Shown: piece by piece, positions 1-64,000 of the stretch
How the letters are laid out: every line of letters begins with the position of its first letter
Position numbering within the stretch: the first letter of the stretch is position 1
Virus record (IMG/VR): IMGVR_UViG_3300020192_000009
Coordinates: 34,504 to 98,503 of that record
Direction: 5' to 3' (one strand)
Source: a virus
Length of the DNA: 64,000 bases
Translations under genes and position numbers: made by a program
Notes under the pieces: generated by a model
Database searches by the model: none
What the model was told of the DNA's origin: nothing
The model's input: only the letters and a program-made list of their open reading frames with translations

Positions 1-102
1 CTTGTGGTAGTCGCTTGGCCCAAATTCTTGCGAAAGCGCAAGCGCTCGCACGGCATCGGGATCGGGCAAGAAATCGTCAATAACGGTGATAACCCTAGGC
101 AT
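1..102 (-). CDS. 5' part of a DUF6445-like (2OG-Fe(II) oxygenase-like) protein, runs off the window edge
   Basis: Reverse strand from ATG at 102 reads MPRVITVIDDFLPDPDAVRALALSQEF, the typical N-terminus of this family. Confidence 0.55.
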   Translation of the reverse strand, partial: MPRVITVIDDFLPDPDAVRALALSQEFGPSDYHK

Positions 103-159
103 GCCGCGCAGCTTGCCAGCGTTTTGTACAGGAGGCAACGCTTTTGCTAAGCTTACACC

Positions 160-260
160 CGTACGGTGTCTCGAAGGCCGGTAGCGCACTTAGGCAAACC
201 GTACATTGAGCGGACTCAGCCAAGGGTAGTGCCTTGGCGTGCTGGTCCGCTTTCTTATTT
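160..260 (+). ncRNA. Candidate small structured RNA, or only a terminator
   Basis: TTGTAC-N18-TAAGCT at 124-153; stem GTACGGT(161-167)/ACCGTAC(198-204); stem AGCGGAC(209-215)/GTCCGCT(245-251) followed by TTCTTATTT. Confidence 0.35.
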
Positions 261-264
261 GTAG

Positions 265-975
265 CTACAGCATCGCAAGATTGAGCTTGCGGCGTCTTTT
301 ACGAGAACGCGCCCCTTTGAGAACTGGCCGGTCTGCGACGTAATCCACGTTGTAACCAAGGTCGAGAATCTTCCACTTGCCTTTGGCGTTGCGCCCTAGG
401 TTGGCGGCATGCCAGTCGAAGAACAACAGCTTACGTTCGCGAAACGCATCGCTTGTCTGTTGCACCATGGCCATTAGGCTGAGACAAGAAGACACCGTGT
501 CAGCAACGGGTATGCGCGCAGCTGTCTTCAATGCGCGTACAATTTGCATATCACAACATTGCGCATGTACTTTTACAGCCGGGGTTCTACGGGCGCATTT
601 CAAACCGTCAGAAAGTGTTTCTGAAGCGGCTGTAGGTGTTAGCTTTTCGACGCGCATCGCCCAACGCTCGTCATTGCCTGCAATTTGCAGGGCACTATAC
701 AGTGTCACAACACCGGGGATCCCCTGTGCGCCCATTGTGGTGTGCACGTCACCAGGATCGGTAGTCAACTTAATGACTTTGCCAGCCTCATCAGACTCGT
801 AAACACAGGCATAACTGCCGCAACCGTAACGCTTGGGCTTTGTCATGCGCCGCCCGAACAACTTGACCCACTGGGTGTCTGTCAAGCAAGTTAGGCTGTA
901 CGAGGCTCCCGTGCGTAAGCAGCGGCGGCCAGCGTCATCAATGGTTACGGTGTAGTTTCGCGTGGGAGCGCTCAT
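265..975 (-). CDS. Ser/Thr protein kinase-like protein
   Basis: Gly loop YGCGSYACVY, VIK lysine, catalytic loop DWHAAN, ILDLG; basic C-terminal tail; probable start MSAPTR at 975. Confidence 0.75.
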   Translation of the reverse strand: MSAPTRNYTVTIDDAGRRCLRTGASYSLTCLTDTQWVKLFGRRMTKPKRYGCGSYACVYESDEAGKVIKLTTDPGDVHTTMGAQGIPGVVTLYSALQIAGNDERWAMRVEKLTPTAASETLSDGLKCARRTPAVKVHAQCCDMQIVRALKTAARIPVADTVSSCLSLMAMVQQTSDAFRERKLLFFDWHAANLGRNAKGKWKILDLGYNVDYVADRPVLKGARSRKRRRKLNLAML

Positions 976-1000
976 CAGTAAACCAGTGTACGCCCACGTC

Positions 1001-1264
1001 TTAGGGCTTGTCGAACACGCCTGCCATGCGTGATCTGAATTGCTTGTTGGCTTCCGCCCAGCCCGCGGCCCGGCCTTCGTAGTAGCCCGCATCAAAGTCT
1101 AGGGGAATCGCGCAGGCGATTCGTAGATGATTGCGCAGCCATTCGGTTAACGCGGCTTTACCGCCGCAACGCTCATGGGCCTGGGCAAGCAATTCGTTGG
1201 GCACCCGTAACGCTATCGGTGTGGAATCCCGAACATTGTACAAACCGCCTTTAGGTCGCGCCAT
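1001..1264 (-). CDS. Ribbon-helix-helix-type regulator, divergent from the recombinase
   Basis: PIALRVPNELLAQAHE...LTEWLRNHL beta-helix-helix pattern. Confidence 0.55.
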   Translation of the reverse strand: MARPKGGLYNVRDSTPIALRVPNELLAQAHERCGGKAALTEWLRNHLRIACAIPLDFDAGYYEGRAAGWAEANKQFRSRMAGVFDKP

Positions 1265-1404
1265 GCTGCTTACCGTACCACTTTTCGCAATTGAAGGCGC
1301 CATTTCGACAGGTTGGGGCCCAAAAACGACGGCTATTTTGGCCTTCGTTTTGGGCCCAGGCCTAACCCCCTGTTTTTATTGTGTTTTCTTAGGTAACATT
1401 TTGC

Positions 1405-1433
1405 TTGTCATCCTTACAAGGATGCCGTATGCT
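1405..1433 (+). promoter_or_regulatory. Sigma70-type promoter of the recombinase with a palindromic operator in its spacer
   Basis: TTGTCA-N17-TATGCT; perfect inverted repeat CATCCTT-AC-AAGGATG at 1409-1424. Confidence 0.6.
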
Positions 1434-1487
1434 GGTTTCAATGGGGCGGCAAATTAACGCCGAAAACCCTCAGGTTAGGACGGTATT

Positions 1488-2204
1488 GTGGCGCATAAAG
1501 ATGTCGATTCCGAAGCGGTCTATACCGTGCAAGAGATCCAACAGGTTTTGCGTACGGCACGCACTATAGGCACGCTTGCTTTCACATTGACAGCATGGTG
1601 CTACGAATTTGGCGCACGCACCGCAGAGCCGGGCCAACAGTTGTTGCGTGACGTGGACTTGCCGAACAATCGCGCACGGCCTACGCACCTCAAAGGTGGT
1701 GCTAGCAAGGCCTGGCAGTTCCTGATGCCCAATTGCCAAGCAGCCTTACCCCTGTGGCTTGCAGAACGCGAAACGCATATCAGCCAACCCACCCAAGCGC
1801 TTTATCTGTTTCCGGCACGCAAGCCAGGCAAGTGCCTTACTTGTGAAGGGACCGGCCAACGCGCAAAGCAAATGCGCGATGGTGAACGGCGCTTCAAGGG
1901 CCCACGTGTGCCTTGCCATCATTGCGCGGCTACGGGCAAACGATGGGGCATGGACCGCCGCGAAGTGTACGCAATCGTTGCGCCCGTGTTACGCGCAGCG
2001 GGTATGCCAAAGGGCCGCCAGCATCCACACGTTCTGCGCCACAGTGTGATCACACATATGCTTGACGCAGGCGTGGCTCCCAAAGTAATTCAAGAACGTG
2101 TAGGGCATCGCAGTCTGCAAACGACACTCGACTATGTGAAAGCGACCGATGCGGGTCGTGCTGAAGTCATGGGCAAAATGAATGCCCTATTCGCAAAGCA
2201 ATAA
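1488..2204 (+). CDS. Compact tyrosine recombinase (catalytic domain only) with an inserted Zn ribbon
   Basis: GARTAE (R), HLKGG (K), HVLRH (HxxR), VGH, DY; insertion CLTCEGTG...CHHCAATG. Confidence 0.9.
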   Translation: MAHKDVDSEAVYTVQEIQQVLRTARTIGTLAFTLTAWCYEFGARTAEPGQQLLRDVDLPNNRARPTHLKGGASKAWQFLMPNCQAALPLWLAERETHISQPTQALYLFPARKPGKCLTCEGTGQRAKQMRDGERRFKGPRVPCHHCAATGKRWGMDRREVYAIVAPVLRAAGMPKGRQHPHVLRHSVITHMLDAGVAPKVIQERVGHRSLQTTLDYVKATDAGRAEVMGKMNALFAKQ

Positions 2205-2226
2205 CAACAACAACAACAACAACAAC
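2203..2226 (+). repeat. (AAC)8 microsatellite between the recombinase stop and array 1
   Basis: Directly visible tandem AAC. Confidence 0.9.
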
Positions 2227-2292
2227 AAAAGCCAGAAAGTGAAAGTGCCTCCGACCAAGACTTTGGTGTACCAACGACTAAAGCGACAATTT

Positions 2293-3046
2293 GCCGCAAA
2301 GGCTGTGCAATGCCTTTCAAAATTGCAACAGCGCGCAGCCTTGCGTGCCAAAGGCTGTGCAATGCCTTACAAATTGCAACTGCGCGTATATCTTCACTGC
2401 GCAACAAAGGCCGTGCAATGCCTTTCAAAATTGCAACTTCGCACGCGCAGTCTGTGCATGGCCGGTGGCAAAGGCTGTGCAATGCCTTACAAAATTGCAA
2501 CCATGGGGAAAGGCCAGCGCGCGATCTGCTGTGTGACAAAGGCCGTGCAATGCCCTACAAAATTGCAACGTGCGCGTGGTGTTGACCGCGCTACCGCAGC
2601 TTATGCTGTAACAAAGGCTGTGCAATGCCTTTCAAAATTGCAACTTGGACCCGCGGGCGTGGCGCCTGCTGGGCCTGTGACAAAGGCTGCGCAATGCCTT
2701 TCAAAATTGCAACGGATCACCAGCTACCTCTACACCAACGGGTGCGCCCGTGACAAAGGCCGTGCAATGCCTTTCAAAATTGCAACGCGAACTGCGTTCG
2801 CGCCTTGGCGCCAAAGAGGATAGCGTGACAAAGGCTGTGCAATGCCTTTCAAAATTGCAACCGGCATACCACGTCGGCCGCCGCCTCCGGTTTAAGGGTG
2901 ACAAAGGCCGTGCAATGCCTTTCAAAATTGCAACGCGCAAGCATAAGCTGCGCCTCTACGGTCAACACTACGTGACAAAGGCCGTGCAATGCCTTACAAA
3001 ATTGCAAGACGAACGGGCAATATCCAATGTCTTTCAAAATTGTAAC
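2293..3046 (+). CRISPR. CRISPR-like array 1: 11 repeats plus a degenerate terminal copy
   Basis: Repeats start at 2293, 2345, 2401, 2465, 2533, 2608, 2677, 2750, 2825, 2898, 2972; spacers 15,20,27,31,38,32,36,38,36,37 nt; hairpin AAAGGC/GCCTTT; 3' end ATTGCAAC. Confidence 0.9.
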
Positions 3047-3058
3047 AAAGACGTAAAC

Positions 3059-3433
3059 ATGCCCACTAAAAAACCCCGCAAACAATGCACACATTGCCCT
3101 TGGCGTGTGGACGTTGACCCCCACGAGATCCCTAATGGGTATTGCCCCACAAAACACGCCGGACTTAAACGCACGATTGCGCAAGACGCGCATCTTATGC
3201 GAGGGTTACATGTTTTCGTATGCCACGAAACCACTAAGCTGCCGTGTGTCGGTTGGTTGCACAATCAACTTGGCGCGGGCAATAACATCACATTGCGTGT
3301 AGCCGTAATTGAAGGCCGAGTTAACGCCAACTACAAAACCGTTGGCGAGCAACATGAAACATTCGAAGACACTTTACCGGAGCCGCAAAATGGACATGGA
3401 CATGACCGAAACACCAACAACAACGACAGCTGA
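3059..3433 (+). CDS. DUF6283-like Cys-rich phage protein
   Basis: KQCTHCPWR...FVCHE...PCVGWL motif; start MPTKK at 3059. Confidence 0.65.
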   Translation: MPTKKPRKQCTHCPWRVDVDPHEIPNGYCPTKHAGLKRTIAQDAHLMRGLHVFVCHETTKLPCVGWLHNQLGAGNNITLRVAVIEGRVNANYKTVGEQHETFEDTLPEPQNGHGHDRNTNNNDS

Positions 3434-4148
3434 AGAACTGCAAGTGATGCTCAGCGAAATGCACAACGCTAGCATGGCGTTTTACTACACCGCCACGCAC
3501 ATCGGTGTGCATGCATTTATCGAGTTTGCAGGTTTGATGAACGAATTCATTAAAATCTGCAATGACAATTACAAGGCGCACGGCACAAACTTCGCGCATG
3601 CCTCGAAGCACACAGGCAAAGCGTTAGAAATGCAAGCGTACCAAGCGGCGTATCTAGGAGAGAAGTTTGGTTGCATTTTTGGTAACGCCATTACGCCCCA
3701 TTGGGCCGCGTTCGTTACTGCGACGTTTGACGGGCCCGCGCCGGTTGTGCCTTGGACCCCGGTTGCACCTTGGGCGCCTACGCCTGCGGATGTAGTGAGC
3801 TTCTCCCCGCCTTGTCCAGCGTACGACACCGCGCAAACTACCGTTACCGAACAGCAACAAGCTGCACCGCAATTTTTGCCCAAAAGCATTGCGGCCATCC
3901 GCGCAAAACTGAGTGTTGCATTCGATGCTTTTGAAATGGAACAGAACTTTGATTTGCTTGATGATGCGCTCGGTGCCGCGTACCCAGATGGTGAAGCGTC
4001 TGAAAGCGGCTATCAGCCGGGGGCCACAAGGTTGCAGCTTGATTGCTTGATTACGCAATTAACCGACTTTGCAGACGCCGCGAATTCGGCGGCAAGCAAC
4101 CTTGTCAACCTTCGTGAAAAACATTTGAACACACCATGCGCGTCATGA
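3399..4148 (+). CDS. Hypothetical phage protein
   Basis: Long ORF coupled to its neighbours; HAFIEFAGLMNEFIKIC; start approximate. Confidence 0.6.
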   Translation, partial: DMTETPTTTTAEELQVMLSEMHNASMAFYYTATHIGVHAFIEFAGLMNEFIKICNDNYKAHGTNFAHASKHTGKALEMQAYQAAYLGEKFGCIFGNAITPHWAAFVTATFDGPAPVVPWTPVAPWAPTPADVVSFSPPCPAYDTAQTTVTEQQQAAPQFLPKSIAAIRAKLSVAFDAFEMEQNFDLLDDALGAAYPDGEASESGYQPGATRLQLDCLITQLTDFADAANSAASNLVNLREKHLNTPCAS

Positions 4149-4632
4149 CACGCGCAGCGGCAAGGCAACGTGTGTGGCAAAGGCTGGCGGCCCTGCTGAA
4201 ACACGATATCTGCGTAGACGTAGATGTTGAATGGCTGGAAAAGCATGCAAGCCCTGACGGCAAAGGCACGCTGTGCAATCAGCCGCCGTTAAACAGTATG
4301 GATCGCGCATGCTTACGCGCGGCAGCTAGAGACGTGCTCGAAGAATTGACCAAAAAGGCAGAAAAACTATGAAACTTTGGGATTCCCTTAAAAAAGTGTT
4401 CACAAAACAAACGCCAAGATTTGCATTGGGTACGCCCATTCAGTTAACGAAAGACTGTGGGTGCTCGCTACGTTTTGCGGGCCGCATGGGCATTGTGGAA
4501 GGCCAGATCAACCCCAATACATTTTTGGTGCACATTCCCAGTTTACACGCCGAAACCGAAATCGTTATTGTCTGCGCTGCCGGGCTGGCCCCCTTCACAA
4601 ACAACACTGCACTGTTGCACTAGGATTTTTAA

Positions 4633-5652
4633 ATGGCATTTTCAGTTCGTATTCTTGCAGACTCGGTAAGCCCTACAGGCGACCGGCTAACAACGATGCT
4701 CGCGACGTATCCACGCATGATTCATAGCGAGAACATGACGCATCGGATTTTGTCCAAATGCTCGGCATCTTCGCGCGCGATTCCCGTTGAGAAGATGTTG
4801 AGCGCCATCGAAACGGATCCTGTGGTTCCGATCTGGTGGGGCGCAAACCAATCCGGCATGCAAGCCTTGGCAGAGATTGACGACAAAGCCGCCGCTGAAG
4901 CTTGGTGGCGCGAAGGCGTAAACCAATCAGTAGCGCATGCGCGCAAAGGCATCGCGCTCGGATTGCACAAACAAATTGTCAATCGTGTCGTGGAACCCGG
5001 AATGTGGATCACAGTGGTCATGTCGGGCACAAGCTGGACCAACTTTGCAGGCTTACGTTGCCACAAAGACGCAGAACCCCATATGCACCGGTTCGCCGAT
5101 ATGGCGATGGAGTCTGTTGGAAAGTCTGTGCCGATGCCGCTTGCCGCGGGTCAATGGCATTTGCCGTTTATCGGTCCTGAAGACGTTGAGCTTGCTACCA
5201 AATGGATCGAAGATGGCTACGATTCAACAACACGGCCTGATAGCCAATTCATCAAACATGAAATCGAAACCGTCTTGTGCAAAGTTTCGGTTGGCCGTTG
5301 CGCCCGCGTCTCGTACTTAACACATGATGGCAAACGTGACTTGATGGAAGACATCAGGCTACACGACAGGTTGATTGCACAGGTGCCGCTTCATGCGACG
5401 CCTGCAGAGCACGTAGCCATGGCAATGCCGTATCCAGCATGGTTCCAATCCGCGCATTTATCGACACACGAGCTTAACAACATGCGCATGGCATATCGCC
5501 AACAGCGCGAAGCTGCGCCGCAAACACAGATCACACAACTTGAGCTTGAAATCGAAACCTGCCTTGCACAGCTTCAAAGCGGCAATTTCCGAGGCTTTCG
5601 GCAATACCGCAAAATGAAAATGAATGAACACATCGGGGAGCCCATGCCATGA
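4633..5652 (+). CDS. thyX: Flavin-dependent thymidylate synthase (phage type)
   Basis: THRILSKCSASSRAIP, LHKQIVNRVVEP, RCARVSY, HATPAEH motifs. Confidence 0.85.
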   Translation: MAFSVRILADSVSPTGDRLTTMLATYPRMIHSENMTHRILSKCSASSRAIPVEKMLSAIETDPVVPIWWGANQSGMQALAEIDDKAAAEAWWREGVNQSVAHARKGIALGLHKQIVNRVVEPGMWITVVMSGTSWTNFAGLRCHKDAEPHMHRFADMAMESVGKSVPMPLAAGQWHLPFIGPEDVELATKWIEDGYDSTTRPDSQFIKHEIETVLCKVSVGRCARVSYLTHDGKRDLMEDIRLHDRLIAQVPLHATPAEHVAMAMPYPAWFQSAHLSTHELNNMRMAYRQQREAAPQTQITQLELEIETCLAQLQSGNFRGFRQYRKMKMNEHIGEPMP

Positions 5653-5717
5653 ACGTTGCGCGCACGGGCTTACGCGCACGCATTACTATCAACACAATCG
5701 AGTAGAAAGGGGCACAC

Positions 5718-8700
5718 ATGGCTTGGTACGTTCAAACATTTGAAAACTACATCGAAGTCTTCGAGACAGCCGCCAAAGCTGAAGCGTTCGCTAACAGTGC
5801 ATTGCAAGAGGTACGCGATACCGCAAGCGATGGTTGGCCCGAATCTATGACAACTCTCGAATGGGGCGAATTGCAGTGCCACGCGCATTGTCGGCAAATT
5901 TGCGAAATGCTTGCGCCACAAAATTCCGGCTTCGACACGGTAGCGGATTTTGGCCTTCTATCCGCAATCGTACCTGAAATGTCACGTGTCGCGCAGCTTG
6001 AAGCCTTGCTGACAACAATGACTGAGATGCTTGATGTCGATTTAGACGACCATGCTGAAATTCAAACGGCAGTGCAAACAGCGCGCGAACTCCTTGCAAA
6101 ACCGCTTGAGGGTTGGCAACCCATGGCGCCAGGCGCAGCGCTAAAGGCTGCGATGGAAGGCAAGATTGTCGAAGCCAGCCCGGGCGGCGATTTCCCTTGG
6201 CACCGAGTGACGTTCACGCCTGCAGGCTTCGCCTGTTATTATGATGCCATGCCAACAGTAACACGCTTGTATCGTGTGAAAGCTGCACGCGCACCATGAC
6301 AACGCTCAAAGAAAATCACATAGCGGGCCTTGAAACATCAGTTCAACGCTTGGCGGCGCAGGTTGAAACGCTTACTGCCGCAAATGCCAAACTCGTAGCA
6401 GCGGCGGCTGAGAGCGACAACGAATACTTTCGTATTTACACACATGTGCAACGGCTCGAAGGTGTTCTCGGCCAAGCGATCAAATCCGGCTTCACCTGCG
6501 AAGACCTTGTAAAATTGCAAGCGCATTTGCGAGGTGAGTTACCTTGGGCACCGATAGCGCAAGTTAAACGAATTGAACTCGAAACAGAAATTGCCACGCT
6601 TAAAGCCGTCATTGCTATAGCGCGAAAAGCGCAAGAAGATGAATGGCCAGAGTAAAACACACACGAGATTTACAACACTGCAAAAGATAGCCAATGCGCA
6701 CAATACACACAATGACCGCATGGTCCACGGGGCAACATGAAACAGTACGAGCGCGCATCGCCGCGCATCGTGCTGCTGACGAAATCATCCAGGGTATTGG
6801 GTGGAACGGCAAGCGCGGTTGCGCAATCGGCTGCAGCCTAGACGTTTACGACCACGAGGAATTTGCGACTGTGGTGATTGGCAACAACGCGCGAAACGAC
6901 GGCATCAAGATCGCACGCCTTGTGGATCGGCTACACGAATTGTTGCCCCTCGATCTGGCGCTCGACTGGCCCGGTCGTGTAGCGAACGCGCTTACGCCGG
7001 GAGCGGACACAACGCACGTACTGGCTCGCTGGTTCGTATGGTTCTTACGTGTCGAGCTTCATGAACGCGATATTACTACGTACGGCGAACAGATCGCGGT
7101 GCTGTACGAGCGCCGAATTGCAGGCGACGAACCTGATGCTAACGAATGGACCGACGCCGCCGATGCCGCCTATGACGCAGTGAGTGCCATCTACGACGCA
7201 GCTGTTGCCGCCACCAGCAACGCCACCGGTTACGGCGCATACTCCGACTATCCCGTCAGAGTCAACGCCACCTATGGCAGCGCTACACGAATGGCAGATG
7301 CTTTGATCGAAATCATGGCTGCAACAACTCCTTGGGCTTCACGCAAGCCTATCGCTACAGCGATGAAGGGCGGCTAATGTATTTAAGCCCTAGAATTCGC
7401 GGCGTAGCCGGGCTGATTCAGCGCCTCGGCTACAGTGTTATCGACGACGGCACGTGCAAGCCTGCAACCGAACGCGAGTGCGACGTGCCTTATTTGGTCG
7501 TTCAAGTCGAATTCCCTAACATGATGTTTCAAAGGGCCTGGCAATTACGCCACGGGCTATTTGATGCTGGGCACAAGGACGTGGTTGTTGAAATCTCGTA
7601 CTCGACAATAGACAACGTGGCTACGTTAATTGTATTCCCAGAAGGGTTGGCTTCATGCAAGCCTAGCGACACAGTAACGGAGGGCGGACAATGAGGATCA
7701 ATGTCTACAGCCAAGAGATCACGGCAGAAACATCACTGATAAGCAAGGGCAGTAATACGGGAATCACTTACCATGCAGTACAACTTATCCTGCATTCATC
7801 ACCGATGCTGCATCATCCGCCAGAAGATGATGATCGAAGTGCCGTGACCTTCTGGCTCCCAAAGTCGCGAAGCCGCAGGGAGGCGTTCGCCGCCGCCCTT
7901 GAAAATATGGCGCGCCTGGTGCGCACTGCCCCGGAAGAAACGGGATTGGATTAGGCAGTGAAACGCCCACACCGAATCAAAAAGAGTAAATGGAATTGGG
8001 ACAGGTCACACACTGCGCTCACGTACTGGTGGAAACGAGAAGACCGTTGGGCGGACCACATGACCAACTTGGGAACGACCGCTGCTGGAAACCGATGGCG
8101 CGCTGAGGTTGCGAAAGGCTAAATCATGACCACCGAACTCGAAGTGCAACCCGAAGTGCTCCCGCCCGTGGCCGAACAACTGCTGATCGATCTAGCGAAA
8201 ATGCGTGCTCATAGTGAAGCCATACGCAACGCATTCGCAGCCGTGAGCCATGAACGAAGAAACAAAGTTAAACACACAGAAAAGGAACAGCCAATGACCG
8301 ACCGCAAATACAAATACGAAGTGGGGCAACATGTGATCTACGTTGATCCGCTGGGAACTCCACGAGATGCCTTAGTCACAGTTTGGTGGGGCGATGTTCG
8401 AACCTGCGGCGATATCGTCGATGAATCGGGATGCAACGTAGCATTTGTCGAAGGTGACGCCGCCAAAAAAGACGCTAATGGCCGTCAGGTAAGTCACGCC
8501 GCGTCTGTAGTGCACAGGAGTAAGAAAGCCGCTCACGGGCACTATTGGTGTTGGGATTACGAGTTGGACGTAGGTCAAAAATCTATGTTGAACACAGACC
8601 ATAGGTAGCGCGCTTGTTTTAAGCCTCAGACGTAGCGGAGCCTTGAACTGGGACCGCTACGTCTGAAATGGACGTAGTGTTCGACGCGCACTGGCGCGGA

Positions 8701-9336
8701 TGGTGCGCGAGATTTACGCGACAACGACGGAGGACGGACAGTGAACATTGAAGACACACAAGAATGGACCGCGTACGAAAGGACCAAACTTGAAAGTATA
8801 AAGTCTGCGGCGTACCTTGCCCGCTGGACGCACGAAGGGCATCTGCAACTCGGTGAATCGCCGGGGGCCTTAATGCTGGACCACGCGCGCGCCTCGGCTG
8901 CGACTGAACGTTGCCTCGAAAGTGTGAGGCGCAAGCGCTTGGAGTTAGCACCACAGGCACCCGATGCCGATGCCCTCGTGATTGAAGCACATACGCAGGC
9001 GCTAATTCGATACACGAAAACCAACGACGCGACCTTGGCGGCGATACAGACAATGCTCGCGCGGTTGGCTGCGCTTGAGGAGGCAAACCCACATGCAGGG
9101 TTCAACATCGTGCTCGGGGTGAAGCCATGAGCACCATCAGAGTACTCGAAGGCGCTTGGGCAATCGAGAAGGGGGGTACGCCGGATATCCTGTTGACATG
9201 CAACGGCGCGGTCATGTGCGCCATAGACAGCCGTGGAATGCTGACGCACCACGGGCGATCATCCATGGTTCCCATTGATCACGTCGAGGCGCTTATAGCT
9301 GCGTGGCGCGAACACCAAGTGTTGGCCAAACTGTGA
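5718..9336 (+). other. Run of translationally coupled small hypothetical genes (5718-6299, 6296-6655, 6694-7377, ~7377-7694, 7691-7954, 8126-8608, 8741-9130, 9127-9336)
   Basis: Same-strand ORFs with ATGA overlaps and RBSs; no function recognised. Confidence 0.6.
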
Positions 9337-10100
9337 GCACTAACGCGGCGCTAGGAATCGACGGCATGTTTCGGGCTTTGCTAGGGGACACCTTTGCACG
9401 CATGGCTGAAATACCAGACGGCTCAATCGACATGGTGTTAGCCGATCTGCCCTACGGCACATCAAAATGTAAGTGGGATTCAGTTATCCCATTCGAGCCG
9501 TTATGGGCTGCGTACAAACGGGTCTGCAAACCCAATGCAGCGATTGTACTCACGGCTGCTCAACCATTTACAAGCGCTTTGGTGATGAGCAACACCCGAA
9601 TGTTTAAGTATTCATGGATATGGAAAAAAACGAAGGCACGCGGGCATCTGAACGCTTGGAAAATGCCCATGCGCGATCACGAAGACGTTCTTGTGTTTTA
9701 CAGCAAGCAGACTACGTATAACCCGCAAATCACTGATAAGCCTAAAGAGCGCATTCGCCCTCAGACAGCAAGATCCGCGGGATCAGACTGTTACGGAAAA
9801 TTCGGCCTAAGTGCATATAGATGCCCTGCAGATAAGAGCATGCCTAAATCTGTCTTAACATTCACAAATGCCCAGAACACCGTGCACCCCACGCAGAAGC
9901 CCGTGGCGCTCATGGAGTACTTGATCCGGACATACACGAATCCAGGCGATCTAGTGCTCGACAATGTTATGGGCAGCGGCACAACGGGAGTCGCTGCAAT
10001 TCGGGCAAGCCGCCGCTTCGTAGGTATTGAGCGCGACAAAAAGTATTTTGAGATTGCTTGTAAGCGATTGCGAAATGAAAAGGTTGAGGTGACACCATGA
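9333..10100 (+). CDS. DNA N6-adenine/N4-cytosine methyltransferase (beta class)
   Basis: DLPY catalytic motif precedes HPTQKP and DNVMGSGTT SAM motif. Confidence 0.9.
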   Translation: MSTNAALGIDGMFRALLGDTFARMAEIPDGSIDMVLADLPYGTSKCKWDSVIPFEPLWAAYKRVCKPNAAIVLTAAQPFTSALVMSNTRMFKYSWIWKKTKARGHLNAWKMPMRDHEDVLVFYSKQTTYNPQITDKPKERIRPQTARSAGSDCYGKFGLSAYRCPADKSMPKSVLTFTNAQNTVHPTQKPVALMEYLIRTYTNPGDLVLDNVMGSGTTGVAAIRASRRFVGIERDKKYFEIACKRLRNEKVEVTP

Positions 10101-10522
10101 AACGCTATAGCATCCAAAAGAAAACATCATCGGATGGGTTGTACACAACCGCCGCAATGGTCGAAGACCCTGAAGGCAAATACTGCGAATTTGAGAGCTT
10201 TGACATCGGGGATTACGCCACTGATTGCATTGATGCTCTTAAAGTGGCCATTGCCAAAGCCTTTACCACCATTGCCGAGCTTGACGAAATCATCGACAAG
10301 CTACACGCGCCTAGCGCCGCGTACCCTGCAGCCGAATACCACGAGGATTATGGATGCGTGTTGTGGTGGCGCTTTCCTCTCGAAGAACCGCCATGGGTTG
10401 GCAGCCCGTTGGACGATGATTTTACGCCCGACTACTACACGCATTGGTCAAGATTGCGGCTACCCGCGCCCCCGCCGGAATGCGCGCAAGCTGACAGCGA
10501 GAAAGTTGAGGTGAAACCGTGA
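10097..10522 (+). CDS. Hypothetical phage protein
   Basis: Coupled ORF with YHEDYGCVLWWRFP.EEPPWVGSPLD...YYTHW. Confidence 0.6.
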   Translation: MKRYSIQKKTSSDGLYTTAAMVEDPEGKYCEFESFDIGDYATDCIDALKVAIAKAFTTIAELDEIIDKLHAPSAAYPAAEYHEDYGCVLWWRFPLEEPPWVGSPLDDDFTPDYYTHWSRLRLPAPPPECAQADSEKVEVKP

Positions 10523-10706
10523 AACGCAAGATCATCCAAATTACATCGTGTGGCGTACCTAGCGTGCCAGGCTCCTTTAGCGAAATGCTATTCACCCTGT
10601 ATGCACTTTGTGACGATGGCACTGTGTTTCGCCTTTGGGACAACCGTCCAGATAATTGGAAACGTGTGGTGCCCATTCCACAAGACGACACGACGGAGGT
10701 GAAGCC

Positions 10707-11615
10707 ATGACCGCTGCCGAAATAGCGGACATCCTCCACCTGCATGCACTGTGGCGGCATGGGAAGGGCGAGGGATCCCGCGCAGACCTTCACGGCGTAG
10801 ATCTTCGCGGCGTAGATCTTCGCAACGCGGATCTACGCAACGCAGATTTTCGTAGCGCAGATCTACGCAACGCAGACATCAGCCGCGCAAACTTCAGCGG
10901 TGCAAATATCCGCTATGCAGACCTTCGCAATGCAAACCTCAGCTGCATCGATCTCTGCAATGCAAACCTTAGCGGCGCAAACCTCAGCGACGCCGACCTT
11001 AGCGGCGCGTATCTTATCGACGCCGACCTTAGCGCCGCAAGCCTCCGCAACACAGATCTTCGCGGCGCAAACCTCAGCAGCGCGAATTTCAGCGACGCCG
11101 ACCTTAGCGGCGCGTGTCTTATCGACGCCGATCTTAGCGGGGCAAAAACAATGATGGAATCGAAAAGCATCAATGAAATCATTGAGAGCGGTGCCATGTC
11201 GAACGAAATAAACGAATTTGTTGCCCCTCGCTCGAATCGATGGGCGGACTTCGCTTGGCCGCAATGGGTCCCACAAAACGAGCGCAAGCTAATCGCGGAG
11301 CATTACCCAACGGGCGGACCGCGCCAATGGATTGCGTTGGGCAAGCTGGAAGCTCACAGGGTGAAGCCGGAATTGCCGAGTGGTTCGACTGCGACCGCGT
11401 GGGTGTATGACGCGAGTGTCCCTGTACGGGGGCGGCTACTACACCAATGGAACAGCGTTCATGCGGTGATCGTAAATGGCAAAAGCGCCGGGATATTCAG
11501 TCACCTTGCGACAAGCAAGGGCATCGCAGCGCGTAGGCTCGAACTGCAAGACGCGCGCGCGGAAATCGATCTTGAGTTGGCGGCGTTGGACGCGGTGACG
11601 TTATGCTCAATTTAA
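10707..11615 (+). CDS. Pentapeptide-repeat protein fused to an unknown C-terminal domain
   Basis: About 24 A(D/N)LxG/N pentapeptides following the typical 'LHALW..G..G.RADL' lead-in. Confidence 0.9.
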   Translation: MTAAEIADILHLHALWRHGKGEGSRADLHGVDLRGVDLRNADLRNADFRSADLRNADISRANFSGANIRYADLRNANLSCIDLCNANLSGANLSDADLSGAYLIDADLSAASLRNTDLRGANLSSANFSDADLSGACLIDADLSGAKTMMESKSINEIIESGAMSNEINEFVAPRSNRWADFAWPQWVPQNERKLIAEHYPTGGPRQWIALGKLEAHRVKPELPSGSTATAWVYDASVPVRGRLLHQWNSVHAVIVNGKSAGIFSHLATSKGIAARRLELQDARAEIDLELAALDAVTLCSI

Positions 11616-12379
11616 TAATCAACTACGGAGGCGGTGTTAACAGTCTCGCTATCCTGTGCGGTCTGTACGAACGAGGTATCAAGCCCGCGATCATCGTGTT
11701 CGCCGACACGGGCGGAGAAAAGCCAGAGACTTACGAGAGCATTTCACGTGTTGATGAATGGCTGGCATCTATAGACTGGCCACCCGTTACCCGTGTGACA
11801 AACGCGGGCCGCACCATCAAACGGCGCGATGGCACAACCGTTGTGTATTCGTCGCTCGAAGACGAATGCTTAAAGACTGAGACGCTACCCTCGCGCGCGT
11901 ATGGTTTTGGCCGGTGCGCGGATCACTGGAAGCGTCGCCCCATTGAACGATACTTGCGCAAAGCAGTCACAGGCGAATACACGCAAGCCATTGGCTACGA
12001 TGCGGGGGAAACTGCGCGCGTGAAACACGCGTCAAATCCACGTTCAACACTGTGGTTCCCGCTGATTGATTGGGGTTGGGATCGGGCCGCGTGCTCCGCA
12101 GCCATTGAGCGCCAGGGGTTAAGTATACCTGCTAAATCGGCGTGCTTTTTTTGCCCGTCGTCGAAGAAATCGGAAATACTGGCGTTACCTCTGGACTTGC
12201 GAAAACGTTCGCTAGCAATCGAAGACACGGCCCGCCCCGGTTTCGGCCCTACACTGCACGGCCTGGGACGCCGATTCTCTTGGTCCACGTTTTTGCAGGC
12301 AGACAAGCAGCAACAAGATGCTGCACCTGAATCAATTGTAGAAAGTTGTCTAATGTGCACTGACAGCGAGGATACTTAG
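11603..12379 (+). CDS. PAPS reductase-family (PP-loop) protein
   Basis: NYGGGVNS, FADTGGE, IGYDAGE, FPLIDW, KSACFFCP. Confidence 0.8.
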   Translation: MLNLIINYGGGVNSLAILCGLYERGIKPAIIVFADTGGEKPETYESISRVDEWLASIDWPPVTRVTNAGRTIKRRDGTTVVYSSLEDECLKTETLPSRAYGFGRCADHWKRRPIERYLRKAVTGEYTQAIGYDAGETARVKHASNPRSTLWFPLIDWGWDRAACSAAIERQGLSIPAKSACFFCPSSKKSEILALPLDLRKRSLAIEDTARPGFGPTLHGLGRRFSWSTFLQADKQQQDAAPESIVESCLMCTDSEDT

Positions 12380-12602
12380 TTATGATCGACCGAACCAGCA
12401 ATCGTTCGCGGGACTGGGACATGCAAAAGCGCCAGTGTCGCGACAGGTGGCCAGGGGATCGCGTGTTCACTAGACGCGGTGTTGGCGGCTACGACCCATC
12501 CGTTGGTGGGTATGTAGTTCCACACTTTTTTTCAAGGGTGCCACGCGGCGGCGCAAACTTGAAGGCTTACAAAAACCGAAAGAACATAGGAACCTAAGAG
12601 CC

Positions 12603-12929
12603 ATGGACACTGCAACCACTAAAAAAGTTGAATACGAAACGCAGCTATTTATAGAAAGCTTCATGGTGCAAATCCGCCGCCGTATGGAAGAGGCAGGTTT
12701 CAGCACCGTACAAGTTGCTCGACGCATCGGCTGGACACCTGATTTATTGCTTAGCGTTTTAGAAGGCGATGAGCGCAATCTGACATTGCGTGACTTGGCG
12801 GATCTCGCTTATGCTGTCAACGCGCGTTGTAACGTCAATTTGTTGCGTGCTGCGATGGCACCGCAAACGGCTTTAGTGGCAGAAACAGGCAATGCTGCGA
12901 GCGGCGTCCCACAACGCAAACGTAAGTAG
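12603..12929 (+). CDS. XRE/HTH transcriptional regulator
   Basis: IRRRMEEAGFSTVQVARRIGWT...NLTLRDLADLAYA. Confidence 0.75.
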   Translation: MDTATTKKVEYETQLFIESFMVQIRRRMEEAGFSTVQVARRIGWTPDLLLSVLEGDERNLTLRDLADLAYAVNARCNVNLLRAAMAPQTALVAETGNAASGVPQRKRK

Positions 12930-12966
12930 ATATTTCTGTCACTGCCACGAACTGCCACAAACTGTT

Positions 12967-13191
12967 ATGAACCACCAACAAGCAGACCTTGATACGCTCT
13001 TGAATGATCCCGTGTTCGCAGCGCGCTTTGCGCAGCTTGAACGCGATTTGTGCGGGCCCCGCAAACCCAGCGCAGCGAACAAGCCCAACAATAAAACATG
13101 CGCCAAATGCTTACGCGTAAATCGTATTCCACACATTGCCCCTGTAGGCGCGCAGCCTCGTTGTGGTGCATGCAAAGCTCCCTTGCTGTAA
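12967..13191 (+). CDS. Small Zn-ribbon protein resembling the TrxC N-terminal Zn domain
   Basis: CAKCLRVNRIP...PRCGACKAPL. Confidence 0.6.
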   Translation: MNHQQADLDTLLNDPVFAARFAQLERDLCGPRKPSAANKPNNKTCAKCLRVNRIPHIAPVGAQPRCGACKAPLL

Positions 13192-13194
13192 GGC

Positions 13195-15007
13195 TTGTCA
13201 ATGTTCCAATACCAAGTACCCAGCGGCACCACAAACCGCAATTACATGACAGCCGCACGCGCATACGTGAAAGCGCGTGGCATACAAGTACTGCTGCTAT
13301 TGTCTACCGGCGTGCTGCTTTATGGCATCACAGCCCTGTGGCCCGCCACAAGTTTCTTGTGCCTTGTGATCATGGTTTATCTATTGTACGGCGAAGGGCC
13401 ACCACGTTGTGTGCTGTGGGTACAGCGTTTCTGGCCTGTGCGTCCAGTAGACACACGCTTGCGCATCGTTCACCAAAACAGCACATGCACTATAAGCAGC
13501 TTTCGCGAAGGCACAGCCTCAAATTGCCTCGTAGTCGCGCTACGATCTGAAAGACAAACCAACATGGGAGACTCTATTGTAGTGTTTCACCGCGATAGCG
13601 AATCCCTTGCCGATCTTAAAGAGTTTGAAAATGTTTTGCGCAGCTGGCGCACAACTGGAACTTTGAAACCCTAGAACACTTCACTTCACTTCACTCAAGG
13701 AGCACTACGTTGACCGTTACAATCACTATCGAAGCGCGTGCTGCAAAACTCTACGCAGCCTTGAAAACTCGCATGAAACGCCTGAGCCTTGGTGACCAAA
13801 TGAAATTGGCAACCGTTGAAAGTTTCGACAAACTGCCAACGACACTCAAGACTGCATTAACTGAAGCGCTTGCGGAATCGGATACTGTCTAATGCCCCTA
13901 GAGATAGACTCAACAGCAGCGTTATTACAAGCTTTGCGGGTGGGGCGCATATCTGTTGCCAAAGACGACTTGCAGTGCGCAATCAACACACACAGCACTA
14001 CAAACTATGCCGGTGACAAGGTTGCGATTCTGGAAATCGCAATGAACGATAACCAACAGGGCTCAAGCAGTCTGCGCACCGATCTACGAAACGGCGTATT
14101 GCTATTTGAAAGTTTGAACATGCTGTTTGGGGGCAAAATCCCTGTTGACAACAGCCGCAGCGCCGCCGTGCTCCCTAGCTATCCAATGCCAATATTGCTT
14201 CGCCAAGCAGAAGCACGTGCGCAGCAAGACGTGGCATTGCAGGCGCAACAGATGGCGTGGACGGTAACGCCTGATTGCCTAAAATTGATTTGCGACGAGC
14301 ACCACTGCGCGAGTGTTATACCTTTTGAAGCTGAATTGTTCGCATGGTTTGTGTACGCCTATGCGTATGTTGAAAACCCAAAACTACTCCACCAAAAAGG
14401 CATTTGCCTTACACAAACACAAGCCATTCTAGAAGCCTCTAAATACGCTGTTGAGTATCGGCTTGAAATTCTCGAAACCACACGTATTGCGCTTGAAAAA
14501 CTCGCAGCAGCCACAACACTCGTAAAACCAAAAAGGTAAATTTATGCCAACGTTCCACTTCACATTCAGAGGCATGACCCTCGCGCGATACATAGTCGCC
14601 GACCTGGAACAATACGTAAGCACCGGAAAGCCGCAAGGCGCATTCATACATGCAGTGCTTTGCAACGATCTGAAAGCCGCGTGCGACCGCGCCGACGACA
14701 ACAACATGCAAATCCTGCCCGCGTATGTTGCGTATTTATATAACAAGTGCCCTCTCGCGTGTTGGGGATCACCTGCAGCGGTAGACGCTTGGATGGCCGC
14801 TGGTGGGCTGACGGGCTTGCAAGCGGCAGCGCCGACAGAGCCCGCATGAAAATCGTTGCGATAGCCCCGACAGAAACAACCCCCTTTTGGGTGCCGCTAC
14901 TCACGGTTGGCCTTGTGGTTGCGATTGCGTTCTTGCTTTTTGCAGGCCTTGACTACATCCGCAAGCAACGTGATGCGCGCGGCCCGGACGACAGCGACGA
15001 ATTGTAA
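13195..15007 (+). other. Small hypothetical genes (13195-13674, 13710-13892, 13892-14539, 14544-14849, ~14846-15007)
   Basis: Contiguous + strand ORFs with RBSs; two have hydrophobic segments. Confidence 0.55.
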
Positions 15008-15012
15008 CCGGG

Positions 15013-15504
15013 CTACGCACCCTGCCAAGTGATCAACGTATCAGTTTCACGTGTATCAAGATGCGCCCAACGCGGGTACGTCCCGAAACCACCAAGCATC
15101 GGCAATTTGCCTTGCGCATACAATTGCCCGATCACTGCAATAAACTGCCGCATTGTCGCATAATCGGCAAGTGTCCAGCGACTGACCTTAGCTGGCAAGC
15201 TTGCCGGGCAGATATCAAGCGCCCGCCCTTCCATGTGCTGTGACTTCCGCGCAACGCCGCTTTCACGTTCGGCTTGTGCCGGTGTGCGCCCCGCTGCAAT
15301 CAAGCGTCGGACCGAATCGGCGCGTCGCTGCGCGTTGTATGCGGGATCGCGGTAAGCGGAAACCACACGTATTGCTGCGCCATGCGCCTCGCGTACGATG
15401 TTGAAACCGTTGCGCAACGGGGGCAAGCGAGTCTCCCGCCATTCAAGGGGATACACCACACCGCTTTGACACGCGAGTTCAACGTCAGCGAGATAGTTTT
15501 GCAC
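15013..15504 (-). CDS. Peptidase M15A-family Zn peptidase (probable endolysin)
   Basis: SAYR.P.YN, SQHMEGRALD, WAHLDTR. Confidence 0.85.
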   Translation of the reverse strand: MQNYLADVELACQSGVVYPLEWRETRLPPLRNGFNIVREAHGAAIRVVSAYRDPAYNAQRRADSVRRLIAAGRTPAQAERESGVARKSQHMEGRALDICPASLPAKVSRWTLADYATMRQFIAVIGQLYAQGKLPMLGGFGTYPRWAHLDTRETDTLITWQGA

Positions 15505-15510
15505 TTTGTC

Positions 15511-15960
15511 TTATGTCCGAATCAGGGCGCGACCCGCAAGCGGTACGGCAAGCAGTACACCTAAGCTGACCACGCCTGGCAAGGTTTTGTTGGTAGGCCA
15601 CAATTGCCGTGTCGCCACGCCTACGGCGCCTGCAATGGCGGTTTTGACAACAGTGTATCCAAAAAGCGCTGCAAGACTGGGTGCCGCGCAATCTGGGGTC
15701 CGCGTGCCTGCGCGCTGTGCAAGCAACGAAGGGTAGATGCCGCCAATGGCACCCACACCCGCGCCTACGATTGCGCCCACTGTGGCTCTGCTAGGCGCAA
15801 ACGCTTTGCTGGCCACAAAGCCCACACCGGCACCCCCGGCAACAAACGCAAGCTGCGCAAGGCCGCCCATCAAATCGCCTGCAAGCACACCACCATAAGT
15901 TGGTCGCGTGCAAGAAGGTAAAGATCCGTCCCCAAGTCTGCGGCGTTTGGCCATTCCCAA
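15511..15960 (-). CDS. Multi-pass membrane protein (holin or virion-membrane candidate)
   Basis: Several Gly/Ala-rich hydrophobic segments; basic N-terminus; adjacent to the peptidase. Confidence 0.5.
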   Translation of the reverse strand: MGMAKRRRLGDGSLPSCTRPTYGGVLAGDLMGGLAQLAFVAGGAGVGFVASKAFAPSRATVGAIVGAGVGAIGGIYPSLLAQRAGTRTPDCAAPSLAALFGYTVVKTAIAGAVGVATRQLWPTNKTLPGVVSLGVLLAVPLAGRALIRT

Positions 15961-16017
15961 AGCTTGCGCGTATGCTGCGTTTTCGTCAAATTCAGCGTTT
16001 CGGTCTACACTCGAAGT

Positions 16018-16461
16018 ATGGGCAATACCCTAGACGATTTGACAAACCCTGGCGCTATTCCGCAGCGCCACAACACCGGGGCGTATTCAAGTCCGTACGC
16101 CATTGCAGTACAAGCACCACAGCAAGGCTACTTGCCCTATAACGCCGGAAATGGTGGGAACGGCAACAATAACAGCCCGTCAATCATGCAAACTTGGCAG
16201 GTAATCACAGCTGCCATCGCCATGGGCGCAACGCTTGTTGCCGGAGGCTGGTTTGTGGCTGCTCGCGTCTTTGTCACCCAAGATGTCTACAGCACACACA
16301 GAACTGAGCAGGTCGAAATCAACACAAGCCTAAAAAGCACAGCAGCACAGAACATTGCGACAGCAAACAGGCTCGAAACCTTGGTCGAAAAGCTAAACAA
16401 CAAACTAGACACTTTGTTGAACGCCAAACTAGACGAACACAACGAACGGCGACGGCGCTAA
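16018..16461 (+). CDS. Single-TM coiled-coil protein
   Basis: TM segment WQVITAAIAMGATLVAGGWF followed by heptad repeats. Confidence 0.55.
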   Translation: MGNTLDDLTNPGAIPQRHNTGAYSSPYAIAVQAPQQGYLPYNAGNGGNGNNNSPSIMQTWQVITAAIAMGATLVAGGWFVAARVFVTQDVYSTHRTEQVEINTSLKSTAAQNIATANRLETLVEKLNNKLDTLLNAKLDEHNERRRR

Positions 16462-16971
16462 GGCTGCAAAAGTTTCGGTAACGCTGCAAGTGCCTCGGGA
16501 TCCTTGTTGAGCATCCGCCGGTTAAACCAGCCCGTGAAACTTGCCAACCGCACCCCGTGTAAGTTTTCCAGCACGAAGCAGTTGAACACTTGGCAATCGA
16601 CCGCGCGGGTATTGAACTTAGCGGCTGTTTGCGTGATTTCCACCAGCAGCGTTTGAATCCGCCTGGCGTCTGCGGGATCCACGAGGGCCCCAAACGGCGT
16701 CTTAAGCAACCGCAAGGTTCGCGTAATTGACCGCGAATACTTAGAGGCTATGGCATTCGCCCGCTTGCGCGCATCAGATACGCTTTGGTGCATGGTGACT
16801 TGCGCATCGGTCGCACTTTGCGCCACACGAACGGCCTTGGATGTCATGCCGCCTTCGATATGCACGGTGCCCGTGAGAACGAGCAAAGGCCGAAAATTCG
16901 TGATGAACTTGAACGCCACTGTGTCAGGCGCAGCGGGCAAAATAGACGGCGATTCAGATTGCAAAGTCACG
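16458..16971 (-). CDS. Hypothetical protein
   Basis: ORF filling the gap, divergent from the dam-like gene; start uncertain. Confidence 0.5.
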
Positions 16972-16995
16972 GTGCTAATTATATAACACATTTCC

Positions 16996-17895
16996 GTGAC
17001 ACCTGCCACCCAAGCGCGCACCCGCCCGACTACGCAGCCAACAGGGGCATTTTTGCGCTGGGTCGGCGGTAAACGCAAGCTTGTGCCACAGCTATTGGCC
17101 CGCGTGCCTGCCCACACGCATTACATTGAGCCGTTTCTGGGCGCAGGCAGTCTGTTTTTTGCGCTAAGCCAAAAAGCGCAAAAAGCGCCCATACCCGCAC
17201 TTATCGCCGATTTGAATTGGGAGCTAATCGAAACGTACCAGGCCCTAGGGAGCCAAACCGAAGCCGTGATCCGGACACTGCAAGCCTGTGTGGCGCGGTT
17301 ACGCGATGCCGATTGCACCGTGCCGGTGTTCTACGAAGAGATGCGCAGCATGACGCCTCAGGGCCTGCCCCCCGCAGCGATTGCCGCCCGCTTCGTCGTC
17401 CTGAACAAATTGTGTTTCAACGGCATTTACCGTGTGAACAAGAAAGGGACCTTCAATGTCCCTTTGGGTAAATTCACTACATTTCCCAACTTGTGCGATG
17501 TCGTGCAATTGCGGCACACAGCAAACGTACTGCAAACTTCACGTGCCGAGATTTTGCACCAATCATTTGAAGAGTCGCTAGAAGCTGCAGATCGCGGTAG
17601 TTTTGTGTATTGCGACCCGCCTTACGCGCCTGTGAGCGCCACCGCGGACTTTACGAGTTACACCAAAGAAGCCTTCGACGACGCCGCGCAAACACGGCTA
17701 CGCGATTGTTTGGTAAAGGCCCGCGAACGGGGTGCGCATGTCTTGGTGTCCAACTCGAACGCACCGCTGATTCACAAACTGTACGACACAACCTCATGGC
17801 GCATTGAGAAAATTCAAGTCGGACGCGCGGTCAACAGTGATATAAGCAAGCGGCAACCCGTGACAGAGCTACTCATTGCAGGAGATCCCAGCTAA
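16996..17895 (+). CDS. dam: Dam-family (D12) DNA adenine methyltransferase
   Basis: FLRWVGGK, YIEPFLGAGS, FNGIYRVNKKGTFNVP, YCDPPY. Confidence 0.9.
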   Translation: MTPATQARTRPTTQPTGAFLRWVGGKRKLVPQLLARVPAHTHYIEPFLGAGSLFFALSQKAQKAPIPALIADLNWELIETYQALGSQTEAVIRTLQACVARLRDADCTVPVFYEEMRSMTPQGLPPAAIAARFVVLNKLCFNGIYRVNKKGTFNVPLGKFTTFPNLCDVVQLRHTANVLQTSRAEILHQSFEESLEAADRGSFVYCDPPYAPVSATADFTSYTKEAFDDAAQTRLRDCLVKARERGAHVLVSNSNAPLIHKLYDTTSWRIEKIQVGRAVNSDISKRQPVTELLIAGDPS

Positions 17896-18917
17896 ATGCG
17901 TTTTTTGAAAACTTGGATCGCATTTGTTGTATTTGCACTTGCAGTTGGCTTCTGCATCGCTGAAATTGAAAACTTGTTGGGCCAATAACTCGGAAAAACG
18001 GAAACGAAACATGACAACCTTGATCGAACAGACACCTGAGTGGGCAGCCGTACGCGAGGCCGAAACGCAAAGCATTGTGACACGCTCGAAACTCGAAGCG
18101 CTTTTGCATGCAACGCGGCCCTTGTGCGAAATTGAGAAAGCGGCGCAATTGTACGCCGCTGCACATGTCACCGCGCAAGCTTGTCATGAAGCGCTCGTAC
18201 GCAAGACGCAAGAGCTTGCACCTACCGCGCCGAGCGACACACGGATGGAAGGCGCGCTTGATCGGTTGCTTGAATTAGTCACAAACCAACACACACGCGC
18301 AACCCGCTTTGAAACACACATCGAAACGCTTTTGACCGAGTTACGCCAAAACGTAGCGGAGTTGCAAGCGCGAACGCAAGCCACCGAAGACACAAAACGC
18401 ATACCCGCGTTAAAAGCGTAACGCAGCTACAACCTTATGAAAAAGGCACAACGCAAGCGCATCAAAGCGAAACAACGTTCGCACCAAAAGGCGCGCACGA
18501 AAATAAAACGCATTGAAAACATCCGTGCGGCGTTGTGTCGTTTTACAGAGCCACCTGCAGCAGAATGGACGTTTGTTAAAAGACCACAAATCGACGAGTC
18601 CCCTGGGCTGCAGGCAGGCGATACGTGGGTTTCTGGCGGGAATCGCTGTGTGTGCATGGCTGATGGCACCATCAAACGTGCACCGATCTCTGAAGTGTAA
18701 GGAACACGCATGTCGCATTTGTGCGTACAACAGCGTAAGCAGCGCCGTACTGCGGCCCGCAAACGCGCACGATTGCAACACACACTGCAAGCGCTGCGAG
18801 AGCCCTACGTTGCCGCGAAGCTTTCAGGCGTTGCAGGCTTTTGGTTCCCGCCGCCCGCCCTCCGCATCATCGCAATTGCCACTAACGACCCGATCAGCGT
18901 CCAAGCTGCGATAGCTG

Positions 18918-19220
18918 CTATCCGAGCGCTTCCGTCAGAACCTTGTCAAGCCGAGCCGCCGTCACACTGCCCTCAAGCTTCTTTACGCGACCCTCGCGGT
19001 TCACAATAACCGTCGTGGGTGTTGCTTGGATCTTGAAGTGATCCGCAGCTTTCTGCGTCTCGTGGTCGAAACGGCGTGAAACATCCGGTGCGAATACACG
19101 AACACCGCAACGTTTGTATTTCGCAGTAGCTTGCAAAAAACGCGGCATGAATTCGTGACAGGCCGGACAATGGGCCTGCACGAATGTAATGACGAACGGT
19201 GGTTTCATGGAAGGCGACAT
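18918..19220 (-). CDS. Thioredoxin-fold protein
   Basis: HCPAC active site; cis-Pro motif IQATPT. Confidence 0.8.
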   Translation of the reverse strand: MSPSMKPPFVITFVQAHCPACHEFMPRFLQATAKYKRCGVRVFAPDVSRRFDHETQKAADHFKIQATPTTVIVNREGRVKKLEGSVTAARLDKVLTEALG

Positions 19221-19248
19221 GCGCCTAAGACTAACGCAGGCAACAAGC

Positions 19249-21246
19249 CTACGTCAATGTAGTCCTGTAGGTAGTGCCTCCCATACGAACGCACATGCTG
19301 CGCACGCCAGCGATGTTGGTGGCCCAAACGTCACCGTCAATAACACCAGCGGGATCGGCCCCAAGAATCGGGGTGTTAGCGAGTGACCCAGCCGTCAATT
19401 TTTTAAGTGGACCGCCATTTGCTTCAGCTACCAGAATGTTGCCGTTCGTATCGGCAAACCCTTCGGCGACAACCTCAGCCCATGTCTTGACCGCAACACC
19501 TACCGGTTTAACATCGCCCAAAGTTCCCGTGACAGTATTACCGCTGCCAAACCGAATTGTGGAACCAACGGCAAGCGTAGCGTCTACGCCATAGCCGACG
19601 TTGCCTGTAGAGCCGATGATGTTCTTAAGCATCACAATGCAAGTGCCCTGCAATTGAATTGCGCCTGGACTCGCGGCATTGTTAATCTCTACCCCATCAA
19701 GCTGCCCCATGTATTGGCGCAAGATAAGCGTTGAACCGAAATAGACTTTTGGAAAGCTTGTTACACTTGTGCCAGGTCCGATTTGCTGTGCGCTTGAAGC
19801 CGCTGCTATACCGGCCACTACAGGAGGGAGAATAGACCCGCCAGCAATAATAGCCGCGCCGAAAAATGCCCCAAGAAATTGATACTGAATTTTTTCAGGT
19901 GTAGTTATCAGCAGACCCTTGACAATAGCCACGATAACGCCGTCGCCTTTGACCGCGCAAGTGAGGTTAGCTTCACAAGTTATCCCGACCCTGGACGCGA
20001 TTGTAACTGCTCCTTCATCAGCATATGACAACGCAAAAGCCTTACCCAATAACAGCGAGATACTAGCGGCGAATTCAAGTGTATTTAGATTTGTAGGTTG
20101 CTGGTTCGTAACTATGTTGCCCACAGACCGATAACGAAATCCCGCAAGCAAAACCGTACGAACAAAATTCCCCGCTGCGCTTAGTCCAATAAGCGTTTGG
20201 GATCCGTCTCCAATGTAACCGTCAAACTCAATGGAAGGCGCGCGTATGGTGAACGTGTCTCCTGCTACTGGAACGATAGAAGGCGAAACGTTAGTAACCT
20301 CAAACACCGTTGCACTTATAATCCGCTGGATTTGCCACCCTTGAGTGCGCAGCAACGTAGTTACATTACCAGCCCATTGAACCTTTTTACCCGCAAGTGT
20401 GGTCCCCGTGGTCAACGCCCCCGCAGCGATTGTCACGCGTAAAAGTGCTGCATCGTAGCTCTGGACGGTAAACGAATTGTCACCGTTTGGTCCATTAAAT
20501 ATTGTGTAACAAGCAAAATCCACTTTGTCGTTTGCGTTGTTTGTGAAGTCCGACGCACGAACCCATATAGACTTGTAGCCTGTAATGCCTGCAAGCGTTT
20601 GAACATCAATTGTTCCCGCTGGATTGTTGTATGTGGTTAGTGCGCTGTAGCCTCTGACAAGGATACACATACTGCGTCCAAGTCCATTGCCAGGAATTGC
20701 GCCTGAAAGGCCAAGCCAGGTTTTTTTCGCGACCGCTTCAAGCGCAGTTGATACGAAAATTGTATTTGGCGCGGCGTCGATGTACCCGACATTTGCATCG
20801 TTGCCGTTTACGGCATCAACTGCGTAGTACCTAACAATATTCAAAGGCCATGTTGCCTGCCCTGCGCGTTGCACACCCGCCTCTTGCACACTGGCGAGCA
20901 CGATTGAACGTGCGGTGTATGCGCCAGCATTTGCAACCGTGCCAACAAGAACTCCCGATGCGGGATCCGTTGTTGCGCTACCCGCTGTACCGGATAAGTA
21001 CAAAGGCGCCCCAGGCAACAACGTTGCAGACAAACCCGCAACGCACAAAACATCTGCTTGTCCGCTGGTGGCAATGTTTACGCGAGAACCCGCAGCTGCA
21101 GCACTACCATTATTTTGAACAACGCCTAGCATTGCGGTTGTCGCAAGCGCAACTGTGCCCGCAGCCACAAGCTGTACAATGCTGCCATCAACGGCTGTAG
21201 CTGCGAGCCGGGCAGTTGTGATCAAATTCAATGCAGAGTTAGACAT
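19249..21246 (-). CDS. Putative spike/fibre (receptor-binding) protein, paralog 1
   Basis: G/T/A-rich beta structure; shares its N-domain, WPL..RYYAVD motif and C-terminal GD.W...G.R..CVR with 21951-23984. Confidence 0.6.
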   Translation of the reverse strand: MSNSALNLITTARLAATAVDGSIVQLVAAGTVALATTAMLGVVQNNGSAAAAGSRVNIATSGQADVLCVAGLSATLLPGAPLYLSGTAGSATTDPASGVLVGTVANAGAYTARSIVLASVQEAGVQRAGQATWPLNIVRYYAVDAVNGNDANVGYIDAAPNTIFVSTALEAVAKKTWLGLSGAIPGNGLGRSMCILVRGYSALTTYNNPAGTIDVQTLAGITGYKSIWVRASDFTNNANDKVDFACYTIFNGPNGDNSFTVQSYDAALLRVTIAAGALTTGTTLAGKKVQWAGNVTTLLRTQGWQIQRIISATVFEVTNVSPSIVPVAGDTFTIRAPSIEFDGYIGDGSQTLIGLSAAGNFVRTVLLAGFRYRSVGNIVTNQQPTNLNTLEFAASISLLLGKAFALSYADEGAVTIASRVGITCEANLTCAVKGDGVIVAIVKGLLITTPEKIQYQFLGAFFGAAIIAGGSILPPVVAGIAAASSAQQIGPGTSVTSFPKVYFGSTLILRQYMGQLDGVEINNAASPGAIQLQGTCIVMLKNIIGSTGNVGYGVDATLAVGSTIRFGSGNTVTGTLGDVKPVGVAVKTWAEVVAEGFADTNGNILVAEANGGPLKKLTAGSLANTPILGADPAGVIDGDVWATNIAGVRSMCVRMGGTTYRTTLT

Positions 21247-21306
21247 GCGTTTGTTGCCTTAAGTAAGAAGCGTTCGTGCAATTGCAGCTGTAATGTACAG
21301 ATCGCT

Positions 21307-21615
21307 TTACACTCGACACTTTTTACGCAACTTCCGCGTTACCGCTTCCGCGTTACGATCCACGCGGGCATACAATGGCTCCCAATAATCGCTACGAGCA
21401 GCCGAAGGGCCAAGCGCCGCCAAACTTGTGGCAGCCTTACCGTTTGCGTACACAGCATCAAGCAAATTATCAAATGCAGCTTTGCATGTTGCAGCTTCAC
21501 TTGCAGCCGTTATGTCACGTTCTACAGCTTTCAACGCCTTGGACAATGCTACAAAGTGAGAGTCTTGGGAGCCGCCGAGACGGCTTACTTTTCGTTTTCG
21601 TTTTTTCGTTGCCAT
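21307..21615 (-). CDS. Small basic protein, paralog of 21632-21937
   Basis: MATKKRKRKVSRLGGSQ...KKCRV. Confidence 0.7.
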   Translation of the reverse strand: MATKKRKRKVSRLGGSQDSHFVALSKALKAVERDITAASEAATCKAAFDNLLDAVYANGKAATSLAALGPSAARSDYWEPLYARVDRNAEAVTRKLRKKCRV

Positions 21616-21631
21616 GTGAGAAAATTCCTTT

Positions 21632-21937
21632 TTAATACACTCGACACTTTATGAGCGCTGCCTTCGTTATTGCAGCCAGTTCACGGTTCACACTGCGATT
21701 TTCATCCCGCCAACGGTTACGGGCGGCAAGATTAAGCGAAGTCAAACTTGCAGATACGCGACCTTTCACAAAAGCAGCGTGAAGCAAATGATCAATTACG
21801 TCTTTGCATGTTGAAGCCTTACTTGCATCTACTACAGCACGTCGTTCAGCAGCAAATGCCAAGAGCAAGTCTTTGGCGTGCAAAGCTTGGGAGCCGCCTA
21901 GAGAGCTTACTTTTCGTTTTCGTTTTTTCGTTGCCAT
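21632..21937 (-). CDS. Small basic protein, paralog of 21307-21615
   Basis: MATKKRKRKVSSLGGSQ...KCRVY; duplicated 5' DNA. Confidence 0.7.
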   Translation of the reverse strand: MATKKRKRKVSSLGGSQALHAKDLLLAFAAERRAVVDASKASTCKDVIDHLLHAAFVKGRVSASLTSLNLAARNRWRDENRSVNRELAAITKAALIKCRVY

Positions 21938-21950
21938 GTGAGAAAATTCC

Positions 21951-23984
21951 TTACGTAAGAAGTGTGCGAACGGTTAACGGACCTGCAACCCGCACACACA
22001 AATTGCGGGCGCCTCCATTGTCGGTGATCCACATGTCACCTATTGCAGGTGAAGGGGGATCTGCAGAGAGGGCGGGAAAGTTGGCAAGTGTTCCAGCGGT
22101 GATGCGCGTGACGGTTACACCGCTTGCATCTTGGTAGTTGTTCCCTTGCACGTCTACGTAGTTGTTCGCACTCGCAAACGTAGTGAAAGGAATGACTACA
22201 GGGCCAGCAACGCGCAAATCTCCGAGCGTTGCCATTCCAGCGGCAATGCCAGTACTGAAAACGATTGACCCAGAACGCATTCCGGTGGAATCAATAACAA
22301 CATCAGTGTTGCCTCCCCCGCTAGAAGAAAGGTTTCCTATGTTCATAGGGAGAAGCCCCATCGTAGATGCCGTCCTAATCGTTAAGCAAGGGAATGCACC
22401 AGCGGAAATTAGATCAATGCCATTTACAAGTAGCGGGCTGTCACTAAGTTGACAACGGCCTACCAGCGCCATAAGGAACGTTGGCCCGGAAGCGTTAGCG
22501 CCAAAAACCCCACTTCTAGATGCATTAGATCCGTTTATTGATAAAAGGAATCCCGAAGTATTTAGGTAACACGCGACTCCTATCGTCAGCGCTAGTGCGC
22601 GATTTATAGTGCTTGCCAATCCCATTGCTAACAGCGCGCAATCTTGCATGAAAAGATTCACACTGAAGTTGTTAAACATTAGCGAAATATCATTTTGCGT
22701 CCAACGTAAACCAGAACCGGGGGACGCTAATACAGACGCCTCATCGTAGTAAGAAAATAAGCATTGTAAATTCGCAACATTAGTAACCGATGCGCGCCTA
22801 TCGAATTGGAAGAAGCTTAAACGTAAGTTATTCGACATTGTAGCGAGGAACTGTACTAAGAACGTATTTTGTCGCGCTCTAAAGCCGACAACGTTAGTGC
22901 TACTAACACCGCCAGCATTGGTTATGCCACCTGCGCCGCTCAAGTCTGAATTTATGAAAATGTTGTCAACCGATACACCGGGAACTTCAATTGTGAACGT
23001 ATCCCCATCAGCGGGTGCTACGGTGAGCGTTCGACCGAGCGTGATCTGTGTGGAGGTATTGCGCCAGATCACGAGAGCTTGGTTCGTAAGCGCAGCGGTA
23101 ACGTTACCAGTGAACCGAACGCGCATACCATTAAGCGAAGTTATGCCAAGCAATTCCGCTGTAAGTGTTCCGCTAGCTACCGTGAAGATGCTAGTGGTAC
23201 CTCCCGCCGCACATGTCCAAACGCCGCCAGTACCGGGACCTGCTTGACCTTGCGCAGGGGCCAAAACCTTTTTGTCGGTAGCGCTGTTTGCGAAGTCCCG
23301 GGTTGTACGGCAGACCCAAAACCTGTATCCAGAAATGTCACGCAAATCCAGATCGTCTAACGTTACACCATCAGGTTTGAGGTATTGCACGTCGGTAATG
23401 CCAAGAGGATCGCCCTTGACTGCAATGACAATTGATCGTCCTAGGCCGTTGCTAGGCACAATCGCGCGAAGGCGCGTAAGCGTCTTGATTGCAACGGTCC
23501 CCGCTGCGGCCATGCTTACGTCACTGAAACCAATATTCGTGTCAGAGCCGCCCACATAATCGACAGCGTAATAACGAGTAGTCGCAAGCGGCCAAAGAGC
23601 TTGTGTGTTCTGACTCGTGCCAGAAGCCGCAAGACTTGTAACAACAAGATCCGCCGTTGCATATTTTGCAATGCTGACAACTGTGCCTACAAAAATGCCT
23701 GAACTTGCATCGGTTGTCGCACGGCCCGCCGTCGCAGACAACCAAAGCAACGATACACCGGGCGTGAGCGTCAAACCCGCTACACACAGCACATTCGCTA
23801 CTCCCGCCAACACAACGTTCGCAGGAGATCCGCTAGCGAGATTCAAACTCGAAGCTACAACGCCCGCAAACGCTGTTGTGGCGGCCCCCGCGGTGCCCGC
23901 ACCCGATAGCTGCACAACTGTGCCGTTTTGCGCGACTGTGGTCAGGCGTAGAGTTTCAACAATTTGTTCTGCAGCGTTTGCCAT
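21951..23984 (-). CDS. Putative spike/fibre protein, paralog 2
   Basis: Same architecture as 19249-21246 with a divergent middle. Confidence 0.6.
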   Translation of the reverse strand: MANAAEQIVETLRLTTVAQNGTVVQLSGAGTAGAATTAFAGVVASSLNLASGSPANVVLAGVANVLCVAGLTLTPGVSLLWLSATAGRATTDASSGIFVGTVVSIAKYATADLVVTSLAASGTSQNTQALWPLATTRYYAVDYVGGSDTNIGFSDVSMAAAGTVAIKTLTRLRAIVPSNGLGRSIVIAVKGDPLGITDVQYLKPDGVTLDDLDLRDISGYRFWVCRTTRDFANSATDKKVLAPAQGQAGPGTGGVWTCAAGGTTSIFTVASGTLTAELLGITSLNGMRVRFTGNVTAALTNQALVIWRNTSTQITLGRTLTVAPADGDTFTIEVPGVSVDNIFINSDLSGAGGITNAGGVSSTNVVGFRARQNTFLVQFLATMSNNLRLSFFQFDRRASVTNVANLQCLFSYYDEASVLASPGSGLRWTQNDISLMFNNFSVNLFMQDCALLAMGLASTINRALALTIGVACYLNTSGFLLSINGSNASRSGVFGANASGPTFLMALVGRCQLSDSPLLVNGIDLISAGAFPCLTIRTASTMGLLPMNIGNLSSSGGGNTDVVIDSTGMRSGSIVFSTGIAAGMATLGDLRVAGPVVIPFTTFASANNYVDVQGNNYQDASGVTVTRITAGTLANFPALSADPPSPAIGDMWITDNGGARNLCVRVAGPLTVRTLLT

Positions 23985-24322
23985 GTGAGAAAATTCCTTT
24001 CGATTACCGTAAACACTTTTTCGCGAACAGTTCTTGCGTCTTTGTCACTTGCTTGTCCAAGCGGCTAACGACGGCAAACATTTTGCCCTTGCGCCCTCGT
24101 AGTGCTTTGTCGTGGCCTACAGAGGCTTCGACAAGCGACGTGCGTACCGCTTGCAGACTGCGACTTGCCTTAATCAGCGCCTTAAGGGTCGTTGCCCCAC
24201 AATCAATCTGAGCGCCTCCTATGCCGCGCAGCATTCTTTGTGCGGTTTGGATATTGGACGCCCGCAAATACTCGACAACATTGCGAGTCTGCTTACGCGC
24301 TGTTTTTGATGTTGGCATCGGC

Positions 24323-24769
24323 TTACGCTTTCTTAAGTGGTTGTGTAACCGGCGTTGTGTCGGCCACAGCAGCCAATTCGGGAACCGCAGACGGCAAGGC
24401 CATCTTGTTTTTGAAACGCCAAACGTTGTACCCAAGCGCTACGGCTGCGGTTGCGACCATACTTGCTATCTGGGTGACTCTTGGGGACAACCCGGGAAGC
24501 TGTAGATCGGACAACGCCGCTGCGATGCTGGCCCCCACGCTGGCCAGTGCAACCCAAAAGGCCTTGGTCTGAACGCCAGGCCGATCAGTGCTCGCAAGCC
24601 CTGTGCTGAACACCGAATAGACGGCTGCCAGAATGATAGCCACTCCGGCGGCAACCCATTTCTCAGAACCCGTAAACCCCTGCAGGTACGTTGTCAGCAA
24701 TGCGCCGATAACCACAATGGCCGAAAGCCATGCTTCCGACTTTTGAACCGCATTCTTTTCGTTTGCCAT
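24323..24769 (-). CDS. Holin-like membrane protein with an internal duplication
   Basis: Four hydrophobic helices; VQKSEAW / VQTKAFW repeated motif. Confidence 0.55.
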   Translation of the reverse strand: MANEKNAVQKSEAWLSAIVVIGALLTTYLQGFTGSEKWVAAGVAIILAAVYSVFSTGLASTDRPGVQTKAFWVALASVGASIAAALSDLQLPGLSPRVTQIASMVATAAVALGYNVWRFKNKMALPSAVPELAAVADTTPVTQPLKKA

Positions 24770-25379
24770 TCTTCGATACTAACGGAAGCGCACGACCTTG
24801 AAAAATTAGGGAAAACCCACAACTTGACCCAAGGCCGCGCGAAGCGGTACGCTGTGGCAATGTTTCGCCGCTTTCCAGCATCTGTACGCAGCACCGTTGC
24901 AGGCATCGTTCTAGGGGACGCGCCCTTGCCCCGGGTGCCCGGCTTTTGCAAGCAATCACCTATGCAAGGTGCAACCCTCGGAAGCGTGCAAGCCATGCCG
25001 CCTGCAATGCGGGCAGCGTTTGTACGCAAAGCGGCCCAACGCCGCGCACGCCAAACATCAGCGCAGTCGCCTACCCATCAGCTGGAACAGGGGATCTTGC
25101 ACTTGATGTCCAACGCCAGCGAAAAAGGCCTTGAGCCCACAATCACACGCGTCACGAATTTGGCATTGGCTGCCGGATTGACGCGCCTTGGACTGCTTGT
25201 GAAAGTTGCCGGGCACCGCTTACGCCTGCATGACATGCCTGCCGACGAGAACTGGCCGGGAACCCAGACCAGCATTCGCGATTACATTCGGCCTAAATGG
25301 TTGCCGATTGAAGCGAAGCAAGTCCGGTATTACTAGGCTAGGCTCGGCTAGGCGCGGCGCGCCTCACCTGCGTTTTGCC

Positions 25380-25913
25380 TTATGCTTTCAAAATAGAGTA
25401 CGCGCCAAAAGCAGCTGCCGCGAGATTCAGGCCAACCAGCGACCAACCGACCTGCGGAGTCAATTCGCCGATTTCGACAGGTGTTGCATCGTTGCTAGGC
25501 GGCAAAGGCGTACGCACTACTTTGACAAGCGGTGCAATGTTGCCGCCTCGACGGCCTACCTCAGCGGCAATCAAGCCGCCAAGTTGCGTGGCGTTTTGCG
25601 CGACTTGCACAAGCATGAGGCTTCCTGTGCGCAACGCCTGCGGTGCCTGCCCACTACCCACATGGCGGGTTAGCGCACGGTTAACAGCAGCAACCGTCGA
25701 AGGGCCGACAACACCGTCAATCGTAACGGCCAACACCTTGTCGCCTACGAGCTTACCTAGCGCGTTGATCGCGTTCTGCAGCACTTCTGCTGCCGGTGCA
25801 CGATACCCAGCGCCAGGGCCCCCGCAATTGCCGTTTGGCGTTTGAACCCAACCGGTCGGACACGCATTGGTTGCGCCCAATGGCGCGCCACTGATTGAGA
25901 AAACTTCAGACAT
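25380..25913 (-). CDS. Peptidoglycan-binding-domain protein with a C-terminal TM segment
   Basis: LQNAIN...IDGVVGPSTVAAVN. Confidence 0.6.
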   Translation of the reverse strand: MSEVFSISGAPLGATNACPTGWVQTPNGNCGGPGAGYRAPAAEVLQNAINALGKLVGDKVLAVTIDGVVGPSTVAAVNRALTRHVGSGQAPQALRTGSLMLVQVAQNATQLGGLIAAEVGRRGGNIAPLVKVVRTPLPPSNDATPVEIGELTPQVGWSLVGLNLAAAAFGAYSILKA

Positions 25914-25954
25914 GCACTCAGATTACCGCGGAACGCCTCCACACGGCAAATTGC

Positions 25955-26359
25955 CTATGGGGAGACGACAGCCAAGCCAAACGGCGCTGTGATCAACATG
26001 CTCGAAACGGTTCCTGCGGGAGTCCGAATCTGTAGACGCGCGTATTGATGCTTACGTATTAGCTGTGTGCTAACCGCATACGTTCCGGCAGCAAACGTGC
26101 CAGAACCATTGGTTTGCAACGTACGAATAACAAGCGGCATAGCAACAACGCCCGCGCCTGCGGCTTCTTCTGCAATTTCACGAAACCAAAGCGTCGCCGC
26201 CGGATCGCTTGAAAATTCAAGGTACCAGGCGATTGAAGTGCCTACGCCACCTGTGACGGTAAACAGAAAATCGAGCGTCAACGTCTCGCCGACCATCAAA
26301 ATAGGCCGCGTTGGCTGAAATACGTTGGTTAGATTGCTGTTGTAAAGCTGCACAGACAT
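25955..26359 (-). CDS. All-beta structural protein (jelly-roll/spike-base-like)
   Basis: Alternating beta strands; LEFSSD...WF...YARLQIR. Confidence 0.4.
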   Translation of the reverse strand: MSVQLYNSNLTNVFQPTRPILMVGETLTLDFLFTVTGGVGTSIAWYLEFSSDPAATLWFREIAEEAAGAGVVAMPLVIRTLQTNGSGTFAAGTYAVSTQLIRKHQYARLQIRTPAGTVSSMLITAPFGLAVVSP

Positions 26360-26379
26360 GGGGCCAGCCTATCACACGT

Positions 26380-28385
26380 TCAAGTTTTCGTAGAAACCGT
26401 TCGCGTCAACGCCCATGTAACGCCGCCAAGTAAGCCGACAAACAAAGTGCCGTAAAGCAACGCCTCTGTGGCCCCGAGAGTCGCACCTTTATGTGCAGCC
26501 TTGTAAGCGGCTTTGGTTGCAGCTGTGGTCGCTGCTGTACCTGCGGCTTTACGGACCGCTGCTGTAATTGCAGGGATCGCAGCCTCACCGGCAGCCAAAG
26601 CCGAATTCATGACGGTCGCGATAATTTGCTTGGCCGTACTTGTAGAGATCAAAGCATTGCTAGCAAGATCTTTGACTTCGGCTACGTACGTCGCTTGTAG
26701 CTCAGGATCCATAAAGGGCGGTCCGTAGGGCCCATAACGCCCAAGCGATGCCGTAGCGAGCATTTAAACTGGTGCCCAACCCACACGGCCATCAGCGGCA
26801 ACGACAAGCTTGTAGCCATCGGCGGCAGCTTCTCGCACACGCGCTGCATTGGTCTGTGGAATGCTGACTGCCGTGTAGCGCCTGCTGTCAATCATGTGCC
26901 AAGGAATTGGATCCCCAATAAGGTGGCTAACCGTGATGGTTCCCCCTGTATTGTCGATAAGTACCGTGCTCCACCCCTTGGCATTTGGCCAAGCCATGAC
27001 AACGCTATTTTTGAGGTGGCGCGCCAACACTTCCGCAGCGAGCGCCGCATTGTGCGCTAACACAGGGCCCGAGCTTACAAAGTATTTGCGACGGCGCACA
27101 AGTGCAACCGTTCTGACGGTGGTAACACCTGCAAGCAGCCCAAGCCCTAAGAGCGTCAAAATCATTGTGCGATGCCTTTTTAACGTGCAATTTGCAAAAC
27201 ACTGCGCACATCGGTAAGCGCTAAATAAGGCTTCAAATTGGCGGCCAGCCGCATTGCAAGCTTTCGACGCAAAGGCTGCAATTGACGTGTTTGCCACGGT
27301 GACAACTCTGTATCGCCACGCACGATTTTGACTAAATGCCCTAGCATTTCATCAGCTTTTGCCAAATGCGATTTCCCGTAGGAAACGATACGTGCTGCGG
27401 GCTTTTGGCCGAGTCCAGATTGTGTCATCATTTGAATGCTGCCTTACGAAATGTGTAAAATTAACCCGCGCCGCTGGGCAGCCCAGTCAACCCGTGCGTG
27501 TGGCCATCCGAGTCATTAACTTGGACTTTGCCGTACTTCACGCGATGAAAGTGACTTGCAACAACATCGGTTACGCCATTGCCCTCGAAGTCGAGGAATG
27601 CACTGTGGTCGTGAACCGGCGAAAGGCGTCCTGATGCGCGCGTTGTTAGCTGTGGGGCGTACGCCGGGGGTGCCGTCGTAAGCCTTAAAGCGTCAACGCG
27701 CTCAGGATCTGGGTATGATCGTTGTCGAGACATGGCCCTAGTGTATGCCGGTTACGGCAGACTAGTAAGACTTGTTGCCGTTGTAGACGTTCTGAATCTG
27801 GCGATTGCGCGCCGTGAACGCCTGTGGCATCAACTGATTAATCATGGACGAAGAGTCCACAACACCTGCCCGAATGCCAGCGGCAGTTGACCGAACTTGG
27901 GGCCACATGCCTTCGCGCATGGTCCGCGCTGGGAAAGCGTTGTTGCTTCCGTACGCAGGCCCGCGTCGTGGGCCTTGAGGAATCTGCGCTTGTGGTTGCG
28001 GCATAGAAGGTGTCAAAGAGGCAACAACCATTGATCCAGGACCAGGACCCCTGGCCCCGAGACGCCCAAACTGTGGTTTGCCCGATCCGTAGCGCGGGGT
28101 AAACCCGAAGCCACGAATTTGAGCGGGAGCGGCATCGCCGCCCGCGTCCATCGCAGGACCACGCCCACCGCTGTCAGGCAAATTGCCGGGACGCATGCCA
28201 GCAGGCATACGCGGCAAATTTGGCCGAAAGGCTGCCATTGGCTGCATCGTCTGCTGAAACGGTGAAATGTTGGAGAAGAAACCGGTCGGTGCCAGTGAAG
28301 GCCGAAACGACGGCTTTGCTGGATCGGGCCGTGTGAACGGCATCCGGTAATTGTAAGGAACACCTTGGCCTAATGAAACGATCAT
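26380..28385 (-). other. Small structural or hypothetical genes (26380-26763, 26764-27165, 27180-27431, 27461-27733, 27762-28385)
   Basis: Contiguous - strand ORFs, several with TM or low-complexity regions. Confidence 0.5.
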
Positions 28386-28775
28386 GTTGTTTATCCTCTG
28401 TTAGTTCCGAATGCTTTGCAAGAACACGCCCGATTTGCGTCAAGCGCGAGGGCCCTATATCCTGAAAATAGACATGGCCGCCCGCAAACCCCCAGCAACA
28501 ACTGCATTCGATAACGACGACACGCCAACGCTTGTCGGGCCCCCCATAGGCCACAGTGCAAACCGGGAAATGCTGGCAATCATTGGCAATTACTCGCTCG
28601 AAGCCAAAGCCCATGGTGATAAACTGCAAGGGCTTTATGAAAGCCTACGCATGTTTGAGCGCCCTGTAGCGGGCGCATGGGGCGAGCGTCTATTAGAAGA
28701 GCAAACGCGCCATCACAATGCCAATACGGGCAACCTACGACAGCTTGAACAAGTCGTTGGCCGCCTGGCAGTAGG

Positions 28776-29393
28776 CTAGCCGTCGCGGCGCCCGCCACCT
28801 TTAAAAGGTGTATCGTCGCGGTGCCGAAACACACGAGGCGCTTTTTCAACAGGTACACGGGCCCGCGTATCCGCGCCTGCGACGTAAACAGCGCTTACCT
28901 TGTAAGGCCGCACAACAGACGCACCGGCATCGGCAGGGGCGCCGCTTACCGGGGGTTTACGGTCTTCGGCCCAAATATCACGAGCTTTGGACATTTTTGA
29001 GAACTTAGCGCCAGGAGGCGATCCCGCGGTTGGCCGCGCTTTAGACACTTTGCCTTTGCGGGCAGCGCGCGCATTCGCAGCCCGCTTTACTTCACGTCGA
29101 GAGCCCACCGCTGTTTGACTTTCGGCAAGTTCAGCGCGCAATGTCCGACCCGCGACAGCTTGGTTTTCGATGGCCTTCACGGCTTCAACAGGACTGCCGG
29201 TCACCTCAACAAAGCCGAACCCGCGAGAAATCCCGGTTGCGCGTTCACGCATGATTTTGGGGTTGATTGCAACAACCCCCATGGATAACAACGCTGCCAG
29301 CAACGTTCGTTCGTCAAAGGTTTGGGGCACATTGCCAATGAACAGCCGGGCGGGTGGCTGCTGTGCGGGTTTGCGCTGTGGTTTTGGAAGCAT
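28776..29393 (-). CDS. RRM-domain RNA-binding protein
   Basis: RNP2 LFIGNV, RNP1 SRGFGFVE, GRTLRAELA. Confidence 0.85.
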   Translation of the reverse strand: MLPKPQRKPAQQPPARLFIGNVPQTFDERTLLAALLSMGVVAINPKIMRERATGISRGFGFVEVTGSPVEAVKAIENQAVAGRTLRAELAESQTAVGSRREVKRAANARAARKGKVSKARPTAGSPPGAKFSKMSKARDIWAEDRKPPVSGAPADAGASVVRPYKVSAVYVAGADTRARVPVEKAPRVFRHRDDTPFKGGGRRDG

Positions 29394-29563
29394 TGTGTAG
29401 CCTTTGCTAGTGTTCACGTTGCAATTTTAAAGGCATTGCAGAACCTTTTGGCATCGCTACGATCATCGTCAACATTGCAATTTTGTAAGGCATTGCACAG
29501 CCTTTGTCACCCGAAGGCGAGATCGTCGTTGCAATTTCTAAGGCATTGCACAGCCTTTAATAG
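29375..29563 (-). CRISPR. Mini-array 2: three repeats (29418, 29474, 29528) plus a degenerate copy (29375-29410)
   Basis: Reverse-complement repeat GTTGCAATTT..AAGGCATTGCACAGCCTTT; spacers about 7, 20 and 17 nt. Confidence 0.8.
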
Positions 29564-29569
29564 CAGTAT

Positions 29570-29914
29570 TTAACGGAAGAGTTTGCCCAAAAAGCCGGTT
29601 AAAGAAGCGACGCCCTGTGCGCTTGCGAATGTCGCATACTTTGTGCCCCATTGAATCAAACAAAGGATAGAGCAAACGCACACACCGTCACCCGCGGGAG
29701 CGCCATTCATGTACTTTTTCAAATGAAAGAACGTCGCGCCTTGATCCGTCAAGGCTTTGGAACAGTGCGCGCATGTGTCACATGCCGTATCATTTGTGCC
29801 GGTCATGCGGAAATTCCTTTGTTGCAGCTTGTTGGTTTTGCGCGGCACCGGCACCGGCACCGGCATCAATTCAGCATACAGAATCGGTGTGCTCGGTGCC
29901 TTGCGCTTTGCCAT
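29570..29914 (-). CDS. Cys-rich hypothetical protein
   Basis: CDTCAHC...VCVCSILC. Confidence 0.55.
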   Translation of the reverse strand: MAKRKAPSTPILYAELMPVPVPVPRKTNKLQQRNFRMTGTNDTACDTCAHCSKALTDQGATFFHLKKYMNGAPAGDGVCVCSILCLIQWGTKYATFASAQGVASLTGFLGKLFR

Positions 29915-29959
29915 TTCAAGTCTCAAGGCTATACAACGCCTTCAGTTTTGCAACCCATA

Positions 29960-30412
29960 CTACGACTTGAACAGTAACCTTTCGATGATTTGCAACTCAC
30001 GAATCGCAGCGTCTTCGTCAGCGCTGCCGTGAACTGCATTGGCGGGGCCTTCGGTGCCGAACCGCCCGCGCAACGTTGCAGGCAAGGCTTTCTTGGGATC
30101 CGTTGCCCCGCAGAGATTCCGCCACTTTGCAATGGCGTCTACACCGTCAAGGACCATAAACACAGAAGGCCCGGAAACCGTATGCGCGATCAAGTCTGCA
30201 AAGAACGGTTTGCCCTTATGCTCCTTGTACAGGTTTGTGGCTTCGTGCACTTCCATGACATCCATGCCGAAAATCTCAAGCGTTAAGTCCGGCAATGCTG
30301 TTTCAATTGCTGTGATGATTTGACCGACAACATGCGCCGCGACAGCATCAGGTTTGATGATCGCAACTGTGAATTCGGTATCGTCGTCTGTTTCAGGTTC
30401 GTTGGTAGGCAT
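29960..30412 (-). CDS. ndk: Nucleoside diphosphate kinase
   Basis: IIKPDAV, YKEHKGKPFF, SGP, GATDP, TLRGRFG, NAVHGS. Confidence 0.95.
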   Translation of the reverse strand: MPTNEPETDDDTEFTVAIIKPDAVAAHVVGQIITAIETALPDLTLEIFGMDVMEVHEATNLYKEHKGKPFFADLIAHTVSGPSVFMVLDGVDAIAKWRNLCGATDPKKALPATLRGRFGTEGPANAVHGSADEDAAIRELQIIERLLFKS

Positions 30413-30424
30413 GAAGCTGTGTTC

Positions 30425-31072
30425 CTAAAAATGTTTTGAATCGCGCAGGCCACGAAGTATTTCAAGATGCGCGACTTGCGGGTCATCCGCAGCAGATGTA
30501 TCAATGATGCGCCATACCGCATTAGCGGTTTTTTCATTCCGCCGCCAAAGGTTGCGGTAAAGGCCCGCGACTTCTACTTGCTTTTTCGCATCAGCTTCGT
30601 AGTGGTCATCGGGGATTGGCTTACGCTTGCGCACAATTTCATACGGTGTTTCCAATAGGAAATTGAAATCAGCCTGAGGTAGGTTGGCTGACAGCTGCAA
30701 AAGCCAAACAGGATCGATCCCGTCAGAAATGCCGTACGCGTAAGCCGACTGCCACCAACGGTCAACAATAACGGTGCGGCCTTCCACAAGGTCTTGGCGA
30801 ATCTCTTGCGCAGCCGTGTACTTGTCGGCTGTAGCCAAACATTGGAACATTAACTTGTTTGCGCGCGCTACATCACACGTAAAGATGCTGCCTGTAATTT
30901 GCAACGCGACGTTACCGCGTAAATGCGCGCTCATAAGCGCGCCCAACTCGGTTTCGTAGCGAGGGAAGCTGTAGACCTTCGGATTTAGCCCACGAGCTTT
31001 ACACGCTTGCCGCAACCGCTCTGTTTGCGTTTGTTTGCCTACACCGTCGCAGCCTTCTATTGCAATAAACAT
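30425..31072 (-). CDS. tmk: Thymidylate (dTMP) kinase
   Basis: FIAIEGCDGVGKQTQ, SFPRY, IVDRWWQSAYAY. Confidence 0.9.
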   Translation of the reverse strand: MFIAIEGCDGVGKQTQTERLRQACKARGLNPKVYSFPRYETELGALMSAHLRGNVALQITGSIFTCDVARANKLMFQCLATADKYTAAQEIRQDLVEGRTVIVDRWWQSAYAYGISDGIDPVWLLQLSANLPQADFNFLLETPYEIVRKRKPIPDDHYEADAKKQVEVAGLYRNLWRRNEKTANAVWRIIDTSAADDPQVAHLEILRGLRDSKHF

Positions 31073-31391
31073 TCAAGTGCCCTTTGTGTTGATGGTAATA
31101 GCCGCCCACGTTTGTATTTCTGGTGAAAGCGTCGCCGGATCTACATTTTGGATTGTAGGTGGCTCGTAGGTGTCAGGTGCGCTCGCCAACATGTCGAACT
31201 CTTCAAGCTGAAGTTCTACCGCCTCAAGCGCTATGCAGACACACTTTAGGGTTTCGCGCTCATCGTAGTCTGCGAGATTGTCAAGCTGACCCTGCCTGAA
31301 AGCGCGTATGGCAGTCAACGCGCTTTCCCCTGCAGCGATCATCAAGTCTAGCCTGTGTAACAATTCTGGCTTTTTCATTGGGCGTTTTTTT

Positions 31392-31841
31392 CTACTCGCA
31401 TTCTTTGGTTTCGAGACGTAAGCCGACAAGGCCCAGGGCCAGCCGCGGCCTGTTGTATTGCTCATTCGCATATGTACGTTGTTGGATTTGAAAATCAATT
31501 GGTAGCCCTGTCATTTTCGTACCCAGTGCCGAGAACGCCATGCAAAGCGCCGCCCACTTTGCGTTCGTACAAGCGCGCACAGGATCCCCTAGACCCAAAC
31601 GCGCATACTCGGCATCGTCGAGTATTAAGCGCACGTCAACATCGCGCCATTCCTTGAAGAACGTTGCCGACCCCACAAGATACGGCAACGTACCAAATGC
31701 GCTCCACACTTGTGAACCGAATTCTTCCAAATACAATGCGGCGGGCATGCCAACATGATTTTGGCAAATGTACTTTTCAGGTTGCAATTTTAAAGGTATT
31801 GCGCAGCCTTTGTCACGTCGTTTGTCCTGCGGCTTTTTCAT
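31392..31841 (-). CDS. Minimal nucleotidyltransferase-like protein carrying an in-frame repeat copy
   Basis: YLVGSA...WRDVDVR...IDFQIQ (GS, DxD, D). Confidence 0.6.
   Translation of the reverse strand: MKKPQDKRRDKGCAIPLKLQPEKYICQNHVGMPAALYLEEFGSQVWSAFGTLPYLVGSATFFKEWRDVDVRLILDDAEYARLGLGDPVRACTNAKWAALCMAFSALGTKMTGLPIDFQIQQRTYANEQYNRPRLALGLVGLRLETKECE
31781..31816 (-). repeat. Solo copy of the CRISPR-like repeat
   Basis: GTTGCAATTTTAAAGGTATTGCGCAGCCTTTGTCAC, 2 mismatches to the array variants. Confidence 0.9.
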
Positions 31842-32448
31842 TAGATGCTTTGGCTACTCGCGGTCTTCGGGTTTGCTGGCTCTATGGCTATTCTGTGCTT
31901 CACTCGGTGTGAAAGCGTAAACGCAAAAGGCTTGCAGGGCCTCCCGGCGTCGAAATCGCTAATGAACTGCACAACAGCAGGCGAATTCATGATTCTGCGC
32001 TCCCTGTTATCTAGCGGCTGCATGAACGTTTTGTACACTTCATACCTAATGCCTGTAGTTTCAAGAATCGCGATTGCAACAGGACATTGGCACGTCCTTT
32101 GCTGTTTACCGCGATTGATATGGTCTGCAGTTATTTTGATTCTCACTGGGGTTAGCCGTCCCCTGATAATTGCAACACCAAGGCCTGAAGCTGTGCGATG
32201 CGCGCGTCTCTAAGAGCGCTTCGCGCATCGCGGTCAAAAGGCAAAAGTGTGTCGTCTGTTATGGGATCCAACACAGTGACATCAACAACGTCACCACACG
32301 TAAGGGTTTTCCCGCATTGATGGCACAAGCCTGGATTACCCAGGTCGGCAAGCAATACAGCCTCTTCAGGCGTTTCCGCGTCAATTGTGCAAGTTACGGT
32401 TGCGTCTACAATGGCAACAACACGGTACGTAGGCATGGGCGCTACCTC

Positions 32449-34296
32449 CTAAGTATCAGACCAACGTCGTCCAATATCGACATCGACAGGGAATTTAACG
32501 CCATTCCATTCGTGCGTCCAGCACGCAATGATAGCGTCTTTAACTTCTTGCGCTTGCGCTTCAGGGGCACGAACGAGCACGGAATCGTGCCCATTGTGAA
32601 TCAAGCGCGGAGCGCTGCCAACAGGCGCACTTTGATCATAGCGTTGCGCGAAACGCACAGCACCAATACCCCAAAAGTCTGCGCCACCAGACTGATTCGG
32701 AAAGTTACTGACAACCGTAGGGTCAACCCGCCCCATGGGGAACACTTGACGACGCCCTAAGATCGGGCTGCGAATTTCGCCCTGCTGAATCGTGTAATCG
32801 AGCATCTTTTTTTGGAAAAGGCGCAACCCCTGGCAGGTACGGTTAACCTCAATCAAGAATGCGCGCACAACAGCGATTTCAAGATCAGGTTCGTCTTTGA
32901 CAACTGAGAGCCAAAGCGTGTCAACAGAGCCGCCATAGAAACCGCCGTATTCGAGACGTTTGGTCAAATCGCGAAGCTTGTCGCGCCGCTTGCAGTCTTT
33001 GCACTTAGATTTAGGGTCTGCGGGGTTTGGCCCGCAAGCGTGCCCTTTGTGCATGTTGTACGTCGTTACCAAACTTGGGAATTCCCGAGGGAACGCAAGC
33101 ACCCCAAACTGCGTATGAATGTCCCGATCATTCTGAAAGATATCGAGCAAGAACGGATCCTGTGACATGGCCGCAAGCAAACGCGCTTCAAGCTGCGCGT
33201 AATCGGCACCAATCAAGATCTCCCCGGGAGGGGCCGCTATCATCTCGCGAACGTTCGCCGCGCCACCACCAGCACGCTTAGACCAGTTTTGGCAATTGGG
33301 ACTGCTGCCCCAACGCCCCGTAATTTTGTGCACCATCCAATCGGCATGAATCACGCCGTAATGCCGCCCATCGGAAGCTTGCGCGATATCTACGGGCTCA
33401 ATGCCGTCGATAAAGTTGTTCACAGCGCTTGCCGTCAACGTGTACTTGAGCAACGCACGAGCGACTTCATGGTATGCAACGCTTTCAAGCGTTTCTTTGT
33501 CAATCTTGGGCAGGCCCGTCTTCTCTGTCATTTGCAGCAAGGGCACGCCTGCAACACGCAAGATCGCTGCCTGTTGGATCTTGGAGCCAATGTTAATGCC
33601 GCCAATGCAATCGGCAACTAAGTCTTCATCGACTATCGGTGCAGGTGTGAAACTGCCATCAAGCGCTTCCACAACAAACCCACGCGTTGTGTAACTACGT
33701 AACGTTGACGCAATCGGCGCGCGTTCTTGCTGCAGGAGTGTTGCCAAACCATCAATTGTGCAAGGCTGATGCGCAAAAGCTTGATACTTGATCCATTCCC
33801 AAATGGCTTGGCGCAATGCTGATTTTTCTAGCCCTGCCAAAAACTCTTGCTTGCGCAACGTCGCACGTTCGAGCAATGCGCCTTCGTTTGACATGGGCAT
33901 GCCGGTGCTATCAATTGAGCCGCCAACGTTTTCGCCTTTGCGTACGCTGGTTGCCTGAAACTTAGCCACCCAATCAACGAACGCTTCAAAATGCGTATCT
34001 TGCGTGTAGGGCAAGAGCGTTGTTAAGGCCTTGTCGCGCAATTCAACAAGAATACCGCGCACATGTACACGTGCATTCATGTCAACGGGAAGCCCCGCAC
34101 GTTTCATCTGCAACGCGATACGCGCAAGGCTACGGTCTAGGTCGTAAACGGCAAGTGTATTGGTTTTGTGCAACGCTGGTGCTAAGGCCAAGTAGGCGCG
34201 ACACATGCCGAGTACGTCACGCGCGTTATACCGCGCGTCGTCCGGCTTCATTACCAAAGGCACAATATTTCGTGGGTCTGTCTCGCCTGCGTACAT
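32449..34296 (-). CDS. Family A DNA polymerase, C-terminal part (ExoIII plus polymerase domain)
   Basis: YNARD (ExoIII), TGRWGSSPNCQN, ADYAQLEAR (motif A), KRLEYGGFYG (motif B), GHDS (motif C). Confidence 0.9.
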   Translation of the reverse strand: MYAGETDPRNIVPLVMKPDDARYNARDVLGMCRAYLALAPALHKTNTLAVYDLDRSLARIALQMKRAGLPVDMNARVHVRGILVELRDKALTTLLPYTQDTHFEAFVDWVAKFQATSVRKGENVGGSIDSTGMPMSNEGALLERATLRKQEFLAGLEKSALRQAIWEWIKYQAFAHQPCTIDGLATLLQQERAPIASTLRSYTTRGFVVEALDGSFTPAPIVDEDLVADCIGGINIGSKIQQAAILRVAGVPLLQMTEKTGLPKIDKETLESVAYHEVARALLKYTLTASAVNNFIDGIEPVDIAQASDGRHYGVIHADWMVHKITGRWGSSPNCQNWSKRAGGGAANVREMIAAPPGEILIGADYAQLEARLLAAMSQDPFLLDIFQNDRDIHTQFGVLAFPREFPSLVTTYNMHKGHACGPNPADPKSKCKDCKRRDKLRDLTKRLEYGGFYGGSVDTLWLSVVKDEPDLEIAVVRAFLIEVNRTCQGLRLFQKKMLDYTIQQGEIRSPILGRRQVFPMGRVDPTVVSNFPNQSGGADFWGIGAVRFAQRYDQSAPVGSAPRLIHNGHDSVLVRAPEAQAQEVKDAIIACWTHEWNGVKFPVDVDIGRRWSDT

Positions 34297-34307
34297 GGGA
34301 TAGTGCC

Positions 34308-35711
34308 TTATGCGAAAAGGATGTTGAGTTGTTCAGCTGCGCGGGTCACTGCTGTGTACAGCCACCGGATCTTAGCGTCAGGCGTGGCGCCCAACCATCT
34401 GTCAACAATGACAGTACACTCGCGTGATTGACTGCCTTGGTGTTTGTGGCACGTCATGGCGTACCCATAATCGAACAACAAACCAACATCGGCCCAGCTA
34501 CGAGGGTGCGGCTGTGGAATGTCCGTAAATGCTGATACTGTTTTTTCACGATTGAACTGGTGCGTATTGATCGGACCCTCAATAAGCAAGTTGTCATCCA
34601 GGAAAGCAACGCGGCCTTGGGCGCAGCCGTAACCGTCAATGCACGCTGCAAGTTCAGCGTCATCATCGGCAAGCAGCCAACTGCCTTGCTGAAACGTACC
34701 CCGCATGCCGTTGAATACGGGACTTGCGTTCTTCAGCAAAATCAAAGGCTCACCCGGCATAGGCAAAGGATTCGTGAAGCCTTTGTATTTGCGCACAAAC
34801 TGATTCACTTGCACGCGTGTTGCGTTTTTGAAACAAATTACGGTGTGATCGGGCCCCACCGAGCTAACCACATCGGCAAACTTTGGAATGAAACGCACCC
34901 GCGAGTCTGTAGGCTTGAACTGGCGAATGTCGTATCCCGCCCGTACCCATTGAGCGAGCGCCAAAATCGGGTTGCCTTCCGCTTGTCTATGAATTTTTTC
35001 GAGCTTTACATCAGGCTTTTCCATCAGATTCAGCGTCGAAGAACCAACAGGCGGCAATTGCCCGTGGTCCCCAACAGCGAGAATTGGAATGTTGTACGCA
35101 AGCAGATCCGCCCATAACTCTGCATCAACCATAGAGGCTTCATCAACAACAATGAAATCGTGCCCAAAGTGCGCAGGCTCAACAGCCAACCAACCCGTAA
35201 CCTTGCCGGTCTTGCTATCGACAATGGGCCGCTTGATAAGGCTGTGAATGGTTTGACAGGCACAATCGTTTAAGCCGTTTTCGATTAGCTTGCGTGCAAG
35301 TACGTTCGTTGCTTTGCCGGTATACGCACAAAAAACAATGCTACGAAAATGCGCTTGCAGCGCTACCGCCAAGGCCGATGTAATTGTGGTTTTACCGGTG
35401 CCCGCAAGGCCCCCAAGCTTTAACACCATGGCGCTAGATTCGCCGGTAATGCGTCTAGCAACGTTTGCCGCTATGGCCCATTCCATTACACGGTCGAAAA
35501 CCTCTACTTGATCTTCGGATAGTGTGTCGCGTGTGAAAACGCGTGTCGGTGCTCGTAACTGTTTGGCGCGCTCATCGGCAGACCTTTCGACAATGCGCTC
35601 GACAATCACGCCCCGTTGCATAGGGCGCTGCAGTTGTGGCTTGGCACTTGACCTTGGCTTGCTATGTGTTGGTATCATCATTGGGATTCTCGGTGTCTTC
35701 GACAGCTGCAT
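34308..35711 (-). CDS. SF1B RecD/Dda-like helicase
   Basis: GLAGTGKTT, DEASM, GDHGQLPPV, HRQ, CHKHQGSQ, YTAVTRA. Confidence 0.9.
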   Translation of the reverse strand: MQLSKTPRIPMMIPTHSKPRSSAKPQLQRPMQRGVIVERIVERSADERAKQLRAPTRVFTRDTLSEDQVEVFDRVMEWAIAANVARRITGESSAMVLKLGGLAGTGKTTITSALAVALQAHFRSIVFCAYTGKATNVLARKLIENGLNDCACQTIHSLIKRPIVDSKTGKVTGWLAVEPAHFGHDFIVVDEASMVDAELWADLLAYNIPILAVGDHGQLPPVGSSTLNLMEKPDVKLEKIHRQAEGNPILALAQWVRAGYDIRQFKPTDSRVRFIPKFADVVSSVGPDHTVICFKNATRVQVNQFVRKYKGFTNPLPMPGEPLILLKNASPVFNGMRGTFQQGSWLLADDDAELAACIDGYGCAQGRVAFLDDNLLIEGPINTHQFNREKTVSAFTDIPQPHPRSWADVGLLFDYGYAMTCHKHQGSQSRECTVIVDRWLGATPDAKIRWLYTAVTRAAEQLNILFA

Positions 35712-36732
35712 TGCTTAGGAGATCGCGGAGCGACACAACAGGCGCACGCCCAGAATTGTGCATGGCAACGCGAGGGAAGTTATAGACATTTTCAGGAGCC
35801 TCAGCGGGCGCGTCAGGCACGACGGACACGACGGGCACGATAGCCAATTCAATTTGGCGTGTCTCAGCAGACGCTTCAGGTACAGGCACACTGCCGCGCT
35901 TTGGTGTTTTACGTGCAATCTTATCGGCTTTCAATGCGGCGTTGCTTGCTTCATGCGCCGCCACCCGTTCAGCTTTGCGTTCAGCTTTAATGCGCTCCAT
36001 TTCGCGAGGTACTGCGAAATTGCACAACGTATCGAGCCGCATGTCGAGTTGCGGTCCTGTGACAGTTTCAGCGAGCACGGCATCCAAAGCTTCTTGCACA
36101 ACCGGCGTCATGGGATACGTCTTTAGAAATATCTCAATCTTGGTTGCTGCTTTAGCGTGTGCTTTTACAATCGCTTTATCGTTTTTGTCCTGGACCTTGC
36201 CCTGTTCTTTGACGATCTTGGTTGCCGCCTTAACAGCCACCTTCTCGGCCTGTTTAAACTCTTTGTCGCGGGCCTTACTCGCCTCTTGCGCATCTTTGTG
36301 CCACACCTTCCAAGGGGGCACGACGCAAAACTGCGCCACGACGTTTTGCAAGTCATGCGCTAGCCCGGGGAACGCTGCATGATGCGCAAGCATCGAGTCT
36401 TCCCACAACCCGCCTACGGGGCCTTCTTCAGCTTCCCAACGTTGGATATCGGCTTGGCAGTTGTGCGCGATCTTAACCAACAGAGGATCCGCAACAGCTT
36501 CGCGAAGCGCAACCATGACGGACTCTGGCAATGTGGGCCGCCACAAACTGATTGCGCGAATAGCGGTTCCAATACCGATCCATGTAATTCGCCCGTCAGG
36601 CGCCCATTCCAAATCGAAGCCTAAAGCGCCCCATGCGCGGCATTCGGCAATCATCAGCACAACAGCCTCAGCGGCTGCGCCCGGTACGGTAAAAACACCG
36701 CTATCACCGGTCTGTAAAGGTGTTGGTGTCAT
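35662..36732 (-). CDS. N-terminal part of the polymerase 3'-5' exonuclease (ExoI and ExoII) with a charged helical tail
   Basis: GFDLEW, IAHNCQADI, WEDSMLAHH. Confidence 0.75.
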   Translation of the reverse strand: MTPTPLQTGDSGVFTVPGAAAEAVVLMIAECRAWGALGFDLEWAPDGRITWIGIGTAIRAISLWRPTLPESVMVALREAVADPLLVKIAHNCQADIQRWEAEEGPVGGLWEDSMLAHHAAFPGLAHDLQNVVAQFCVVPPWKVWHKDAQEASKARDKEFKQAEKVAVKAATKIVKEQGKVQDKNDKAIVKAHAKAATKIEIFLKTYPMTPVVQEALDAVLAETVTGPQLDMRLDTLCNFAVPREMERIKAERKAERVAAHEASNAALKADKIARKTPKRGSVPVPEASAETRQIELAIVPVVSVVPDAPAEAPENVYNFPRVAMHNSGRAPVVSLRDLLSNAAVEDTENPNDDTNT

Positions 36733-37826
36733 GACAAGTCTTCCAGTGCAGTTGCTGTTAGTTCAATGAACAGATCACGATTACCAACGCGTATCGCAAT
36801 TGCGCGTAGTGTAGGCAAAATATCAGGATTCGCGTCACAGAACAGCGAAAAAGCGACTTCTGGCGTTGCTTCGTTCGCTTCTGGGATCGCTTCTGTGGGT
36901 GCTTCGTTTACGACATCGACAGCCACATCTGCAGACTCTTGCGGAGACAACGCCGCCGCAAGGCTTCCCACAATTTCTGCAAGGCCAGCAATTGCCTCAT
37001 CTGTAATCGGCATGTCAACGGGGGGCGCCGCCACAGGCAAAGGTGTTGCCGTGATCTCAAATGCGACCGGCACAGCCAACACAATGCTTTGTGGTGGCAA
37101 CGCAAACACAGGTGGCCGCAATGGGCCGGGCTCGATAAACACGGCAATATCGTCCGACCATTCAGAAGCAAGCGTGCCGTTTGCGATATGGAACGCCTTT
37201 ACAATGTCTGCTTCGAGAAACAGCATTTGCGCGTCCATATTCATTTTTTGTTTACCGCCCCCTTCTGTGCCTTCACCCGCGCCACCGCGAATGATTGCGC
37301 CTGGGTGAATGGACGTGACAACAGGCAACCCCGGAAACGCGGGCGATTGTTGAACGGTGCCGCGTGCATCCGAAATTGACGTTGTTTGCAACGCCATGGC
37401 ACCCATTGCAGCACGGCCTAGGGCGAGTACTGCAGTTGGCGCGGCCATACGAATCTCTTGCTCTACACGTGGCCTGCAACAAGCCAAGGCAACAATATAA
37501 GCGTTATCGTCGCGGGGCCGCGGGCACAGCAAAGCATTCGTCGTCCAGACAATTTGACGATCAATGCCGTGATTGCGCAAAACACGGTTAAGCTCTTGCC
37601 CCGCGGGGCCTACGAACGGATACCGTTGCGTGATCTCTTCCGTACTTGGGCTATCCCCAAGAATCAGCAAACTGCCACGCGCACCAGCGCCAGGAACGGC
37701 AACACGAGGTGCACCATTGATGGCTACGGGGCAAGAGCCACACTTAGGGGAATTTTCAGGTCCCCTGTACAAAATCACACGGCCATCCTCATCGCGATCA
37801 GGCCCGCGTGTTTGCGGCGTAGTCAT
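36729..37826 (-). CDS. Uracil-DNA glycosylase family 4 (SPO1-polymerase-type) protein
   Basis: CGSCP, LGDSP, PFVGPAG, TNALLC, CCRP, HP. Confidence 0.85.
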   Translation of the reverse strand: MTTPQTRGPDRDEDGRVILYRGPENSPKCGSCPVAINGAPRVAVPGAGARGSLLILGDSPSTEEITQRYPFVGPAGQELNRVLRNHGIDRQIVWTTNALLCPRPRDDNAYIVALACCRPRVEQEIRMAAPTAVLALGRAAMGAMALQTTSISDARGTVQQSPAFPGLPVVTSIHPGAIIRGGAGEGTEGGGKQKMNMDAQMLFLEADIVKAFHIANGTLASEWSDDIAVFIEPGPLRPPVFALPPQSIVLAVPVAFEITATPLPVAAPPVDMPITDEAIAGLAEIVGSLAAALSPQESADVAVDVVNEAPTEAIPEANEATPEVAFSLFCDANPDILPTLRAIAIRVGNRDLFIELTATALEDLS

Positions 37827-38704
37827 TTCACACCGTCCCGTGCGAGGCGCCGACGCCACGTTGCGACTTTCACAAACAAAGCGCAGGCCTCAATGTGGTT
37901 TTCGTCCATGGTTTTTAACTTATCCTCGAAATCTGCGGGCATGATCTGAATTGATTCTTCGGGGTTACCCGCGTTGCCCTCAAAAGCGGGCATCAACAAC
38001 AAGAAAGGTTCAAGCGGGCCTTCGACAACAGCCTGTGCCACGCAAAACCGACAACCGACAACAAACTCAGTGTGTTCATCACACTTCCAAGCCGGGGCCT
38101 GTACGTAAACGCTTTTCGAGGTACGCGGCAACGCATCGGCTGCGTCGCTGCCTTCAGCATCAGCGTCAGCATCGGCGTCGGCTTCATCGTCGTCTTCCAC
38201 AGCGAGGTCTCGGGGATCGACGCGTTTACCGGCCAAAGTGTCTATGGCTTCCAGGATGCGGCTCCCACCTTTGCCATCAATATGTTGCGTCTTTTCGATC
38301 AACTTAGCGTGGACCAACTCTTGCGGCGTTAACGCACGCGAACACGCAATAGCTGCAACGTTCGCAACCGTTGGCAACGCACATCCATAAGTGTTGTGGA
38401 CCAAACACCAACGATTTGAAGGCGCGTAGCAAGGCAACGCAACACCAGAGCCCGCCATATTATCGCGTAACGTGCGCACGTCTCCGGGGGTCATGCCGCC
38501 TAAAGAGACAGCGCCTGTGCAACCGAGATTCACAATGTCGATGGCTGTACGACAACCAAGCTCTTGCAATTTTGCAACAACAGAAACACGCAATATTTCA
38601 CGCGCATCAGGATCCAACGCCAATCCCGAAGCAAACGGTAGATCTTCTAACAAGCGGGAGTCTTCAAGCATATCGCCAATGGCCATGGGGAACCTCAAAA
38701 GCAA
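37823..38704 (-). CDS. Protein with an RNAP alpha-CTD-like domain and Cys/His motifs
   Basis: LRVSVVAKLQELGCRTAIDIVNL...LGGMTPGDVRTLRDNMAGSGVAL resembles the alpha-CTD HhH pattern. Confidence 0.45.
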   Translation of the reverse strand: MLLRFPMAIGDMLEDSRLLEDLPFASGLALDPDAREILRVSVVAKLQELGCRTAIDIVNLGCTGAVSLGGMTPGDVRTLRDNMAGSGVALPCYAPSNRWCLVHNTYGCALPTVANVAAIACSRALTPQELVHAKLIEKTQHIDGKGGSRILEAIDTLAGKRVDPRDLAVEDDDEADADADADAEGSDAADALPRTSKSVYVQAPAWKCDEHTEFVVGCRFCVAQAVVEGPLEPFLLLMPAFEGNAGNPEESIQIMPADFEDKLKTMDENHIEACALFVKVATWRRRLARDGVK

Positions 38705-38720
38705 AAGAGTAAGCAGAAAA

Positions 38721-38758
38721 GAAAAAGGTGCCGTAGGTTGTAACGCCTACGGCACCTT
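38721..38758 (-). terminator. Rho-independent terminator after the SSB-like gene
   Basis: AAGGTGCCGTAGG/CCTACGGCACCTT stem with an A-tract on the + strand. Confidence 0.8.
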
Positions 38759-38765
38759 AGTTGTG

Positions 38766-39446
38766 TTATCGGCCTACAGGCGTGACCGATGGTGCAGCAA
38801 ACCCACCGCTGAACCCGGGGTAGGGCGTGGCGTGTTGTGGGCTAGGGGCAGCTGCCCAAGGCGCAGCAGCAGCAGGCGGCGCAGCAGCAACAGGAGGCGC
38901 GTACTGTGGCTGTGCAGGAGGCGCGTACTGTGGCTGTGCAGGAGGCGCAGAATACTGCGGTTGCACGGGAGGCGCAGCAGCAGGTGCAAATGCAGCAGCA
39001 GCGGCAGGCGTAGCACTAACGGGAGTGCGTTCATTGATGATCTTGACGCTGTTGGCCTTGCTGACATTGCCAGTCACGGCATCAGTCTTGTCATACGTCT
39101 CGTGCACGCTGTCAGCCATGAAGTAGGTGCCAACGAGTTGTTGATCGTCGAAACCACCATCAGGTGAAAGTTGCACGTGAGTTGCCAAAATCAATTGCTT
39201 GACGCGGCCCAAAGCGCCCTGCTTTACCTGCGCGCCGACGCTGTAACGCCCGAAAGCTTTACGGCCTTTCAGTTCGCCTTCAGACACCACCATCAACTCA
39301 CACACCATCTGCTCTTTGCCGGGCTCTTTGCCGGGCTCGGTCGTGACCTTGGCGATCTGAAAGACAAGGCCTTCAGCGGGCGGAAGCCCTTCGTTCGCGC
39401 CGTTCCATGCTTGTACAGAATGCAGACTCAAATTCAAAAATGCCAT
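38766..39446 (-). CDS. DUF669-like single-stranded DNA-binding protein
   Basis: OB-fold-like N-domain (GELKGRK), Pro/Ala-rich tail; next to the Sak4-like ATPase. Confidence 0.65.
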   Translation of the reverse strand: MAFLNLSLHSVQAWNGANEGLPPAEGLVFQIAKVTTEPGKEPGKEQMVCELMVVSEGELKGRKAFGRYSVGAQVKQGALGRVKQLILATHVQLSPDGGFDDQQLVGTYFMADSVHETYDKTDAVTGNVSKANSVKIINERTPVSATPAAAAAFAPAAAPPVQPQYSAPPAQPQYAPPAQPQYAPPVAAAPPAAAAPWAAAPSPQHATPYPGFSGGFAAPSVTPVGR

Positions 39447-39535
39447 TAGCGATCTCCTACTTATCTACTTGTTTTTGTTGCAACTTAACGTACGCCCAGC
39501 ACTGTTACTGCGGTACGCAAATCTAGACGGACACT

Positions 39536-40315
39536 TTAACGCGGAGGTAGTTGTACACCGTGTGGGAAGCCTGGCATAGCAGGCGACACAGGTTTTTCGG
39601 CTACACCCAGTAACGGAAAAATCAATTTGAAACTTGGGATCAAGGGAGTCTGTAAAGGCCAGCGTCCCCCGAGAAAATTCCATTGACGGAATGGTTGCGT
39701 GTGCAACTCATAAACAGGCGGTTGGCCGGGAACGCCGGGATTCGCAAACGTTAACCATTTGAAGTCGCAAAAGCTGGGAAATTTCTCGCCCATTTGACCC
39801 GCAATTGCAAGCCCGCCTTCTTGCTTTGTGTGACACAACCATAAAATGTTTGCAGGCAACGCGTGAAAGCGGTTTAGCAAATTTTTCAAATGCGAAGCAA
39901 GGTCACCGTACAGCTGACGCTTATCTTTGCCATTGGGCGAAGCCTCAAGCTCGGCCAAGACGCGATCCACATAGATTGAAAGTGGATCGATTACGATGGT
40001 CCGCCAGGGAAACCTGCCGTCGAGCTTGGCCTTTTCCAACCGCGCCAAGATCATGGCAATGTCAGATTCGCGGTTGCCCACTTTCATCGCGTTTTCAATC
40101 ACCCACACATCAGGTGGTATCGCGGGATCCCACCACCATTGGGGATCCATATTGAACAGTGTTTTGTAGCCACCTTCCGTTGCATCACTGATGAACAACG
40201 GGCGCGGCGCTGATGCTGCAAACGTTGTTTTGCCCGAACTGGCAGCACCTGCCACGAGCGCGCGAATGTTTACAGGTGCCAGACCGGATTGAACTTTAAT
40301 TTCAAGCATACACAA
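39536..40315 (-). CDS. AAA_24 / Sak4-like recombination ATPase
   Basis: GAASSGKTT, TIVIDPLS, YGDL. Confidence 0.8.
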   Translation of the reverse strand: MCMLEIKVQSGLAPVNIRALVAGAASSGKTTFAASAPRPLFISDATEGGYKTLFNMDPQWWWDPAIPPDVWVIENAMKVGNRESDIAMILARLEKAKLDGRFPWRTIVIDPLSIYVDRVLAELEASPNGKDKRQLYGDLASHLKNLLNRFHALPANILWLCHTKQEGGLAIAGQMGEKFPSFCDFKWLTFANPGVPGQPPVYELHTQPFRQWNFLGGRWPLQTPLIPSFKLIFPLLGVAEKPVSPAMPGFPHGVQLPPR

Positions 40316-40330
40316 AATCCCTTCGTTGCA

Positions 40331-41269
40331 TTACAACGCGTCTGCCCCTGGTAGTTTCTTAGGCACAATGCGTACTAGATCATTATTCAAATCGCGACAG
40401 TGCGTCCAAAACGCACAACGATCATACCGATTCATGCAACCTGCAAGACTGCGCGGCCAATACCCGGCGTTACGGTAACGCGTTCGTAAATCATTCCAAA
40501 ACACACGATCACGCGCGAACGTAGAAACAACCTCCCGAGGTTGCACAATCTCTACACGCATATGCCGTGGTGGGAAGCCCTTCGATGTCAGATTGATCTT
40601 CGTACCCGTTAAAGGTGCGCCGAACATCTTAGACATTTCGGACAAGTCCCAGGCGTAAAATTGGCCGATCACTTCACCATCGAGCCACCAAGATTCGAGA
40701 ACATCGGGTGTGAACGCAGAAGCCGATTTATGTTCGATATTCCAAATGCCACCGTCTTCGTACGCAAGCATGTCGAAACGACACGTATGAATCCCGGGAA
40801 TGCCAGCGCTCATTTCAACCGCAAGCGGCTGCAAGTCTAACTCGGGGCCCCAATATTCGCTGTAACTGTAGTACATGCGTTTGACTTGGCGCACGTGCTC
40901 TATGGAAGCTCCCGCATCTTCTACAGCTTGCAAGAAATCTAATGGGTTCGGCATGTTTGCACGCCAACCGGGGTATCCCGCAGGTAAACGCCGTCCATAA
41001 TGCACAGCAAGGATCGCATGAAACAGGCTTCCAACTTCAAGCGCAGTTGGATTGCGAATCTTTAAATTGTTGTCCATTGGATCAATGGCAACCGCGCCTA
41101 GCTCATTCTTGAGATAGTAACGATAAGGGCAACGTTGCAGGTCGCCCATTTTGGACCAACCGTCTTCCGAAGGCCCACCAAGAGGCTCACAATTGAATTT
41201 CGCAAAAGCTTGGTCTAGCGCTTCGTTCATGGACAGCGCATCAGGCGCCTCAATTTGAATGTATGCCAT
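40331..41269 (-). CDS. PD-(D/E)XK Cas4/RecB-like exonuclease with four conserved Cys
   Basis: RCPYRY, GSLFH, RFD...IEHKS, QFY, C....RC.F...C. Confidence 0.8.
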   Translation of the reverse strand: MAYIQIEAPDALSMNEALDQAFAKFNCEPLGGPSEDGWSKMGDLQRCPYRYYLKNELGAVAIDPMDNNLKIRNPTALEVGSLFHAILAVHYGRRLPAGYPGWRANMPNPLDFLQAVEDAGASIEHVRQVKRMYYSYSEYWGPELDLQPLAVEMSAGIPGIHTCRFDMLAYEDGGIWNIEHKSASAFTPDVLESWWLDGEVIGQFYAWDLSEMSKMFGAPLTGTKINLTSKGFPPRHMRVEIVQPREVVSTFARDRVFWNDLRTRYRNAGYWPRSLAGCMNRYDRCAFWTHCRDLNNDLVRIVPKKLPGADAL

Positions 41270-41273
41270 ACGG

Positions 41274-41474
41274 TTACCGCCGCTTCTTGCGGATTGCCGC
41301 AGCTTCGCGCGCTACCACGCGTTCAAGAAGGAACACAAGGAATTCGTTGCGTGACAAATGCCCCGCAGGTGCGGGCAACTTCTTGCAGATAGCTTCGTGC
41401 AAAACATCTACAGCCGTCGCAAGTCGCGCAGGTATGCGGATTGTAAATGCGATTTTGTCTGTTGTTAGCGGCAT
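41274..41474 (-). CDS. Ribbon-helix-helix regulator
   Basis: IAFTIRIPARL...LSRNEFLVFLLE. Confidence 0.7.
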   Translation of the reverse strand: MPLTTDKIAFTIRIPARLATAVDVLHEAICKKLPAPAGHLSRNEFLVFLLERVVAREAAAIRKKRR

Positions 41475-41497
41475 CTGGATTCACTGTGTGGAAACAA

Positions 41498-41569
41498 TAT
41501 TTATGTTAAAGCCTTCGCGCCGTCAACAAGAAAAAATCACTGTGGTGCATATAAAATCACTGTGGTGCA
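41498..41569 (-). promoter_or_regulatory. Promoter and tandem operator of the replication operon
   Basis: TTGACG-N17-TAAATA on the - strand; 17-bp direct repeat AAAATCACTGTGGTGCA at 41533 and 41553. Confidence 0.6.
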
Positions 41570-41587
41570 CTTTTGCCGTTAAAACGC

Positions 41588-41612
41588 AAAAAACCTCGGG
41601 ATTTCCGAGGTT
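41588..41612 (-). terminator. Rho-independent terminator
   Basis: AACCTCGG/CCGAGGTT stem with an A-tract on the + strand. Confidence 0.75.
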
Positions 41613-42338
41613 CGCGTTACGCACTTAAAATGTTTACGAACTGTTTAATCAGGCCAAGCGGCTTCAGCGGCAGCGTCCATAGGGTCTTGCAAATCGAATT
41701 TTTGCGCCAACGCTGCTCGCAGATTCACACGGCCTGTTTGTGTAGACACGATTTCAACAGCGTTGCTTTGCGGATCCCGCAACGCGACGATCATGTCTGT
41801 AACGCCAGCTTGTTGCGTTAGCTGTGCAATTTGGGCGATCAGCGCCGCGATTCGCGGAGTAACGGTAGCGGGCCTTGTCATGGGATACGTCCTTACGTAA
41901 TGATTTTGCTTTTCGGCACCGCAGGTTCCAAAGGTGCGGTTCCCAACAGTTTACCAGACACTTCTTGCGCAGCGCTAATAGCCGCAAAAGCCGCCGTCGC
42001 GTACTTCACTTGTGTATCCCGATCCAAGTCCCCCCAATCAATATCGACAGCGATTGGCAAGGCCATGAACAGCGCCCGCGCTGCCGCCGCAATTGCTTTC
42101 GCGTCCAACCCCTGAAGCATCTTCAAAATGCCACCGGCAGGCCCATCTGGCACATTGGCTTTTACCCGCAATACCGGCGCCCCTCCGGGAGGCGTGAACC
42201 CGTAGGCCACCAGCGCGGCGATGCCGTGCTCTTCCGCGTGGCGCAGGAAGCTAATAACCAAGGGATCAGGGTCTGCTTTAAAGGTCATGCGCGGCAGCCT
42301 ACCCCGGGTGCGCTAAGCGCGTCAATCAGCAACTGTTT

Positions 42339-43019
42339 TCAAAGGCCGGGGAGCGTTGGTGCCGTGTTCCACACAAATGCGTTGCAGTAAAGCTGCAATC
42401 CCCGCATAAAAACGGGTGTGCAATGCGCACGCACACGAGCGTAATATGGCAGCACACGCCGGTCTAGGTTTACCCCTTCCACGGCGCCTCCCACACACGT
42501 AGCGTCCCACGCAATCCTGACTACTTGCTGCATGTCGATGCTGCCAACAGACGTGACAACGGGCATGCGAAACCAAATTTGAAAGTAGTTGGCATATCGA
42601 AGCACTTGGTAAGCCTCTGCCTCTGCGCCAAGGATACGCGAAAAAAGCACCAATATAAAAGCGCGCGCAGCGGTCATACGCGCATACGTGGGATCCGGTG
42701 GAACTGGAAGGGGTGGAAAATGACTGCGCCGTGTCTTAGCGACCTGCACAAGGCCCGCGATACGCACGCCCAAATGTGTGTGGCAAGTGATGCCCCCAAG
42801 TGCATGCATCGCTTTATGCGCCGCCGTTGTGGGCGCTGGGCAATTGAAGCGAACGTAAGTGACATAGTGCCCACCGTAGCAGCGACGCGCTGAACGTCGC
42901 GGACGATACCTACCAAACAACCAAACAACATGTTTGCCTTCAGGATGGAACGCGCAAGCTGCTTCAAACGTTCCGAAACAATGCAATTTTGTGCGTAACC
43001 GCGGCTTTGAAGCTTTCAC
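42339..43019 (-). CDS. C-H-C-C paralog family member 1
   Basis: CAFHPEGKH...FNCP...ALGGITCH. Confidence 0.7.
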   Translation of the reverse strand: MKASKPRLRTKLHCFGTFEAACAFHPEGKHVVWLFGRYRPRRSARRCYGGHYVTYVRFNCPAPTTAAHKAMHALGGITCHTHLGVRIAGLVQVAKTRRSHFPPLPVPPDPTYARMTAARAFILVLFSRILGAEAEAYQVLRYANYFQIWFRMPVVTSVGSIDMQQVVRIAWDATCVGGAVEGVNLDRRVLPYYARVRAHCTPVFMRGLQLYCNAFVWNTAPTLPGL

Positions 43020-43669
43020 GCTTGCCACTGGCGCATCACAACGCGTTTCTCCCGGTTGAACATCGTCTCCCCTTTGTGGTACTGCTGCGTATACCGCAAC
43101 ATCCGCACGAGTTGTAATTGCGGTAAAGGGTAGTTTGTATTCAACCAAGCATAATCCGAAACCGATAATGATTGCACCGGAAGCGCATGCCGCCAATCTG
43201 TGTAGGTTTTGTCACCAATGTGAACGGGCGTTGTCGCAAAGTAGAAAATCGATCCACGCTGACCCTTCCGTTGCAACGTACCTTTAAACGTCAAGCCTTC
43301 ACCACTCCCGCTAACGATATGGAGCGTGAACCGTGATCCATCACGGTGTTTGCCGTTATACTGCGATTGCAAATAGCATTGCAGAAGGTTGAGCAACGAA
43401 TCGTCTTCTGCAAGTTTTCGTGTTGCACGCACTTTGCGAAGTGTCTCCTGGCGCGTGCGCAAATATACGCGAACAGCTGTACGGCAAACTACGGCCCCCA
43501 ACGCTGCAGCCGTACGGCTAGCGGCAGCATTTTCACACATACAATTCCAATCAATAAAACGCACCATAAAATAGGTACTGTTTGTTGGCGTGTAATGTAA
43601 CGTGACCGCATGCGAGGTTGCAGGGAAAGGTGCAAACACGCAAGGAATCTTCAATGCAAGCTGGTTCAT
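43016..43669 (-). CDS. C-H-C-C paralog family member 2
   Basis: CVFAP...H...WNCMC...ALGAVVCR. Confidence 0.75.
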   Translation of the reverse strand: MNQLALKIPCVFAPFPATSHAVTLHYTPTNSTYFMVRFIDWNCMCENAAASRTAAALGAVVCRTAVRVYLRTRQETLRKVRATRKLAEDDSLLNLLQCYLQSQYNGKHRDGSRFTLHIVSGSGEGLTFKGTLQRKGQRGSIFYFATTPVHIGDKTYTDWRHALPVQSLSVSDYAWLNTNYPLPQLQLVRMLRYTQQYHKGETMFNREKRVVMRQWQA

Positions 43670-44286
43670 AAAACTTCCCGATCAAATGCACGTTGTACGT
43701 AGCGCACTAGCAAATCCAAACGCAATTGCCCCAAATCGCAATTGGCGTTTAACCAACGTTCTGCGGTGCCATGCACCCATGGCGTGGACCAATGTGTTGT
43801 TGGGAAATGTTTTGGCAAACAAGGAAACCTTAGCCGAATAGGCAACGTCGCCGTGCCGATGCAAAGATCGATTGCAAGCGCCACGTGTAACACACCGTCA
43901 ATGTACACCGCACGTAGCCACATTTGCAAAGTTGAACCATCGGCATACGTTGTTGCATACCGTTTTTGCAACTGCCGATTTACGAATGCAAGCACACAAT
44001 GCGGACGCGTGGAAGCTACGGTGTCTAAGAGAGTTACACGAACACGCGGTAACCGAATGTGCTGTGCCACAAGCGCGCGACATGTGGCTTTCTGGTTATG
44101 TAACGCATCGACAACACGCGCAGCTTTTGAGGATTCACACGGACAATTCCAAACAATGCGATGCGCGTAACTGCGACGCGAAGCGAACAGTAAATACTGT
44201 AGTTCCACCGAATGCGTACCGAAAACACACTCAAGCTGTAACGGTATTGCCATCCGCTCTATGACAGGATCATGTGGGCGCGGCAT
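43666..44286 (-). CDS. C-H-C-C paralog family member 3
   Basis: CVFGTH...WNCPC...AL....ATCR. Confidence 0.75.
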   Translation of the reverse strand: MPRPHDPVIERMAIPLQLECVFGTHSVELQYLLFASRRSYAHRIVWNCPCESSKAARVVDALHNQKATCRALVAQHIRLPRVRVTLLDTVASTRPHCVLAFVNRQLQKRYATTYADGSTLQMWLRAVYIDGVLHVALAIDLCIGTATLPIRLRFPCLPKHFPTTHWSTPWVHGTAERWLNANCDLGQLRLDLLVRYVQRAFDREVL

Positions 44287-44299
44287 GCAAAGGCCTTTG

Positions 44300-44989
44300 C
44301 TAGGCGTACAACGCCTCGAAGCGTTTGTGGCGGCCTATGCACTTGCTGAGATTTTCAATAGCGTATTGAAAGGTCGTCCATGCATCCAGTGTAACAAAGA
44401 CTGCAGATTCACGGTCTGTTGAGTGCCACCCATAGCTAACACTGTAGCTCCATTCAAGGTATTCGTTAGTTTCCCAAAAAAGACAACCTTGCATCGTGAA
44501 TTCACCAAACAAAGCCCCGTAGTCTCTGCAGCAACGTACCGTTGGCGGCTCGACCACCGTACATGCGGCGGGAAATATACGTTGTTGTATCTGTAGGATG
44601 TACTTACTTGCAGCTTTAAAAAACTCGTGCGACACAGGGTCTTTTAACGGCGCAACACGCTGGTGTGTAGATTTGTCTTTCAAGGCGGCCCGCACAGTTC
44701 TACGACAACATTGCATGCCCCCGAGTGCCATCGCAACGGTAGCTGCCGTATTACTTGTACAAGGACAATTCCAAGTGATAGCGCGGACCAAGTTATCTGA
44801 AATTTGCGCACCCTTCACAATGTGCAACGTAATATCGTGAACTCCATTGGGCGCAAAGTCACAACGGATATCGCTGACAACAACCCTGTCAAAACGGTCT
44901 GTGGTGCGTGTCACGCACCAACGGAAGTCGCTACGTACCATAGGTTTAAGAAGCATCACATGACTCCTGTGCGTAGTAACGCGCGACAT
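44300..44989 (-). CDS. C-H-C-C paralog family member 4
   Basis: CDFAPNGVH...WNCPC...ALGGMQCCR. Confidence 0.75.
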   Translation of the reverse strand: MSRVTTHRSHVMLLKPMVRSDFRWCVTRTTDRFDRVVVSDIRCDFAPNGVHDITLHIVKGAQISDNLVRAITWNCPCTSNTAATVAMALGGMQCCRRTVRAALKDKSTHQRVAPLKDPVSHEFFKAASKYILQIQQRIFPAACTVVEPPTVRCCRDYGALFGEFTMQGCLFWETNEYLEWSYSVSYGWHSTDRESAVFVTLDAWTTFQYAIENLSKCIGRHKRFEALYA

Positions 44990-45596
44990 AGCGCCCTACA
45001 ATTTCAACTTGAGCGTACAACTCGGGGCCCAACAGTGCCTGCGCCAAACTCGTGGATGAGTCTGTGTGCATCGACGCCGCCACCTGTGCCAAACTGAATA
45101 CGGTATAAAATCCATTTACACAATTGTATCTAATTGTCGCGGTCCGAACTATTGGCGGTTCCCACGCCATCCGCGTATCCAAATCAATGCATAAATCACG
45201 ATTGCAAACAGCGCGTGCCAACCGCCATTCCGATGCTGCTGGTCGGTAACGTGCTTCCAGTGCGAACAAACACTGCGAAATAAACGCCGATTTACTGTGC
45301 GCCAACTGTGCCATTCGCACCGCAGCTTGTTGGCGTAACGCGCCTACACGGAGATCCCGGCAAGTGGGCAACCCAAGGGCTGTTAACGTCTCAGCGGCAA
45401 CAGCGCTTGCGCATGAACAATTCCAATTTACAGAACGTATGTAATACGGAAATTCTCGCCCAACTTGGCGCCTAGCGCTGTACGGCACGCTAGTGAAAAA
45501 CACATCGTGATAGCCTTTGGCTGCAAAGGCACAAGCAACGTTGCGAAACACACCCATGTATGGTTTTTTCCCAGCAAAGTGAATTTGGAGATCCAC
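44946..45596 (-). CDS. C-H-C-C paralog family member 5
   Basis: CAFAAKGYH...WNCSC...ALGLPTCR. Confidence 0.75.
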   Translation of the reverse strand: MDLQIHFAGKKPYMGVFRNVACAFAAKGYHDVFFTSVPYSARRQVGREFPYYIRSVNWNCSCASAVAAETLTALGLPTCRDLRVGALRQQAAVRMAQLAHSKSAFISQCLFALEARYRPAASEWRLARAVCNRDLCIDLDTRMAWEPPIVRTATIRYNCVNGFYTVFSLAQVAASMHTDSSTSLAQALLGPELYAQVEIVGRYVARYYAQESCDAS

Positions 45597-45599
45597 AAC

Positions 45600-46247
45600 C
45601 TAACCCCAAGGTGGCGTGGCTGCGTCGTCGTTGTAATAGAGTCGTGCGACAGCGTACGCAACATTGATCTCTGCCATCAATGCGGCGCTCCCACCCACAT
45701 CGGGATGGTGCTTACGCGCAAGTTCATGCATTTTTTCAGTTACACTTGCAAGTCGTACAGGAGGCGACTCAAAGCCTAAAACGACGTACCAAAGCTTAGG
45801 CGCATCGGCGGCGGTCAGCGCCTTGTAACCGGTGTACGCTTGCTCTTGTCGGCCTACTCCATAGCGTTGCTGTGCACGCATCGCTGTTAGGTGCGCAGCC
45901 ACCGCATTAAGGTTGTCTGCAACACGCTTCCAACGATCACAAGGAAACACAACAGACGTGTTTGTAATGCGAAAGTAGATGGCAACGCCCGTGTCACTCG
46001 GCTCGCGTACGCTGCTGTAAGGCAAGCCATCACGCCGCACAGGAATGTTTGTAGACATTACGATTGCAGTTGCCTTGAGCTTGCGCAGTTCATCACGCAA
46101 ACGCTGCAATGCAACCGTGATTGTCAATTCACGACCATGCGTGCTGAAGCGCGCGACTTGCTTACGATGCGCAGGCGTACGGCCTTCCCCCGCAGGCCAT
46201 TGCAAAGGGTACGCGGTGGTGAGTGTTTCTGTATCTTTGTTTTTCAT
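45600..46247 (-). CDS. Phage J-domain protein
   Basis: YPLQWP..RTP N-domain; C-terminal W..VLG...ARKHHPDVGGS. Confidence 0.85.
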   Translation of the reverse strand: MKNKDTETLTTAYPLQWPAGEGRTPAHRKQVARFSTHGRELTITVALQRLRDELRKLKATAIVMSTNIPVRRDGLPYSSVREPSDTGVAIYFRITNTSVVFPCDRWKRVADNLNAVAAHLTAMRAQQRYGVGRQEQAYTGYKALTAADAPKLWYVVLGFESPPVRLASVTEKMHELARKHHPDVGGSAALMAEINVAYAVARLYYNDDAATPPWG

Positions 46248-46489
46248 GAGTACTTGTCCTTAATTTTCTTTTTGCGCACGCTCGCGACAACACTGACGTG
46301 CAATTGCCCAATCCAGGTACACTGCAACCAAAAAACAGGGCAACCAACAGAGACTGAGCAATCCACAAAACAAAATAGTGGGCCCGGCTTCTTTGCGTAC
46401 ACCATTAGTGCCGAATGCCAGCCAGAAGAAACCGATTGCCCATGCCACGTACCAGCCGCCGAGAACCCACCCCAAGGTTGCGAACATAT

Positions 46490-46990
46490 TTAAAGTCTCC
46501 AAGTTTCTGTGCCAGGGGCCTTGTATTGAATCATCCAAGCGGTAGCGACACCAAGCGCGGCCCATGCATCGCTTTTAATGCCGTAGGTAGGGCCGGGATT
46601 CTTTTTGGTGCCTGGCGCTCCCCACAAATCAATCAAGCGTTGTCGAATCACGCTGTCATTGACGCCTTTGGTTTGTTTGCACAAAGCGACTTTGACTTGC
46701 GCGCGCGTAAGCCGTGTGTATAGGTCTTCGCGATTGGTGTCCAGTTGCGTGAATGCGTCGATGAAGCGCCCGATCCAAACACAGGTTTCAAACACCGTGG
46801 CACCGACTGCCATGCCGTAGGATGCAATCATTTCGATTGCCATGTGTGTGGTGGGTCGAGGCAACCGCGCAAGGTTCGCGTGCAACACCTCATTTGGTAG
46901 TTTGCCAAACGCAAGGATCCTGCGCGTTCGTACGTTTACGATTACCCAACCTGATTCGGTAGCGCCGGGATCTACTGCGATTATGTCCAT
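46490..46990 (-). CDS. RuvC-like Holliday junction resolvase
   Basis: IIAVDPG, AIEMIASYG, VFETCVWIGRF, DAWAALGVA. Confidence 0.8.
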   Translation of the reverse strand: MDIIAVDPGATESGWVIVNVRTRRILAFGKLPNEVLHANLARLPRPTTHMAIEMIASYGMAVGATVFETCVWIGRFIDAFTQLDTNREDLYTRLTRAQVKVALCKQTKGVNDSVIRQRLIDLWGAPGTKKNPGPTYGIKSDAWAALGVATAWMIQYKAPGTETWRL

Positions 46991-47053
46991 GTTGATCGTT
47001 ACCCTTTTGCCCTTGAAAATACGTACGCATAAGGCGTTTGCATCATGCGCGCC

Positions 47054-47728
47054 TCACCGCCTCGGAAGCCACCTCGGAAGTACATACGTGTAAGGCGTTT
47101 GCATCATAAGTACATTGGCAACGTCTGCGAAAGCATTAAATGCACGAATAATGCGCGGTAGACACGCTGCCATCTGTAGATCCACAACAGCTAGACCTTC
47201 AATTGTTGCCTGTTGCTTTTCAACACAATTAGCAACGTCCATTCCTGTATCGAGAGTACGCCCCCAAAAACAAAAACACGAAGCATCCGTGCCTAGCCCA
47301 ATACGCAAGCTCATAGTCAAAGCATCCTCCGCCCTTAAGCGCCATGACAGTCTCCTGGCGAAAATCACTGCATGGTCTACAAGGTTCGTTTCCAAAACAC
47401 GGGAAATGTACTTAACCAAAATGCGCTTACGGATTGCGATCAAATCATCAGGCTTTTGACTTTCGTAGCGTTGTCTGCGTAGCGCTATCAACGGGGCGCT
47501 GTCTCGGATATGCTTACGCCATGCCATTCGACAAGTGGCTTGTCCTAGGGCCGCCGCGACAACATGCGCAGCCTCGCTAGTTGCTTTGCAATTCCACTGA
47601 ACTGCGCCCGTGGTCGTCACATACGCAATACTGTGATTACCGCTGTCTGCAAAAGTACATGGAACGTGCAGCGTAAGCCATTGGTCCCGGTAGGTGCACA
47701 TTGATCCGCTTGTGGGTTGGTCGCGCAT
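47054..47728 (-). CDS. C-H-C-C paralog family member 6
   Basis: CTFADSGNH...WNCK...ALGQATCR. Confidence 0.75.
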   Translation of the reverse strand: MRDQPTSGSMCTYRDQWLTLHVPCTFADSGNHSIAYVTTTGAVQWNCKATSEAAHVVAAALGQATCRMAWRKHIRDSAPLIALRRQRYESQKPDDLIAIRKRILVKYISRVLETNLVDHAVIFARRLSWRLRAEDALTMSLRIGLGTDASCFCFWGRTLDTGMDVANCVEKQQATIEGLAVVDLQMAACLPRIIRAFNAFADVANVLMMQTPYTYVLPRWLPRR

Positions 47729-48006
47729 TAGCAGTCTTCTTTTGTAAAAATGGCGTCACTCAACCCCAAATACTTTTGAAATGTAGATCTACAAGTAACG
47801 CCCCCAAGCGCCACTGTTGTTGCATGCGCCACCTCATCGGTCACGGGGCATTGAAAATCCACAACCCCATAGTCAACGCTGAACCTCACAGCGTGCCCGT
47901 AGCCCTCGGAACAAAACCCACATTCAAGACTAGCGGAATTCCATTTAATAGACTCTAAAAGGCCCCACTCCAAGGAGCGTTTTTTGTGCCAGCGCCAAAT
48001 CATCAT
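47728..48006 (-). CDS. C-H-C-C paralog family member 7 (domain only)
   Basis: CGFCSEGYGH...FQCP...ALGGVTCR. Confidence 0.7.
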   Translation of the reverse strand: MMIWRWHKKRSLEWGLLESIKWNSASLECGFCSEGYGHAVRFSVDYGVVDFQCPVTDEVAHATTVALGGVTCRSTFQKYLGLSDAIFTKEDC

Positions 48007-48248
48007 GGTTGCTCCGAATCGTCCAAGCCTGCGTAAGGCCGCCACGTATGACGGCACGTCAATGCGCCTAACGCCATTGCGGTTTCGTGAACGGCATCAT
48101 CCTCCATGGGACAATTCCATTTCACCTGCTTACCGTCAGGGCTGTACTGTACAAGGTGTGAACCTGTGGGCGCGAATGTACACGGTGCTAAGACGCCATA
48201 CCAACCGTCAGTCACAAAGTAACGAGGCACAATGCCTGAAAGGCTCAT
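48003..48248 (-). CDS. C-H-C-C paralog family member 8 (domain only)
   Basis: CTFAPTGSH...WNCP...ALGALTCR. Confidence 0.7.
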   Translation of the reverse strand: MSLSGIVPRYFVTDGWYGVLAPCTFAPTGSHLVQYSPDGKQVKWNCPMEDDAVHETAMALGALTCRHTWRPYAGLDDSEQP

Positions 48249-48901
48249 AGGGTTCCCCCTTGCACTAAGCTCCACACAGTATCGCCGTGGTGTTTCGCAT
48301 TATGAGTTACCAACATCGGTTGCAACATGCCTTCGAGACAAAGCTGTAGCTGTCCCCCACGAGGCACAGCCCAAGGTGAAGCATTCAGGAGGCTAGACAC
48401 TGTTGGGAAAATTTTCCAAACAACTGTTGTGGGCCTTGAGCCCTTTAAAGGCGCAATATGCATTTGCACTTTAAGCTGAAGACCCCAAGCATCGGGGTGT
48501 TTGGCAATCTGTAATTCGACCGGCGCCCAATCAATTTGAATATAGCTGTCAGCGATGCGCGTTAAGGCAGGCAAACACTTAGCGATTGCGTGTTTGCAAT
48601 GCATGCTCAAAATCAGAGATTGCCCATTAACAAGATCGTCAATGTAAGCGTATTGCGCGGCGAGGCGTGCATCTCTAAGCGCGCATGCAGCTGCATTTTT
48701 TTGCATGTAACGCGGCCACCAGTGCCTGCAAGTGAAGTGCCCTAGCGCGTTCATGGTTTTGTGCGCGCTCTCATCTGCGATGGGGCAATTCCATTTGATG
48801 TTGCGCGTGCCAATCGTATGCCGCACATGGTGCGCCACGCCATTCGGTGCGTATGCACATGGAATGATTAGCTTGACGCTTTTGGCACGCGGTTTTTTCA
48901 T
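48245..48901 (-). CDS. C-H-C-C paralog family member 9
   Basis: CAYAPNGVAH...WNCP...ALGHFTCR. Confidence 0.75.
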   Translation of the reverse strand: MKKPRAKSVKLIIPCAYAPNGVAHHVRHTIGTRNIKWNCPIADESAHKTMNALGHFTCRHWWPRYMQKNAAACALRDARLAAQYAYIDDLVNGQSLILSMHCKHAIAKCLPALTRIADSYIQIDWAPVELQIAKHPDAWGLQLKVQMHIAPLKGSRPTTVVWKIFPTVSSLLNASPWAVPRGGQLQLCLEGMLQPMLVTHNAKHHGDTVWSLVQGGTL

Positions 48902-50457
48902 GTGCCTAACACCTGCGCTGCAATGGCGTCAAAGCCGAGTCCAAGGGAACGCTGGAAATCTTCTTTCACGCCCAGCGCTTCAATCAACTTGGTTTCGATT
49001 AGTGTGTCTGCGTACAGATAGACAACAACGTGGGGGCGCGCTGGACTGAACGTGCGCATTTCCGCCTGAAGCACGTAGGCGGGGATCCAATCTAGTTCAA
49101 CGAAAATTGCGTAATCACTTGCGCTCAGATCGATTGCAACACCACCAGCCGCAATGCTGGCAATGATCGCGCATGGATTAGGGGTTGCCGTGAACATCGT
49201 AATTTGATCGACATCGGAACCTGTACGGTAACGGTACGTCTCGAAACCTGGAAGCACACGCCGCGCGATCTCAGCGGCAACCGCATCTGCAACTTCAGTG
49301 TGCCACGTCCATAAGACAACTTTGGGATGCCCATTTGCCAAGGCATGTTCAACGCCATCAACAGCGGCTTTGATTTTGAGAGACGCGAGCTTGCGTCGTA
49401 GTGTCGCAAGATAGCCCGCAACTGTATTGGTGCCGCGAGCAAGACACGCGAGCATTGCAGCGCTTTCGACACTAGCGAGCTTGGAAGGGGGCACGGCAAC
49501 AGGTTCAATCACGCGTGTTGTGGGCGGCAGCTGTGGCGCTACATCATGCCAAGTGCGCCGCAACATAATGTGCTGCAACCGCGCTGCGAATTCATCGGCA
49601 TTGGAAAGGCCGTTGTATTGCCAGCCGTGAGCACCTGGCTGTGCGTCACAATAGTGTTTAGCAAAATTGAAATGTGTGTCCCACGCACCGGGGCAGATAA
49701 GGTTTAGCAATGCATACAGGCTGTCAGGTTTCGACCACATAGGCGTGCCGGTCAGGCCTATGATGCGTTCGGCGCGGCCCGCGAGAACCACAACGGCACT
49801 GGTGCGTTTAGCTTTGCGGTTTTGCATCGCATGAACTTCATCAAGTACGAGGGTGGCGATTGTTTGGCCGGTGGCACAAAGAAACCGTGTCCAGGCGTCC
49901 ACCACGTCAAAGTGCACGAAATAGGCGGGATATCCCAATGGAAGAGCCGTATTCGCAATGTCTTGGGTGCCCGTCAGCACGAGGGGGCGGAAGCCGTGAA
50001 CGCGCTCAACCCACGAAACCCATACATCGCGGCTTGCCAAAGGACCCACAATAACGAGGGATCCGTCTTTGGGATCGTGCGCATGACATGTAAGCGCAGT
50101 CTTACCTAAACGCATTTCATACGCAAGAAGAACGCCCTGCCTACTTAATAGGTAGGGGAGATCCGCCGCTTGGTAAGGGCGCAGCGTGACACCCGGAACG
50201 CTGCCGAGCAAAACACCGGCTGAAAGCGGCACACCTGCGCCCAGTGATGCCACGACGGAAGGGGGCAGCAAAGGTGTGTGCGAACGGTGAAACTTGACGC
50301 GGAAAACACCAGCGGGGTTAACCGTCCAATACATGCCGGGATGACGGCCATATTGCGTACGCCATTCAATTGGAGGATTGTCCCACACGAACCAATCGGT
50401 ACGGATAGGGCGGATATGTGTTGCAGGCGCCACGAGCACCCCTATACATAACGCCAA
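48898..50457 (-). CDS. SNF2-family (SF2) helicase
   Basis: LRPYQ, EMRLGKT, LDEVH, LTGTP, LRRT, QAEMR. Confidence 0.85.
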   Translation of the reverse strand: MALCIGVLVAPATHIRPIRTDWFVWDNPPIEWRTQYGRHPGMYWTVNPAGVFRVKFHRSHTPLLPPSVVASLGAGVPLSAGVLLGSVPGVTLRPYQAADLPYLLSRQGVLLAYEMRLGKTALTCHAHDPKDGSLVIVGPLASRDVWVSWVERVHGFRPLVLTGTQDIANTALPLGYPAYFVHFDVVDAWTRFLCATGQTIATLVLDEVHAMQNRKAKRTSAVVVLAGRAERIIGLTGTPMWSKPDSLYALLNLICPGAWDTHFNFAKHYCDAQPGAHGWQYNGLSNADEFAARLQHIMLRRTWHDVAPQLPPTTRVIEPVAVPPSKLASVESAAMLACLARGTNTVAGYLATLRRKLASLKIKAAVDGVEHALANGHPKVVLWTWHTEVADAVAAEIARRVLPGFETYRYRTGSDVDQITMFTATPNPCAIIASIAAGGVAIDLSASDYAIFVELDWIPAYVLQAEMRTFSPARPHVVVYLYADTLIETKLIEALGVKEDFQRSLGLGFDAIAAQVLGT

Positions 50458-50756
50458 TTATATAACAGTGTCAAGCGCGTTACGTAGAGTTTACCGCCGA
50501 AACGCTTACTCTTTTTGGTTGGCCGCGTCACGGGCGGCGCGGCGGCGCGTTTGGATCTCGTAAACAAGGATGTCCAAGCCGAGGATCGCAACGATCACGG
50601 CAAAGCCTAGCTGCCAAAGCTTCAGGCCCCATACGATGTCTAGATTGCTAAATGCGCTCACAGACATACAGGAATAACGCAAACGCATATTTGCGTCAAG
50701 TTTAAAAAAGGGCGCGCCACGCGTTTACACGGCATTGCGGGGCCTTTACGCCATTA

Positions 50757-50777
50757 GGACGTAGCTGCCCCCTCCCC
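50757..50777 (-). repeat. Core of the left copy of the inverted element flanking the 451-aa gene
   Basis: GGACGTAGCTGCCCCCTCCCC is a 20/21 reverse complement of 52391-52411. Confidence 0.85.
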
Positions 50778-50964
50778 ACACGAAACGAGACGTTTGGTGA
50801 AGCGTAGTAGCGGAAGTGAAATTGTGAACGGTCGTTACCGTAGCGTGTGTATGCGAATTTGCCAATGCTTTTTTAACGTGGCCTAAATGCCACATGTAGT
50901 TACGTGCACGCCACACGACGTAACTTGACGAACACGGGTGTAACGAGCTAAATCGGAAGACCCT

Positions 50965-52320
50965 ATGCAACAACATGTAGAACGAATGAAAAATGATCCG
51001 AAGGTGCAAAACGCTCTACTGAATCAAGCGATTCGGAACGACCGCCGCACCACTCGAAAGCCCACCAGCCGTATCGAGTTGGGCTACCAGGAAGAGATGC
51101 AAACCGCTCGTATTTGGGATCGCGAAATGTCGCGACTTTTGGCGATGCATGCAGCGAATCCGTTTAACGATGCCGATGAACGTGAAATTTGCAGCACTAT
51201 TGAAAAACGTTTGCTGTATGCAAATACGCACTTTGCAAAGTTCACTTGCACTCATGGATTGCCAACCGAACGCTGCGTGTTGTGCGTTCGCGCATTTGTA
51301 GCGCAAGACCATCAGCTGTCATGCGTATCGGCGCACCGGGAGGCAGCAACGCATGCCGACCGCGTAGGCGCTTCCGTTGCGTCCGAGATTGAGCTTGGCG
51401 GCAAAGCCTTCACGCTAGTGGCAACACACGCTGATGATGCGGACGCCACAATCACACAAAACGAATTGTTGGCCTTACGCAAACTCGGTGTAGCGCGCGG
51501 CGTGGACACATGGATCTTGCCAGATAGCACAGTGGTCGCTGTGGTCGTTATTGAGGCTTCTGATGAATTAAATCTTATAGGGATCACATGTAATTCAATT
51601 CGTACGCAACCCTTGAGCGATACCACGCAGCTTCGTCGCTTCTATCGGCAGTACCCTGAATGTTTGAAACGTTTAACAGTGCAACGTTGCATGACTGTGT
51701 TCTTGGAACGCAAACGACGTGCCCGCGAAAAAACTAAAGGCACCAGTGTGAACCAAGCTGCCCGTAACGGTATGGCAGCACATGCAGAAATACTCGCCGC
51801 CTTAGCGCCAGAGTTAAAGCCACGTAAGACACGTACGCCCAACATACGAATGAGGCGCAGCAATGGAATCTTTCGGCAACGTGGCCTGCGTATGGCAATC
51901 GCAAGCACTTGTATCGAACACACAAGCCCGGAGTTAAAACAAGCAGTTGCAACACAAGTTGCGCTTGCACAAGCACTTGAAAGTACGTTTACACGTGAAG
52001 ACGCGATCAGCCTTGAAAGCTGGACACGTAATCATGAATTGAATGTCATGCAGCTTGGCGCTGTAGCTTTGCAGGAAGGCCGTACAGGCACCGCTAACAG
52101 GACGGCAATCTTGCTAGGCGTGCTTCGTGGCCAACGTGCGAAGGCCCACAAGCGCAGCAAGCATGCAATGGGTGCCCGCACCCCCGCCGACAATCATATC
52201 GTGCCCCTGCCCGCGTTTGCGAACCACACATGCAAAACGCACAACGCACCCGTTGTGTTCCTTGGCATTGTGAATATCGGTCGCGACGCCACTAACGTTG
52301 CTGCGCTAAACGCGCTGTAA
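50965..52320 (+). CDS. Candidate compact, divergent TnpB/Cas12-like (type V) effector, possibly nuclease-dead
   Basis: RuvC-I-like GVD181TWILPDSTVVAV; basic helix RAREKTKGTS; RuvC-II-like DAISLE351; IVPLPAFANHTCKTH; RuvC-III-like RD441ATNVAALN; directly upstream of array 3. Confidence 0.5.
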   Translation: MQQHVERMKNDPKVQNALLNQAIRNDRRTTRKPTSRIELGYQEEMQTARIWDREMSRLLAMHAANPFNDADEREICSTIEKRLLYANTHFAKFTCTHGLPTERCVLCVRAFVAQDHQLSCVSAHREAATHADRVGASVASEIELGGKAFTLVATHADDADATITQNELLALRKLGVARGVDTWILPDSTVVAVVVIEASDELNLIGITCNSIRTQPLSDTTQLRRFYRQYPECLKRLTVQRCMTVFLERKRRAREKTKGTSVNQAARNGMAAHAEILAALAPELKPRKTRTPNIRMRRSNGIFRQRGLRMAIASTCIEHTSPELKQAVATQVALAQALESTFTREDAISLESWTRNHELNVMQLGAVALQEGRTGTANRTAILLGVLRGQRAKAHKRSKHAMGARTPADNHIVPLPAFANHTCKTHNAPVVFLGIVNIGRDATNVAALNAL

Positions 52321-52390
52321 CGCCTTTAAATTTACGGTTCACACAACCCTTTCCACCACTACTACCACTTACTCACTTCCGTTCATACCG

Positions 52391-52411
52391 GGGGAGGGGG
52401 GAGCTACGTCC
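52391..52411 (+). repeat. Core of the right copy of the inverted element
   Basis: GGGGAGGGGGGAGCTACGTCC. Confidence 0.85.
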
Positions 52412-52502
52412 ATGTTACGCACACAGCGCGCGCCACTTTTATTTTTGTACGATATTCACTCTCGCTTTACTTGTGCGTTTACGAATCTTGTCGTAAAAGA
52501 TT

Positions 52503-53147
52503 GTAACAAAGGCTGTGCAATGCCTTTCAAAATTGCAACGCGGGCATCGTGCCAAAGGCTGTGCAATGCCTTTCAAAATTGCAACACAGCCAGCCGCGCG
52601 ACGAGGTTGGCGCGCGCGACAGTGCCAAAGGCTGTGCAATGCCTTACAAATTGCAACATACCGACACAGCGGTATTAGCCGCGCTCATGTCGGCGTGCCA
52701 AAGGCTGTGCAATGCCTTTCAAAATTGCAACCAATACTGGGGCGGGAGCTATCATCGCCAACTCGGGTGTCGCGAAGGCTGTGCAATGCCTTACAAAATT
52801 GCAACAGACGCGAGAAGGCGCACTACATACGGTCGCAAAGGCTGTGCAATGCCTTTCAAAATTGCAATAAGACGCGGCTTTCACCAAAGGCTGTGCAATG
52901 CCTTACAAAATTGCAACTGCTCGATTTGGACGAAGGCTGCGCAATGCCTTTCAAAATTGCAACAAGACGAAAGGCATCGTACCAAAGGCTGTGCAATGCC
53001 TTAGAAATTGCAACTGATTCGCAGCTGCGTTAGTTGCGGCAACAAAGGCTGTGCAATGCCTTTAAAATTGCAACGAATAAAAGGAACGAAAGGCCATGGC
53101 TGGTGCAAATTGCAACAAAGGCTGTGCAATGCCTTTAAAATTGCAAC
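52503..53147 (+). CRISPR. CRISPR-like array 3: 11 repeats
   Basis: Repeats start at 52503, 52549, 52622, 52695, 52769, 52832, 52881, 52927, 52979, 53039, 53112; spacers 9,36,37,37,26,12,9,15,24,37 nt. Confidence 0.9.
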
Positions 53148-53183
53148 ACGCGTACTCGGCACAGTGTCAACAACTTTGGACAG

Positions 53184-53317
53184 AAAAAAAGCGGCCAAAC
53201 TTTCGTCTGGCCGCTTGCAATGGGCGGAGTACACAGTGATCGGGATGCAACTCCCTTAACCTATTAACACATAGAATGCTTCGATGTAGGATATCGAAAC
53301 GGAAGATCCGCTTTGCA
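53184..53317 (-). ncRNA. Candidate tracr/scout-like structured RNA with its own promoter and terminator
   Basis: TTGACG(53352-47)-N17-CAGATT with extended TG; hairpin GGGA-GUUGCA-UCCC; CAUUGCA; terminator GCGGCCA/UGGCCGC-U7. Confidence 0.5.
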
Positions 53318-53430
53318 AAGGTGAATCTGCCAGTTCCTTAACAGCGCGTCAAGTCTTTTGAACGTTAAAACGGTCAAAAAAGAGGGGATACGTGCGTCTT
53401 GTACACGACGCTAGTTTGTGGTTAAGATAC

Positions 53431-53465
53431 CCAAAAGGCCATGTAACGCCTTTCAGAATTGCAAT
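53431..53465 (+). repeat. Degenerate solo repeat in the 5' UTR of 53474-53755
   Basis: AAAGGCCATGTAACGCCTTTCAGAATTGCAAT. Confidence 0.75.
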
Positions 53466-53473
53466 AAATCAGT

Positions 53474-53755
53474 ATGGCCTTAGTTTTACGTTTTCGGTGT
53501 CCTTGTTGTGGCGCATCGCGTGGTGTTCAGCATTACGGGCTTGATCCTTTGGAAAACGGCGAGGTGTACCTTGGCCGTCCTGAACACACAGTAGAGCGCC
53601 TGCTATTCGAGATAGGGGGTCGAGGGAGCGCGCACGTCGTTGAACGTGGGGCCATCAACCTCGAAGCCGCCAGGGCACTTGCCGCATCTGTACGGGATGC
53701 CCTGGCACAACTCGAAAGCGAGATCGCTGAAGCCGTCAACGCTGCAGGCGATTAG
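53474..53755 (+). CDS. Small hypothetical protein (CPCCG)
   Basis: ORF downstream of TTGTAC-N18-TAAGAT. Confidence 0.55.
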   Translation: MALVLRFRCPCCGASRGVQHYGLDPLENGEVYLGRPEHTVERLLFEIGGRGSAHVVERGAINLEAARALAASVRDALAQLESEIAEAVNAAGD

Positions 53756-54090
53756 GCCGTGGGCTCGTCCGTAGAGATCGCGGATGCGTACAATCCCCAT
53801 AACAGTACAGCTTCAAAAACTGGCGTAAGGAACAGGCCAAGTAAGCCCGCAGCGGCAACGCTTAGCGGCGCCCAAGGCCATGTCACGAGTTGATCTAGCG
53901 GGCGCAGGCCTATGAAATAGGCACCGATGCCTAGCCACCAGCCCGAACACGCGGGGCACGCTAGCAGTTTCCCCACGAAGCCCGTACCAACATTGCCCCA
54001 AAACACTTGCGTGATCTCGGCCCGCGCAATCAGCCAATGTGTTGCTGCCAATAACACGCCCAGGGCCGCAATCTGAATCAATGTGTGCAT
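53752..54090 (-). CDS. DUF1360-like membrane protein
   Basis: LLACPACSGWW within hydrophobic helices. Confidence 0.6.
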   Translation of the reverse strand: MHTLIQIAALGVLLAATHWLIARAEITQVFWGNVGTGFVGKLLACPACSGWWLGIGAYFIGLRPLDQLVTWPWAPLSVAAAGLLGLFLTPVFEAVLLWGLYASAISTDEPTA

Positions 54091-54094
54091 GTGG

Positions 54095-54493
54095 CTAGCC
54101 TTTCCTTACGCGGTCACGAAGTGCCATGCGAAACCGCATGTCTTCGCGGGTTGCGACTTGCCGAAAAGACTCGCATGTAGCGGCGTCTTCGGTGGGCCGT
54201 GCTTCGCGGCGACACCAGCCCATATTCTGTAAATACAGCGTAATCGAAGGCCTTCCCGGGAAATCCTTCACAATGGGCGTTTGGATTGCGCCATTTTGCT
54301 CAATGGTCAGCCCATGCGCTTGAAAATGCTGGGCAAGTTTTTTCTCGTCTTTTTCCCATGATTTGCACATAAAGCACGGATTGCCTTCAATGCCCTTTTG
54401 TAAATCAATGACACCTTTTGCGTTGGCGTCACCGTCGCCTCCTGTAATGCGAACTTTCTGCCAATCGGTTGTTTTTTCATTGTTGTCGCTCAT
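54095..54493 (-). CDS. Cys-containing hypothetical protein
   Basis: CFMCKSW...GWC...TCESF. Confidence 0.6.
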   Translation of the reverse strand: MSDNNEKTTDWQKVRITGGDGDANAKGVIDLQKGIEGNPCFMCKSWEKDEKKLAQHFQAHGLTIEQNGAIQTPIVKDFPGRPSITLYLQNMGWCRREARPTEDAATCESFRQVATREDMRFRMALRDRVRKG

Positions 54494-54543
54494 TGCGGTT
54501 GGATGTTATGCAACACAATGCCAATACACAATGACAAAAAGCG

Positions 54544-54572
54544 TTGACATTGCAGTGCTAGATTCTTAATGT
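54544..54572 (+). promoter_or_regulatory. Sigma70-type promoter
   Basis: TTGACA-N17-TAATGT upstream of 54583. Confidence 0.55.
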
Positions 54573-54582
54573 TTGCCCCAAC

Positions 54583-56784
54583 ATGGCAGTCGGCGAAAGC
54601 GCGTCCCCAAAAGGTTCACCGGATCTAAGTAAATTGCAGGCAATGCAAGATCCGATGGTTGTTGTCACCAAAGGCCGGAAAGGTGCAAGTCGCTCAATTC
54701 TTGCGGGACAACGGCTTAAAGTGCCGGATATCCTGGCATTGCATAAAGATTTGCCATTGAGCTTTGGCCCTGGCATTTACAAATTTGAGGTTACCGATGC
54801 TGCTGGCGATGGTACCGGCAAAGACGCATGGACGGCCCAGCTAGGTGGCGAAGTCGGGGAAATCCCAACGCTTCCTGTGGTTTCTAATGAATTCGGCGAA
54901 GGAGCTTTTCCAATGACTGTGGTTGCTAATAGCGTGACACCTCCGACAATGAGCGCCGCCAATGCGGCTGCAATGGGCGTCCCAATGCCCCCCGCGCAGC
55001 CGACAATGCCAATAGGCATGTCAATGCCCACGTCAATGAACGGCGGCATGGGTGGCATGTCCCCCGGCGCAATGGAAGGCTCCCGGCAAATCGGCCCTGG
55101 CTGGTGGTACAACGAAACGCTAGGCATGCTGATTAACCGTAATGGTGAGTTGCACGCTTGGCGCACTGGCATGCCGCTGCCAGGCTCTGCCGTTGCTACG
55201 CCACCTGCAGCATCACCATGGGGCGCTGGCGCTATGGCTGGCGGACTTCCCCCTTGGGGCACAATGCCGGTCACCGAGGATCCTAGACTTGTGCAACTTG
55301 AGGCGCAATTGCGTGAAGCACGCGAAGACGTGAAAGAGCGCGCACGGCAAGCCGAGTTGCAGGTTTTGCGTGATGCAATGACCAAACTCGCAGACGCGTT
55401 TTTAGCAAAGCCCACGGGCCCCTCTGAAAACGAACGCGCGTTGCAGGCCCAAGTGGAAGCACAACAGCGTGCCACCGAGACACTACGCCAAGAAAGTGCA
55501 CAGCGTGAGTTTGCGCGCCAACAGGACGACAATCGTCGCCGCGACGAAGATGCACGACGCGTTGAATTCAATGCGGTTGTTGCAAACCTACAAGCGCAGA
55601 TCAAAGAGGGGAACACCTCTAAGGTTGATCCGATGATTACCATGATCACGCAAATGATGAATGCACAACAGACGGCAAGCACCACAATGCTCCAAGCCGT
55701 GCAAAACGCGGCGCTTAATGGTGCTGAAGTTGCTCGTGAAAGTAATCGTCAAATAATTGAGCGGTTAAGCAGTTCACAAATGACACCTGAGCGCATGATG
55801 GACGTGCTCAAGGTTGCAAAGGATCGTGGGCCTGAAGCCGAAATGGGCAAGCTACAAGTTGGCATGTTCAAGGATTTGCTTAACATGTCGCAAGACATGA
55901 ACAGGCAAATCATCGACGCCAATTCAGGTGGACAACAGCCTGTGTGGGTGGGCTTGCTGCAACAGACGCTTGAAAAGGGCGGGGCCATTGCGCAACAACT
56001 TGCATTGACGCGAGCCAATGAAGTTGCGCGCCAGGAGCGCCAAGAACGTGAACAGCGGAGGCAAGACGCTATTGAACGGCAACGACGCCTGGAACAAACA
56101 ACAACGCCTGCGCAAGCACGCACGCAAATCGCTGCAGTCGCGTCTGCCAAAGCACCCGCTAAAGCAGTTGACGCGCGTACATCCAGCCAAACGGAACGTG
56201 ATGCCATTGCAGCACGTATGTTCCCCACGGCTACACAGGGCAGTGCTGCAGCCGAGCGTGATGCCGCAGCCGCTACAGTCTTTCGAGCCGCTGACCATGC
56301 GCCCCTGCATGCCGTAAGTGACATCGAAGACGGGGAAGACGAAGAGTATGAAGATGGGGAAGACGAAGACGAGGAAGACGAAGAAGACGAAATTGTAGCG
56401 GCCAAAGAACTTGGTGTAGACGTAGCCAAAATCAAGCCAATGGACATTTCCAAAGTCTCGCCTGCGGTGATCCGCAAGCAGATCAAAAAAGTGTCTGATG
56501 CTGATTTCTTCGGGGCGTCTTGGCCGCATGTGCAAGACCTACGCAAATCGATCATGGCTGGTGAGATTGAACCCGAAGCCGCAGCAACGTTTATTGCGCA
56601 AGCATGCGCGCAGCTGCAAAGCTTTGGGCAGGTGCCGCCTGCTGTGGAATTGCTTTTCACAGGGCACATTGACATTGCAATCGAGCGGTTAGCGCCCGAT
56701 GCACCTGCCAGGTTTCGCACACTCTTGATCGCTCTGGTGCAAGAAGGCATCGACAACGCTGCGCCGCCTGAAAGCGGCAACTAA
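54583..56784 (+). CDS. Large coiled-coil protein with Met/Gln/Pro-rich and acidic tracts, function unknown
   Basis: 733-aa ORF with heptads and a poly-D/E tract. Confidence 0.75.
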   Translation: MAVGESASPKGSPDLSKLQAMQDPMVVVTKGRKGASRSILAGQRLKVPDILALHKDLPLSFGPGIYKFEVTDAAGDGTGKDAWTAQLGGEVGEIPTLPVVSNEFGEGAFPMTVVANSVTPPTMSAANAAAMGVPMPPAQPTMPIGMSMPTSMNGGMGGMSPGAMEGSRQIGPGWWYNETLGMLINRNGELHAWRTGMPLPGSAVATPPAASPWGAGAMAGGLPPWGTMPVTEDPRLVQLEAQLREAREDVKERARQAELQVLRDAMTKLADAFLAKPTGPSENERALQAQVEAQQRATETLRQESAQREFARQQDDNRRRDEDARRVEFNAVVANLQAQIKEGNTSKVDPMITMITQMMNAQQTASTTMLQAVQNAALNGAEVARESNRQIIERLSSSQMTPERMMDVLKVAKDRGPEAEMGKLQVGMFKDLLNMSQDMNRQIIDANSGGQQPVWVGLLQQTLEKGGAIAQQLALTRANEVARQERQEREQRRQDAIERQRRLEQTTTPAQARTQIAAVASAKAPAKAVDARTSSQTERDAIAARMFPTATQGSAAAERDAAAATVFRAADHAPLHAVSDIEDGEDEEYEDGEDEDEEDEEDEIVAAKELGVDVAKIKPMDISKVSPAVIRKQIKKVSDADFFGASWPHVQDLRKSIMAGEIEPEAAATFIAQACAQLQSFGQVPPAVELLFTGHIDIAIERLAPDAPARFRTLLIALVQEGIDNAAPPESGN

Positions 56785-56806
56785 CAACGCGATTGTCAGG
56801 TGCCAT

Positions 56807-57254
56807 GTGCGCGTACCAGGACAGTTACCAAAGCGGCGGAAGTTCGAGCCGAACGATCCGCATGCGGAAGGTTGGGAGGTTGCCGCAGCTGAAGGGCTGC
56901 GTACAGCGAATCCCTACGGCGCGTATACGGATGATGCGCGCCGATGGACCGATGGCTACAACGAATACGTTGAGACTGAAGACCAATGCGCGGATTGAAG
57001 CTGCGCGAAGCATGCACGTTTGATATTGTGAGTGTATGTTTAAATTAAAGCGCCCAACAATGATCCCAAAAGGGTACGAGCCTATGTGCCCCCTTTCCGA
57101 AGGCTGCGACGCCGCTACCTTCGGAAAGTCGCGGCTGTTGAACCCCTACACAGTTGGCACGTACGAGGCTTCTGAATGGGACAAGGGCTATTTCATGATG
57201 GTGGGGGATCGCGATGCGTCCGATCCCGACCCTGATGATGCGTGTGCGAATTAA
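56807..57254 (+). CDS. Two tandem Rmf/CrpP-like small proteins (56807-56998, 57036-57254)
   Basis: EG..A...G.....NPY......W..GY motif in both. Confidence 0.55.
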
Positions 57255-57568
57255 GCGGCACGTCGCATGCAGTGTTCACATGCATGCCAATCAAATGCAA
57301 TGCATGCGGAACACCAACCTACGAAACTTCAGGCATTTATGGCGAGGTGCCTCTATGCGAACGTCACCACAATGAAGCGGTGCGGGTCCTTGGGGTTACA
57401 GCGCGGTGGGGAAAACCGGCTGCTATCGTAGTTGAAAGCCGTGTCTCATTCGCGCGCCCACAACAACGGAAAATTGCGGACAATCAAAACGTGTGGCTTG
57501 GTTACCGTTGGACGGGCCATTAACCTTCGCGTGTGTTGCTGCCAAACGCGCGATCCGTCAATTCAGTA

Positions 57569-58697
57569 GTTGCAATTTTGAAAGGCATTGCACAGCCTTT
57601 GTCGCTTCGCAGGGAAACTCACAAAACGCAGGAGGTTGCAATTTCTAAGGCATTGCACAGCCTTTGCTACCCACACAACCTGCACCTGTCGTTGCAATTT
57701 GAAAGGCATTGCACAGCCTTTGTCACGCGCTTGCCGTGGTTGCAATTTGTAAGGCATTGCACAGCCTTTGTCACGGGCTAACGCAAATTCGTATTGCATT
57801 GTCGTTGCAATTTTGTAAGGCATTGCACAGCCTTTGTCACGCTTGGAGTGCCGCCAAGAAGCGCCGACATCTCTTCGTTGCAATTTCTAAGGCATTGCAC
57901 AGCCTTTGTCACCTCCATCGCATGTGGCGCTCACTTCGTGTATGTCGTTGCAATTTTGAAAGGCCTTGCACAGCCTTTGTTGCTTCGCAGGGAAGCCCTA
58001 AAAAACGCAGTTGCAATTTCTAAGGCATTGCACAGCCTTTGTCACGCGCTTGCTAGGTGGAGTGGCTGCACTGGTGTTGCAATTTTGAAAGGCATTGCAC
58101 AGCCTTTGTCACTCTTCAGTTGTTGCAATTTGTAAGGCATTGCACAGCCTTTGTCGCCGACTATTCCCCGCGCTCAATAAATGATGCAGTACTTTGGTTG
58201 CAATTTTGAAAGGCATTGCACAGCCTTTGTCGCATCGAGCACCTTCAAACGTTGCAATTTTGTAAGGCATTGCACAGCCTTTGTCGCTTCGCAGGGAAGC
58301 CCTAGAAAACGCAGTTGCAATTTCTAAGGCATTGCACAGCCTTTGTCACAAGCGTTGCAATTTTAAAGGCATTGCACAGTCTTTGTCGCAGCCTTGCACG
58401 AGCTTGTCTTCGGTTGCAATTTTGTAAGGCATTGCACAGCCTTTGTCACTGCTTGTCGTGGTTGCAATTTTGAAAGGCATTGCACAGCCTTTGTCACCCG
58501 CTGAGCCCGCGCGAGTAGCGTCTGCTCATGGCGTTGCAATTTCTAAGGCATTGCACAGCCTTTGCTAGAAGAGATCGGCGGCTTCAGGTTGCAATTTTAA
58601 AGGCATTGCACAGCCTTTGCTAGATCACATTTTCCCATCCCGCCATTCGTTGCGACGATGTGTTGCAATTTTAAAGGCATTGCACAGCCTTTGCTAG
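57569..58697 (-). CRISPR. CRISPR-like array 4: 19 repeats
   Basis: Reverse-complement repeats from 57569 to 58662; spacers in + order 29,20,12,29,36,34,26,30,9,39,17,26,4,23,11,35,19,38 nt. Confidence 0.9.
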
Positions 58698-58699
58698 TG

Positions 58700-60961
58700 T
58701 TAACTGTCAATATGGGAAACTAGGGCTGCAGCCGCCTCAACTTCAATTGCCAGCGTGCTGCGACAATGCACACAATGGCGTAACGCTAACAATGGCGTGT
58801 TATCCGCATCTAGTTGAATGCCACCTGCCACTGTGTGTGCAAGTAGCGCGGCAGTGGAGGCGCAGACTTGTTCGTGAAAAGCTGTTGTGCATACATGTGA
58901 CGACGACGGATCAAAGTGAAACATGAAAGGTCCTCCCAGCCACCAGAGCGGCGTAAATGTGTCTCATGGCTGTAACGTATAAGATTCGGCTTGTTGGCTA
59001 AACTGCGCGACAAACGCCAACATGCTTCCGGGCGACTTCACTGTGCACGCCACGCCGCGCACAATGGTCTTTACGCTTTGCCTCTGCGAAGGTGTCAAGC
59101 TTGCAGGTATACGTTTTGAGTCCTGGCTTTCATGTTCCACTGTGATCCGTCGTCTGTGTAAGCTTACGCGCGTGCGCGCCGCATGTCGTGAATATGTGCA
59201 TTATCGGGATAGATTTCAATCTGAATGTTTGCGAGCAACGCGTTTATTTGACGCTTGTATGCCGCAAATTGCCGTGGGGTTACTGCGTCTGTAGGCGCCG
59301 CTACACCAGGGTTGGCAAGGGCGAGCCATGTTGCAACGAAAGCTTCTGAGGCAAGGCCCGCATGCGCCAGTACGCGAGATGCAACGTTGTTGCGCAATCT
59401 GACTTGTAGATCTTGCAATGTGTTGGTGACGCATAACACGTCTTCCTTGGGGGATCCTGCAATGCGTTCGACGGCAAGGTAAGCGGGCATGTTAATCTGC
59501 AACAATCTGAAGGCCCAATTCGCCTTCGAGTTTCAGTTCTGCAATGACACTAGATTCGGCGTCAAGCCACACTGTGGGGCCTTCTGCGCCGCAAACTTCG
59601 CTTGCCAGTTTGCGGGCTTGGCGTGCATTCATGGCGCGAATGATCATACGGAAAAATTCGCCAAAGTGGATGCCTTTTTCGCGGGGCCGTCGCAGGATGA
59701 AAAGGCGTGGAGTTTTTGCTTGTACTATCAATTTTTTTGGCATGGCGTGTTCCTCGTGGCGTGTTGTTGTTACTTTAACGTGTGAATGTCGATGCTTCGC
59801 CACGTTTGCGTGACAGGGTTGAACGTCTCGAATGTGGCCAGCGCGAAAGTGCGTGTTCGCCAGCCTGCAAGAACTTTGCGCGCGTAGGCTCCCGGGTCGC
59901 TTACAAGGTCGCCCCGCTTTGTGGGTGCATCACGCGTAAACGTTGCGGTTGCAGGGTCTTTTGTGCGACGCGGAACGTCTGTAAACGCAATGTCACCGTT
60001 GCGCTTTACGCGTCTGTATTTGATCGTTGGCCGTTGCGCATCGGCATCAACCAACAGTTCCCCTCGATAGTTTCGCAGTAGACAACGTATACGCATGTCA
60101 AACCTTCCAGGGCTAGAACCAAACGCAGGACACAAGCGCGCCAAGGGCCAAAGCGGTAAGTACGCAAGTGCCTAAGCATGTTTCGGGGTCCCACAAACGG
60201 TTCATTGGGCACGCTTTTGTTGAGGGGTCTCCGCTGTGACCCAACCGCGCGCCATCAATTTTTCCCAGATACACGTATACACGTTGTAGCGCGTTTCGAT
60301 GCCTGGGCGCACCTTCGGGCAGGGTAGCGGCAGTTCTTCAAGGTGCGTGCATCTGTCTGCAATCGTCACCGATCCCGACATTCTTCGCGTGATTGGATTC
60401 ATTGCACCGTACACGTTGCCAAAGTTTGGCACAAACAACGTATCGCCCACTTGCGGCTGTAGCCCTTCGTTGTTTCGCGCGTGTATTGCAACGACCGGCC
60501 AATGTTTGACAATAACAACGGGGCCGCTGGTGCTGCGAAGAACGTCAACAACAACCAAAGCGTTATCCAACATTCGCAGCGTGCACCCTACGTGCAGATC
60601 TTCGACTTTAAGAAGCGTCATTGGGAGCCGTCACTTTCAATTTGCCGCCAATTTCACGGAAATAATCCGCTTCGATTTTCGTGAGTGTGGCCACACAGGC
60701 ATCAGGCCCGTCGTATTCCACCGTGAAGGGTTGTTTGAGGCTCAACCGCTTGTCGTATGCGGCTTGGGCTGCAGCGTCCATGCGATTGTATTTGTGTTTG
60801 TTGTATTCGTGTTTGTTGTGCGTGTCCAGGCACAACACGCCGCTTCGTTGCATCAACAGGGTCACGCGTTGCCGTCGTGTCATGACCACACCGTTGTTGC
60901 GAATCAAAGCATCCAGGTGCATCGTTGCCCTAGCGCTTTGCGCGTTGGAAAGCCTACTCGG
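58700..60961 (-). other. Small hypothetical genes (58700-58924 Zn-finger-like, 59164-~59490, 59492-~59743, 59770-~60096, 60202-60621, 60608-~60961)
   Basis: Contiguous - strand ORFs; starts approximate. Confidence 0.5.
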
Positions 60962-61589
60962 CATTGGGGGTTCCTGGCGCGCAATCCGGCGCGTGTACGA
61001 GTTTACAGCTTTCACGGATCCAAAGCGGGATCCGCGCTTGGTGTCGCTTCACACTTTCGGCGGAACACAGGCAGCGCTTTAGCGCGGCGTCATGATGTCC
61101 ACACGGACAATGGGTACCACCCACAAGCAGCCTAAAAATGCAGGGTACTTCGTAGGCGGGGCCGTCTACGTTGCCGTAATGAATCACGCGCGTTTGCAGT
61201 GTAACGCGGATGGTATCCAACGTGTGGGCGCTGAATTCATGAATCCCGTCGAGGAACAAAACTCCGCCATGCGCTAACGACAACTCCCCGGGCGTCCAGC
61301 GCCAACCGTCGCGAAAACTACCGCGCAGCATTTCCGGGCTTATGGTGTGGTGCGGTGCTCGAAAAGGCGGGCGCACCACCGAACGGTGTTGTTCTGGCGC
61401 TGTGTGCCTGCCGGTTACACGGTAAATGTGCGTAATCTCGCGATCAAATTGCGCAAAATTGCCTTGCGGGATCCACGAGTGTTCCGCTTCGTGGCGCGCC
61501 CATCTTGGTCTTCCTGTGGGAAGGTGATCTAGTATAAGCTTGTGGTCAGGTCGCGGGATCGGGTCGTATTCGCGGCGTGTGAATGGCAT
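60954..61589 (-). CDS. Truncated, catalytically degenerate ComM/YifB (Mg-chelatase-like AAA+) fragment
   Basis: PFRAPHHT, PGELSLAHGGVLFLDG, CPCG..C.C; no Walker A. Confidence 0.8.
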   Translation of the reverse strand: MPFTRREYDPIPRPDHKLILDHLPTGRPRWARHEAEHSWIPQGNFAQFDREITHIYRVTGRHTAPEQHRSVVRPPFRAPHHTISPEMLRGSFRDGWRWTPGELSLAHGGVLFLDGIHEFSAHTLDTIRVTLQTRVIHYGNVDGPAYEVPCIFRLLVGGTHCPCGHHDAALKRCLCSAESVKRHQARIPLWIRESCKLVHAPDCAPGTPNAE

Positions 61590-61668
61590 TGATCAATTCC
61601 TGGTAGAGGGTGAGCGCGTGGCTACAAACGTGGCGCCTAGGTCGAAGCGCTATTCTATTTTCCCTTCG

Positions 61669-62202
61669 TTACTCTTCTAGCGGCATAACGATTGCGAATG
61701 CGTCCCCGCATTCGACCCTGATAGGCGCCAGAGGATCTTTCTGAAATTTCAGTGTCACGATAGATTGACCCTTGGCGACGCCTATAGCCTCACAGGCTCG
61801 CAGCAATAGATACGGATCAATCTGTACACTCAGGACGGTTTTGGCGTCCTGCTCGACGACATTCCGCCACTGCGGAAACCGTTCGTCGCCTCGTGACCAA
61901 GTGCGCCCGTCTTCGATGCTTACTGAGTTGTCGAGCGCGGCAATATGGATCGTGCCTTTGTCTTGATGCGTTTTTAGCCGTCCCTTATCCACCCGCCTCG
62001 CCTCTGCTAGTGCCGCCAAAGGCACGTTGCCACCAACATCCTGCGGATCCAAGACGACGGGGACTACTGACATGGCGTGGCCATCCGTGGTCACGATCAC
62101 AGGTTTTTCAGGGTCTTTCGTGTCCAAGTAGGCTTGACATATGCAGGTGGCCGGGGTGGTGGATGCGGTCTTTTCTACTTGGTATCTGGCGTCAATTTTC
62201 AT
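61669..62202 (-). CDS. DNA polymerase III beta-clamp-like protein (partial)
   Basis: VTTDGHAM, RFPQWRNVV, IDPYLL, AIVMP. Confidence 0.6.
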   Translation of the reverse strand: MKIDARYQVEKTASTTPATCICQAYLDTKDPEKPVIVTTDGHAMSVVPVVLDPQDVGGNVPLAALAEARRVDKGRLKTHQDKGTIHIAALDNSVSIEDGRTWSRGDERFPQWRNVVEQDAKTVLSVQIDPYLLLRACEAIGVAKGQSIVTLKFQKDPLAPIRVECGDAFAIVMPLEE

Positions 62203-62343
62203 GTTTCTGTTCCTTTTTCGGCCACAGTGGCCGTTTTCGAGATCCACCCGGTTTCAGCCACCGTGGCCGTTTCGTATTGAGCTTGGTTTTCCCGTGAGAG
62301 GGTGTGTGTGTGTGGCTACAAACGTGGCACAGCGTACAGCGTG

Positions 62344-62613
62344 TCAGTCGGTGGGTGCGTCCACCAAGGGCGCGTAGCGAGTCCGCAAAGTTTCGGGCGC
62401 GTAGCACACGCGAAATGCGTTCAAGTCTGCTTGCGACGCGCGCCTAACACGTGTTCCGTGCAGCACATGAGCGGTGCCAGCGAGCAAGCTGTACGGTGGT
62501 GCGCCGCGAATCACCGACACCGCGAGCGGGGTGTGTAGGTGGGGCGTGTCGGACGCAATCACGCTAAGTGTGTGTTCGTCTAGCACGACGAGCGTTCGTG
62601 TGTTGGTGGGCAT
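62344..62613 (-). CDS. Hypothetical protein
   Basis: LVVLDEHTL...R.A...D..AFRV. Confidence 0.55.
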   Translation of the reverse strand: MPTNTRTLVVLDEHTLSVIASDTPHLHTPLAVSVIRGAPPYSLLAGTAHVLHGTRVRRASQADLNAFRVCYAPETLRTRYAPLVDAPTD

Positions 62614-62678
62614 AGGGGATCCGTTTGTATTTGCACGTCAGTGCGCGTATCACGCACTGACGTGCAAAGGTGGCAGGG

Positions 62679-63611
62679 TTACGCTTCGATTGCTTTGACG
62701 ATACGCGTGCCCGCGTACTCGTCGACGATCACCGTGGCCCATTCGATCACGCTGCCGCGGTCGTCATCCCCATCCACCTCGGTCCCGAGGCGCAGCAGTT
62801 CGGCGTGCGGGAAGTCCTCGCGCGCATTGAGAAGCGCATCTATCGCTGACTCCGAGGGGTTTCGTATTTCGTCCGTGTCGTCGGCTGCGTTGCCCCAGCG
62901 CCAGCCGGGACGATCAACAGCTAGGCGCTCGTCTCGGAGGAGTCCTGCACATTCGCACAGCAGTCCCGCGGCCACTGCTTTCTGCAGCCTGCTGGAACCG
63001 TGGAGTGTAATCCACGCTTCATCTGCACACAGCTCGGCTGCCAGGCGGCGATCAAGCTCCCTCGTGATACGTGCCTGTAGTTCTACAGGCAACAGGCCGA
63101 TATCGAACCAGAGTTGGTCGTGCTGCATCAGCTTGCCCGCGCGTTCGACGATGGTCGCATCCCCTGCCACGAACGACTCTGCGGTCTGCGTTTGCCGAGA
63201 CGCAATTCGCGCTTGGCGCTGCTCGTCCGCCAGGCGTTCCGCCTCGCGCGCGGCAGCATCGGCCAGGCGTTTCGGCACTTGGGCCGCCTCCTTTTGTCGA
63301 GCTTTTTCGACGGCGGCATCTCTGGCCGTCGCAATCTCGTCCCAGGTCGTTGCAGGTGCATCAAGTTCTACACAGATCGCGGACGAGTAGTACCGTTCCC
63401 GCTGTAGCTCGCCGGTTTTCGGGTCGAAGGCCCAGCCTATGACGTTTGTGACGTCAATTGATGGGACCCCATCGTACGCAATGTTTGCTTCCCCAATCAA
63501 AGCGGGTGTCGCTTCGAGGTGTAGCAGTTGTTCGGTTTTGCCGTTGCCGCCTGCGAGTAGGCTGGCACGTCGGCCTGCAAGTGTGAGCGCGTATTTCACT
63601 GTGATCTTCAT
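62679..63611 (-). CDS. Hypothetical protein with a coiled-coil middle
   Basis: Long ORF with GGAG RBS, start MKITVKY. Confidence 0.65.
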   Translation of the reverse strand: MKITVKYALTLAGRRASLLAGGNGKTEQLLHLEATPALIGEANIAYDGVPSIDVTNVIGWAFDPKTGELQRERYYSSAICVELDAPATTWDEIATARDAAVEKARQKEAAQVPKRLADAAAREAERLADEQRQARIASRQTQTAESFVAGDATIVERAGKLMQHDQLWFDIGLLPVELQARITRELDRRLAAELCADEAWITLHGSSRLQKAVAAGLLCECAGLLRDERLAVDRPGWRWGNAADDTDEIRNPSESAIDALLNAREDFPHAELLRLGTEVDGDDDRGSVIEWATVIVDEYAGTRIVKAIEA

Positions 63612-63728
63612 TGTGTCTCTTTTTCTCCCAGATCCGATCTGGGTGTAAACACGCGTCACCTTGACGCGTGGGTGTCTGATTGACTCCATGTGAAGCCTCA
63701 CACGCGTGAGGCTCCAAGGTGGAATCAA

Positions 63729-63968
63729 CTAGGCGTCGTTATCGGCGTCTTCGTCGATCAGTTCAATCGAGCATGTGGATTCGTCATCCGCGTCGCAATC
63801 TTCATCGTCTGCCGTTTCAACAGTTACGCGCATGAAATTTGCGCGGTATTGGTGCGTCTCAATGTGTCCTAGTTTCGTGACTTTGAAAAGGTCCGAACCG
63901 TTGCGAACGAATCCGCCAATTGAACAAAAACCGTTGCCACCTTCGGAAATTATCGCGTGTATAGCCAT
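63729..63968 (-). CDS. Small acidic hypothetical protein
   Basis: ORF with AAGGA RBS. Confidence 0.55.
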   Translation of the reverse strand: MAIHAIISEGGNGFCSIGGFVRNGSDLFKVTKLGHIETHQYRANFMRVTVETADDEDCDADDESTCSIELIDEDADNDA

Positions 63969-64000
63969 GGGGTTCCTTCTTTTTTCTGGTTAGGGGGGGG

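Follow-up and report, generated by a model that had tools for sequence, protein, structure and literature searches.

Why does a phage carry one and the same repeat at several distant places, with spacers of very uneven length and no adaptation genes at hand? We sought to determine what these repeats are, starting from the window, by which we mean the whole 64,000-nucleotide stretch of viral DNA that was analysed. The reading that we consider probable is that the repeats are CRISPR arrays and belong to a subtype V-M (Cas12m) system encoded by the phage, with the arrays dispersed along the genome and supplying guides for binding without cutting. The arrays are unusual in three respects: they lie in six places, their spacer lengths are ragged, and they are reshuffled between strains.

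The repeat and its arrays

The repeat has the consensus GTGAC-AAAGGCTGTGCAATGCCTT-(TC/AC/AG/TA)AAA(A)TTGCAAC and a length of 36-37 nt. A search with its 32-nt core, allowing at most 3 mismatches, gave 26 matches in the window and none in 100 shuffles, while a scan with the 19-nt core, which is invariant in nearly all copies, found 45 copies within the window. The core of the repeat has a 6-8-6 inverted-repeat layout. The sequence-only reading had counted about 44 near-intact repeats in four loci, and our inventory agrees, with 44 in four window arrays and solitary copies besides. In the whole phage, about 53 repeats are spread over six loci. The arrays and the features that surround them are as follows.

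1488-2204, plus strand: tyrosine recombinase gene, 238 aa, with a 4-Cys insertion (Pfam Phage_integrase, E=9.5e-17)
2293-3047, plus strand: array 1, 11 repeats (2293-3008) and a degenerate 12th at 3025-3047; spacers of 15, 20, 27, 31, 38, 32, 36, 38, 36 and 37 nt; tyrosine recombinase gene on one side, DUF6283 gene (start 3059) on the other
29375-29563, minus strand: array 2, 3 repeats (29418-29563) and a degenerate fourth (29375-29412); spacers of 17 and 20 nt; RRM-domain gene directly downstream
31781-31816, minus strand: lone copy of the repeat, located where two genes meet, with 2 mismatches in its core
50965-52320, plus strand: orphan ORF, 451 aa, upstream of array 3
52503-53147, plus strand: array 3, 11 repeats; spacers of 9, 36, 37, 37, 26, 12, 9, 15, 24 and 37 nt
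53429-53465, plus strand: diverged solitary repeat, with 8 nt between its end and the start codon of ORF 53474-53755
57569-58697, minus strand: array 4, 19 repeats; spacers of 4-39 nt
Record 33.2-33.8 kb, minus strand: fifth array, just left of the window
Beside the cas12m gene: two-repeat cluster, both repeats spacer-less, starting 31 nt past the stop codon
L049:5786-7993: cas12m gene, 735 aa, intact, some 6-8 kb in from the left end of the genome

The fifth array and the two-repeat cluster had been missed by the sequence-only reading. The guide arrays thus occupy five loci besides that of cas12m, inside operons or at their ends. Array 4 lies at the 3' end of a minus-strand operon, and one of its spacers is present as three diverged copies. 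The last 'spacer' of array 3 holds a decayed repeat, and the array is followed by a strong hairpin terminator at 53189-53216. With TTGCAAC taken as the end of the repeat, all arrays are co-directional with the flanking ORFs, as had been claimed from the sequence. In this orientation relative to transcription, every handle precedes its spacer.

The spacers of the window (n=40) range from 4 to 39 nt; 23 of the 40 are shorter than 30 nt and nine are shorter than 17 nt, which bears out the earlier description of highly irregular spacers, most of them under 30 nt. Over the whole phage population, 66 distinct spacers of 3-39 nt were found, 53 of them at least 17 nt long and 13 shorter. Their lengths have a mode and a hard cap at 36-39 nt (19/66) and a flat tail that reaches as low as 3 nt. 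It had been granted that the sequence-only reading would fall if the short spacers were assembly artefacts. The same spacers of 4, 9, 11, 12, 15 and 20 nt recur in contigs assembled independently from other samples, and they are therefore real. Logan contigs of sequencing runs break at the arrays.

Neither Cas1 (PF01867) nor Cas2 (PF09827) was detected in a six-frame search of the entire 98.5-kb record, in which control genomes scored positive, and the larger ORFs in the 14 kb on the left contained neither of them. The absence of cas1 and cas2 first noted for the window thus extends to the complete record; it is normal for subtype V-M (PMC11013384). We also looked for the same repeat in bacterial CRISPR loci, as had been proposed. 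No copy was found in prokaryote genomes (one per species, 185,579 species) or in JGI metagenomes outside the phage, and across IMG/VR, the JGI metagenomes and the prokaryote species genomes the repeat is confined to one phage population. GenBank phages showed no DNA similarity to the genome or the arrays, and an IMG/VR search with the DNA polymerase as bait returned no close relatives. The window gave nothing in Rfam at gathering thresholds or in a tRNA scan, and a scan for sigma-70 promoters in the surroundings of arrays 3 and 4 stayed at chance level.

The Cas12m gene and the repeat fold

The record contains no TNB domain anywhere, and the arrays had at first been framed as Cas-less. At the level of the genome this framing is wrong: the phage appears to encode its own Cas12m, about 40 kb to the left of the window. 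The product of L049:5786-7993 matches the Pfam family Cas12f1-like_TNB (PF07282) with E=3.7e-9, above the cut-off. A profile built from the 735-aa protein and two homologues matched solved Cas12m chains with E=5.4e-98, 1.8e-45, 8e-38 and 4e-32, with TnpB and Cas12f scoring far behind. The RuvC triad D-E-D (D422, E611, D699) and the zinc finger C668/C671/C687/C692 (CxxC...CxxC) are invariant in the alignment. The protein has about 120 extra residues near positions 137-255, and its two closest Cas12m homologues share 59% and 32% identity with it. Between two strains compared, cas12m differs by 14 synonymous and 4 conservative codon changes, a pattern that indicates purifying selection on the gene.

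The effector lies on separate contigs, and its placement on the same replicon as the arrays is judged from several agreeing signs. The end of contig L054 and the start of the record share an exact overlap of 70 nt, and the left-end contigs are syntenic with the related phage G001. The repeat is shared, and the 14 nt before the first repeat of array 1 (CGACAATTTGCCGC) recur unchanged ahead of the repeat beside cas12m. Both outer genome ends are inverted copies, CCCCTAACCAG, and the sum of 98.5 and 14.1 kb agrees with an 88% completeness estimate. The phage, which comes from microbial mats, has a linear genome of about 112.7 kb. Every array that bears spacers is 25-100 kb distant from cas12m, and only the two spacer-less repeats are adjacent to it. 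At 10 of 12 other IMG/VR loci with Cas12m relatives, an array of 36-37-nt repeats lies just downstream on the same strand.

The repeat was compared with those of other virus-borne Cas12m systems. In an alignment across eight virus-borne systems it folds into a stem plus pseudoknot with 90% of the cells paired; the pseudoknot is 100% paired and has compensatory changes in all 5 of its pairs. None of 500 shuffles was as good, and slid controls were 29-44% paired. In the published Cas12m2 scaffold the pseudoknot strands lie at -22..-17 and -8..-3 (PMC10442227), and the positions in the phage repeat match these, which identifies the predicted fold as the Cas12m guide scaffold. By RNA folding, the hairpin of a single repeat is weak (-7.3 kcal/mol, z -0.5), so the fold is supported by covariation rather than by folding energy. 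Read against the tested structure, the diverged repeat at 53429-53465 can still form the stem and pseudoknot, with one G-U pair.

Two other ORFs were considered as effectors and rejected. The 451-aa ORF upstream of array 3 has no match in Pfam, PHROG or PADLOC, no homologue in the relatives and no similarity to the TnpB-like protein of the related phage G002. No family match was obtained for the 733-aa ORF that separates array 3 from array 4, and its homologues occur in two relatives that have no arrays, G001 and G003. For neither ORF was the ESM Atlas informative.

Spacers, strain variation and alternative readings

Characterised Cas12m members block transcription without cleavage (PMC10442227, PMC11013384). 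Binding without cleavage extends to D-E-D variants, in a subtype without adaptation genes (PMC11013384), and a 17-bp heteroduplex is optimal (PMC10442227). Herein, we describe how a phage system of this kind would work. The arrays would be transcribed as segments of phage mRNAs. Cas12m would recognise each repeat through its stem and pseudoknot and cut within the repeat, leaving a mature guide made of the repeat handle and the first ~17-20 nt of the following spacer. The complex would then bind matching, PAM-flanked DNA of the host, a rival phage or a plasmid, and block transcription or replication without cutting. Because only about 17 nt of guide would be needed and binding would be the output, truncation of spacers to that length may be tolerated; units shorter than ~17 nt would probably be inert or weakly regulatory. 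The raggedness is not demanded by the effector, since the arrays of other virus-borne Cas12m systems keep regular spacers of 34-40 nt. The earlier proposal of a guide library for silencing fits a binding-only effector such as Cas12m, but its Cas-less premise does not stand.

The spacers look foreign: the GC content of the phage is 53.5 +/- 1.6%, that of spacers of at least 30 nt is 59.1%, and no spacer has a match in the phage's own DNA. Only chance-level 15-16-mers were found in the phage, its strain variants and 1.8 Mb of further loci. Viral databases had been named as a place to look for spacer matches, and two IMG/VR scans with spacer-family patterns returned a single one (22/22), to an SbcC-like gene that belongs to a phage of 208 kb; this match could be due to chance. 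These searches yielded no protospacer, and hence no PAM or target.

Strain variants differ in their arrays. Spacers are re-ordered, moved between arrays, shortened or replaced, and strain-specific new spacers exist. In variant L048, array 3 retains its last spacer only, while in variant L052 array 4 has 26 repeats, with a 7-unit insertion. Contig joints connect arrays 3 and 4. As adaptation genes are absent, we infer that the arrays change by recombination between identical repeats, which would duplicate, delete and exchange units between arrays or between co-infecting strains; uptake of spacers by a host enzyme in trans may be a second source.

The same variation bears on whether the arrays still function. 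Spacers have been shortened from either end, including the repeat-proximal (seed) end, repeats have collapsed, and repeats occur inside 'spacers'; these changes look like neutral decay as much as tuning. A normal array with spacers of 36-38 nt, formerly used by Cas12m, might have been duplicated round the genome and now be eroding, with little or no function. The length mode at 36-39 nt with its hard cap and flat tail would suit such relics, as would the array next to cas12m, which is down to two spacer-less repeats. However, the 19-nt core has stayed identical in almost all copies while spacer paralogues have diverged by 4-30%, the arrays hold the same loci in at least 12 samples, in strains that share 84-98% identity in the flanking DNA, and both the selection on cas12m and the strain-specific new spacers speak against erosion. 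We consider it unlikely that the arrays are relics.

A second alternative keeps Cas12m as the partner of the repeats and turns it on the phage's own RNA. The repeats would be docking or cutting sites in polycistronic mRNAs, where they would set transcript ends or the translation of neighbouring genes, with DNA guiding as a secondary role. The arrays and the solitary copies are intergenic and point in the direction of transcription, and intact handles end 8-30 nt ahead of the start codons of a lectin-domain gene, ORF 53474 and the DUF6283 gene. However, most copies stand in long tandem arrays, which would be unnecessary for marking a junction, and no gene follows arrays 3 and 4, which stand at the ends of operons. 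We rate this role as the main one quite unlikely.

The sequence-only reading had also proposed repeat-only decoys against a host Cas system, and this proposal found no support. Phage repeat mimics are known (PMC10651486), and RNA decoys or Cas-less arrays that act against host CRISPR, in the manner of solitary-repeat RNA anti-CRISPRs or mini-arrays that borrow host Cas proteins, would account for the many repeats whose spacers are too short to guide and for the two without spacers. Such an origin is nevertheless very improbable, given that the repeat is absent from the genomes that represent 185,579 prokaryote species, one each, and from the non-phage metagenome contigs and that the phage seems to encode a cognate effector of its own.

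The tyrosine recombinase ends 88 nt before array 1 and keeps its catalytic R-K-H-R-H-Y in 26 homologues, but it probably has no role in the CRISPR system. That the repeats are its sites, in an integron- or shufflon-like cassette shuffler, is hardly credible: the inverted repeat in the core, the swaps in spacer order, the spacer moved between arrays and the joints between arrays 3 and 4 would agree with it, but the orthologues in G001, G002 and G003 (42-65% identity) have no array within 10 kb, G001 and G003 have no arrays anywhere by 14-mer count, the repeat fold is accounted for by Cas12m, and homologous recombination among about 50 identical 37-nt repeats would suffice for the shuffling.

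The Cas12m reading could be taken further. In this lytic-type phage, Cas12m might run a natural CRISPRi and RNA-processing network, with guides timed by operon, handles before chosen phage genes, spacers renewed by recombination between strains instead of by Cas1-Cas2, and spacers of less than 17 nt retained since weak or partial binding would serve regulation. We offer this extension tentatively and think it somewhat unlikely in full.

Comparison with known systems

Cas12m is a compact natural DNA binder that has already been adapted for base editing and gene-circuit tools. Its natural use by mobile elements is barely described; a first phage example, with an ordinary array, was claimed by a 2026 preprint (bioRxiv 10.64898/2026.09.14.751636). 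The present phage population, with several strain variants in at least 12 mat metagenomes, is a natural data set in which an effector expected to bind only coincides with relaxed spacer length, dispersed arrays and turnover presumably driven by recombination. It makes testable the minimum natural guide length of Cas12m, the renewal of spacers without Cas1-Cas2, and the timed silencing of host or rival genes by a phage.

The closest known system is subtype V-M, represented by MmCas12m2, GoCas12m and MsCas12m (PMC10442227, PMC11013384; Wu 2022 via PMC10442227), with which the phage protein shares its effector family. Subtype V-M also has the TNB zinc finger and RuvC fold, with the known triads D-E-D, H-D-D and N-D-D, a 36-37-nt repeat whose scaffold is a stem plus pseudoknot, a spacer placed 3' of the handle, and neither adaptation genes nor a tracrRNA-like requirement. 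The phage effector is longer (735 aa, compared with a typical 560-650) and has the triad D-E-D, not H-D-D. Its main arrays are not beside the gene but dispersed, at five loci and at distances of 25-100 kb, and the phage spacers of 3-39 nt depart from the narrow 34-40 nt distribution of that subtype.

Short or absent spacers, and copies directly upstream of genes, are also seen in regulatory mini-arrays (Shmakov et al., bioRxiv 10.1101/2023.03.03.530964) and Racr RNAs (PMC10651486), and binding-only effectors are known to use guides with partial or short complementarity. Those systems have one or two units with conserved, promoter-matching spacers, while the phage has long arrays with variable spacers.

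The relative G002 (IMG/VR, 121.5 kb) belongs to the same phage group, with about 35 shared genes at 25-68% amino-acid identity, and likewise has, near an SNF2 helicase gene, a type V-like gene with an array of 36-nt repeats after it. Its protein, however, is TnpB-like (602 aa) and not Cas12m, its repeat is unrelated save for the GTGAC start, and its spacers are a regular 36-39 nt. G002 thus appears to have acquired its array system independently.

Carriage on mobile elements is likewise known for V-M systems on plasmids and some prophages (PMC11656645) and for the Cas12m of the myxophage MV-1 (bioRxiv 10.64898/2026.09.14.751636). These systems, too, have no adaptation module, no confident protospacers and a presumed role in competition between elements or interference with the host. 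MV-1 has one canonical array of eight spacers beside its gene, in contrast to the ragged, reshuffled repeats at six loci described here. In conclusion, a subtype V-M system on a mobile element is known, and what differs in this phage is the dispersal of the arrays, their ragged spacers and their reshuffling between strains.

The repeat arrays and their turnover

The phage record, from IMG/VR, is 98.5 kb long, with an estimated completeness of 88%, and the window covers its bases 34504-98503. The repeat consensus is 36-37 nt long, GTGAC-AAAGGCTGTGCAATGCCTT-(TC/AC/AG/TA)AAA(A)TTGCAAC. Its 32-nt core gave 26 matches as against none in 100 shuffles, far above chance, and a scan with a 19-nt core located 45 copies in the window.

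Repeat loci in window coordinates unless stated; the first five rows are from the 19-nt core scan
2293-3008, +, array 1, 11 repeat copies
29418-29563, -, array 2, 3 repeat copies
31781-31816, -, lone repeat copy
52503-53147, +, array 3, 11 repeat copies
57569-58697, -, array 4, 19 repeat copies
3025-3047, 29375-29412 and 53429-53465, degenerate repeat copies
record 33.2-33.8 kb, -, array 5 (fifth array), directly left of the window

The window has 40 spacers, from 4 to 39 nt long; 23 are shorter than 30 nt and nine shorter than 17 nt. Read so that the repeat ends in TTGCAAC, all arrays are co-directional with the flanking ORFs. A six-frame search of the whole record, with controls giving the expected signal, found neither Cas1 nor Cas2. 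The sequence-only reading was thus correct on repeat count, ragged spacers, co-orientation and lack of Cas1/Cas2.

Several neighbors were recorded. Directly before array 1, an (AAC)n microsatellite of ~9 units (2200-2232) spans the stop codon of a tyrosine recombinase gene (1488-2204, +). The recombinase, from a compact family (235-250 aa), has all catalytic residues, and its catalytic domain carries an inserted four-Cys zinc ribbon that is invariant; metagenomes contain ~70 homologues, of which three are on viral contigs of 95-122 kb. Immediately downstream of array 2, a gene (28776-29417, -) codes for a protein with an RRM_1 RNA recognition motif (E=3.4e-6, exceeding the cut-off), and the start codon of this gene falls within the degenerate last repeat. 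Between arrays 3 and 4 lies a 733-aa ORF (54583-56784, +) without family match, with homologues (25-28% identity) in G001 and G003, array-less related phages; two conserved small genes (53752-54493, -) adjoin it.

A metagenome repeat scan recovered ten JGI contigs, all from this phage, as strain variants (flanks mostly 92-98% identical) or genome parts missing in the record. Elsewhere, IMG/VR and 185,579 prokaryote species (one genome each) gave single chance matches only; in these collections, therefore, the repeat is private to this phage population. Identical spacers of 4, 9, 11, 12, 15 and 20 nt were found again in independent assemblies, so the short spacers are genuine and not the assembly artefacts that might have undone the earlier description.

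Comparison of strain variants shows that the arrays evolve fast. Two array 1 spacers are in swapped order in contig L051, and a 15-nt array 1 spacer is also present in L045, within array 5; in L052, array 4 reaches 26 repeats through a 7-unit insertion, while array 3 of L048 has only its last spacer in common with the window. Spacer paralogues diverge by 4-30%, are truncated from either end and sometimes overlap in shifted register, and some "spacers" contain collapsed repeats; unlike them, the 19-nt repeat core is nearly invariant. In mat metagenomes, Logan contigs are interrupted at the arrays, and some joints link arrays 3 and 4.

A probable Cas12m effector near the left genome end

Two metagenome contigs, L049 and L054, overlap at 96.6% identity, and their gene order follows relative G001. 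The terminal 70 nt of L054 are identical to the start of the record. Inverted copies (CCCCTAACCAG) occur at two independent contig ends, the L049 start (1-40, CCCCTAACCAGG) and the record end (window 63960-64000, CTGGTTAGGGGGGGG), which suggests that the genome is linear, ~112.7 kb long and bounded by short terminal inverted repeats; this size agrees with the 88% completeness estimate. Also located in the left 14 kb (loci L054:6963-8447, -, and L049:20-2477, +) are genes for a MoxR-type AAA ATPase and its VWA/metallopeptidase partner and for a lipoprotein with a lectin domain, as well as a 494-aa ORF whose intein-splicing match is weak.

The 735-aa product of L049:5786-7993 has a Cas12f1-like TNB domain (E=3.7e-9); since no TNB-domain protein was found in the record itself, it is the sole effector candidate. 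A profile of this protein and its two homologues reached E=5.4e-98, 1.8e-45, 8e-38 and 4e-32 against solved structures of Cas12m, but only 1e-4 to 1e-7 against TnpB and Cas12f. The residues D422, E611 and D699 and the four Cys of a zinc finger do not vary in its alignment, and its Cas12m family counts 2294 representatives at E<1e-30, most of them 560-650 aa long. Between two strains, 14 codons differ synonymously and 4 conservatively, indicating purifying selection on cas12m. Two abutting repeat copies begin 31 nt past its stop codon, and the 14 nt before them are identical to the 14 nt before array 1.

In IMG/VR, twelve loci carry genes for relatives of this Cas12m, and in ten an array of 36-37-nt repeats with regular 34-40-nt spacers lies directly downstream on the same strand. 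We aligned seven of these repeats with that of this phage. All have a 5-bp stem, a terminal AC and a loop with bases complementary to a 5-6-nt segment that stops 2 nt short of the repeat 3' end. Paired cells reached 90% (shuffle mean 65%; 0/500 shuffles reached 90%; slid controls 29-44%). The pseudoknot helix is 100% paired, all five pairs with compensatory changes; its strands lie at -24..-19 and -8..-3 in this phage, and at -22..-17 and -8..-3 in the Cas12m2 cryo-EM structure (PMC10442227). By this covariation, the repeat is of the Cas12m repeat type.

Spacers, function and alternatives

Of 66 distinct spacers, 53 are at least 17 nt long. Long spacers have a GC content of 59.1% (phage, 53.5 +/- 1.6%) and none matches the phage itself, features that would suit foreign targets. 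IMG/VR scans gave no protospacer besides one 22/22 match, possibly chance: a 38-nt array 1 spacer (window 2569-2606) begins with 22 nt equal to L151:1380-1401, in an SbcC-like gene of a 208-kb phage. One spacer of strain L048 spans homologous sequence, with an 11-nt shift. The match may reflect a real target family or chance.

Cas12m self-processes its pre-crRNA and binds PAM-flanked dsDNA without cleavage, D-E-D triad included, blocking transcription or replication; subtype V-M normally lacks adaptation genes (PMC11013384). The optimal guide-target duplex is 17 bp (PMC10442227), and since 36-38-nt spacers are twice that length, partial loss need not end function. Given this binding biology, the spacer lengths and the foreign-looking spacers, the arrays most likely store the guides for a silencing system that the phage carries. 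They would be renewed chiefly through recombination among the many identical repeats. We infer pre-crRNA processing and target DNA binding by the phage Cas12m, the targets of its guides and where new spacers come from.

Pure decay of the arrays would fit the spacer length distribution, with its cap at 39 nt and flat tail, and the collapsed repeats, but is unlikely given the invariant repeat core, the array loci that diverged strains conserve and selection on cas12m. That the repeats act on the phage's own mRNAs, partly compatible with a guide store, draws on repeat handles 8-30 nt before three start codons; we consider it rather improbable. The suggestion of the sequence-only reading that some repeat units are decoys against a host system is very improbable: the repeat matches no known host repeat in those prokaryote genomes or the JGI metagenomes. 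Use as sites for the tyrosine recombinase beside array 1, whose family is conserved in this phage group, is extremely improbable, as its orthologues in G001-G003 lack adjacent arrays.

Comparison with known type V systems

The related 121.5-kb phage G002 encodes a 602-aa TnpB-like protein (L143:16097-18448; record 116.1-118.4 kb) with PF07282 (8e-14), OrfB_IS605 and HTH domains. Among solved structures this protein is closest to TnpB, not to Cas12m, and its gene is followed by eight 36-nt repeats whose spacers are a regular 36-39 nt. From its sequence, this type V-like locus is an independent acquisition within the same phage group. V-M systems are known on plasmids and some prophages (PMC11656645), and a September 2026 preprint describes a Cas12m of a myxophage that has a single, ordinary array (10.64898/2026.09.14.751636). 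This phage, in contrast, has ~53 repeats across six loci, up to ~100 kb from the gene, with ragged spacer lengths, arrays reshuffled between strains and an enlarged effector.

Follow-up and report, generated by a model that had tools for sequence, protein, structure and literature searches.

An array of a 37-nt repeat occupies the first segment considered here, between a tyrosine recombinase gene and a DUF6283 gene, and the repeat carries an SD-like AAGG and an ATG in the spacing of an ordinary gene start. This raises the question of whether the repeat is a translation device that supplies genes with start codons, or a repeat of another kind whose remnants came to lie at gene starts. The most likely answer is a repeat of CRISPR type rather than a translation device. 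The window is the whole 64,000-nt stretch that was analysed; it belongs to a 98.5-kb contig that is about 88% complete, the full phage genome (G000) being roughly 110 kb.

Distribution of the Repeat and Turnover of Its Arrays

An nhmmer search of the contig with a seed HMM identified 51 copies of the 37-nt unit at E < 1e-3, 46 of them in the window; with copies beyond these 51, the overall tally is at least 53. More than 90% of the copies are in arrays, away from gene starts. The principal loci were as follows.

2293-3008, plus strand: array 1, in which spacers of 15-38 nt separate 11 copies of the 37-nt repeat (nhmmer and regex census); it is flanked by the tyrosine recombinase gene (1488-2204) on one side and by the DUF6283 gene on the other.
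29418-29563, minus strand: mini-array of three copies upstream of a gene for an RRM-domain protein (nhmmer E 8e-9 to 1e-13).
31780-31816, minus strand: solo copy in which the ATG has become ATA (nhmmer E 8e-10).
52503-53148, plus strand: array 2, 11 copies, downstream of a 451-aa ORF.
53429-53465, plus strand: weak copy 9 nt upstream of ORF 53474-53755 (nhmmer E 1e-4).
57569-58697, minus strand: array 3, in which 19 copies are separated by spacers of 4-39 nt.

Across copies, hardly any variation was seen in the 19-nt core or the 3' octamer of the repeat, and the unit falls within the size range of CRISPR direct repeats (~23-55 nt). The ATG at repeat positions 18-20 is kept in 48/51 copies, and AAGG lies 7 nt upstream of it on the sense strand in 45-48/51. 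The sequence-only reading had ascribed AAAGGC-N6-ATG to every repeat; the pattern A[AG]AG[GA]C-N6-ATG matched 45/51, so the geometry stood and "every" was slightly overstated, because the sequence is ATG-CCT-TAG (MP-stop) in seven copies, and the ATG is replaced by ATA in one copy and by AGG in another. The peptide readings MP(F/Y)KIAT and MPxKLQ were correct. Conservation of the ATG and AAGG is no higher than that of the rest of the core. By our own rough estimate, a single 37-mer would hold an SD-like motif and an ATG by chance in ~5% of cases; the 51-fold recurrence of the motif reflects descent and hence is not independent evidence.

The repeat occupies at least seven loci, all co-oriented with the upstream gene (7/7, p = 0.016). 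CRISPR arrays do not need such an orientation, and it hints at a role inside mRNAs. The three gene-proximal copies of array 3 carry a CTAGC 5' variant, and the solo copy would be in frame within an ORF (31392-31841) if the TAATG-coupled start of that ORF is used. Where a gene follows an intact copy, its start is 9-25 nt further downstream and has its own signals (e.g., GGGAG in contig L044). An 84-aa ORF was noted between two repeat copies of array 0.

The spacers measured 4-39 nt, not the uniform length of a CRISPR array; 14/43 were of 36-39 nt, which is the mode, and 29/43 were shorter than 36 nt. They were mostly unique, with one spacer present in three variants. Between strains that are 93-98% identical, the spacers are shuffled, replaced or duplicated and the repeats stay identical. 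Array 1 is also present in independent metagenome contigs (L018 and L035) with its units shuffled or replaced. The mini-array upstream of the RRM gene is conserved in L022 with one spacer replaced, array 2 in a relative (L024) has mostly different spacers, and array 3 in L036 is expanded, a multi-unit block being duplicated. Whole array units are skipped in contigs from four metagenomes. No strand-changing joints were seen in the metagenome contigs aligned to the phage (contigs only), so nothing points to inversion between the oppositely oriented arrays.

Gene Starts within Decayed Copies

Three genes were considered with respect to decayed repeat copies at their starts.

3025-3046, plus strand: a degraded 3' half of the repeat, CAATGTCTTTCAAAATTGTAAC, where array 1 comes closest to the gene (nhmmer E 0.0067 over model positions 15-36).
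3042-3077, plus strand: putative further decayed copy, GTAACAAAG-N8-ATGCC, which holds the DUF6283 ATG (3059).
3059-3433, plus strand: DUF6283 gene, 124 aa, beginning MPTKKPRKQC (Pfam PF19800, E 8e-12).
28776-29393, minus strand: RRM-domain protein gene, 205 aa from the ATG at 29393, predicted to begin MLPKPQR (Pfam RRM_1, E 3e-6).
29375-29410, minus strand: decayed copy at the RRM start, with CTAGCAAAGGC at 29410-29400, N6 and the ATG at 29393.
43666-44286, minus strand: paralog 3 gene, 206 aa, predicted to begin MPRPHDP, a member of a tandem family.
44282-44303, minus strand: solo 5' half-copy, CTAGCAAAGGC-CTTTGC-ATGCC (direct reading).

For the RRM gene and paralog 3, the earlier proposal that they start inside repeat copies was borne out. 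Both starts (29393 and 44286) have CTAGCAAAGGC as an exact 11-mer, followed by the ATG at its repeat position, and CTAGCAAAGGC-N6-ATGCC is expected 5e-5 times in this genome. Outside the arrays, AAAGGC-N6-ATG was seen five times versus 0.7 expected, and 3/5 are gene starts. The RRM-start copy gave a weak nhmmer match (29383-29408) directly after the three-copy mini-array; it goes on with 3'-half matches and is located where the next array unit would be expected. An exact 13-mer, CACTAGCAAAGGC, is common to this copy and to the first array-3 copy with its 5' flank, and L022 reads ATGCC at the RRM start. RRM_1 was present in all Atlas neighbours of the RRM protein. In the solo half-copy, the upstream gene ends at the TAG (44302-44300) and paralog 3 begins at the ATG (44286); the repeat-like leader is absent from the other members of this family (upstream regions, 12 neighbouring ORFs). 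At the sequence level, the data support truncated 5' repeat halves lying exactly on the predicted starts of both genes, with the spacing kept and the hairpin lost.

The same claim for the DUF6283 gene stood in part. GTAACAAAG-N8-ATGCC is present, its register-locked identity to the repeat is 16/34 (top 1.5% of 3,068 non-array ATGs), and 3042-3077 is invariant in L018, L023 and other aligned metagenome contigs, with a fold energy of 0 kcal/mol. Against this, nhmmer returned no match at 3042-3077, even at E <= 10, the GTAAC of this copy doubles as the 3' end of the preceding half-copy (3025-3046), and the putative SD reads AAAGAC, having lost its GG, so that SD-type exaptation is doubtful at 3059. 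Residue 7 of the protein aligns to PF19800 profile position 4. The N-terminus (MPTKKPRK) is five residues longer than that of the homolog in the related phage G003 (MSRRQC) and unrelated to it, and the G003 ortholog has a different leader; a lineage-specific N-terminus would fit a borrowed start, and the DUF6283 start is plausibly a captured repeat remnant. For the general claim that the repeats are exapted as initiation modules, the sequence gives support where 5' halves coincide with predicted starts, clearly in the RRM gene and paralog 3 and plausibly in DUF6283. Initiation is not the apparent purpose of a repeat with >90% of its copies in arrays.

A Related Array in a Sister Phage

A search of the integrase family identified three related ~100-kb phages, none of which carries a copy of the repeat. 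The integrase has 60-odd homologs. One of the three phages, G002, has matches to 27 predicted genes of the present phage with the order largely kept, including PD-(D/E)XK and SNF2 genes near the array region. It also has a regular array of eight 36-nt repeats and seven unique spacers of 36-40 nt, which abuts the gene for a 602-aa protein of the TnpB family (NF040570 guided_TnpB, 199.6 bits; PF07282 Cas12f1-like TNB; PDB TnpB 8h1j, E 3e-23). The repeats of the two phages are ~55% identical, with 20 aligned matching positions, and 0/2000 shuffles scored as well. The repeat studied here is accordingly homologous to that of an array adjoining an RNA-guided nuclease in a syntenic region. The 3' end of the repeat, ATTGCAAC, resembles AATGCAAC, which stands directly before the guide in the Un1Cas12f1 scaffold. 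In the homologous orientation, the G002 repeat has neither an ATG nor an SD, is unstructured, and is antisense to the neighbouring genes. The adjacency of TnpB and array in G002 could be a coincidence. A degenerate pattern common to both repeats was found in IMG/VR as an array only in G002, and no anti-repeat was found near the array of either phage.

Virus-borne arrays derived from type V/TnpB systems, including cas-less orphan and mini-arrays, share several features with those described here: a 37-nt direct repeat, a modal spacer length (36-39 nt) close to the 36-40 nt of G002, significant alignment with the TnpB-adjoining repeat, and the closeness of the 3' end to the Un1Cas12f1 sequence. 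The present arrays differ in several ways: shorter spacers of 4-35 nt make up two thirds of the total, seven loci are occupied, the order is shuffled between strains, the orientation is sense inside operons, and searches yielded neither an effector nor adaptation genes or protospacers. The short spacers (down to 4 nt) and the shuffled order are unlike Cas1-Cas2 arrays and speak against a CRISPR reading. Protospacers of arrays 1 and 3 were not found in 50,697 INPHARED phage genomes, and no spacer matches were found in the phage itself outside the arrays or in the three related phages. Scans of IMG/VR returned no close relatives of the 451-aa, RRM or DNA polymerase proteins. The HIP1 motif is absent from this phage, so it gives no hint of a cyanobacterial host.

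Proposed Origin of the Arrays and of the Gene Starts

Our preferred explanation, to which we assign a probability of about 0.5, is that these are effector-less, CRISPR-derived arrays whose end units or solitary leftovers were opportunistically put to use as stop-SD-start junctions. The 37-nt unit would be a CRISPR-type direct repeat, kin to the G002 repeat beside the TnpB-family (type V-like) nuclease, and would have multiplied in this phage to give irregular, effector-free arrays in sense orientation at seven or more loci, with turnover via unit-level recombination. AAGG-N7-ATG would be a by-product of the repeat sequence, with both elements paired in intact copies. A remnant retaining repeat positions 1-22 only (an optional stop at 2-4, AAGG and ATG), with the 3' arms lost, would present an exposed stop-SD-start junction. 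The RRM gene and paralog 3 would owe their translation starts to such captured junctions, as DUF6283 probably would; terminal or solo remnants would be open to capture because the arrays end directly in front of genes. The borrowing would have run from repeat to gene, and the ATGs concerned would be used in vivo.

If this is true, phage genes can obtain ready-made stop-SD-start junctions from leftover pieces of CRISPR-type repeats, which would be a small but concrete route to a de novo translation start and a caution for gene callers near arrays. The context of the lineage, a regular array with a TnpB-family nuclease versus proliferated, irregular, effector-less arrays, may outweigh the RBS motif. 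The two phages would then form a natural series for the fate of type V-like arrays after nuclease loss or other use (decoys, regulation).

Repeat Structure and a Possible Regulatory Role

In the intact repeat, the stem AAAGGC/GCCTTT pairs the AAGG and the ATG, and a possible second stem (TGCAAT/ATTGCA) gives two perfect, interleaved 6-bp stems. The fold energy was -6.8 to -7.9 kcal/mol in intact units versus 0, -3.3 and -4.9 kcal/mol in three gene-start copies, in agreement with the earlier statement that the hairpin is weakened in the latter. Variation between repeat copies is restricted to the loops and the 5' tail, with 0/20 inner-stem positions variable versus 13/17 of the others (Fisher 7e-7).

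The interleaved stems and the pattern of variation, the position of the SD and AUG inside stems, the co-orientation of 7/7 loci with transcription, and the RRM gene directly behind the mini-array with its start in a decayed copy would also be consistent with a cis-acting mRNA element. This would be a hairpin or H-type pseudoknot that hides the SD and AUG and is bound by an RNA-binding factor of phage or host (the RRM protein is one candidate); translation initiation would then be regulated at the gene-start copies, and the long arrays would be decoys or sponges. CsrB acts as such a sponge for CsrA. We consider this explanation possible but unlikely. The hairpin was not more stable than shuffled sequence (z -0.5), compensatory changes in the stems were not found, and single stem mutations were mostly disruptive. 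A structure-specific binder would miss the gene-start copies, because only the 5' half is kept in them, and the related G002 repeat is unstructured. The absence of the arrays from the three related phages argues against a conserved regulatory system.

Neither an Rfam scan of the whole window at gathering thresholds nor a permissive one of array 1 returned any family, CRISPR-DR and ToxI included. Promoter and terminator scans ruled out the repeat as a sigma-70 promoter or terminator. PeSL elements of T4-type phages are reportedly cassettes of an early promoter and a stem-loop, without long arrays. They are similar to the present repeat as short repeated stem-loop units at gene boundaries with small-ORF shuffling (compare the ORF within array 0), and differ from it in that this repeat has no sigma-70-like promoter and forms long arrays.

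Candidate Effectors and a Possible Decoy Role

A gating of translation by an effector, the 451-aa protein, had been suggested from the sequence.

50757-52411, plus strand: IS-like unit, a 451-aa ORFan (50965-52320) between 21-nt inverted repeats that are 95% complementary.

The 21-nt inverted repeat has only these two copies in the genome. Searches of the protein against Pfam, PHROG and NCBIfam gave no match, nor did a tblastn search of INPHARED phage genomes. A word-indexed search returned only the protein itself, and an exhaustive search returned two real homologs without domains. The hhalign probability against the G002 TnpB was 0.04, and a PDB profile search was empty. The AF2 models reached a pLDDT of 38 with the protein alone and 55 with three sequences; Foldseek identified a generic ferredoxin-like domain only, with no usable Atlas match. 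By Pfam, NCBIfam, PHROG, hhalign and fold, this ORFan family has no link to TnpB/Cas12 or to RNA-binding proteins, and the suggested gating found no support. A 733-aa protein between arrays 2 and 3 was rejected as an effector candidate because it is a low-complexity coiled coil with no PDB or family match. Six-frame searches of the 98.5-kb contig with PF07282 and the G002 TnpB-family protein revealed no TnpB/Cas12-like ORF, and tblastn with the G002 nuclease returned nothing in a 14-kb extension (L031/L044). The cas or effector gene that a CRISPR array would have in the same genome was not found here; the absence of an effector gene is unproven because the genome is about 88% complete.

A CRISPR-type repeat in many copies without an effector of its own could act as a set of RNA decoys that divert an RNA-guided nuclease belonging to the host or to competing phages, in the manner of Racrs or, by analogy, pseudo-ToxI. 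Racrs are solitary repeat units or mini-arrays that are carried by viruses and match the host repeat, and the validated cases include type V-A (Camara-Wilpert et al. 2023, PMC10651486). They share with the present repeats the occurrence of CRISPR-repeat-like units in a virus without cas genes; the content of the spacers would be irrelevant, and irregular spacer lengths would follow if the spacers were filler. The sister phage, with its TnpB-family nuclease and related repeat, would also accord with a decoy role. We nevertheless regard this role as distinctly unlikely. At least 53 copies are present, in arrays of 11-19 copies that Racrs do not form, and no cognate repeat was found in IMG/VR or in GTDB species genomes: the 19-nt core was absent from the former and gave three single chance matches in 185,579 of the latter. 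The ~55% identity to the G002 repeat is too distant for mimicry of that effector. ToxI and pseudo-ToxI are reportedly tandem, pseudoknot-capable 36-37-nt repeats upstream of a gene, and phages are said to carry such decoys. The repeat length, the tandem arrangement, the potential pseudoknot and the position upstream of a gene are shared; ToxI units, in contrast, abut without spacers before a ToxN-type endoribonuclease, whereas spacers are present here. No ToxN/AbiQ-type gene or Rfam match was found at these arrays, the downstream genes being DUF6283, RRM and others.

Other Explanations for the Gene Starts

It is improbable that the CRISPR-type repeat has turned into a genome-wide, modular stop-SD-start cassette, closed in intact units and open when truncated or bound, with the arrays titrating a repeat-binding factor. 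Were this true, it would represent a repeat-based translational regulon and a route for new ORFs to gain starts.

An equally improbable explanation is that the likenesses at gene starts are ordinary stop-SD-ATG junctions with coinciding AAGG spacing, and not repeat remnants. AAGG is a common SD core (23/135 genes) and is enriched 2.7-fold upstream of ORF starts, AGGA being enriched 6-fold. Repeat-like geometry at ordinary gene starts, as first described from the sequence, was confirmed (GAAAGGC-TAAATC-ATG at 8126; TAAGGC-TTGTCA-ATG, with the ATG at 13201). Gene starts were ~3-fold enriched among high-scoring ATGs in general (6 vs 2 expected, p = 0.02), and the case at 3059 rests largely on overlap with the preceding copy. 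However, the exact matches of 11-13 nt (CTAGCAAAGGC, CACTAGCAAAGGC) at 29410 and 44303 exceed the needs of an SD, and the 3'-half matches of the RRM copy stand where the next unit is expected.

A phage repeat found almost exclusively at gene starts is the SAS of Cluster K mycobacteriophages, which is 13 bp long, has 11-19 copies, and is conserved across subclusters (Pope et al. 2011, PMC3203893). It is likewise phage-specific, asymmetric and in one orientation, with an SD core a few bases from the ATG and sometimes the upstream stop (PMC3203893). The present repeat differs in its length of 37 nt including the ATG itself, its location in arrays, its absence from related phages, and its association with 2-4 genes (two clear and one or two doubtful gene starts among >53 copies).

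ORFs Starting in the Array Repeats

The proposal that the arrays encode a micropeptide library did not survive the analysis of their ORFs. Those starting in array repeats are non-coding: their lengths look random, at 2 to >127 codons, seven copies stop at codon 3, 1-nt indel variants shift the frames, and there is no codon bias (log-odds of -0.125 per codon versus +0.199 in genes). It is highly improbable that the repeats are dedicated translation-initiation modules, with arrays translated as micropeptides or gated by an effector: the AAGG 7 nt before a sense-strand ATG, the shared geometry at ordinary genes and the slightly fewer stops in the ATG frame of the spacers stand against the pairing of the SD and AUG in intact copies, an ATG that is not specially conserved, a sister repeat without an ATG, a 451-aa protein without a supporting feature, and the ORF properties above. 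Stop codons in the spacers numbered 4/318 in the ATG frame versus 11/321 and 9/333 in the other frames, a difference that was not significant. A 1-nt indel between strains alters the frame of the array relative to the downstream DUF6283 gene.

Repeat loci and strain turnover

An HMM built from exact copies of the 37-nt repeat (cut-off E < 1e-3) detected 51 copies, of which window:2825-2861 is typical, and the repeat is present at seven loci of the phage under study (G000).

Loci of the repeat (window coordinates unless prefixed)
Just left of the window, minus strand: array 0, repeat locus
2293-3008, plus strand: array 1, 11 copies; a 3' half-copy follows at 3025-3046
29418-29563, minus strand: mini-array, 3 copies
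31780-31816, minus strand: solo copy
52503-53148, plus strand: array 2, 11 copies; an additional weak copy at 53429-53465
57569-58697, minus strand: array 3, 19 copies
L044, a contig extending G000 (L044:2594-2660 and L044:8665-8733 given for L044 features): seventh locus, two abutting copies

The orientation of the repeats was that of the upstream gene at 7/7 loci (p 0.016). Spacers were 4-39 nt long, with 14 of the 43 measuring 36-39 nt. At the L044 locus the second abutting copy is without its first 6 nt, and a lipoprotein gene lies downstream. Directly right of array 2 is a strong intrinsic terminator for minus-strand transcripts (53189-53216, minus strand; 12-bp stem), so antisense read-through is kept out of the array.

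The repeat core was not found in IMG/VR, and a scan of 185,579 species genomes gave only three single hits attributable to chance; it was found in strain-level relatives from metagenomes. Between those strains the repeats were identical, and the units were shuffled, replaced, duplicated or deleted. Comparison of 2293-3008 with the relatives L018 and L035, and of 57569-58697 with L036 (strains 93-98% identical), showed units that were reordered, replaced and block-duplicated. The variable segment TT(TC/AC/AG/TA)AAA(A) underwent allele conversion in 98.5%-identical strains with the flanking spacers unchanged. Whole units of array 1 were skipped in contigs from four metagenomes (joints in L166), and one array 1 spacer was also present in array 0 of L018.

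A related array beside a TnpB-family nuclease

Homologs of the small tyrosine recombinase encoded in the window are 40-69% identical, and three of them are encoded by IMG/VR phages of ~100 kb, none of which carries the G000 repeat or any array beside the recombinase. One related phage (G002, IMGVR_UViG_3300050821_013777; 121 kb) matches 27 predicted G000 genes in largely shared order, and carries a regular array of eight 36-nt repeats and seven unique spacers of 36-40 nt (L147:16101-18448, equal to G002 116101-118448, together with the nuclease gene). The array lies a few kb past the SNF2 gene, which is the neighbourhood of arrays 2 and 3 in G000. The final repeat of the array and the 3' end of the gene for a 602-aa protein overlap; the protein scored 199.6 bits against NCBIfam guided_TnpB (cut-off 100), and it also matched Pfam Cas12f1-like TNB, OrfB_IS605 and HTH_OrfB_IS605, as well as solved TnpB structures. 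The array and nuclease are a candidate for a compact type V-like system that is carried by a phage and has no adaptation genes.

The G000 and G002 repeats have in common a 5' GTGAC and a 3' AT-Y-GC-M-AC. Twenty aligned positions match, above all 2000 shuffles, and in one orientation only. The 3' octamer of the repeat, ATTGCAAC, is one base off AATGCAAC, the sequence immediately before the guide in the Un1Cas12f1 scaffold.

Six-frame searches of the G000 contig with PF07282 and the G002 nuclease gave no match, and neither did tblastn of the nuclease against L031 and L044, the two contigs that extend it. The sequence-only reading had named the 451-aa ORF beside array 2 as an effector, and this assignment found no support. 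The protein is one of three members of an ORFan family with no domains (two remote homologs, P0090 and P0091), has no profile similarity to the G002 nuclease, and is predicted to have a generic ferredoxin-like core at best. The 1,655-bp unit that encodes it (50757-52411) is bounded by 21-nt inverted repeats (95% complementary) with an inner 16-nt pair and resembles an insertion element of a family not yet described. A 733-aa ORF between arrays 2 and 3 was discarded as a low-complexity coiled coil.

The arrays are nearest to virus-borne type V/TnpB-linked arrays, orphan arrays, and Racr or solitary repeat units (PMC10651486). Two hallmarks of a functional CRISPR locus, spacers of uniform length and an effector, were looked for in G000 and not found; the arrays were for that reason classed as probably CRISPR-derived, and not as a CRISPR-Cas system.

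The translation-like motif and RNA structure

The observation that each repeat contains a ribosome-binding site and an ATG is largely real, with the ATG kept in 48/51 copies and A[AG]AG[GA]C-N6-ATG fitted by 45/51. The same geometry was present at both ordinary gene starts that had been quoted in its support, and the sequence ahead of ORF starts in G000 is enriched in SD-like words (AGGA 6-fold, AAGG 2.7-fold). The motif is conserved no better than the rest of the core, with minor-allele counts of 0, 1, 1 for ATG and 0, 0, 0, 1 for AAGG, exactly equal to the remainder. By descent the 51 copies count as a single sequence, and by a rough estimate ~5% of 37-mers would contain an SD-like word followed by ATG, which is not rare. 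Because the G002 repeat in homologous orientation has no ATG and no SD and is unstructured, the translation-like motif is not a property of the repeat lineage.

Intact units form an AAAGGC/GCCTTT hairpin of -6.8 to -7.9 kcal/mol, which does not exceed the stability of shuffled sequence (z about -0.5). The suggestion that this hairpin is weakened in the copies at gene starts was borne out, with fold energies of 0, -3.3 and -4.9 kcal/mol. A second perfect 6-bp pairing, TGCAAT/ATTGCA, is interleaved with the first in an H-type pseudoknot topology. Common variation falls entirely in the 5' tail, loop 1 and loop 3, and 0/20 inner stem positions were polymorphic compared with 13/17 other positions (Fisher 7e-7). 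No compensatory changes were found in the stems among the copies, so the conservation shows constraint on the four hexamers and is no proof of a fold. AAGG and AUG are paired in either fold, so intact units would be expected to initiate translation poorly.

Gene starts within repeat remnants

Each ATG in the genome was placed into the repeat register and scored over 34 positions. The three proposed starts (3059, 29393 and 44286) scored 16, 16 and 17, and a score of at least 16 was reached by 1.5% of 3,068 non-array ATGs. The proposal that decayed repeats supply gene starts is well matched at the RRM gene (ATG 29393) and paralog 3 (ATG 44286), and these cases are much stronger than the register score suggests. 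The exact 11-mer CTAGCAAAGGC, the 5' variant of the first three copies in array 3, precedes both at the repeat's spacing (chance expectation 5e-5). At paralog 3 the stop codon of the upstream gene is the TAG of this motif. The RRM remnant sits after the mini-array at the expected place of the next unit and keeps some 3'-half matches; in strain L022 (92% identical) the RRM start is ATGCC, as in the repeat.

The copy at 3042-3077 is the weakest of the three. It was absent from the nhmmer matches, its GTAAC doubles as the end of the preceding half-copy, and the would-be SD at 3059 is without its GG. The Pfam DUF6283 alignment indicates that 3059 is the right start of this gene. The ortholog in the related phage G003 begins MSRRQC, with no counterpart to the first eight residues here, which fits a borrowed 5' end. 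Arrays 1 and 0 are divergent, and the gene immediately behind each starts ATGCCCAC(T/C)AAA (MPTK), at 3059 for array 1 and, for array 0, on the minus strand at G000:C1:33206, which is 1.3 kb to the left of the window; the two proteins are otherwise unrelated. Genes after intact copies start 9-25 nt downstream and have signals of their own, such as the GGGAG ahead of the L044 lipoprotein gene.

Origin of the arrays

We consider it about an even chance (roughly 0.5) that the arrays are CRISPR-derived and now have no effector, as far as the 112 kb recovered shows, with their homogeneity maintained by recombination or by some selective use. AAGG-N7-ATG would be incidental, and base pairing would hide it in intact units. 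In a terminal or solo unit that had lost its 3' arms, the remaining 22 nt would supply a stop codon and, suitably spaced for initiation, an SD-like word and an ATG, and such remnants may have been adopted by two genes, probably a third. The sequence-only reading is partly right for these two or three genes; the primary nature of the repeat lies elsewhere. That one phage has a regular array linked to a nuclease, and another has irregular arrays that have proliferated, may matter more than the RBS motif.

An mRNA-level regulatory element, with the arrays as decoys, is an unlikely alternative, and a Racr-like decoy is somewhat more doubtful. Pure coincidence at the gene starts is improbable given the exact 11-mer. 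The nearest precedent for an SD-core repeat at gene starts is the start-associated sequences of Cluster K mycobacteriophages, which are short, present at nearly all their gene starts and conserved among relatives (PMC3203893). The SD core is common to both; unlike them, the G000 repeat is neither short, nor at nearly all gene starts, nor conserved among relatives.

Dedicated initiation or micropeptide modules are the least credible explanation, given the codon score, frame shifts and stops described here and the G002 repeat without ATG or SD. ORFs from the repeat ATG range from 2 to >127 codons, a random-looking spread; seven copies read ATG-CCT-TAG (MP-stop, ending at codon 3), and the 36- and 37-nt forms of the variable repeat segment shift the frame. 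Spacer codons in the ATG frame scored -0.125 per codon, compared with +0.199 in frame and -0.324 off frame for real genes. In the window the ATG of the copy at 2898 shares its frame with the DUF6283 gene; a 1-nt insertion between the two in strain L023 means that no N-terminal extension is conserved. The proposed micropeptide library was therefore rejected. At 31392-31841 (minus strand), use of a TAATG-coupled start at 31841 would put the solo copy, which has ATA in place of the repeat ATG, in the translated frame (…DKGCAIPLKLQ…); an alternative start is ATGCCC at 31748, 33 nt behind the copy.

Phage genome and distribution

The G000 contig is a 98.5 kb IMG/VR phage (completeness estimate 88%), and the window covers its bases 34504-98503. 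The window encodes a family A DNA polymerase, Dda-like helicase, PD-(D/E)XK nuclease, SNF2 helicase, ThyX and the recombinase. The left end is matched by L044 (100% over 69 nt), and L044 and L031 lengthen the genome by ~14 kb to the recovered 112 kb. Near-identical DNA was present in a dozen microbial-mat and several freshwater metagenomes, and no RNA run contained this phage. In L035 (freshwater samples, run X13), 718 bp of 283-1002 are missing, with 130 other letters instead, which removes most of ORF 265-1095. A pentapeptide-repeat protein is encoded at 10656-11615 (plus strand) by DNA with 15-nt periodicity. A tandem family of small paralogs at 42339-48901 (minus strand) has a common Cys/His-containing N-terminal module and variable tails, and only one member (43666-44286) has a repeat-derived leader.

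Follow-up and report, generated by a model that had tools for sequence, protein, structure and literature searches.

A lineage-restricted family of nine phage paralogs that share a Cys/His-rich domain and differ in their C-terminal tails

Large eukaryotic viruses carry multigene families, or "genomic accordions", such as the poxvirus K3L expansions and the ankyrin/F-box and BTB/kelch families. In a phage genome of about 100 kb, nine copies of a single gene are rarely maintained. Regarding small metal modules, CDGSH/mitoNEET-type domains hold a [2Fe–2S] cluster with three cysteines and one histidine, and SWIM domains often go together with SNF2 ATPases and proteins of recombination. The SWIM domain is a zinc module for which DNA or protein binding is predicted, and in the Shu complex it acts alongside Rad51 paralogs; its signature is CxCxnCxH, with n typically between 6 and 16 (PMC5727457).

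We describe here nine paralogous genes, p1 to p9, of an uncultured phage from microbial mats, whose genome is a 98,503-bp record (IMGVR_UViG_3300020192_000009). The window is a stretch of 64,000 nucleotides, positions 34,504 to 98,503 of that record. The nine genes (Table 1) amount to 5.1 kb, or 5.2% of the record.

An operon with two blocks of paralogs

The paralogs are placed within the early/replication operon of the phage, in the order SNF2, p1–p4, then a RuvC-like gene, a membrane ORF and a J-like gene, then p5–p9, followed by an exonuclease and Sak4. The SNF2 gene overlaps p1 by 4 nt (start/stop), and such overlaps also occur between paralogs, which implies co-expression early in infection. 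A promoter and terminator scan of the locus gives no signal above shuffles, and no RNA run covering the locus is listed among public runs.

All nine minus-strand reading frames reported in the first-pass annotation are present where it had placed them, with five starts revised: the true starts are likely 48248 for p2, 48006 for p3, 45557 for p5, 44956 (or 44989) for p6 and 43019 for p9. For p9, the corresponding MKRKRKPRLRTKL is also where P0009, its diverged orthologue, begins.

Table 1. Coordinates in the window of the paralogs and of neighbouring genes, with the score of each paralog when left out of the family HMM
Feature	Coordinates	Strand	Left-out score (bits)	Matching protein	Remarks
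SNF2-family helicase	48898..50457	-			PF00176 E 1e-15; phrog_62 E 6e-58; first operon gene, translationally coupled to p1
p1	48245..48901	-	58.7		218 aa; N-domain residues ~8–60 (C15, H24, C39, H48, C58), then 159-aa basic tail; ATGA overlap with SNF2 stop
p2	48003..48248 (ORF reaches 48275)	-	64.3	P0001	81 aa; domain-only, acidic, pI 5.0; ATGA overlap with p1
p3	47728..48006 (ORF reaches 48057)	-	43.3	P0002 (orthologue)	92 aa; domain-only, acidic, pI 5.8; ATGA overlap with p2; FQC replaces WNC
p4	47054..47728	-			224 aa; N-domain and 157-aa basic tail
RuvC-like Holliday-junction resolvase	46490..46990	-			phrog_1770 E 3e-16; between the two paralog blocks
101-aa hydrophobic ORF	46260..46565	-			76-nt overlap with resolvase 3' end
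J-like protein	45600..46247	-			phrog_9210 E 1e-42; C-terminal HPD motif; between the two paralog blocks
p5	44946..45557 (ORF reaches 45596)	-	51.2	P0004	203 aa; WNCSC variant without helix His; long beta2–beta3 insertion
p6	44300..44989	-	58.7	P0003	218–229 aa; likely ATG 44956 (or 44989); WNCPC variant
p7	43666..44286	-			206 aa; WNCPC variant with ALHNQKATC
p8	43016..43669	-	65.1	P0008	217 aa; WNCMC variant; tail net charge +13; ATGA overlap with p7
p9	42339..43019 (ORF reaches 43196)	-	41.3		226 aa from GTG overlapping p8 stop; helix His present, long insertion, net charge +20

The neighbours had been read as an SNF2 gene, a resolvase and a J-domain gene. The family matches in Table 1 bear out the first two, and the resolvase is RuvC-like. 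The third identification holds in part: the protein has the HPD motif and the phrog match, but its Pfam DnaJ match is sub-threshold (12.9 bits). Its homologues carry annotations such as "DnaJ-like chaperonin" or "molecular chaperone", and the closest of them are proteins of Synechococcus phages; those of Synechococcus and Erythrobacter phages have no member of the paralog family nearby, and the partnership between the two is therefore not conserved. The hydrophobic ORF has no match in protein-family searches.

The shared N-terminal domain

The C-H-C-C domain that the first-pass annotation had picked out is common to the nine proteins. C15, H24, C39, A52/L53 and C58 (p1 numbering) are invariant in their alignment, and cysteine or histidine occupies four of the six invariant columns of the N-domain alignments. 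Leave-one-out HMMs recover each withheld paralog with 41–65 bits (E 1e-11 to 5e-19), whereas the best non-family ORF in a six-frame translation of the whole record reaches at most 15 bits; the family thus numbers nine copies and no more, and chance falls far short of accounting for the pattern. As had been noted, p2 and p3 are little more than the domain.

A fifth cysteine or histidine alternates between two positions: His48 in p1–p4, p9 and P0011, and Cys41 (WNCxC) in p5–p8, while P0009 has both. The domain, about 60 aa, is predicted to consist of three beta-strands and two helices, with Cys and His at the base of, or flanking, one hairpin loop and with a helix that begins at the last Cys. 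AlphaFold2 gives a confident small fold for p2 (pLDDT 80.6, pTM 0.66); in its model of p1 the N-domain has a pLDDT of 83–91 and the tail has low confidence (35–69). The ESM Atlas models p1 poorly (pLDDT 0.34), and that resource gives no usable feature match.

Given the proportion of Cys/His among the invariant columns, the complementary fifth ligand and the confident small fold, it is plausible that the domain is a metal-binding-type module. To judge from its conserved residues it probably binds zinc, although a set of three cysteines and one histidine could also hold an iron–sulfur cluster. This much remains of the zinc-binding adaptor with swappable specificity domains that had been proposed; the swappable part is addressed below.

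The family is real and new. Among 1.84 billion representative proteins it is confined to this phage lineage, and a search for a characterised family to which it might belong returns none. Diverged relatives number just two, P0011 (p1-like) and P0009 (p9-like); the ENA contig that encodes P0009 measures 1.5 kb and that of P0011 2.3 kb. Pfam holds no known family for the nine paralogs at E<=1, and searches of solved structures and of predicted viral structures give the N-domain fold no clear match. Neither blastn of the locus nor tblastn of p4 and p8 finds a match in 50,697 GenBank phages. Viral and metagenome contigs searched with p2, P0011, P0009, p1, SNF2 and a sub-family alignment contain no usable related locus once near-identical records are excluded.

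Two sorts of candidate relatives were rejected. In one contig (L001), a few words agree by chance within a structural protein of 922 aa that has no N-domain. Long WD40 proteins (P0010, P0012–16) match only through a repeated hairpin motif, C-A-F-S-P-D-G-x-H-V.

Tails, strain variation and candidate roles

Seven members carry a tail, as had been reported; these tails are uniform in length (133–159 aa), with open frames and no internal stops. They had also been called unrelated, which is too strong: residual similarity is kept within each block, although between tail groups the sole hhalign match is p7–p8, with a probability of 21%. A C-[LT]-P motif conserved among the p4, p7 and p9 tails was spotted post hoc and carries no weight in what follows. 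The N-domain phylogeny splits by map position, {p1–4} versus {p5–9}, and sequence searches find no tail homologues in any other context. Together with the uniform length and the similarity within blocks, these observations speak against swappable specificity domains: whole-gene tandem duplication followed by fast divergence of the tails explains the pattern without domain exchange.

At the DNA level only the WNC codons of the paralogs are still alike, which indicates that there was no recent duplication or gene conversion. The existence of the diverged relatives P0011 and P0009 shows that the duplications are old and the paralogs were individually retained. Between orthologues, identity decays about twice as quickly in the tails as in the N-domains (for p9 and P0009, 61% in the N-domain and 33% in the tail).

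Strains also differ in the tails. Counted over 40 of about 296 differences, in low-depth contigs pooled over strains, the tails have 17 nonsynonymous and 7 synonymous changes, versus 2 and 9 for N-domains and flanking genes (Fisher p 0.009). The p6 tail is the richest in nonsynonymous differences (9 to 2 synonymous). In runs X13 and X8, 105 nt of the p1 tail (48345–48449) are replaced by 108 nt, and p6 has an in-frame 12-nt insertion behind 44945, which is the extra NEQY of P0003; in a contig of X13, a freshwater run, positions 42419–43029 are skipped, a loss of p9. The nonsynonymous excess and the loss or replacement of tail segments fit an arms-race or host-interaction role, such as the anti-defence or host-takeover arsenal suggested earlier, a role which is itself conjectural. 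The 17:7 ratio is equally expected from relaxed constraint alone. The tails are not targets of a diversity-generating retroelement: the record has no reverse transcriptase (PF00078), and there is no adenine-specific variation, since the strain differences of X13 run either way as ordinary transitions (A>G 53, G>A 41, C>T 38, T>C 35).

We tentatively favor, at somewhat less than even confidence, the idea of a lineage-restricted family, produced by old whole-gene tandem duplication, in which a constant metal module is joined to variable tails and which serves host takeover or counter-defence. The sequence comparisons establish the family, its confinement to the lineage, the pattern of duplication, the divergence of the tails and the variation among strains, and modelling supplies the predicted fold; the metal, the docking, the host targets and the part played by p2 and p3 are inferred. 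The module of about 60 aa would be held by a single metal ion, in all likelihood Zn(II). Its ligands would be the Cys that ends strand 1, the His that starts strand 2 and two further cysteines, one in the WNC loop and one where the second helix begins; the alternating Cys41/His48 may be a spare or second-shell ligand. The seven basic C-terminal halves of 133–159 aa would derive from one ancestral tail, with amino-acid change at an almost neutral rate. Through the constant module every member may dock to a single shared partner or to nucleic acid; the J-like protein, SNF2 and the "Cas12-like" ORF of 451 aa had been put forward as candidate partners. The variable halves would each recognise another, rapidly changing target in the host, and the acidic, domain-only p2 and p3 would compete for the shared docking site or regulate it. 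The family would then serve host takeover or counter-defence as virus multigene families do. What counts against such a role is that the genes are in a replication/recombination operon and not in a recognisable anti-defence island.

A bolder version, which we consider unlikely, is that the N-module is a previously unseen metal-binding fold and the constant "handle" of a diversifying recognition family, the bacterial-virus counterpart of eukaryotic-virus adaptor families, in which host (defence) proteins, a different one for each tail, would be neutralised or redirected via the shared partner, under regulation by the tail-less acidic members. If a constant handle with variable tails is the right description, the family offers a metal-binding fold not seen before, seven natural variants of specificity built on the same scaffold, and a tractable case of a bacterial virus diversifying a protein family under host pressure.

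Alternatively, the paralogs may be nucleic-acid-binding accessory or specificity factors of the phage SNF2 helicase and recombination machinery, similar in function to SWIM modules, with the metal domain sitting on SNF2, Sak4, RuvC or DNA and the basic tails on different DNA structures or sites. They would then be a new class of phage SNF2 helicase partners. This possibility, which we hold to be rather doubtful, draws on the translational coupling of p1–p4 to the SNF2 gene and on the genes around the blocks, which include the RuvC-like resolvase, a PD-(D/E)XK exonuclease, Sak4, a Dda helicase and PolA. All seven long members are basic (pI 8.8–10.3, net charge +6 to +20), unlike the short p2 and p3, a BFVD fold search gives weak rows to SWIM-type viral proteins (TMq 0.32–0.42), and SWIM modules themselves work with Rad51 paralogs. 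On the other hand, PF04434 (SWIM) matches no paralog at E<=1 and nothing in six frames of the record at E<=10, while it matches 14 of 14 control genomes, and the full CxCxnCxH is present in none of the paralogs. Partners of the core replication machinery normally occur as one conserved copy, unlike this nine-fold, fast-evolving set, and the SNF2, Sak4 and J-like genes of other phages do not have the family alongside.

It is improbable that the duplicates are mostly drifting, with one or a few members functional through the N-domain and the tails being weakly constrained linkers or disordered segments en route to loss, of which p2 and p3 would be the end point. The tail substitution ratio near the neutral expectation, the low confidence of the modelled p1 tail, the two tail-less members and the absence of p9 from one strain contig are consistent with drift. 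Against it, the frames of all seven tails are open, orthologues that include the tails persist in diverged relatives (P0011 is full length, and P0009 keeps its tail), other strains preserve p2 and p3 in their short form (P0017, P0002), and ballast amounting to 5% of the genome would be unlikely to survive in a phage of about 100 kb.

Last, it is very improbable that these are degenerate homing-endonuclease-like selfish genes with a His-Me (HNH-like) core and DNA-recognition C-terminal halves, as in T4 Mob/Seg: the hairpin His is invariant, a near-invariant Asn follows 14 residues on (Gln in p3, Gly in P0011) and a His 10 further in five members, and proteins of ~205–226 aa with a constant N-terminus and a variable basic C-terminus do resemble these free-standing enzymes, but the third position is Ala/Ser in p5–p8, no HNH-type Pfam family matches a paralog at E<=1, PF01844 is absent from the genome at E<=10, the VIA/Foldseek rows contain no His-Me finger, no flanking DNA repeats are common to the paralogs, and the genes are contiguous and coupled in two blocks, not single insertions between conserved genes.

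Comparison with described modules and families

The predicted N-domain resembles the SWIM domain in being a small strand-rich module with a terminal helix whose N-terminus gives a putative Cys ligand, in the CxC that follows a beta-strand in p5–p8, and in the spacing C39-x-C41-x16-C58-x-H60, at the upper edge of the typical range of n. However, no paralog has all four ligands: p5–p8 lack the final His and p1–p4 the second Cys, so that the alignment reads CxC...C without xH in p5–p8 and C...CxH without the second Cys in p1 and p2. The invariant first Cys and His of the family have no SWIM counterpart, and there is an extra helix between CxC and the last Cys.

The zinc ribbon of DnaG-type CHC2 (PF01807) has the same ligand order, Cys-His-Cys-Cys, and its first ligand pair is also on a hairpin beside an aromatic residue and a proline (CPFH...PSF in CHC2, CxFAPxGxH here). 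It differs by a Cys-His spacing of 2 instead of 8, by a second pair CxxC, where the family has CxC or a single Cys and a distant Cys, and by the primase domain, which the family lacks; PF01807 gives no match, and the paralogs have the spacing C-x8-H...C-x-C or C...C in place of CxxH...CxxC. CDGSH domains share the set of three Cys and one His, including CxC and a G-x-H turn, but the motif order is reversed in the family (C...H first, CxC later), the spacing is different, and no Pfam family matches a paralog at E<=1; this comparison bears only on which metal the N-domain binds.

With homing endonucleases of the T4 Mob family, the predicted N-domain model shares a hairpin and a helix, and several paralogs per phage genome are common to both. 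Four members have lost the residue at the third, putatively catalytic position, and tandem, translationally coupled blocks are unlike the dispersed insertions of these enzymes.

The multigene families of eukaryotic viruses differ from this one in their hosts, bacterial here, and in the constant module, which has no known cellular partner in the phage family; the duplications are old, with no DNA-level similarity, whereas accordions arise in recent bursts. What the two have in common is the expansion of paralogs in tandem, gain, loss or replacement at the level of strains, and the pairing of a constant docking module with a fast-diversifying recognition module, both functions being putative in the phage.

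The nine-gene family and its operon

All nine minus-strand open reading frames described in the first-pass annotation are present in the window, and together they total 5,082 nt (5.2% of the record). MAFFT alignments of the whole proteins and of their N-terminal 60–75 residues have six invariant columns (Cys15, His24, Cys39, Ala52, Leu53 and Cys58 in p1 numbering) and the near-invariant motifs C-x-F-A-P-x-G-x-H, (W/F)(N/Q)C and A-L-G-x2-T-C-R; Cys, His, Cys, Leu and Cys are still invariant when orthologues from other strains are included. Leave-one-out HMMs find each omitted paralog at 41–65 bits (E 1e-11 to 5e-19), against only 15 bits for the best unrelated ORF among the 2,075 stop-to-stop ORFs of the whole record. 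The shared C-H-C-C pattern, first noticed by reading the sequence, is thus significant, far beyond chance, and the record contains exactly nine copies.

Genes and features discussed in the text (lengths of p1–p9 are from the likely start)
Feature	Window position	Length	Strand	Remarks
p1–p9, whole region	42339-48901		-	
SNF2 helicase				first operon gene; PF00176, phrog_62
p1		218 aa	-	
p2		81 aa	-	domain only
p3		92 aa	-	domain only
p4		224 aa	-	
p4 last 12 codons	47072-47107			MMQTPYTYVLPR
Copy of p4 end	47011-47046			83% identity, 61 nt downstream
RuvC-like resolvase				between p4 and hydrophobic ORF; phrog_1770
Hydrophobic ORF	46260-46565	101 aa		overlaps RuvC-like gene at 46490-46565
J-like protein	45600-46247			phrog_9210
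p5		203 aa	-	
p6		218-229 aa	-	
p7		206 aa	-	
p8		217 aa	-	
p9		226 aa	-	likely GTG start, overlapping p8 stop
PolA-type polymerase	32449-34296			
Unrelated ORF	10656-11615	319 aa		phrog_7713

The operon runs from the SNF2 helicase through p1–p4, the RuvC-like resolvase, the hydrophobic ORF and the J-like protein to p5–p9, a 131-aa ORF, a PD-(D/E)XK exonuclease, Sak4, a Dda-like helicase and PolA. Overlaps of 4 nt (ATGA or GTGA) join SNF2/p1, p1/p2, p2/p3, p7/p8 and p8/p9, and p3/p4 overlap by 1 nt, which suggests that the paralogs are co-transcribed and probably translationally coupled; they would also imply co-expression early, with replication and recombination genes. The diverged p9 orthologue P0009 begins at MKRKRKPRLRTKL, equivalent to the GTG start of p9. 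The repeat of the p4 end falls in the 63-nt spacer before the resolvase gene and looks like a small tandem-duplication scar. The hydrophobic ORF has no family match; it is read in another frame than the RuvC-like gene, with whose 3' end it shares 76 nt.

The neighbouring gene initially assigned a J-domain does match a PHROG and carries an HPD motif; the Pfam DnaJ score, however, reaches only 12.9 bits. Its nearest relatives are in the Synechococcus phages Ssp-JY39 and Yong-M2-251 (41.6% identity), followed by Erythrobacter and Caulobacter phages, then by Microbacterium and Gordonia phages; these relatives point faintly to a host that is a cyanobacterium or lives in mats. No family member lies within 7 kb of the J-like homologue at the two loci scanned in other phages, so the pairing of the J-like protein with the family is not a conserved one.

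Relatives and origin of the tails

None of the nine paralogs has a match in Pfam, PHROGs, NCBIfam or PADLOC. A HMMER profile run against 1.84 billion cluster representatives, the kind of check proposed at the outset, returned 16 proteins. Eight come from this phage itself or are strain variants almost identical to its proteins, and the only genuine outside relatives, both diverged and on short ENA contigs, are P0011 and P0009. P0011 (215 aa) resembles p1 most, its N-domain showing 24/52 identities; P0009 (232 aa) resembles p9 most, at 52/85 identities for the N-domain and 41/123 for the tail. Word-indexed searches of 5.8 billion proteins gave a consistent result. The family is restricted to this phage lineage.

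The other six proteins (P0010, P0012–P0016) are spurious: they are long WD40-repeat proteins matched solely by a repeated C-A-F-S-P-D-G-x-H-V hairpin. The WD40 strand-turn-strand C-A-F-S-P-D-G-R-H-V-V resembles the family hairpin C-x-F-A-P-x-G-x-H-x-V, with E values down to 4e-12, and this mimicry is a trap for automated annotation.

The record is a single contig of 98,503 bp (the window being bases 34504-98503), linear according to IMG/VR and 88% complete by the CheckV estimate. The same DNA occurs in about 12 microbial-mat metagenome runs from 2018, and partly in freshwater runs. The paralog locus has no blastn match among 50,697 GenBank phage records; the PolA-type polymerase shares about 25% identity at most with any of them, over 50–76% of its length, which places the lineage itself at a great distance from cultured phages. 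Elsewhere in the window, the 319-aa ORF is matched by several PHROGs of unknown function through multiple internal stretches (four for phrog_7713, E 4e-35); this protein contains repeats and has no relation to the paralog family.

A maximum-likelihood tree of the N-domains separates p1–p4 and P0011 from p5–p9 and P0009 (support 83/88). The two groups correspond to the two blocks on the map, the pattern that tandem duplication inside each block would give. P0011 falls with the p1–p4 block and P0009 with p9, which places the expansion before the split from both relatives; individual paralogs have been kept ever since. Apart from the TGG-AAT-TGT (W-N-C) codons, the paralogs no longer share repeated DNA, so the duplications are old and gene conversion has not homogenised them.

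The tails had been taken for swappable specificity domains, a claim for which we find no positive evidence. BLAST and hhalign detect tail similarity for the p7–p8 pair only; in orthologue pairs, however, identity is lost about twice as fast in the tails as in the N-domains (61% against 33% for p9/P0009), so that between paralogs whose N-domains are 30–45% identical the tails are expected to be unrecognisable. As tail lengths are uniform (133–159 aa) and no homologue of any tail was found in another protein context, domain swapping is unnecessary, and duplication of whole genes whose tails then diverged rapidly is the simpler account: the tails share a common origin and evolve fast.

Variation among strains

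Low-depth contigs of four runs, compared over window 41800-50500, show about 296 differences. Among the best-supported 40 of these, the tails have 17 nonsynonymous and 7 synonymous differences, the N-domains 1 and 3, and the flanking SNF2 gene and 131-aa ORF 1 and 6 (tails against all else, Fisher p 0.009); with a partial list from such contigs, the tail excess is indicative only, and the 17:7 ratio of the tails fits relaxed constraint or diversifying selection alike.

In one contig of the freshwater run X13, 42418 is joined to 43030 via 29 foreign letters, so that nearly all of p9 is gone; a related strain thus seems to lack p9, with weak support (depth 4.3, a 71-nt side). In contigs of X13 and of another run, X8, 108 unrelated letters stand in place of 105 nt in the tail of p1 (48345-48449, residues ~151-186), in X8 as a minority form (depth 16 of 74). 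A 12-nt in-frame insertion near the p6 N-terminus corresponds to NEQY of the strain variant P0003. A diversity-generating retroelement is excluded, since the record contains no reverse transcriptase and the changes are ordinary transitions.

Predicted fold and possible functions

The AlphaFold2 model of p2 (13-row alignment; mean pLDDT 80.6, pTM 0.66) has strands at 11-13, 16-22 and 30-35, a short bridge at 41-42 and helices at 51-59 and 65-73; in the p1 model the N-terminal module reaches pLDDT 83-91. The first Cys is predicted to follow strand 1 and to face the His that opens strand 2, at the base of the F-A-P-x-G hairpin, while the WNC Cys would follow the third strand and the last Cys cap the second helix. 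Such an arrangement would be compatible with one structural metal site. The domain, small and confidently predicted, has mainly Cys and His as invariant residues, and a profile search of PDB sequences was empty.

A fifth Cys/His position, overlooked in the first-pass annotation, alternates among paralogs. A His in the first helix (A-H) marks p1–p4, p9 and P0011, none of which has a second Cys after WNC; p5–p8 have WNCxC, with Ala or Ser in the helix; P0009 has both residues. Because p5–p8 form part of one clade, this counts as about one evolutionary event; the alternation hints at an exchange of ligands at a metal site, short of proof.

We tentatively propose, at somewhat less than even chances, that the N-domain is a constant module stabilised by a metal, most likely Zn, with a single docking function common to all members, while the tails would be aimed at host targets that differ from one another and change, in host takeover or counter-defence. 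The tail-less p2 and p3, which are acidic (pI 5.0 and 5.8), may act as competitors or regulators. All seven long proteins are basic, with pI 8.8-10.3 and net charge +6 to +20, and are rich in Cys (2.3-5%). The original reading is partly supported, in its metal module and its arms-race flavour but not in its swappable domains.

The main rival, which we consider rather unlikely, is that the paralogs assist the SNF2/recombination machinery as accessory factors that bind DNA or protein. They would act like SWIM modules, zinc domains with the signature CxCxnCxH that are partners of SNF2 ATPases and of Rad51-paralog complexes (PMC5727457). However, the paralogs have neither a SWIM profile match nor the complete signature. 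That they are redundant duplicates drifting is less probable still. An origin from a degenerate His-Me homing endonuclease is very improbable.

The nine genes thus form a real, old and lineage-restricted family, a new protein family whose N-domain is probably a new small metal-binding fold. By analogy, its organisation would be of a type already known from virus multigene families.

Follow-up and report, generated by a model that had tools for sequence, protein, structure and literature searches.

Exchange between repeats as the probable mode of change in dispersed type V-M (Cas12m) arrays of a microbial-mat virus

The region from 57569 to 58697 of the window (the whole 64-kb stretch of viral DNA analysed here) is probably one of at least five type V-M (Cas12m) CRISPR arrays of a ~107-kb microbial-mat virus, changed mainly by homology-driven exchange between repeats. 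A preliminary description of the region, in which the system went unrecognised as CRISPR-Cas12m, had proposed that cassettes are shuffled through an invariant palindromic core. Five dispersed leaderless arrays inside operons, spacers of 3 to 39 nt, the short ones apparently truncated on the seed side, and very heterogeneous repeats are each unusual for type V-M. How arrays arise and are renewed is an open question for V-M and other former V-U systems, which lack adaptation genes. The present virus offers a natural experiment, in which neutral markers lie on both sides of a constrained RNA fold, so that exchange points can be read directly.

Arrays and their surroundings

The region, array E, comprises 19 repeats of 36 or 37 nt and 18 spacers of 4 to 39 nt. 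The repeat unit reads GTGAC, AAAGGC, TGTGCAAT, GCCTT, a linker, and ATTGCAAC; the crRNA sense is the − strand, on which ATTGCAAC ends the repeat and the spacer follows. The core pattern matches 86 times in the window against 0.36 expected, and the whole 98.5-kb contig holds 53 repeat copies, distributed over arrays A to E and solo copies. The features within the window are as follows.

1488..2204, + strand: gene for a small tyrosine recombinase of 238 aa, Xer/FimB-like (PF00589, E 9.5e-17)
2293..3008, + strand: array B, 11 repeats with spacers of 15-38 nt (variants L129 and L135)
3027..3046, + strand: remnant of a 3' half-repeat, 12 nt upstream of the DUF6283 start codon (ATG)
3059-3433: DUF6283 gene (Pfam)
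29418..29563, − strand: array C, 3 repeats between an NDK gene and an RRM-domain gene (variant L130)
31781..31816, − strand: solo repeat, in the same orientation as the surrounding − strand genes
52503..53147, + strand: array D, 11 repeats with spacers of 9-37 nt
53429..53465, + strand: degenerate repeat, 281 nt beyond array D
57569..58697, − strand: array E, 19 predicted Cas12m-type repeats and 18 spacers (repeat parse, repeat fold and orientation, variants L136 and L134)
57946..58045, − strand: copy of a 100-nt repeat-spacer-repeat duplication, with spacer E12 (repeat parse)
58250..58349, − strand: other copy of the 100-nt duplication, with spacer E7 (repeat parse)
58700..58924, − strand: 74-aa ORF, the first repeat of array E following 2 nt after its stop codon

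Arrays A and B are mutually inverted, as are arrays D and E, which are 4.4 kb apart. All arrays are without a leader and share the orientation of their flanking genes, as does a further pair of repeats on the adjoining contig L138; lacking a leader, array E would therefore lie inside a − strand transcription unit. The 74-aa ORF matched no Pfam family. Among the 45 intervals between repeats, 43 are 3 to 39 nt long, and a small ORF would fit only into the other two, of 263 and 281 nt. The two copies of the 100-nt duplication are 96% identical, and the degenerate repeat beyond array D retains both stems of the fold described below, one pair being a U-G wobble.

A search of Rfam matched no family, and IMG/VR yielded no exact match to the core. 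When prokaryote genomes (596 Gb) were searched with a loose degenerate 18-mer of the repeat, the matches listed included only single chance ones, none with ATTGCAA downstream. Logan contigs of four mat runs break inside the array into pieces of 76 to 149 nt, which confirm single repeat-spacer-repeat junctions but are too short to phase the array or to reveal circles. The sequencing runs listed as containing the sequence included no RNA run.

A Cas12m homologue on the adjoining contig

The cas12m gene is not on the virus contig itself but on metagenome contig L138, where nt 355-2562 encode a 735-aa protein with a Cas12f1-like TNB domain (PF07282, 37 bits). By phmmer, this protein matched PDB 23vw, “Cas12m” (E 5.3e-55), UnCas12m4a (1.4e-20), and Cas12m2 (3e-18), and its residues D422, E611, and D697/D699 are invariant among the three closest homologues. 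On this similarity it is a Cas12m homologue with the make-up of the family's effectors (TnpB-derived, RuvC and a zinc-ribbon TNB), encoded outside the window. Two ORFs considered as effectors were rejected: the 451-aa ORF upstream of array D had no Pfam, PHROG, or NCBIfam match and no BLASTP similarity to Cas12m, and a 733-aa ORF was likewise dissimilar to Cas12m.

The last 70 nt of L138 are exactly nt 1-70 of the virus contig, and a 274-aa reading frame results when the 3'-open ORF of L138 is joined to the 5'-open ORF of the contig, the two being in frame. By this overlap and frame continuity, rather than by a spanning read or contig, cas12m and the arrays would belong to one genome with a joined length of 107,166 nt; CheckV estimated a completeness of 88% for the 98.5 kb. 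Two overlapping repeat copies follow the cas12m stop codon by 30 nt. The five arrays lie ~42 to 102 kb from the gene, and no array with regular spacers of ~35-39 nt stands next to it in the same orientation.

Cas1 (PF01867) was absent from the 98.5-kb contig in a search that detected its positive controls, and a Pfam scan of the large ORFs of L138 showed none to be Cas1. V-U/V-M loci typically have no adaptation genes (PMC11013384). We also counted the lack of Cas1 among the five traits unusual for V-M.

The repeat as a crRNA pseudoknot

Judged by its predicted fold, the repeat is of type V-M (Cas12m): it is 36-37 nt long, has a stem I/stem II pseudoknot, and places AC before the spacer. Each copy would encode a crRNA handle in the form of an H-type pseudoknot, in which AAAGGC pairs with GCCUU(U) as stem I, and UGCAAU, within the stem I loop, pairs with AUUGCA as stem II; the terminal AC would come next, the 5' handle ending ...AUUGCAAC before the spacer. 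The published ApCas12m repeat (GUGACAAAG..UGUGCA..CAAA..UGC.AC) can be aligned to it, with compensatory changes in both stems, and six of seven other virus-borne Cas12m repeat families have the same layout. In an alignment of 12 sequences, 91.7% of cells were paired versus 75.8% in shuffles, with 0 of 500 shuffles as high, and slid controls gave 29-44%. Both sides had changed in 8 of the 12 pairs, including all six of stem II, and covariation of the core was seen across six repeat families. The core that had been taken for a recombination site is better read, from compensatory changes in unrelated V-M repeats, as stem I together with one strand of stem II of a Cas12m crRNA pseudoknot. The core and the fixed ATTGCAAC would then be the paired parts required for Cas12m recognition, and the variable 5' pentamer and linker the parts predicted to be unpaired.

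We rejected the opposite orientation (GTTGCAAT...GTCAC, then spacer) on three grounds: the pseudoknot layout of the family, with its terminal AC, arises in the GTGAC...ATTGCAAC sense alone, the Ap repeat aligns with that sense, and the U-G wobbles of degenerate copies fit only that strand. The start of the repeat in the rejected orientation resembles those of the Tf and Un Cas12m repeats, and truncated spacers retain that side.

Where the repeats vary

Among 49 arrayed repeats, variation is concentrated where the preliminary description had placed it, in the first five nucleotides (16 alleles, 0.39-1.37 bits per position) and in the linker (six alleles: TCAAA 21, ACAAA 10, AGAA 7, TAAA 6, ACAA 4, TCAA 1). 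Its account of the remainder as almost fixed was borne out as well: core positions have at most 0.48 bits, 38 of the 49 cores are identical, and ATTGCAAC is intact in 46. Pentamer and linker show no association within a single repeat (P 0.10) and combine into 27 forms, the commonest of which accounts for at most 8 of the 49 repeats. By contrast, in six arrays adjacent to cas12m on other viral contigs, the modal repeat makes up 50-93% of copies.

The statement that variants recur across arrays applies to the linkers, which show no array specificity (P 0.41), but not to the pentamers, which are array-specific (P 0.0003). Two other proposed signals dissolved on permutation of the same repeats: identical neighbours, said to be rare, numbered 0-1 against 0.2-0.75 expected, and the TTTC/TTAC alternation described for the third array lies within chance (P 0.2-0.8 for the same linker in adjacent repeats). 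The TGCGTTTT family consists of three spacers (58313-58288, 58009-57984, and 57634-57606), each preceded, as had been reported, by an AGAA-type repeat and followed by the pentamers GCGAC, GCAAC, and GCGAC.

Exchange among population variants

Six metagenome variants with flanks 84-98.5% identical were compared; they show block indels with hybrid repeats, altered spacer order, a spacer copied between arrays, and internal duplicates. Array E differs from L136 by a 7-unit indel, and its third repeat (CTAGC...AGAA) is an exact hybrid of two L136 repeats seven units apart. L135 has the spacer order 3-2-7, the kind of array-order polymorphism that had been suggested as a check, and in L129 spacer B1 has been copied into array A. 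For shared spacers whose neighbour differs, the near linker was kept in 21 of 25 cases and the near pentamer in 15 of 22, compared with 12 of 25 for the far linker and 4 of 22 for the far pentamer (chance, ~0.22 throughout).

These counts and the L136 hybrid uphold the proposal that the mobile unit is a spacer flanked by the preceding 3' half-repeat and the following 5' half-repeat, exchanged inside the core. Variants do travel with spacers, then, but not strictly, since linkers also changed between the same two flanking spacers: array B repeat 3 has TCAAA here and AGAA in L129, spacer E4 is preceded by TCAAA here and TAAA in L136, and spacer E11 by TCAAA here and AGAA in L134. Growth is non-polar in arrays B and E, which, with the absence of Cas1, agrees with the earlier remark that change here is unlike Cas1 duplication of a leader repeat. 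Neither polar growth (arrays B and E) nor segregation of variants independently of spacers, the two observations set beforehand as counting against the proposal, was encountered, and the idea survives to that extent.

In any CRISPR array, replication misalignment or homology-driven recombination would give such a pattern, and a dedicated recombinase is unnecessary; that repeats recombine or misalign, with deletion and duplication as the outcome, is established for CRISPR arrays (PMC8047081). Crossovers fall in the core because it is the longest identical stretch, and inside it homologous and site-specific exchange are indistinguishable. Shared spacer suffixes exceed shared prefixes 7 to 1, which simple repeat-to-repeat exchange does not predict. 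The hybrid after spacer 2 in L135 cannot, given the core variants, be produced by a single crossover of our two parental repeats. Between relatives 84-94% identical, arrays A and D show complete spacer turnover, which shuffling alone cannot explain; variant L132 has only the last two units in common with array D.

Spacers and alternative readings

Of 66 distinct spacers, 18, about a quarter, have the canonical 36-38 nt. Nine of 43 fall below 17 nt, the heteroduplex length in Cas12m2, so that many units may not serve as guides. The shorter spacers look truncated on the seed side, and no microhomology was seen by eye at their junctions. On the virus contig and on L129-L138, spacers had no matches outside the arrays beyond chance 10-16-mers, and a search of 50,697 phage records with those of arrays E, B, and D found no target. 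Three spacer families, searched in IMG/VR as degenerate patterns, gave 0, 0, and 3 matches, the three being chance because the variable middle was mismatched.

Short spacers that have lost their seed side and a lack of targets in these searches could mean that the units are no longer DNA-targeting guides but Cas12m-binding or processing sites in phage mRNAs, serving as operon punctuation, for Cas12m titration, or as decoys against a host V-M system, with spacers reduced to neutral filler that erodes and shuffles freely. The placement of arrays and solo repeats between co-oriented genes, often a few nucleotides from stop or start codons, points the same way. We consider this unlikely, since spacer length has its mode at the family norm of 36-38 nt, the spacer-set turnover between relatives suggests ongoing gain, and a number of spacers overlap one another, either offset or on opposite strands (B5, B10, and L132_5; E13, L136_5, and L137_1; E2 and E14), which looks like the sampling of real targets.

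The chance is slimmer still that the tyrosine recombinase by array B acts on the 6-8-6 palindromic core, excising, inserting, or inverting units within or between arrays like those of an integron or shufflon. In favour of this, the gene precedes array B by 88 nt and is flanked by arrays A and B, which are mutually inverted and share a copied spacer; the core has an asymmetric centre of 8 bp between inverted arms of 6 bp, and exchange points fall between pentamer and linker. The palindrome, however, is fully explained as a Cas12m crRNA stem, and it covaries in unrelated V-M repeats without a recombinase of this kind. In one Logan contig (run X4) the order of sequence is as expected after inversion between arrays D and E, but the assembly used k=31 and the joint crosses 32 identical nucleotides, so that it may be a mis-join. 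Reference arm sites for tyrosine recombinases are those of loxP, FRT, and dif; the 6-bp arms here are about half the length of known arm sites. The 238-aa enzyme falls far below all curated NCBIfam cut-offs for integron, Xer, and invertase proteins (for the IntI type, 40.5 bits against 265 for TIGR02249 and 24.7 against 435 for NF011946) and adjoins only one of the five arrays. No homologue was present near 12 other viral cas12m loci, nor were close relatives found in IMG/VR. Excised double-stranded circles of 40-76 bp would be physically implausible, and the linker changes between unchanged spacers also speak against such a site.

Discussion

Homology-driven exchange between the repeats of a type V-M system, the reading we prefer, would proceed as follows. 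Probably the arrays are co-transcribed with the phage operons and their transcripts then cut into guides by Cas12m; characterised Cas12m relatives bind DNA without cutting it, and silence it. Repeat variants would persist because no Cas1-Cas2 (the Cas1 profile being the one searched) keeps recopying one leader repeat. Exchange could come about by replication misalignment or by recombination within an array, between arrays, or between co-infecting relatives. Its points fall in a 19-31-nt identical stretch, so that a spacer retains the 3' half of the preceding repeat and the 5' half of the following one, and whole blocks are deleted, duplicated, reordered, or copied into another array. Spacers of the full 36-38 nt must at one time have been acquired, perhaps through a host Cas1-Cas2 acting in trans.

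The type V-M family comprises MmCas12m/Cas12m2, GoCas12m, and the Ap, Tf, and Ms orthologues (PMC10442227, PMC11013384). The virus resembles it in its effector homologue (E 5e-55 to a solved Cas12m), in a 36/37-nt repeat with the same pseudoknot, terminal AC, and a 5' end almost identical to that of the Ap repeat, in the length of its full-length spacers, and in having no adaptation genes (Cas1 searched), a tracrRNA not being needed in the family. It differs in that the predicted effector has 735 aa rather than ~600, the arrays lie away from cas12m as five leaderless intra-operon loci over ~100 kb, spacers are mostly shortened, and repeat polymorphism is high at unpaired positions. This architecture of five leaderless intra-operon arrays with mostly shortened guides has not been published before.

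Myxophage MV-1 carries a virus-borne Cas12m locus (bioRxiv 10.64898/2026.09.14.751636), and we compared 12 further such IMG/VR contigs (L142-L153). All share with the present virus a phage-encoded Cas12m without cas1, cas2, or cas4 (for the present virus, Cas1 searched) and a lack of identifiable targets, but they have a single array of mostly homogeneous repeats directly downstream of cas12m, whereas here the arrays are irregular and located elsewhere. A downstream co-oriented array was present in 10 of the 12, with spacers of 35-39 nt in the three loci measured end to end. The virus adds to very few described phage-encoded Cas12m systems.

As in array rearrangement described elsewhere (Garrett 2021, PMC8047081; Kupczok 2015, PMC4524480), blocks are deleted, duplicated, and reordered with repeat boundaries preserved, and change lies in the array interior, not at the leader end. 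What differs is that repeat polymorphisms map the exchange points to the core and that exchange also occurs between arrays, co-occurring variants showing guide deletion, duplication, reordering, and inter-array transfer. Exchange appears to be the dominant mode of change here because there is no adaptation module (Cas1 searched).

Integron attC arrays and the R64 shufflon (Rci/sfx) likewise combine a tyrosine recombinase gene with short imperfect palindromes and changing unit order. The sites here, however, are 36-37 nt long rather than the 57-141 nt of attC, most “cassettes” are geneless stretches of 3-39 nt, and the recombinase is by score neither of the IntI nor of the Rci type. A shufflon needs inverted sites in one cluster, whereas repeats within each array here are direct; only whole arrays are mutually inverted, and the one inversion-like contig is unconfirmed. 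RNA anti-CRISPRs, or solitary repeat units (Racr), have reportedly been described in phages by Camara-Wilpert et al. in 2023. The present units resemble them in that repeat-like RNAs lie in non-coding phage DNA and have short spacers or none, but this phage has its own cognate effector, on the adjoining contig, and so is not simply mimicking a host array.

The arrays hint that in phages a non-cutting CRISPR effector may serve regulation, or act on the phage's own transcripts, instead of providing classical immunity. A quite unlikely extension is that in phages with Cas12m and without Cas1-Cas2, arrays evolve as a shared pool of guide cassettes, reshuffled between operon-embedded arrays and co-infecting relatives, with the A/B and D/E pairs and perhaps the FimB-like recombinase swapping or inverting blocks, and with guides silenced by seed-side deletion. 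If true, a silencing regulon would be reprogrammed by recombination, in a way unlike canonical adaptation. Tools for CRISPRi and base editing are a further reason for interest in this compact effector family.

Repeat arrays of the virus

Array E (window 57569-58697, - strand) contains 19 copies of a 36/37-nt unit, spaced by 4-39 nt, which on the - strand reads GTGAC, AAAGGC, TGTGCAAT, GCCTT, a linker, and ATTGCAAC. The same unit recurs in the other guide arrays of the contig and in an intact solo repeat, for a total of 53 copies with solo and degenerate ones included, and the pattern of its core has 86 matches in the window versus 0.36 expected by chance.

Further occurrences of the array E unit
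contig 33232-33775, - strand: array A, outside the window
window 2293-3008, + strand: array B
window 29418-29563, - strand: array C
window 52503-53147, + strand: array D
window 31781-31816: intact solo repeat, pointing the same way as the flanking genes

The virus contig, of which the window covers bases 34504-98503, is a linear IMG/VR sequence of 98.5 kb (CheckV completeness, 88%) encoding a family A DNA polymerase, an SF1 helicase, UDG, ThyX, an SNF2 protein, NDK, and thymidylate kinase. Isolated phages are only remote kin (PolA identity, <26%), and the virus was present in twelve microbial-mat metagenome runs, all from one year. The stop of a small ORF and the start of array E are 2 nt apart, 12 nt separate the end of array B from the start codon of the DUF6283 gene that follows, and the arrays have no leaders. 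Directly downstream of array C is encoded a 213-aa protein (window 28776-29417, - strand) with an RRM_1 RNA-recognition motif (E 3.4e-6), which is unusual for a phage.

A linked Cas12m effector

Of the ten contigs returned by a metagenome scan with the repeat, eight are variants of the virus, 84-98.5% identical to it in their flanks. In the remaining two, L138 and L133, a pair of overlapping repeat copies lies 30 nt after the stop of a gene for a 735-aa protein with a Cas12f1-like TNB domain. In phmmer comparisons with solved Cas12m structures this protein matched 23vw (E 5.3e-55), UnCas12m4a (1.4e-20), and Cas12m2 (3e-18), and the D-E-D RuvC triad is kept in its closest homologues. L138 ends in the same 70 nt with which the virus contig begins, the open ORF at the end of L138 continues in frame into the one at the contig start to give 274 aa, and the joined sequence, 107 kb, agrees with the completeness estimate. 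Based on the overlap, the shared ORF, and the joined length, we take cas12m to be part of the virus genome, although no one read or contig crosses the joint.

The two repeats directly after cas12m (L138:2593-2662) overlap by 5 nt and hence enclose no spacer, the GCAAC that ends the first doubling as the 5' pentamer of the next; after them come an RBS and the start of a gene with a C-type lectin domain. A 494-aa ORF of L138 (6963-8447, - strand), with weak intein-splicing and LAGLIDADG matches below cut-off, may be an intein-containing gene. Upstream of array D, a 451-aa ORF (window 50965-52320, + strand) was considered as a TnpB/Cas12-like effector and rejected, since it matches nothing in Pfam, PHROG, or NCBIfam and BLASTP shows no similarity to the virus Cas12m.

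Fold of the repeat

Published Cas12m crRNAs have one common layout: a 5' tail, the stem I 5' arm, 1-2 nt, the stem II 5' arm, the stem I 3' arm, a linker, the stem II 3' arm, AC, and the spacer (PMC11013384, Table S5). The virus repeat has exactly this layout, gugac [AAAGGC] ug {UGCAAU} [GCCUUU] caaa {AUUGCA} ac, with stem I in square and stem II in curly brackets, and it aligns with the Ap repeat, sharing an identical start, GUGACAAAG, with compensatory changes in both stems. A script found the pseudoknot layout in six of seven further repeat families from viral cas12m loci. In a 12-sequence alignment, 91.7% of cells were paired, compared with 75.8% in shuffles (0/500 as high) and 29-44% in slid controls, and both sides had changed in 8 of the 12 pairs, including all six pairs of stem II. 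This shared layout and covariation establish the identity of the repeat and identify the AAAGGC-TGTGCAAT-GCCTT core and the ATTGCAAC end as the paired parts of a guide handle, and the variable pentamer and linker as its unpaired parts. The pseudoknot also fixes the sense strand of the arrays, and in all five arrays, the L138 repeat pair, and the intact solo repeat the guide sense is the direction of the flanking genes.

The preliminary description had located variation in the first 5 nt and the linker, and the 49 arrayed repeats bear this out: the pentamer has 16 alleles (≤1.37 bits per position) and the linker six, while the core is identical in 38 copies and ATTGCAAC is intact in 46. The three TGCGTTTT spacers have the neighbors described for them, a TTAG-type repeat before and a GC(G/A)AC-type start after, and one repeat-spacer-repeat block of 100 nt is duplicated at 96% identity. 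The supposed rarity of identical neighboring repeats and the TTTC/TTAC alternation in array 3, however, did not stand out when the same repeats were permuted. The heterogeneity as such is genuine: in cas12m-adjoining arrays of other viral contigs, 50-93% of copies are the modal repeat, and spacers, where measured end to end, are a regular 35-39 nt.

Array change among virus variants

Comparison of the variants revealed rearrangement directly. In variant L136, array E has 26 repeats, with seven units between units 2 and 3 of the virus contig; repeat 3 of the contig array (CTAGC...AGAA) has the 5' end of L136 repeat 3 and the 3' end of L136 repeat 10, so that the two arrays differ by an indel whose exchange point lies within the core. 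Variant L134 has two other units in place of the six units E12-E17. The array B spacers of variant L135 run 3, 2, 7, followed by two new ones, each spacer keeping its downstream pentamer and two of the three keeping the upstream linker exactly. In variant L129, the place of the second short spacer in array A is taken by a copy of the first spacer of array B, an array of opposite orientation. Also at the array A locus, a 263-nt interval with an 84-aa ORF (contig 33476-33738, outside the window, 766 nt before its start) is missing from variant L137, which has three repeats and two different 21-nt spacers instead.

That half-repeats travel with their spacers, as had been proposed, was upheld by a count of all homologous spacer pairs with a differing neighbor, pairs that are not independent events: the near allele was kept in 21/25 cases for the linker and 15/22 for the pentamer (chance, ~0.22), compared with 12/25 for the far pentamer and 4/22 for the far linker (chance, ~0.22). 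Within one repeat, pentamer and linker were not associated (P 0.10). The linkage is not absolute, and linkers switch between discrete alleles while both flanking spacers stay, as in array B repeat 3 (TCAAA in the contig, AGAA in L129) and in the repeats before spacers E4 and E11; we read these switches as short conversion tracts. Growth had also been expected to be nonpolar. Arrays B and E do change in this way, but array D shares only distal units with its relatives; relative to sequences 84-94% identical, arrays A and D have either no common spacers or only the last two units in common.

Mechanism and alternatives

Cassette shuffling is thus sound as a description, and array change is best explained by ordinary recombination between repeats on constrained guide handles. 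Exchange between short direct repeats, or between inverted repeats of different arrays, accounts for all of the rearrangements, and it occurs where identity is longest: the 19-nt core, or 31-32 nt when the linker matches. Recombination is frequent in phage genomes, and the gene for a RusA-like resolvase lies nearby; the driver would be homology, not an enzyme. It is established that CRISPR units can be deleted, duplicated, and reordered when repeats recombine or misalign during replication (PMC8047081; see also PMC4524480). Adaptation genes are generally absent from V-U/V-M loci (PMC11013384), and Cas1 is absent from the virus contig. With no Cas1 recopying one repeat, neutral repeat variants persist and serve as markers, making the process unusually visible here. 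The arrays would be transcribed along with their operons, and Cas12m would process the transcripts and silence DNA.

Rearrangement by a dedicated enzyme, the 238-aa tyrosine recombinase encoded between the inverted arrays A and B, is very unlikely. Its best curated matches, Xer and FimB-type invertase models, are all far below cut-off; it adjoins one array only, the 12 other viral cas12m loci have no such recombinase nearby, and the core arms are short (6 bp) and their palindrome is accounted for by the RNA fold. One Logan contig of 5428 nt from a single microbial-mat run (X4) is arranged as inversion between arrays D and E would predict: in it one repeat links the reverse complement of the D-E segment (window 53148-57598) to the right-hand flank of array E (58660-59000). 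The crossing into the flank, however, was seen in that run only and passes over 32 identical nt in a k=31 assembly, where a mis-join is possible. It is also unlikely that the units are now mainly Cas12m binding or processing sites in phage mRNAs, with spacers as filler. Many spacers are very short and the arrays lie inside operons, as that would predict. Two facts speak against this as a full account: spacer lengths have their mode at 36-38 nt, the family norm, and spacer families overlap at offsets or on opposite strands, as they would if drawn from real targets. Directly after the recombinase stop is a (CAA)n microsatellite of ~8 units (window 2204-2228).

By effector and repeat the virus system belongs to type V-M, and its array placement, irregularity, and repeat heterogeneity set it apart from the described architecture. 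A September 2026 preprint (10.64898/2026.09.14.751636) describes a phage Cas12m, by its own account the first, with a single regular array of 8 spacers. Among 12 further IMG/VR contigs with Cas12m relatives, 10 have a downstream array, mostly with regular spacing.

Spacers and minor observations

In seven independent cases (for example, window 58196-58158 and L136:929-949) a short spacer has the same 3' end, which adjoins the following repeat, as a longer one; the 5' end, the Cas12m seed side, is shared in one case only. The short spacers look like seed-side truncations, and no microhomology was seen at the junctions. Possible causes are selection for inactivating guides, unequal constraint (the repeat 3' end being essential and the 5' pentamer not), or some route of spacer acquisition. 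The target searches gave no match for any spacer. Spacers B5 (window 2570-2607) and B10 (2935-2971) are partial reverse complements, with 10 and 13 nt around a 6-nt mismatch block; E2 (58587-58569) likewise matches the start of E14 (57876-57841); and B5 and E13 overlap at offsets with variant spacers L132_5 and L137_1, respectively. Judging from these overlaps, it looks as if several guides sample one target region on both strands.

Outside the arrays, variant L131 lacks ~170 nt (window 4160-4331) between two 95%-identical aligned blocks, and a 733-aa ORF contains tandem GAAGA-rich 15/9-nt repeats (window 56325-56402) encoding an acidic D/E/G-rich tract.
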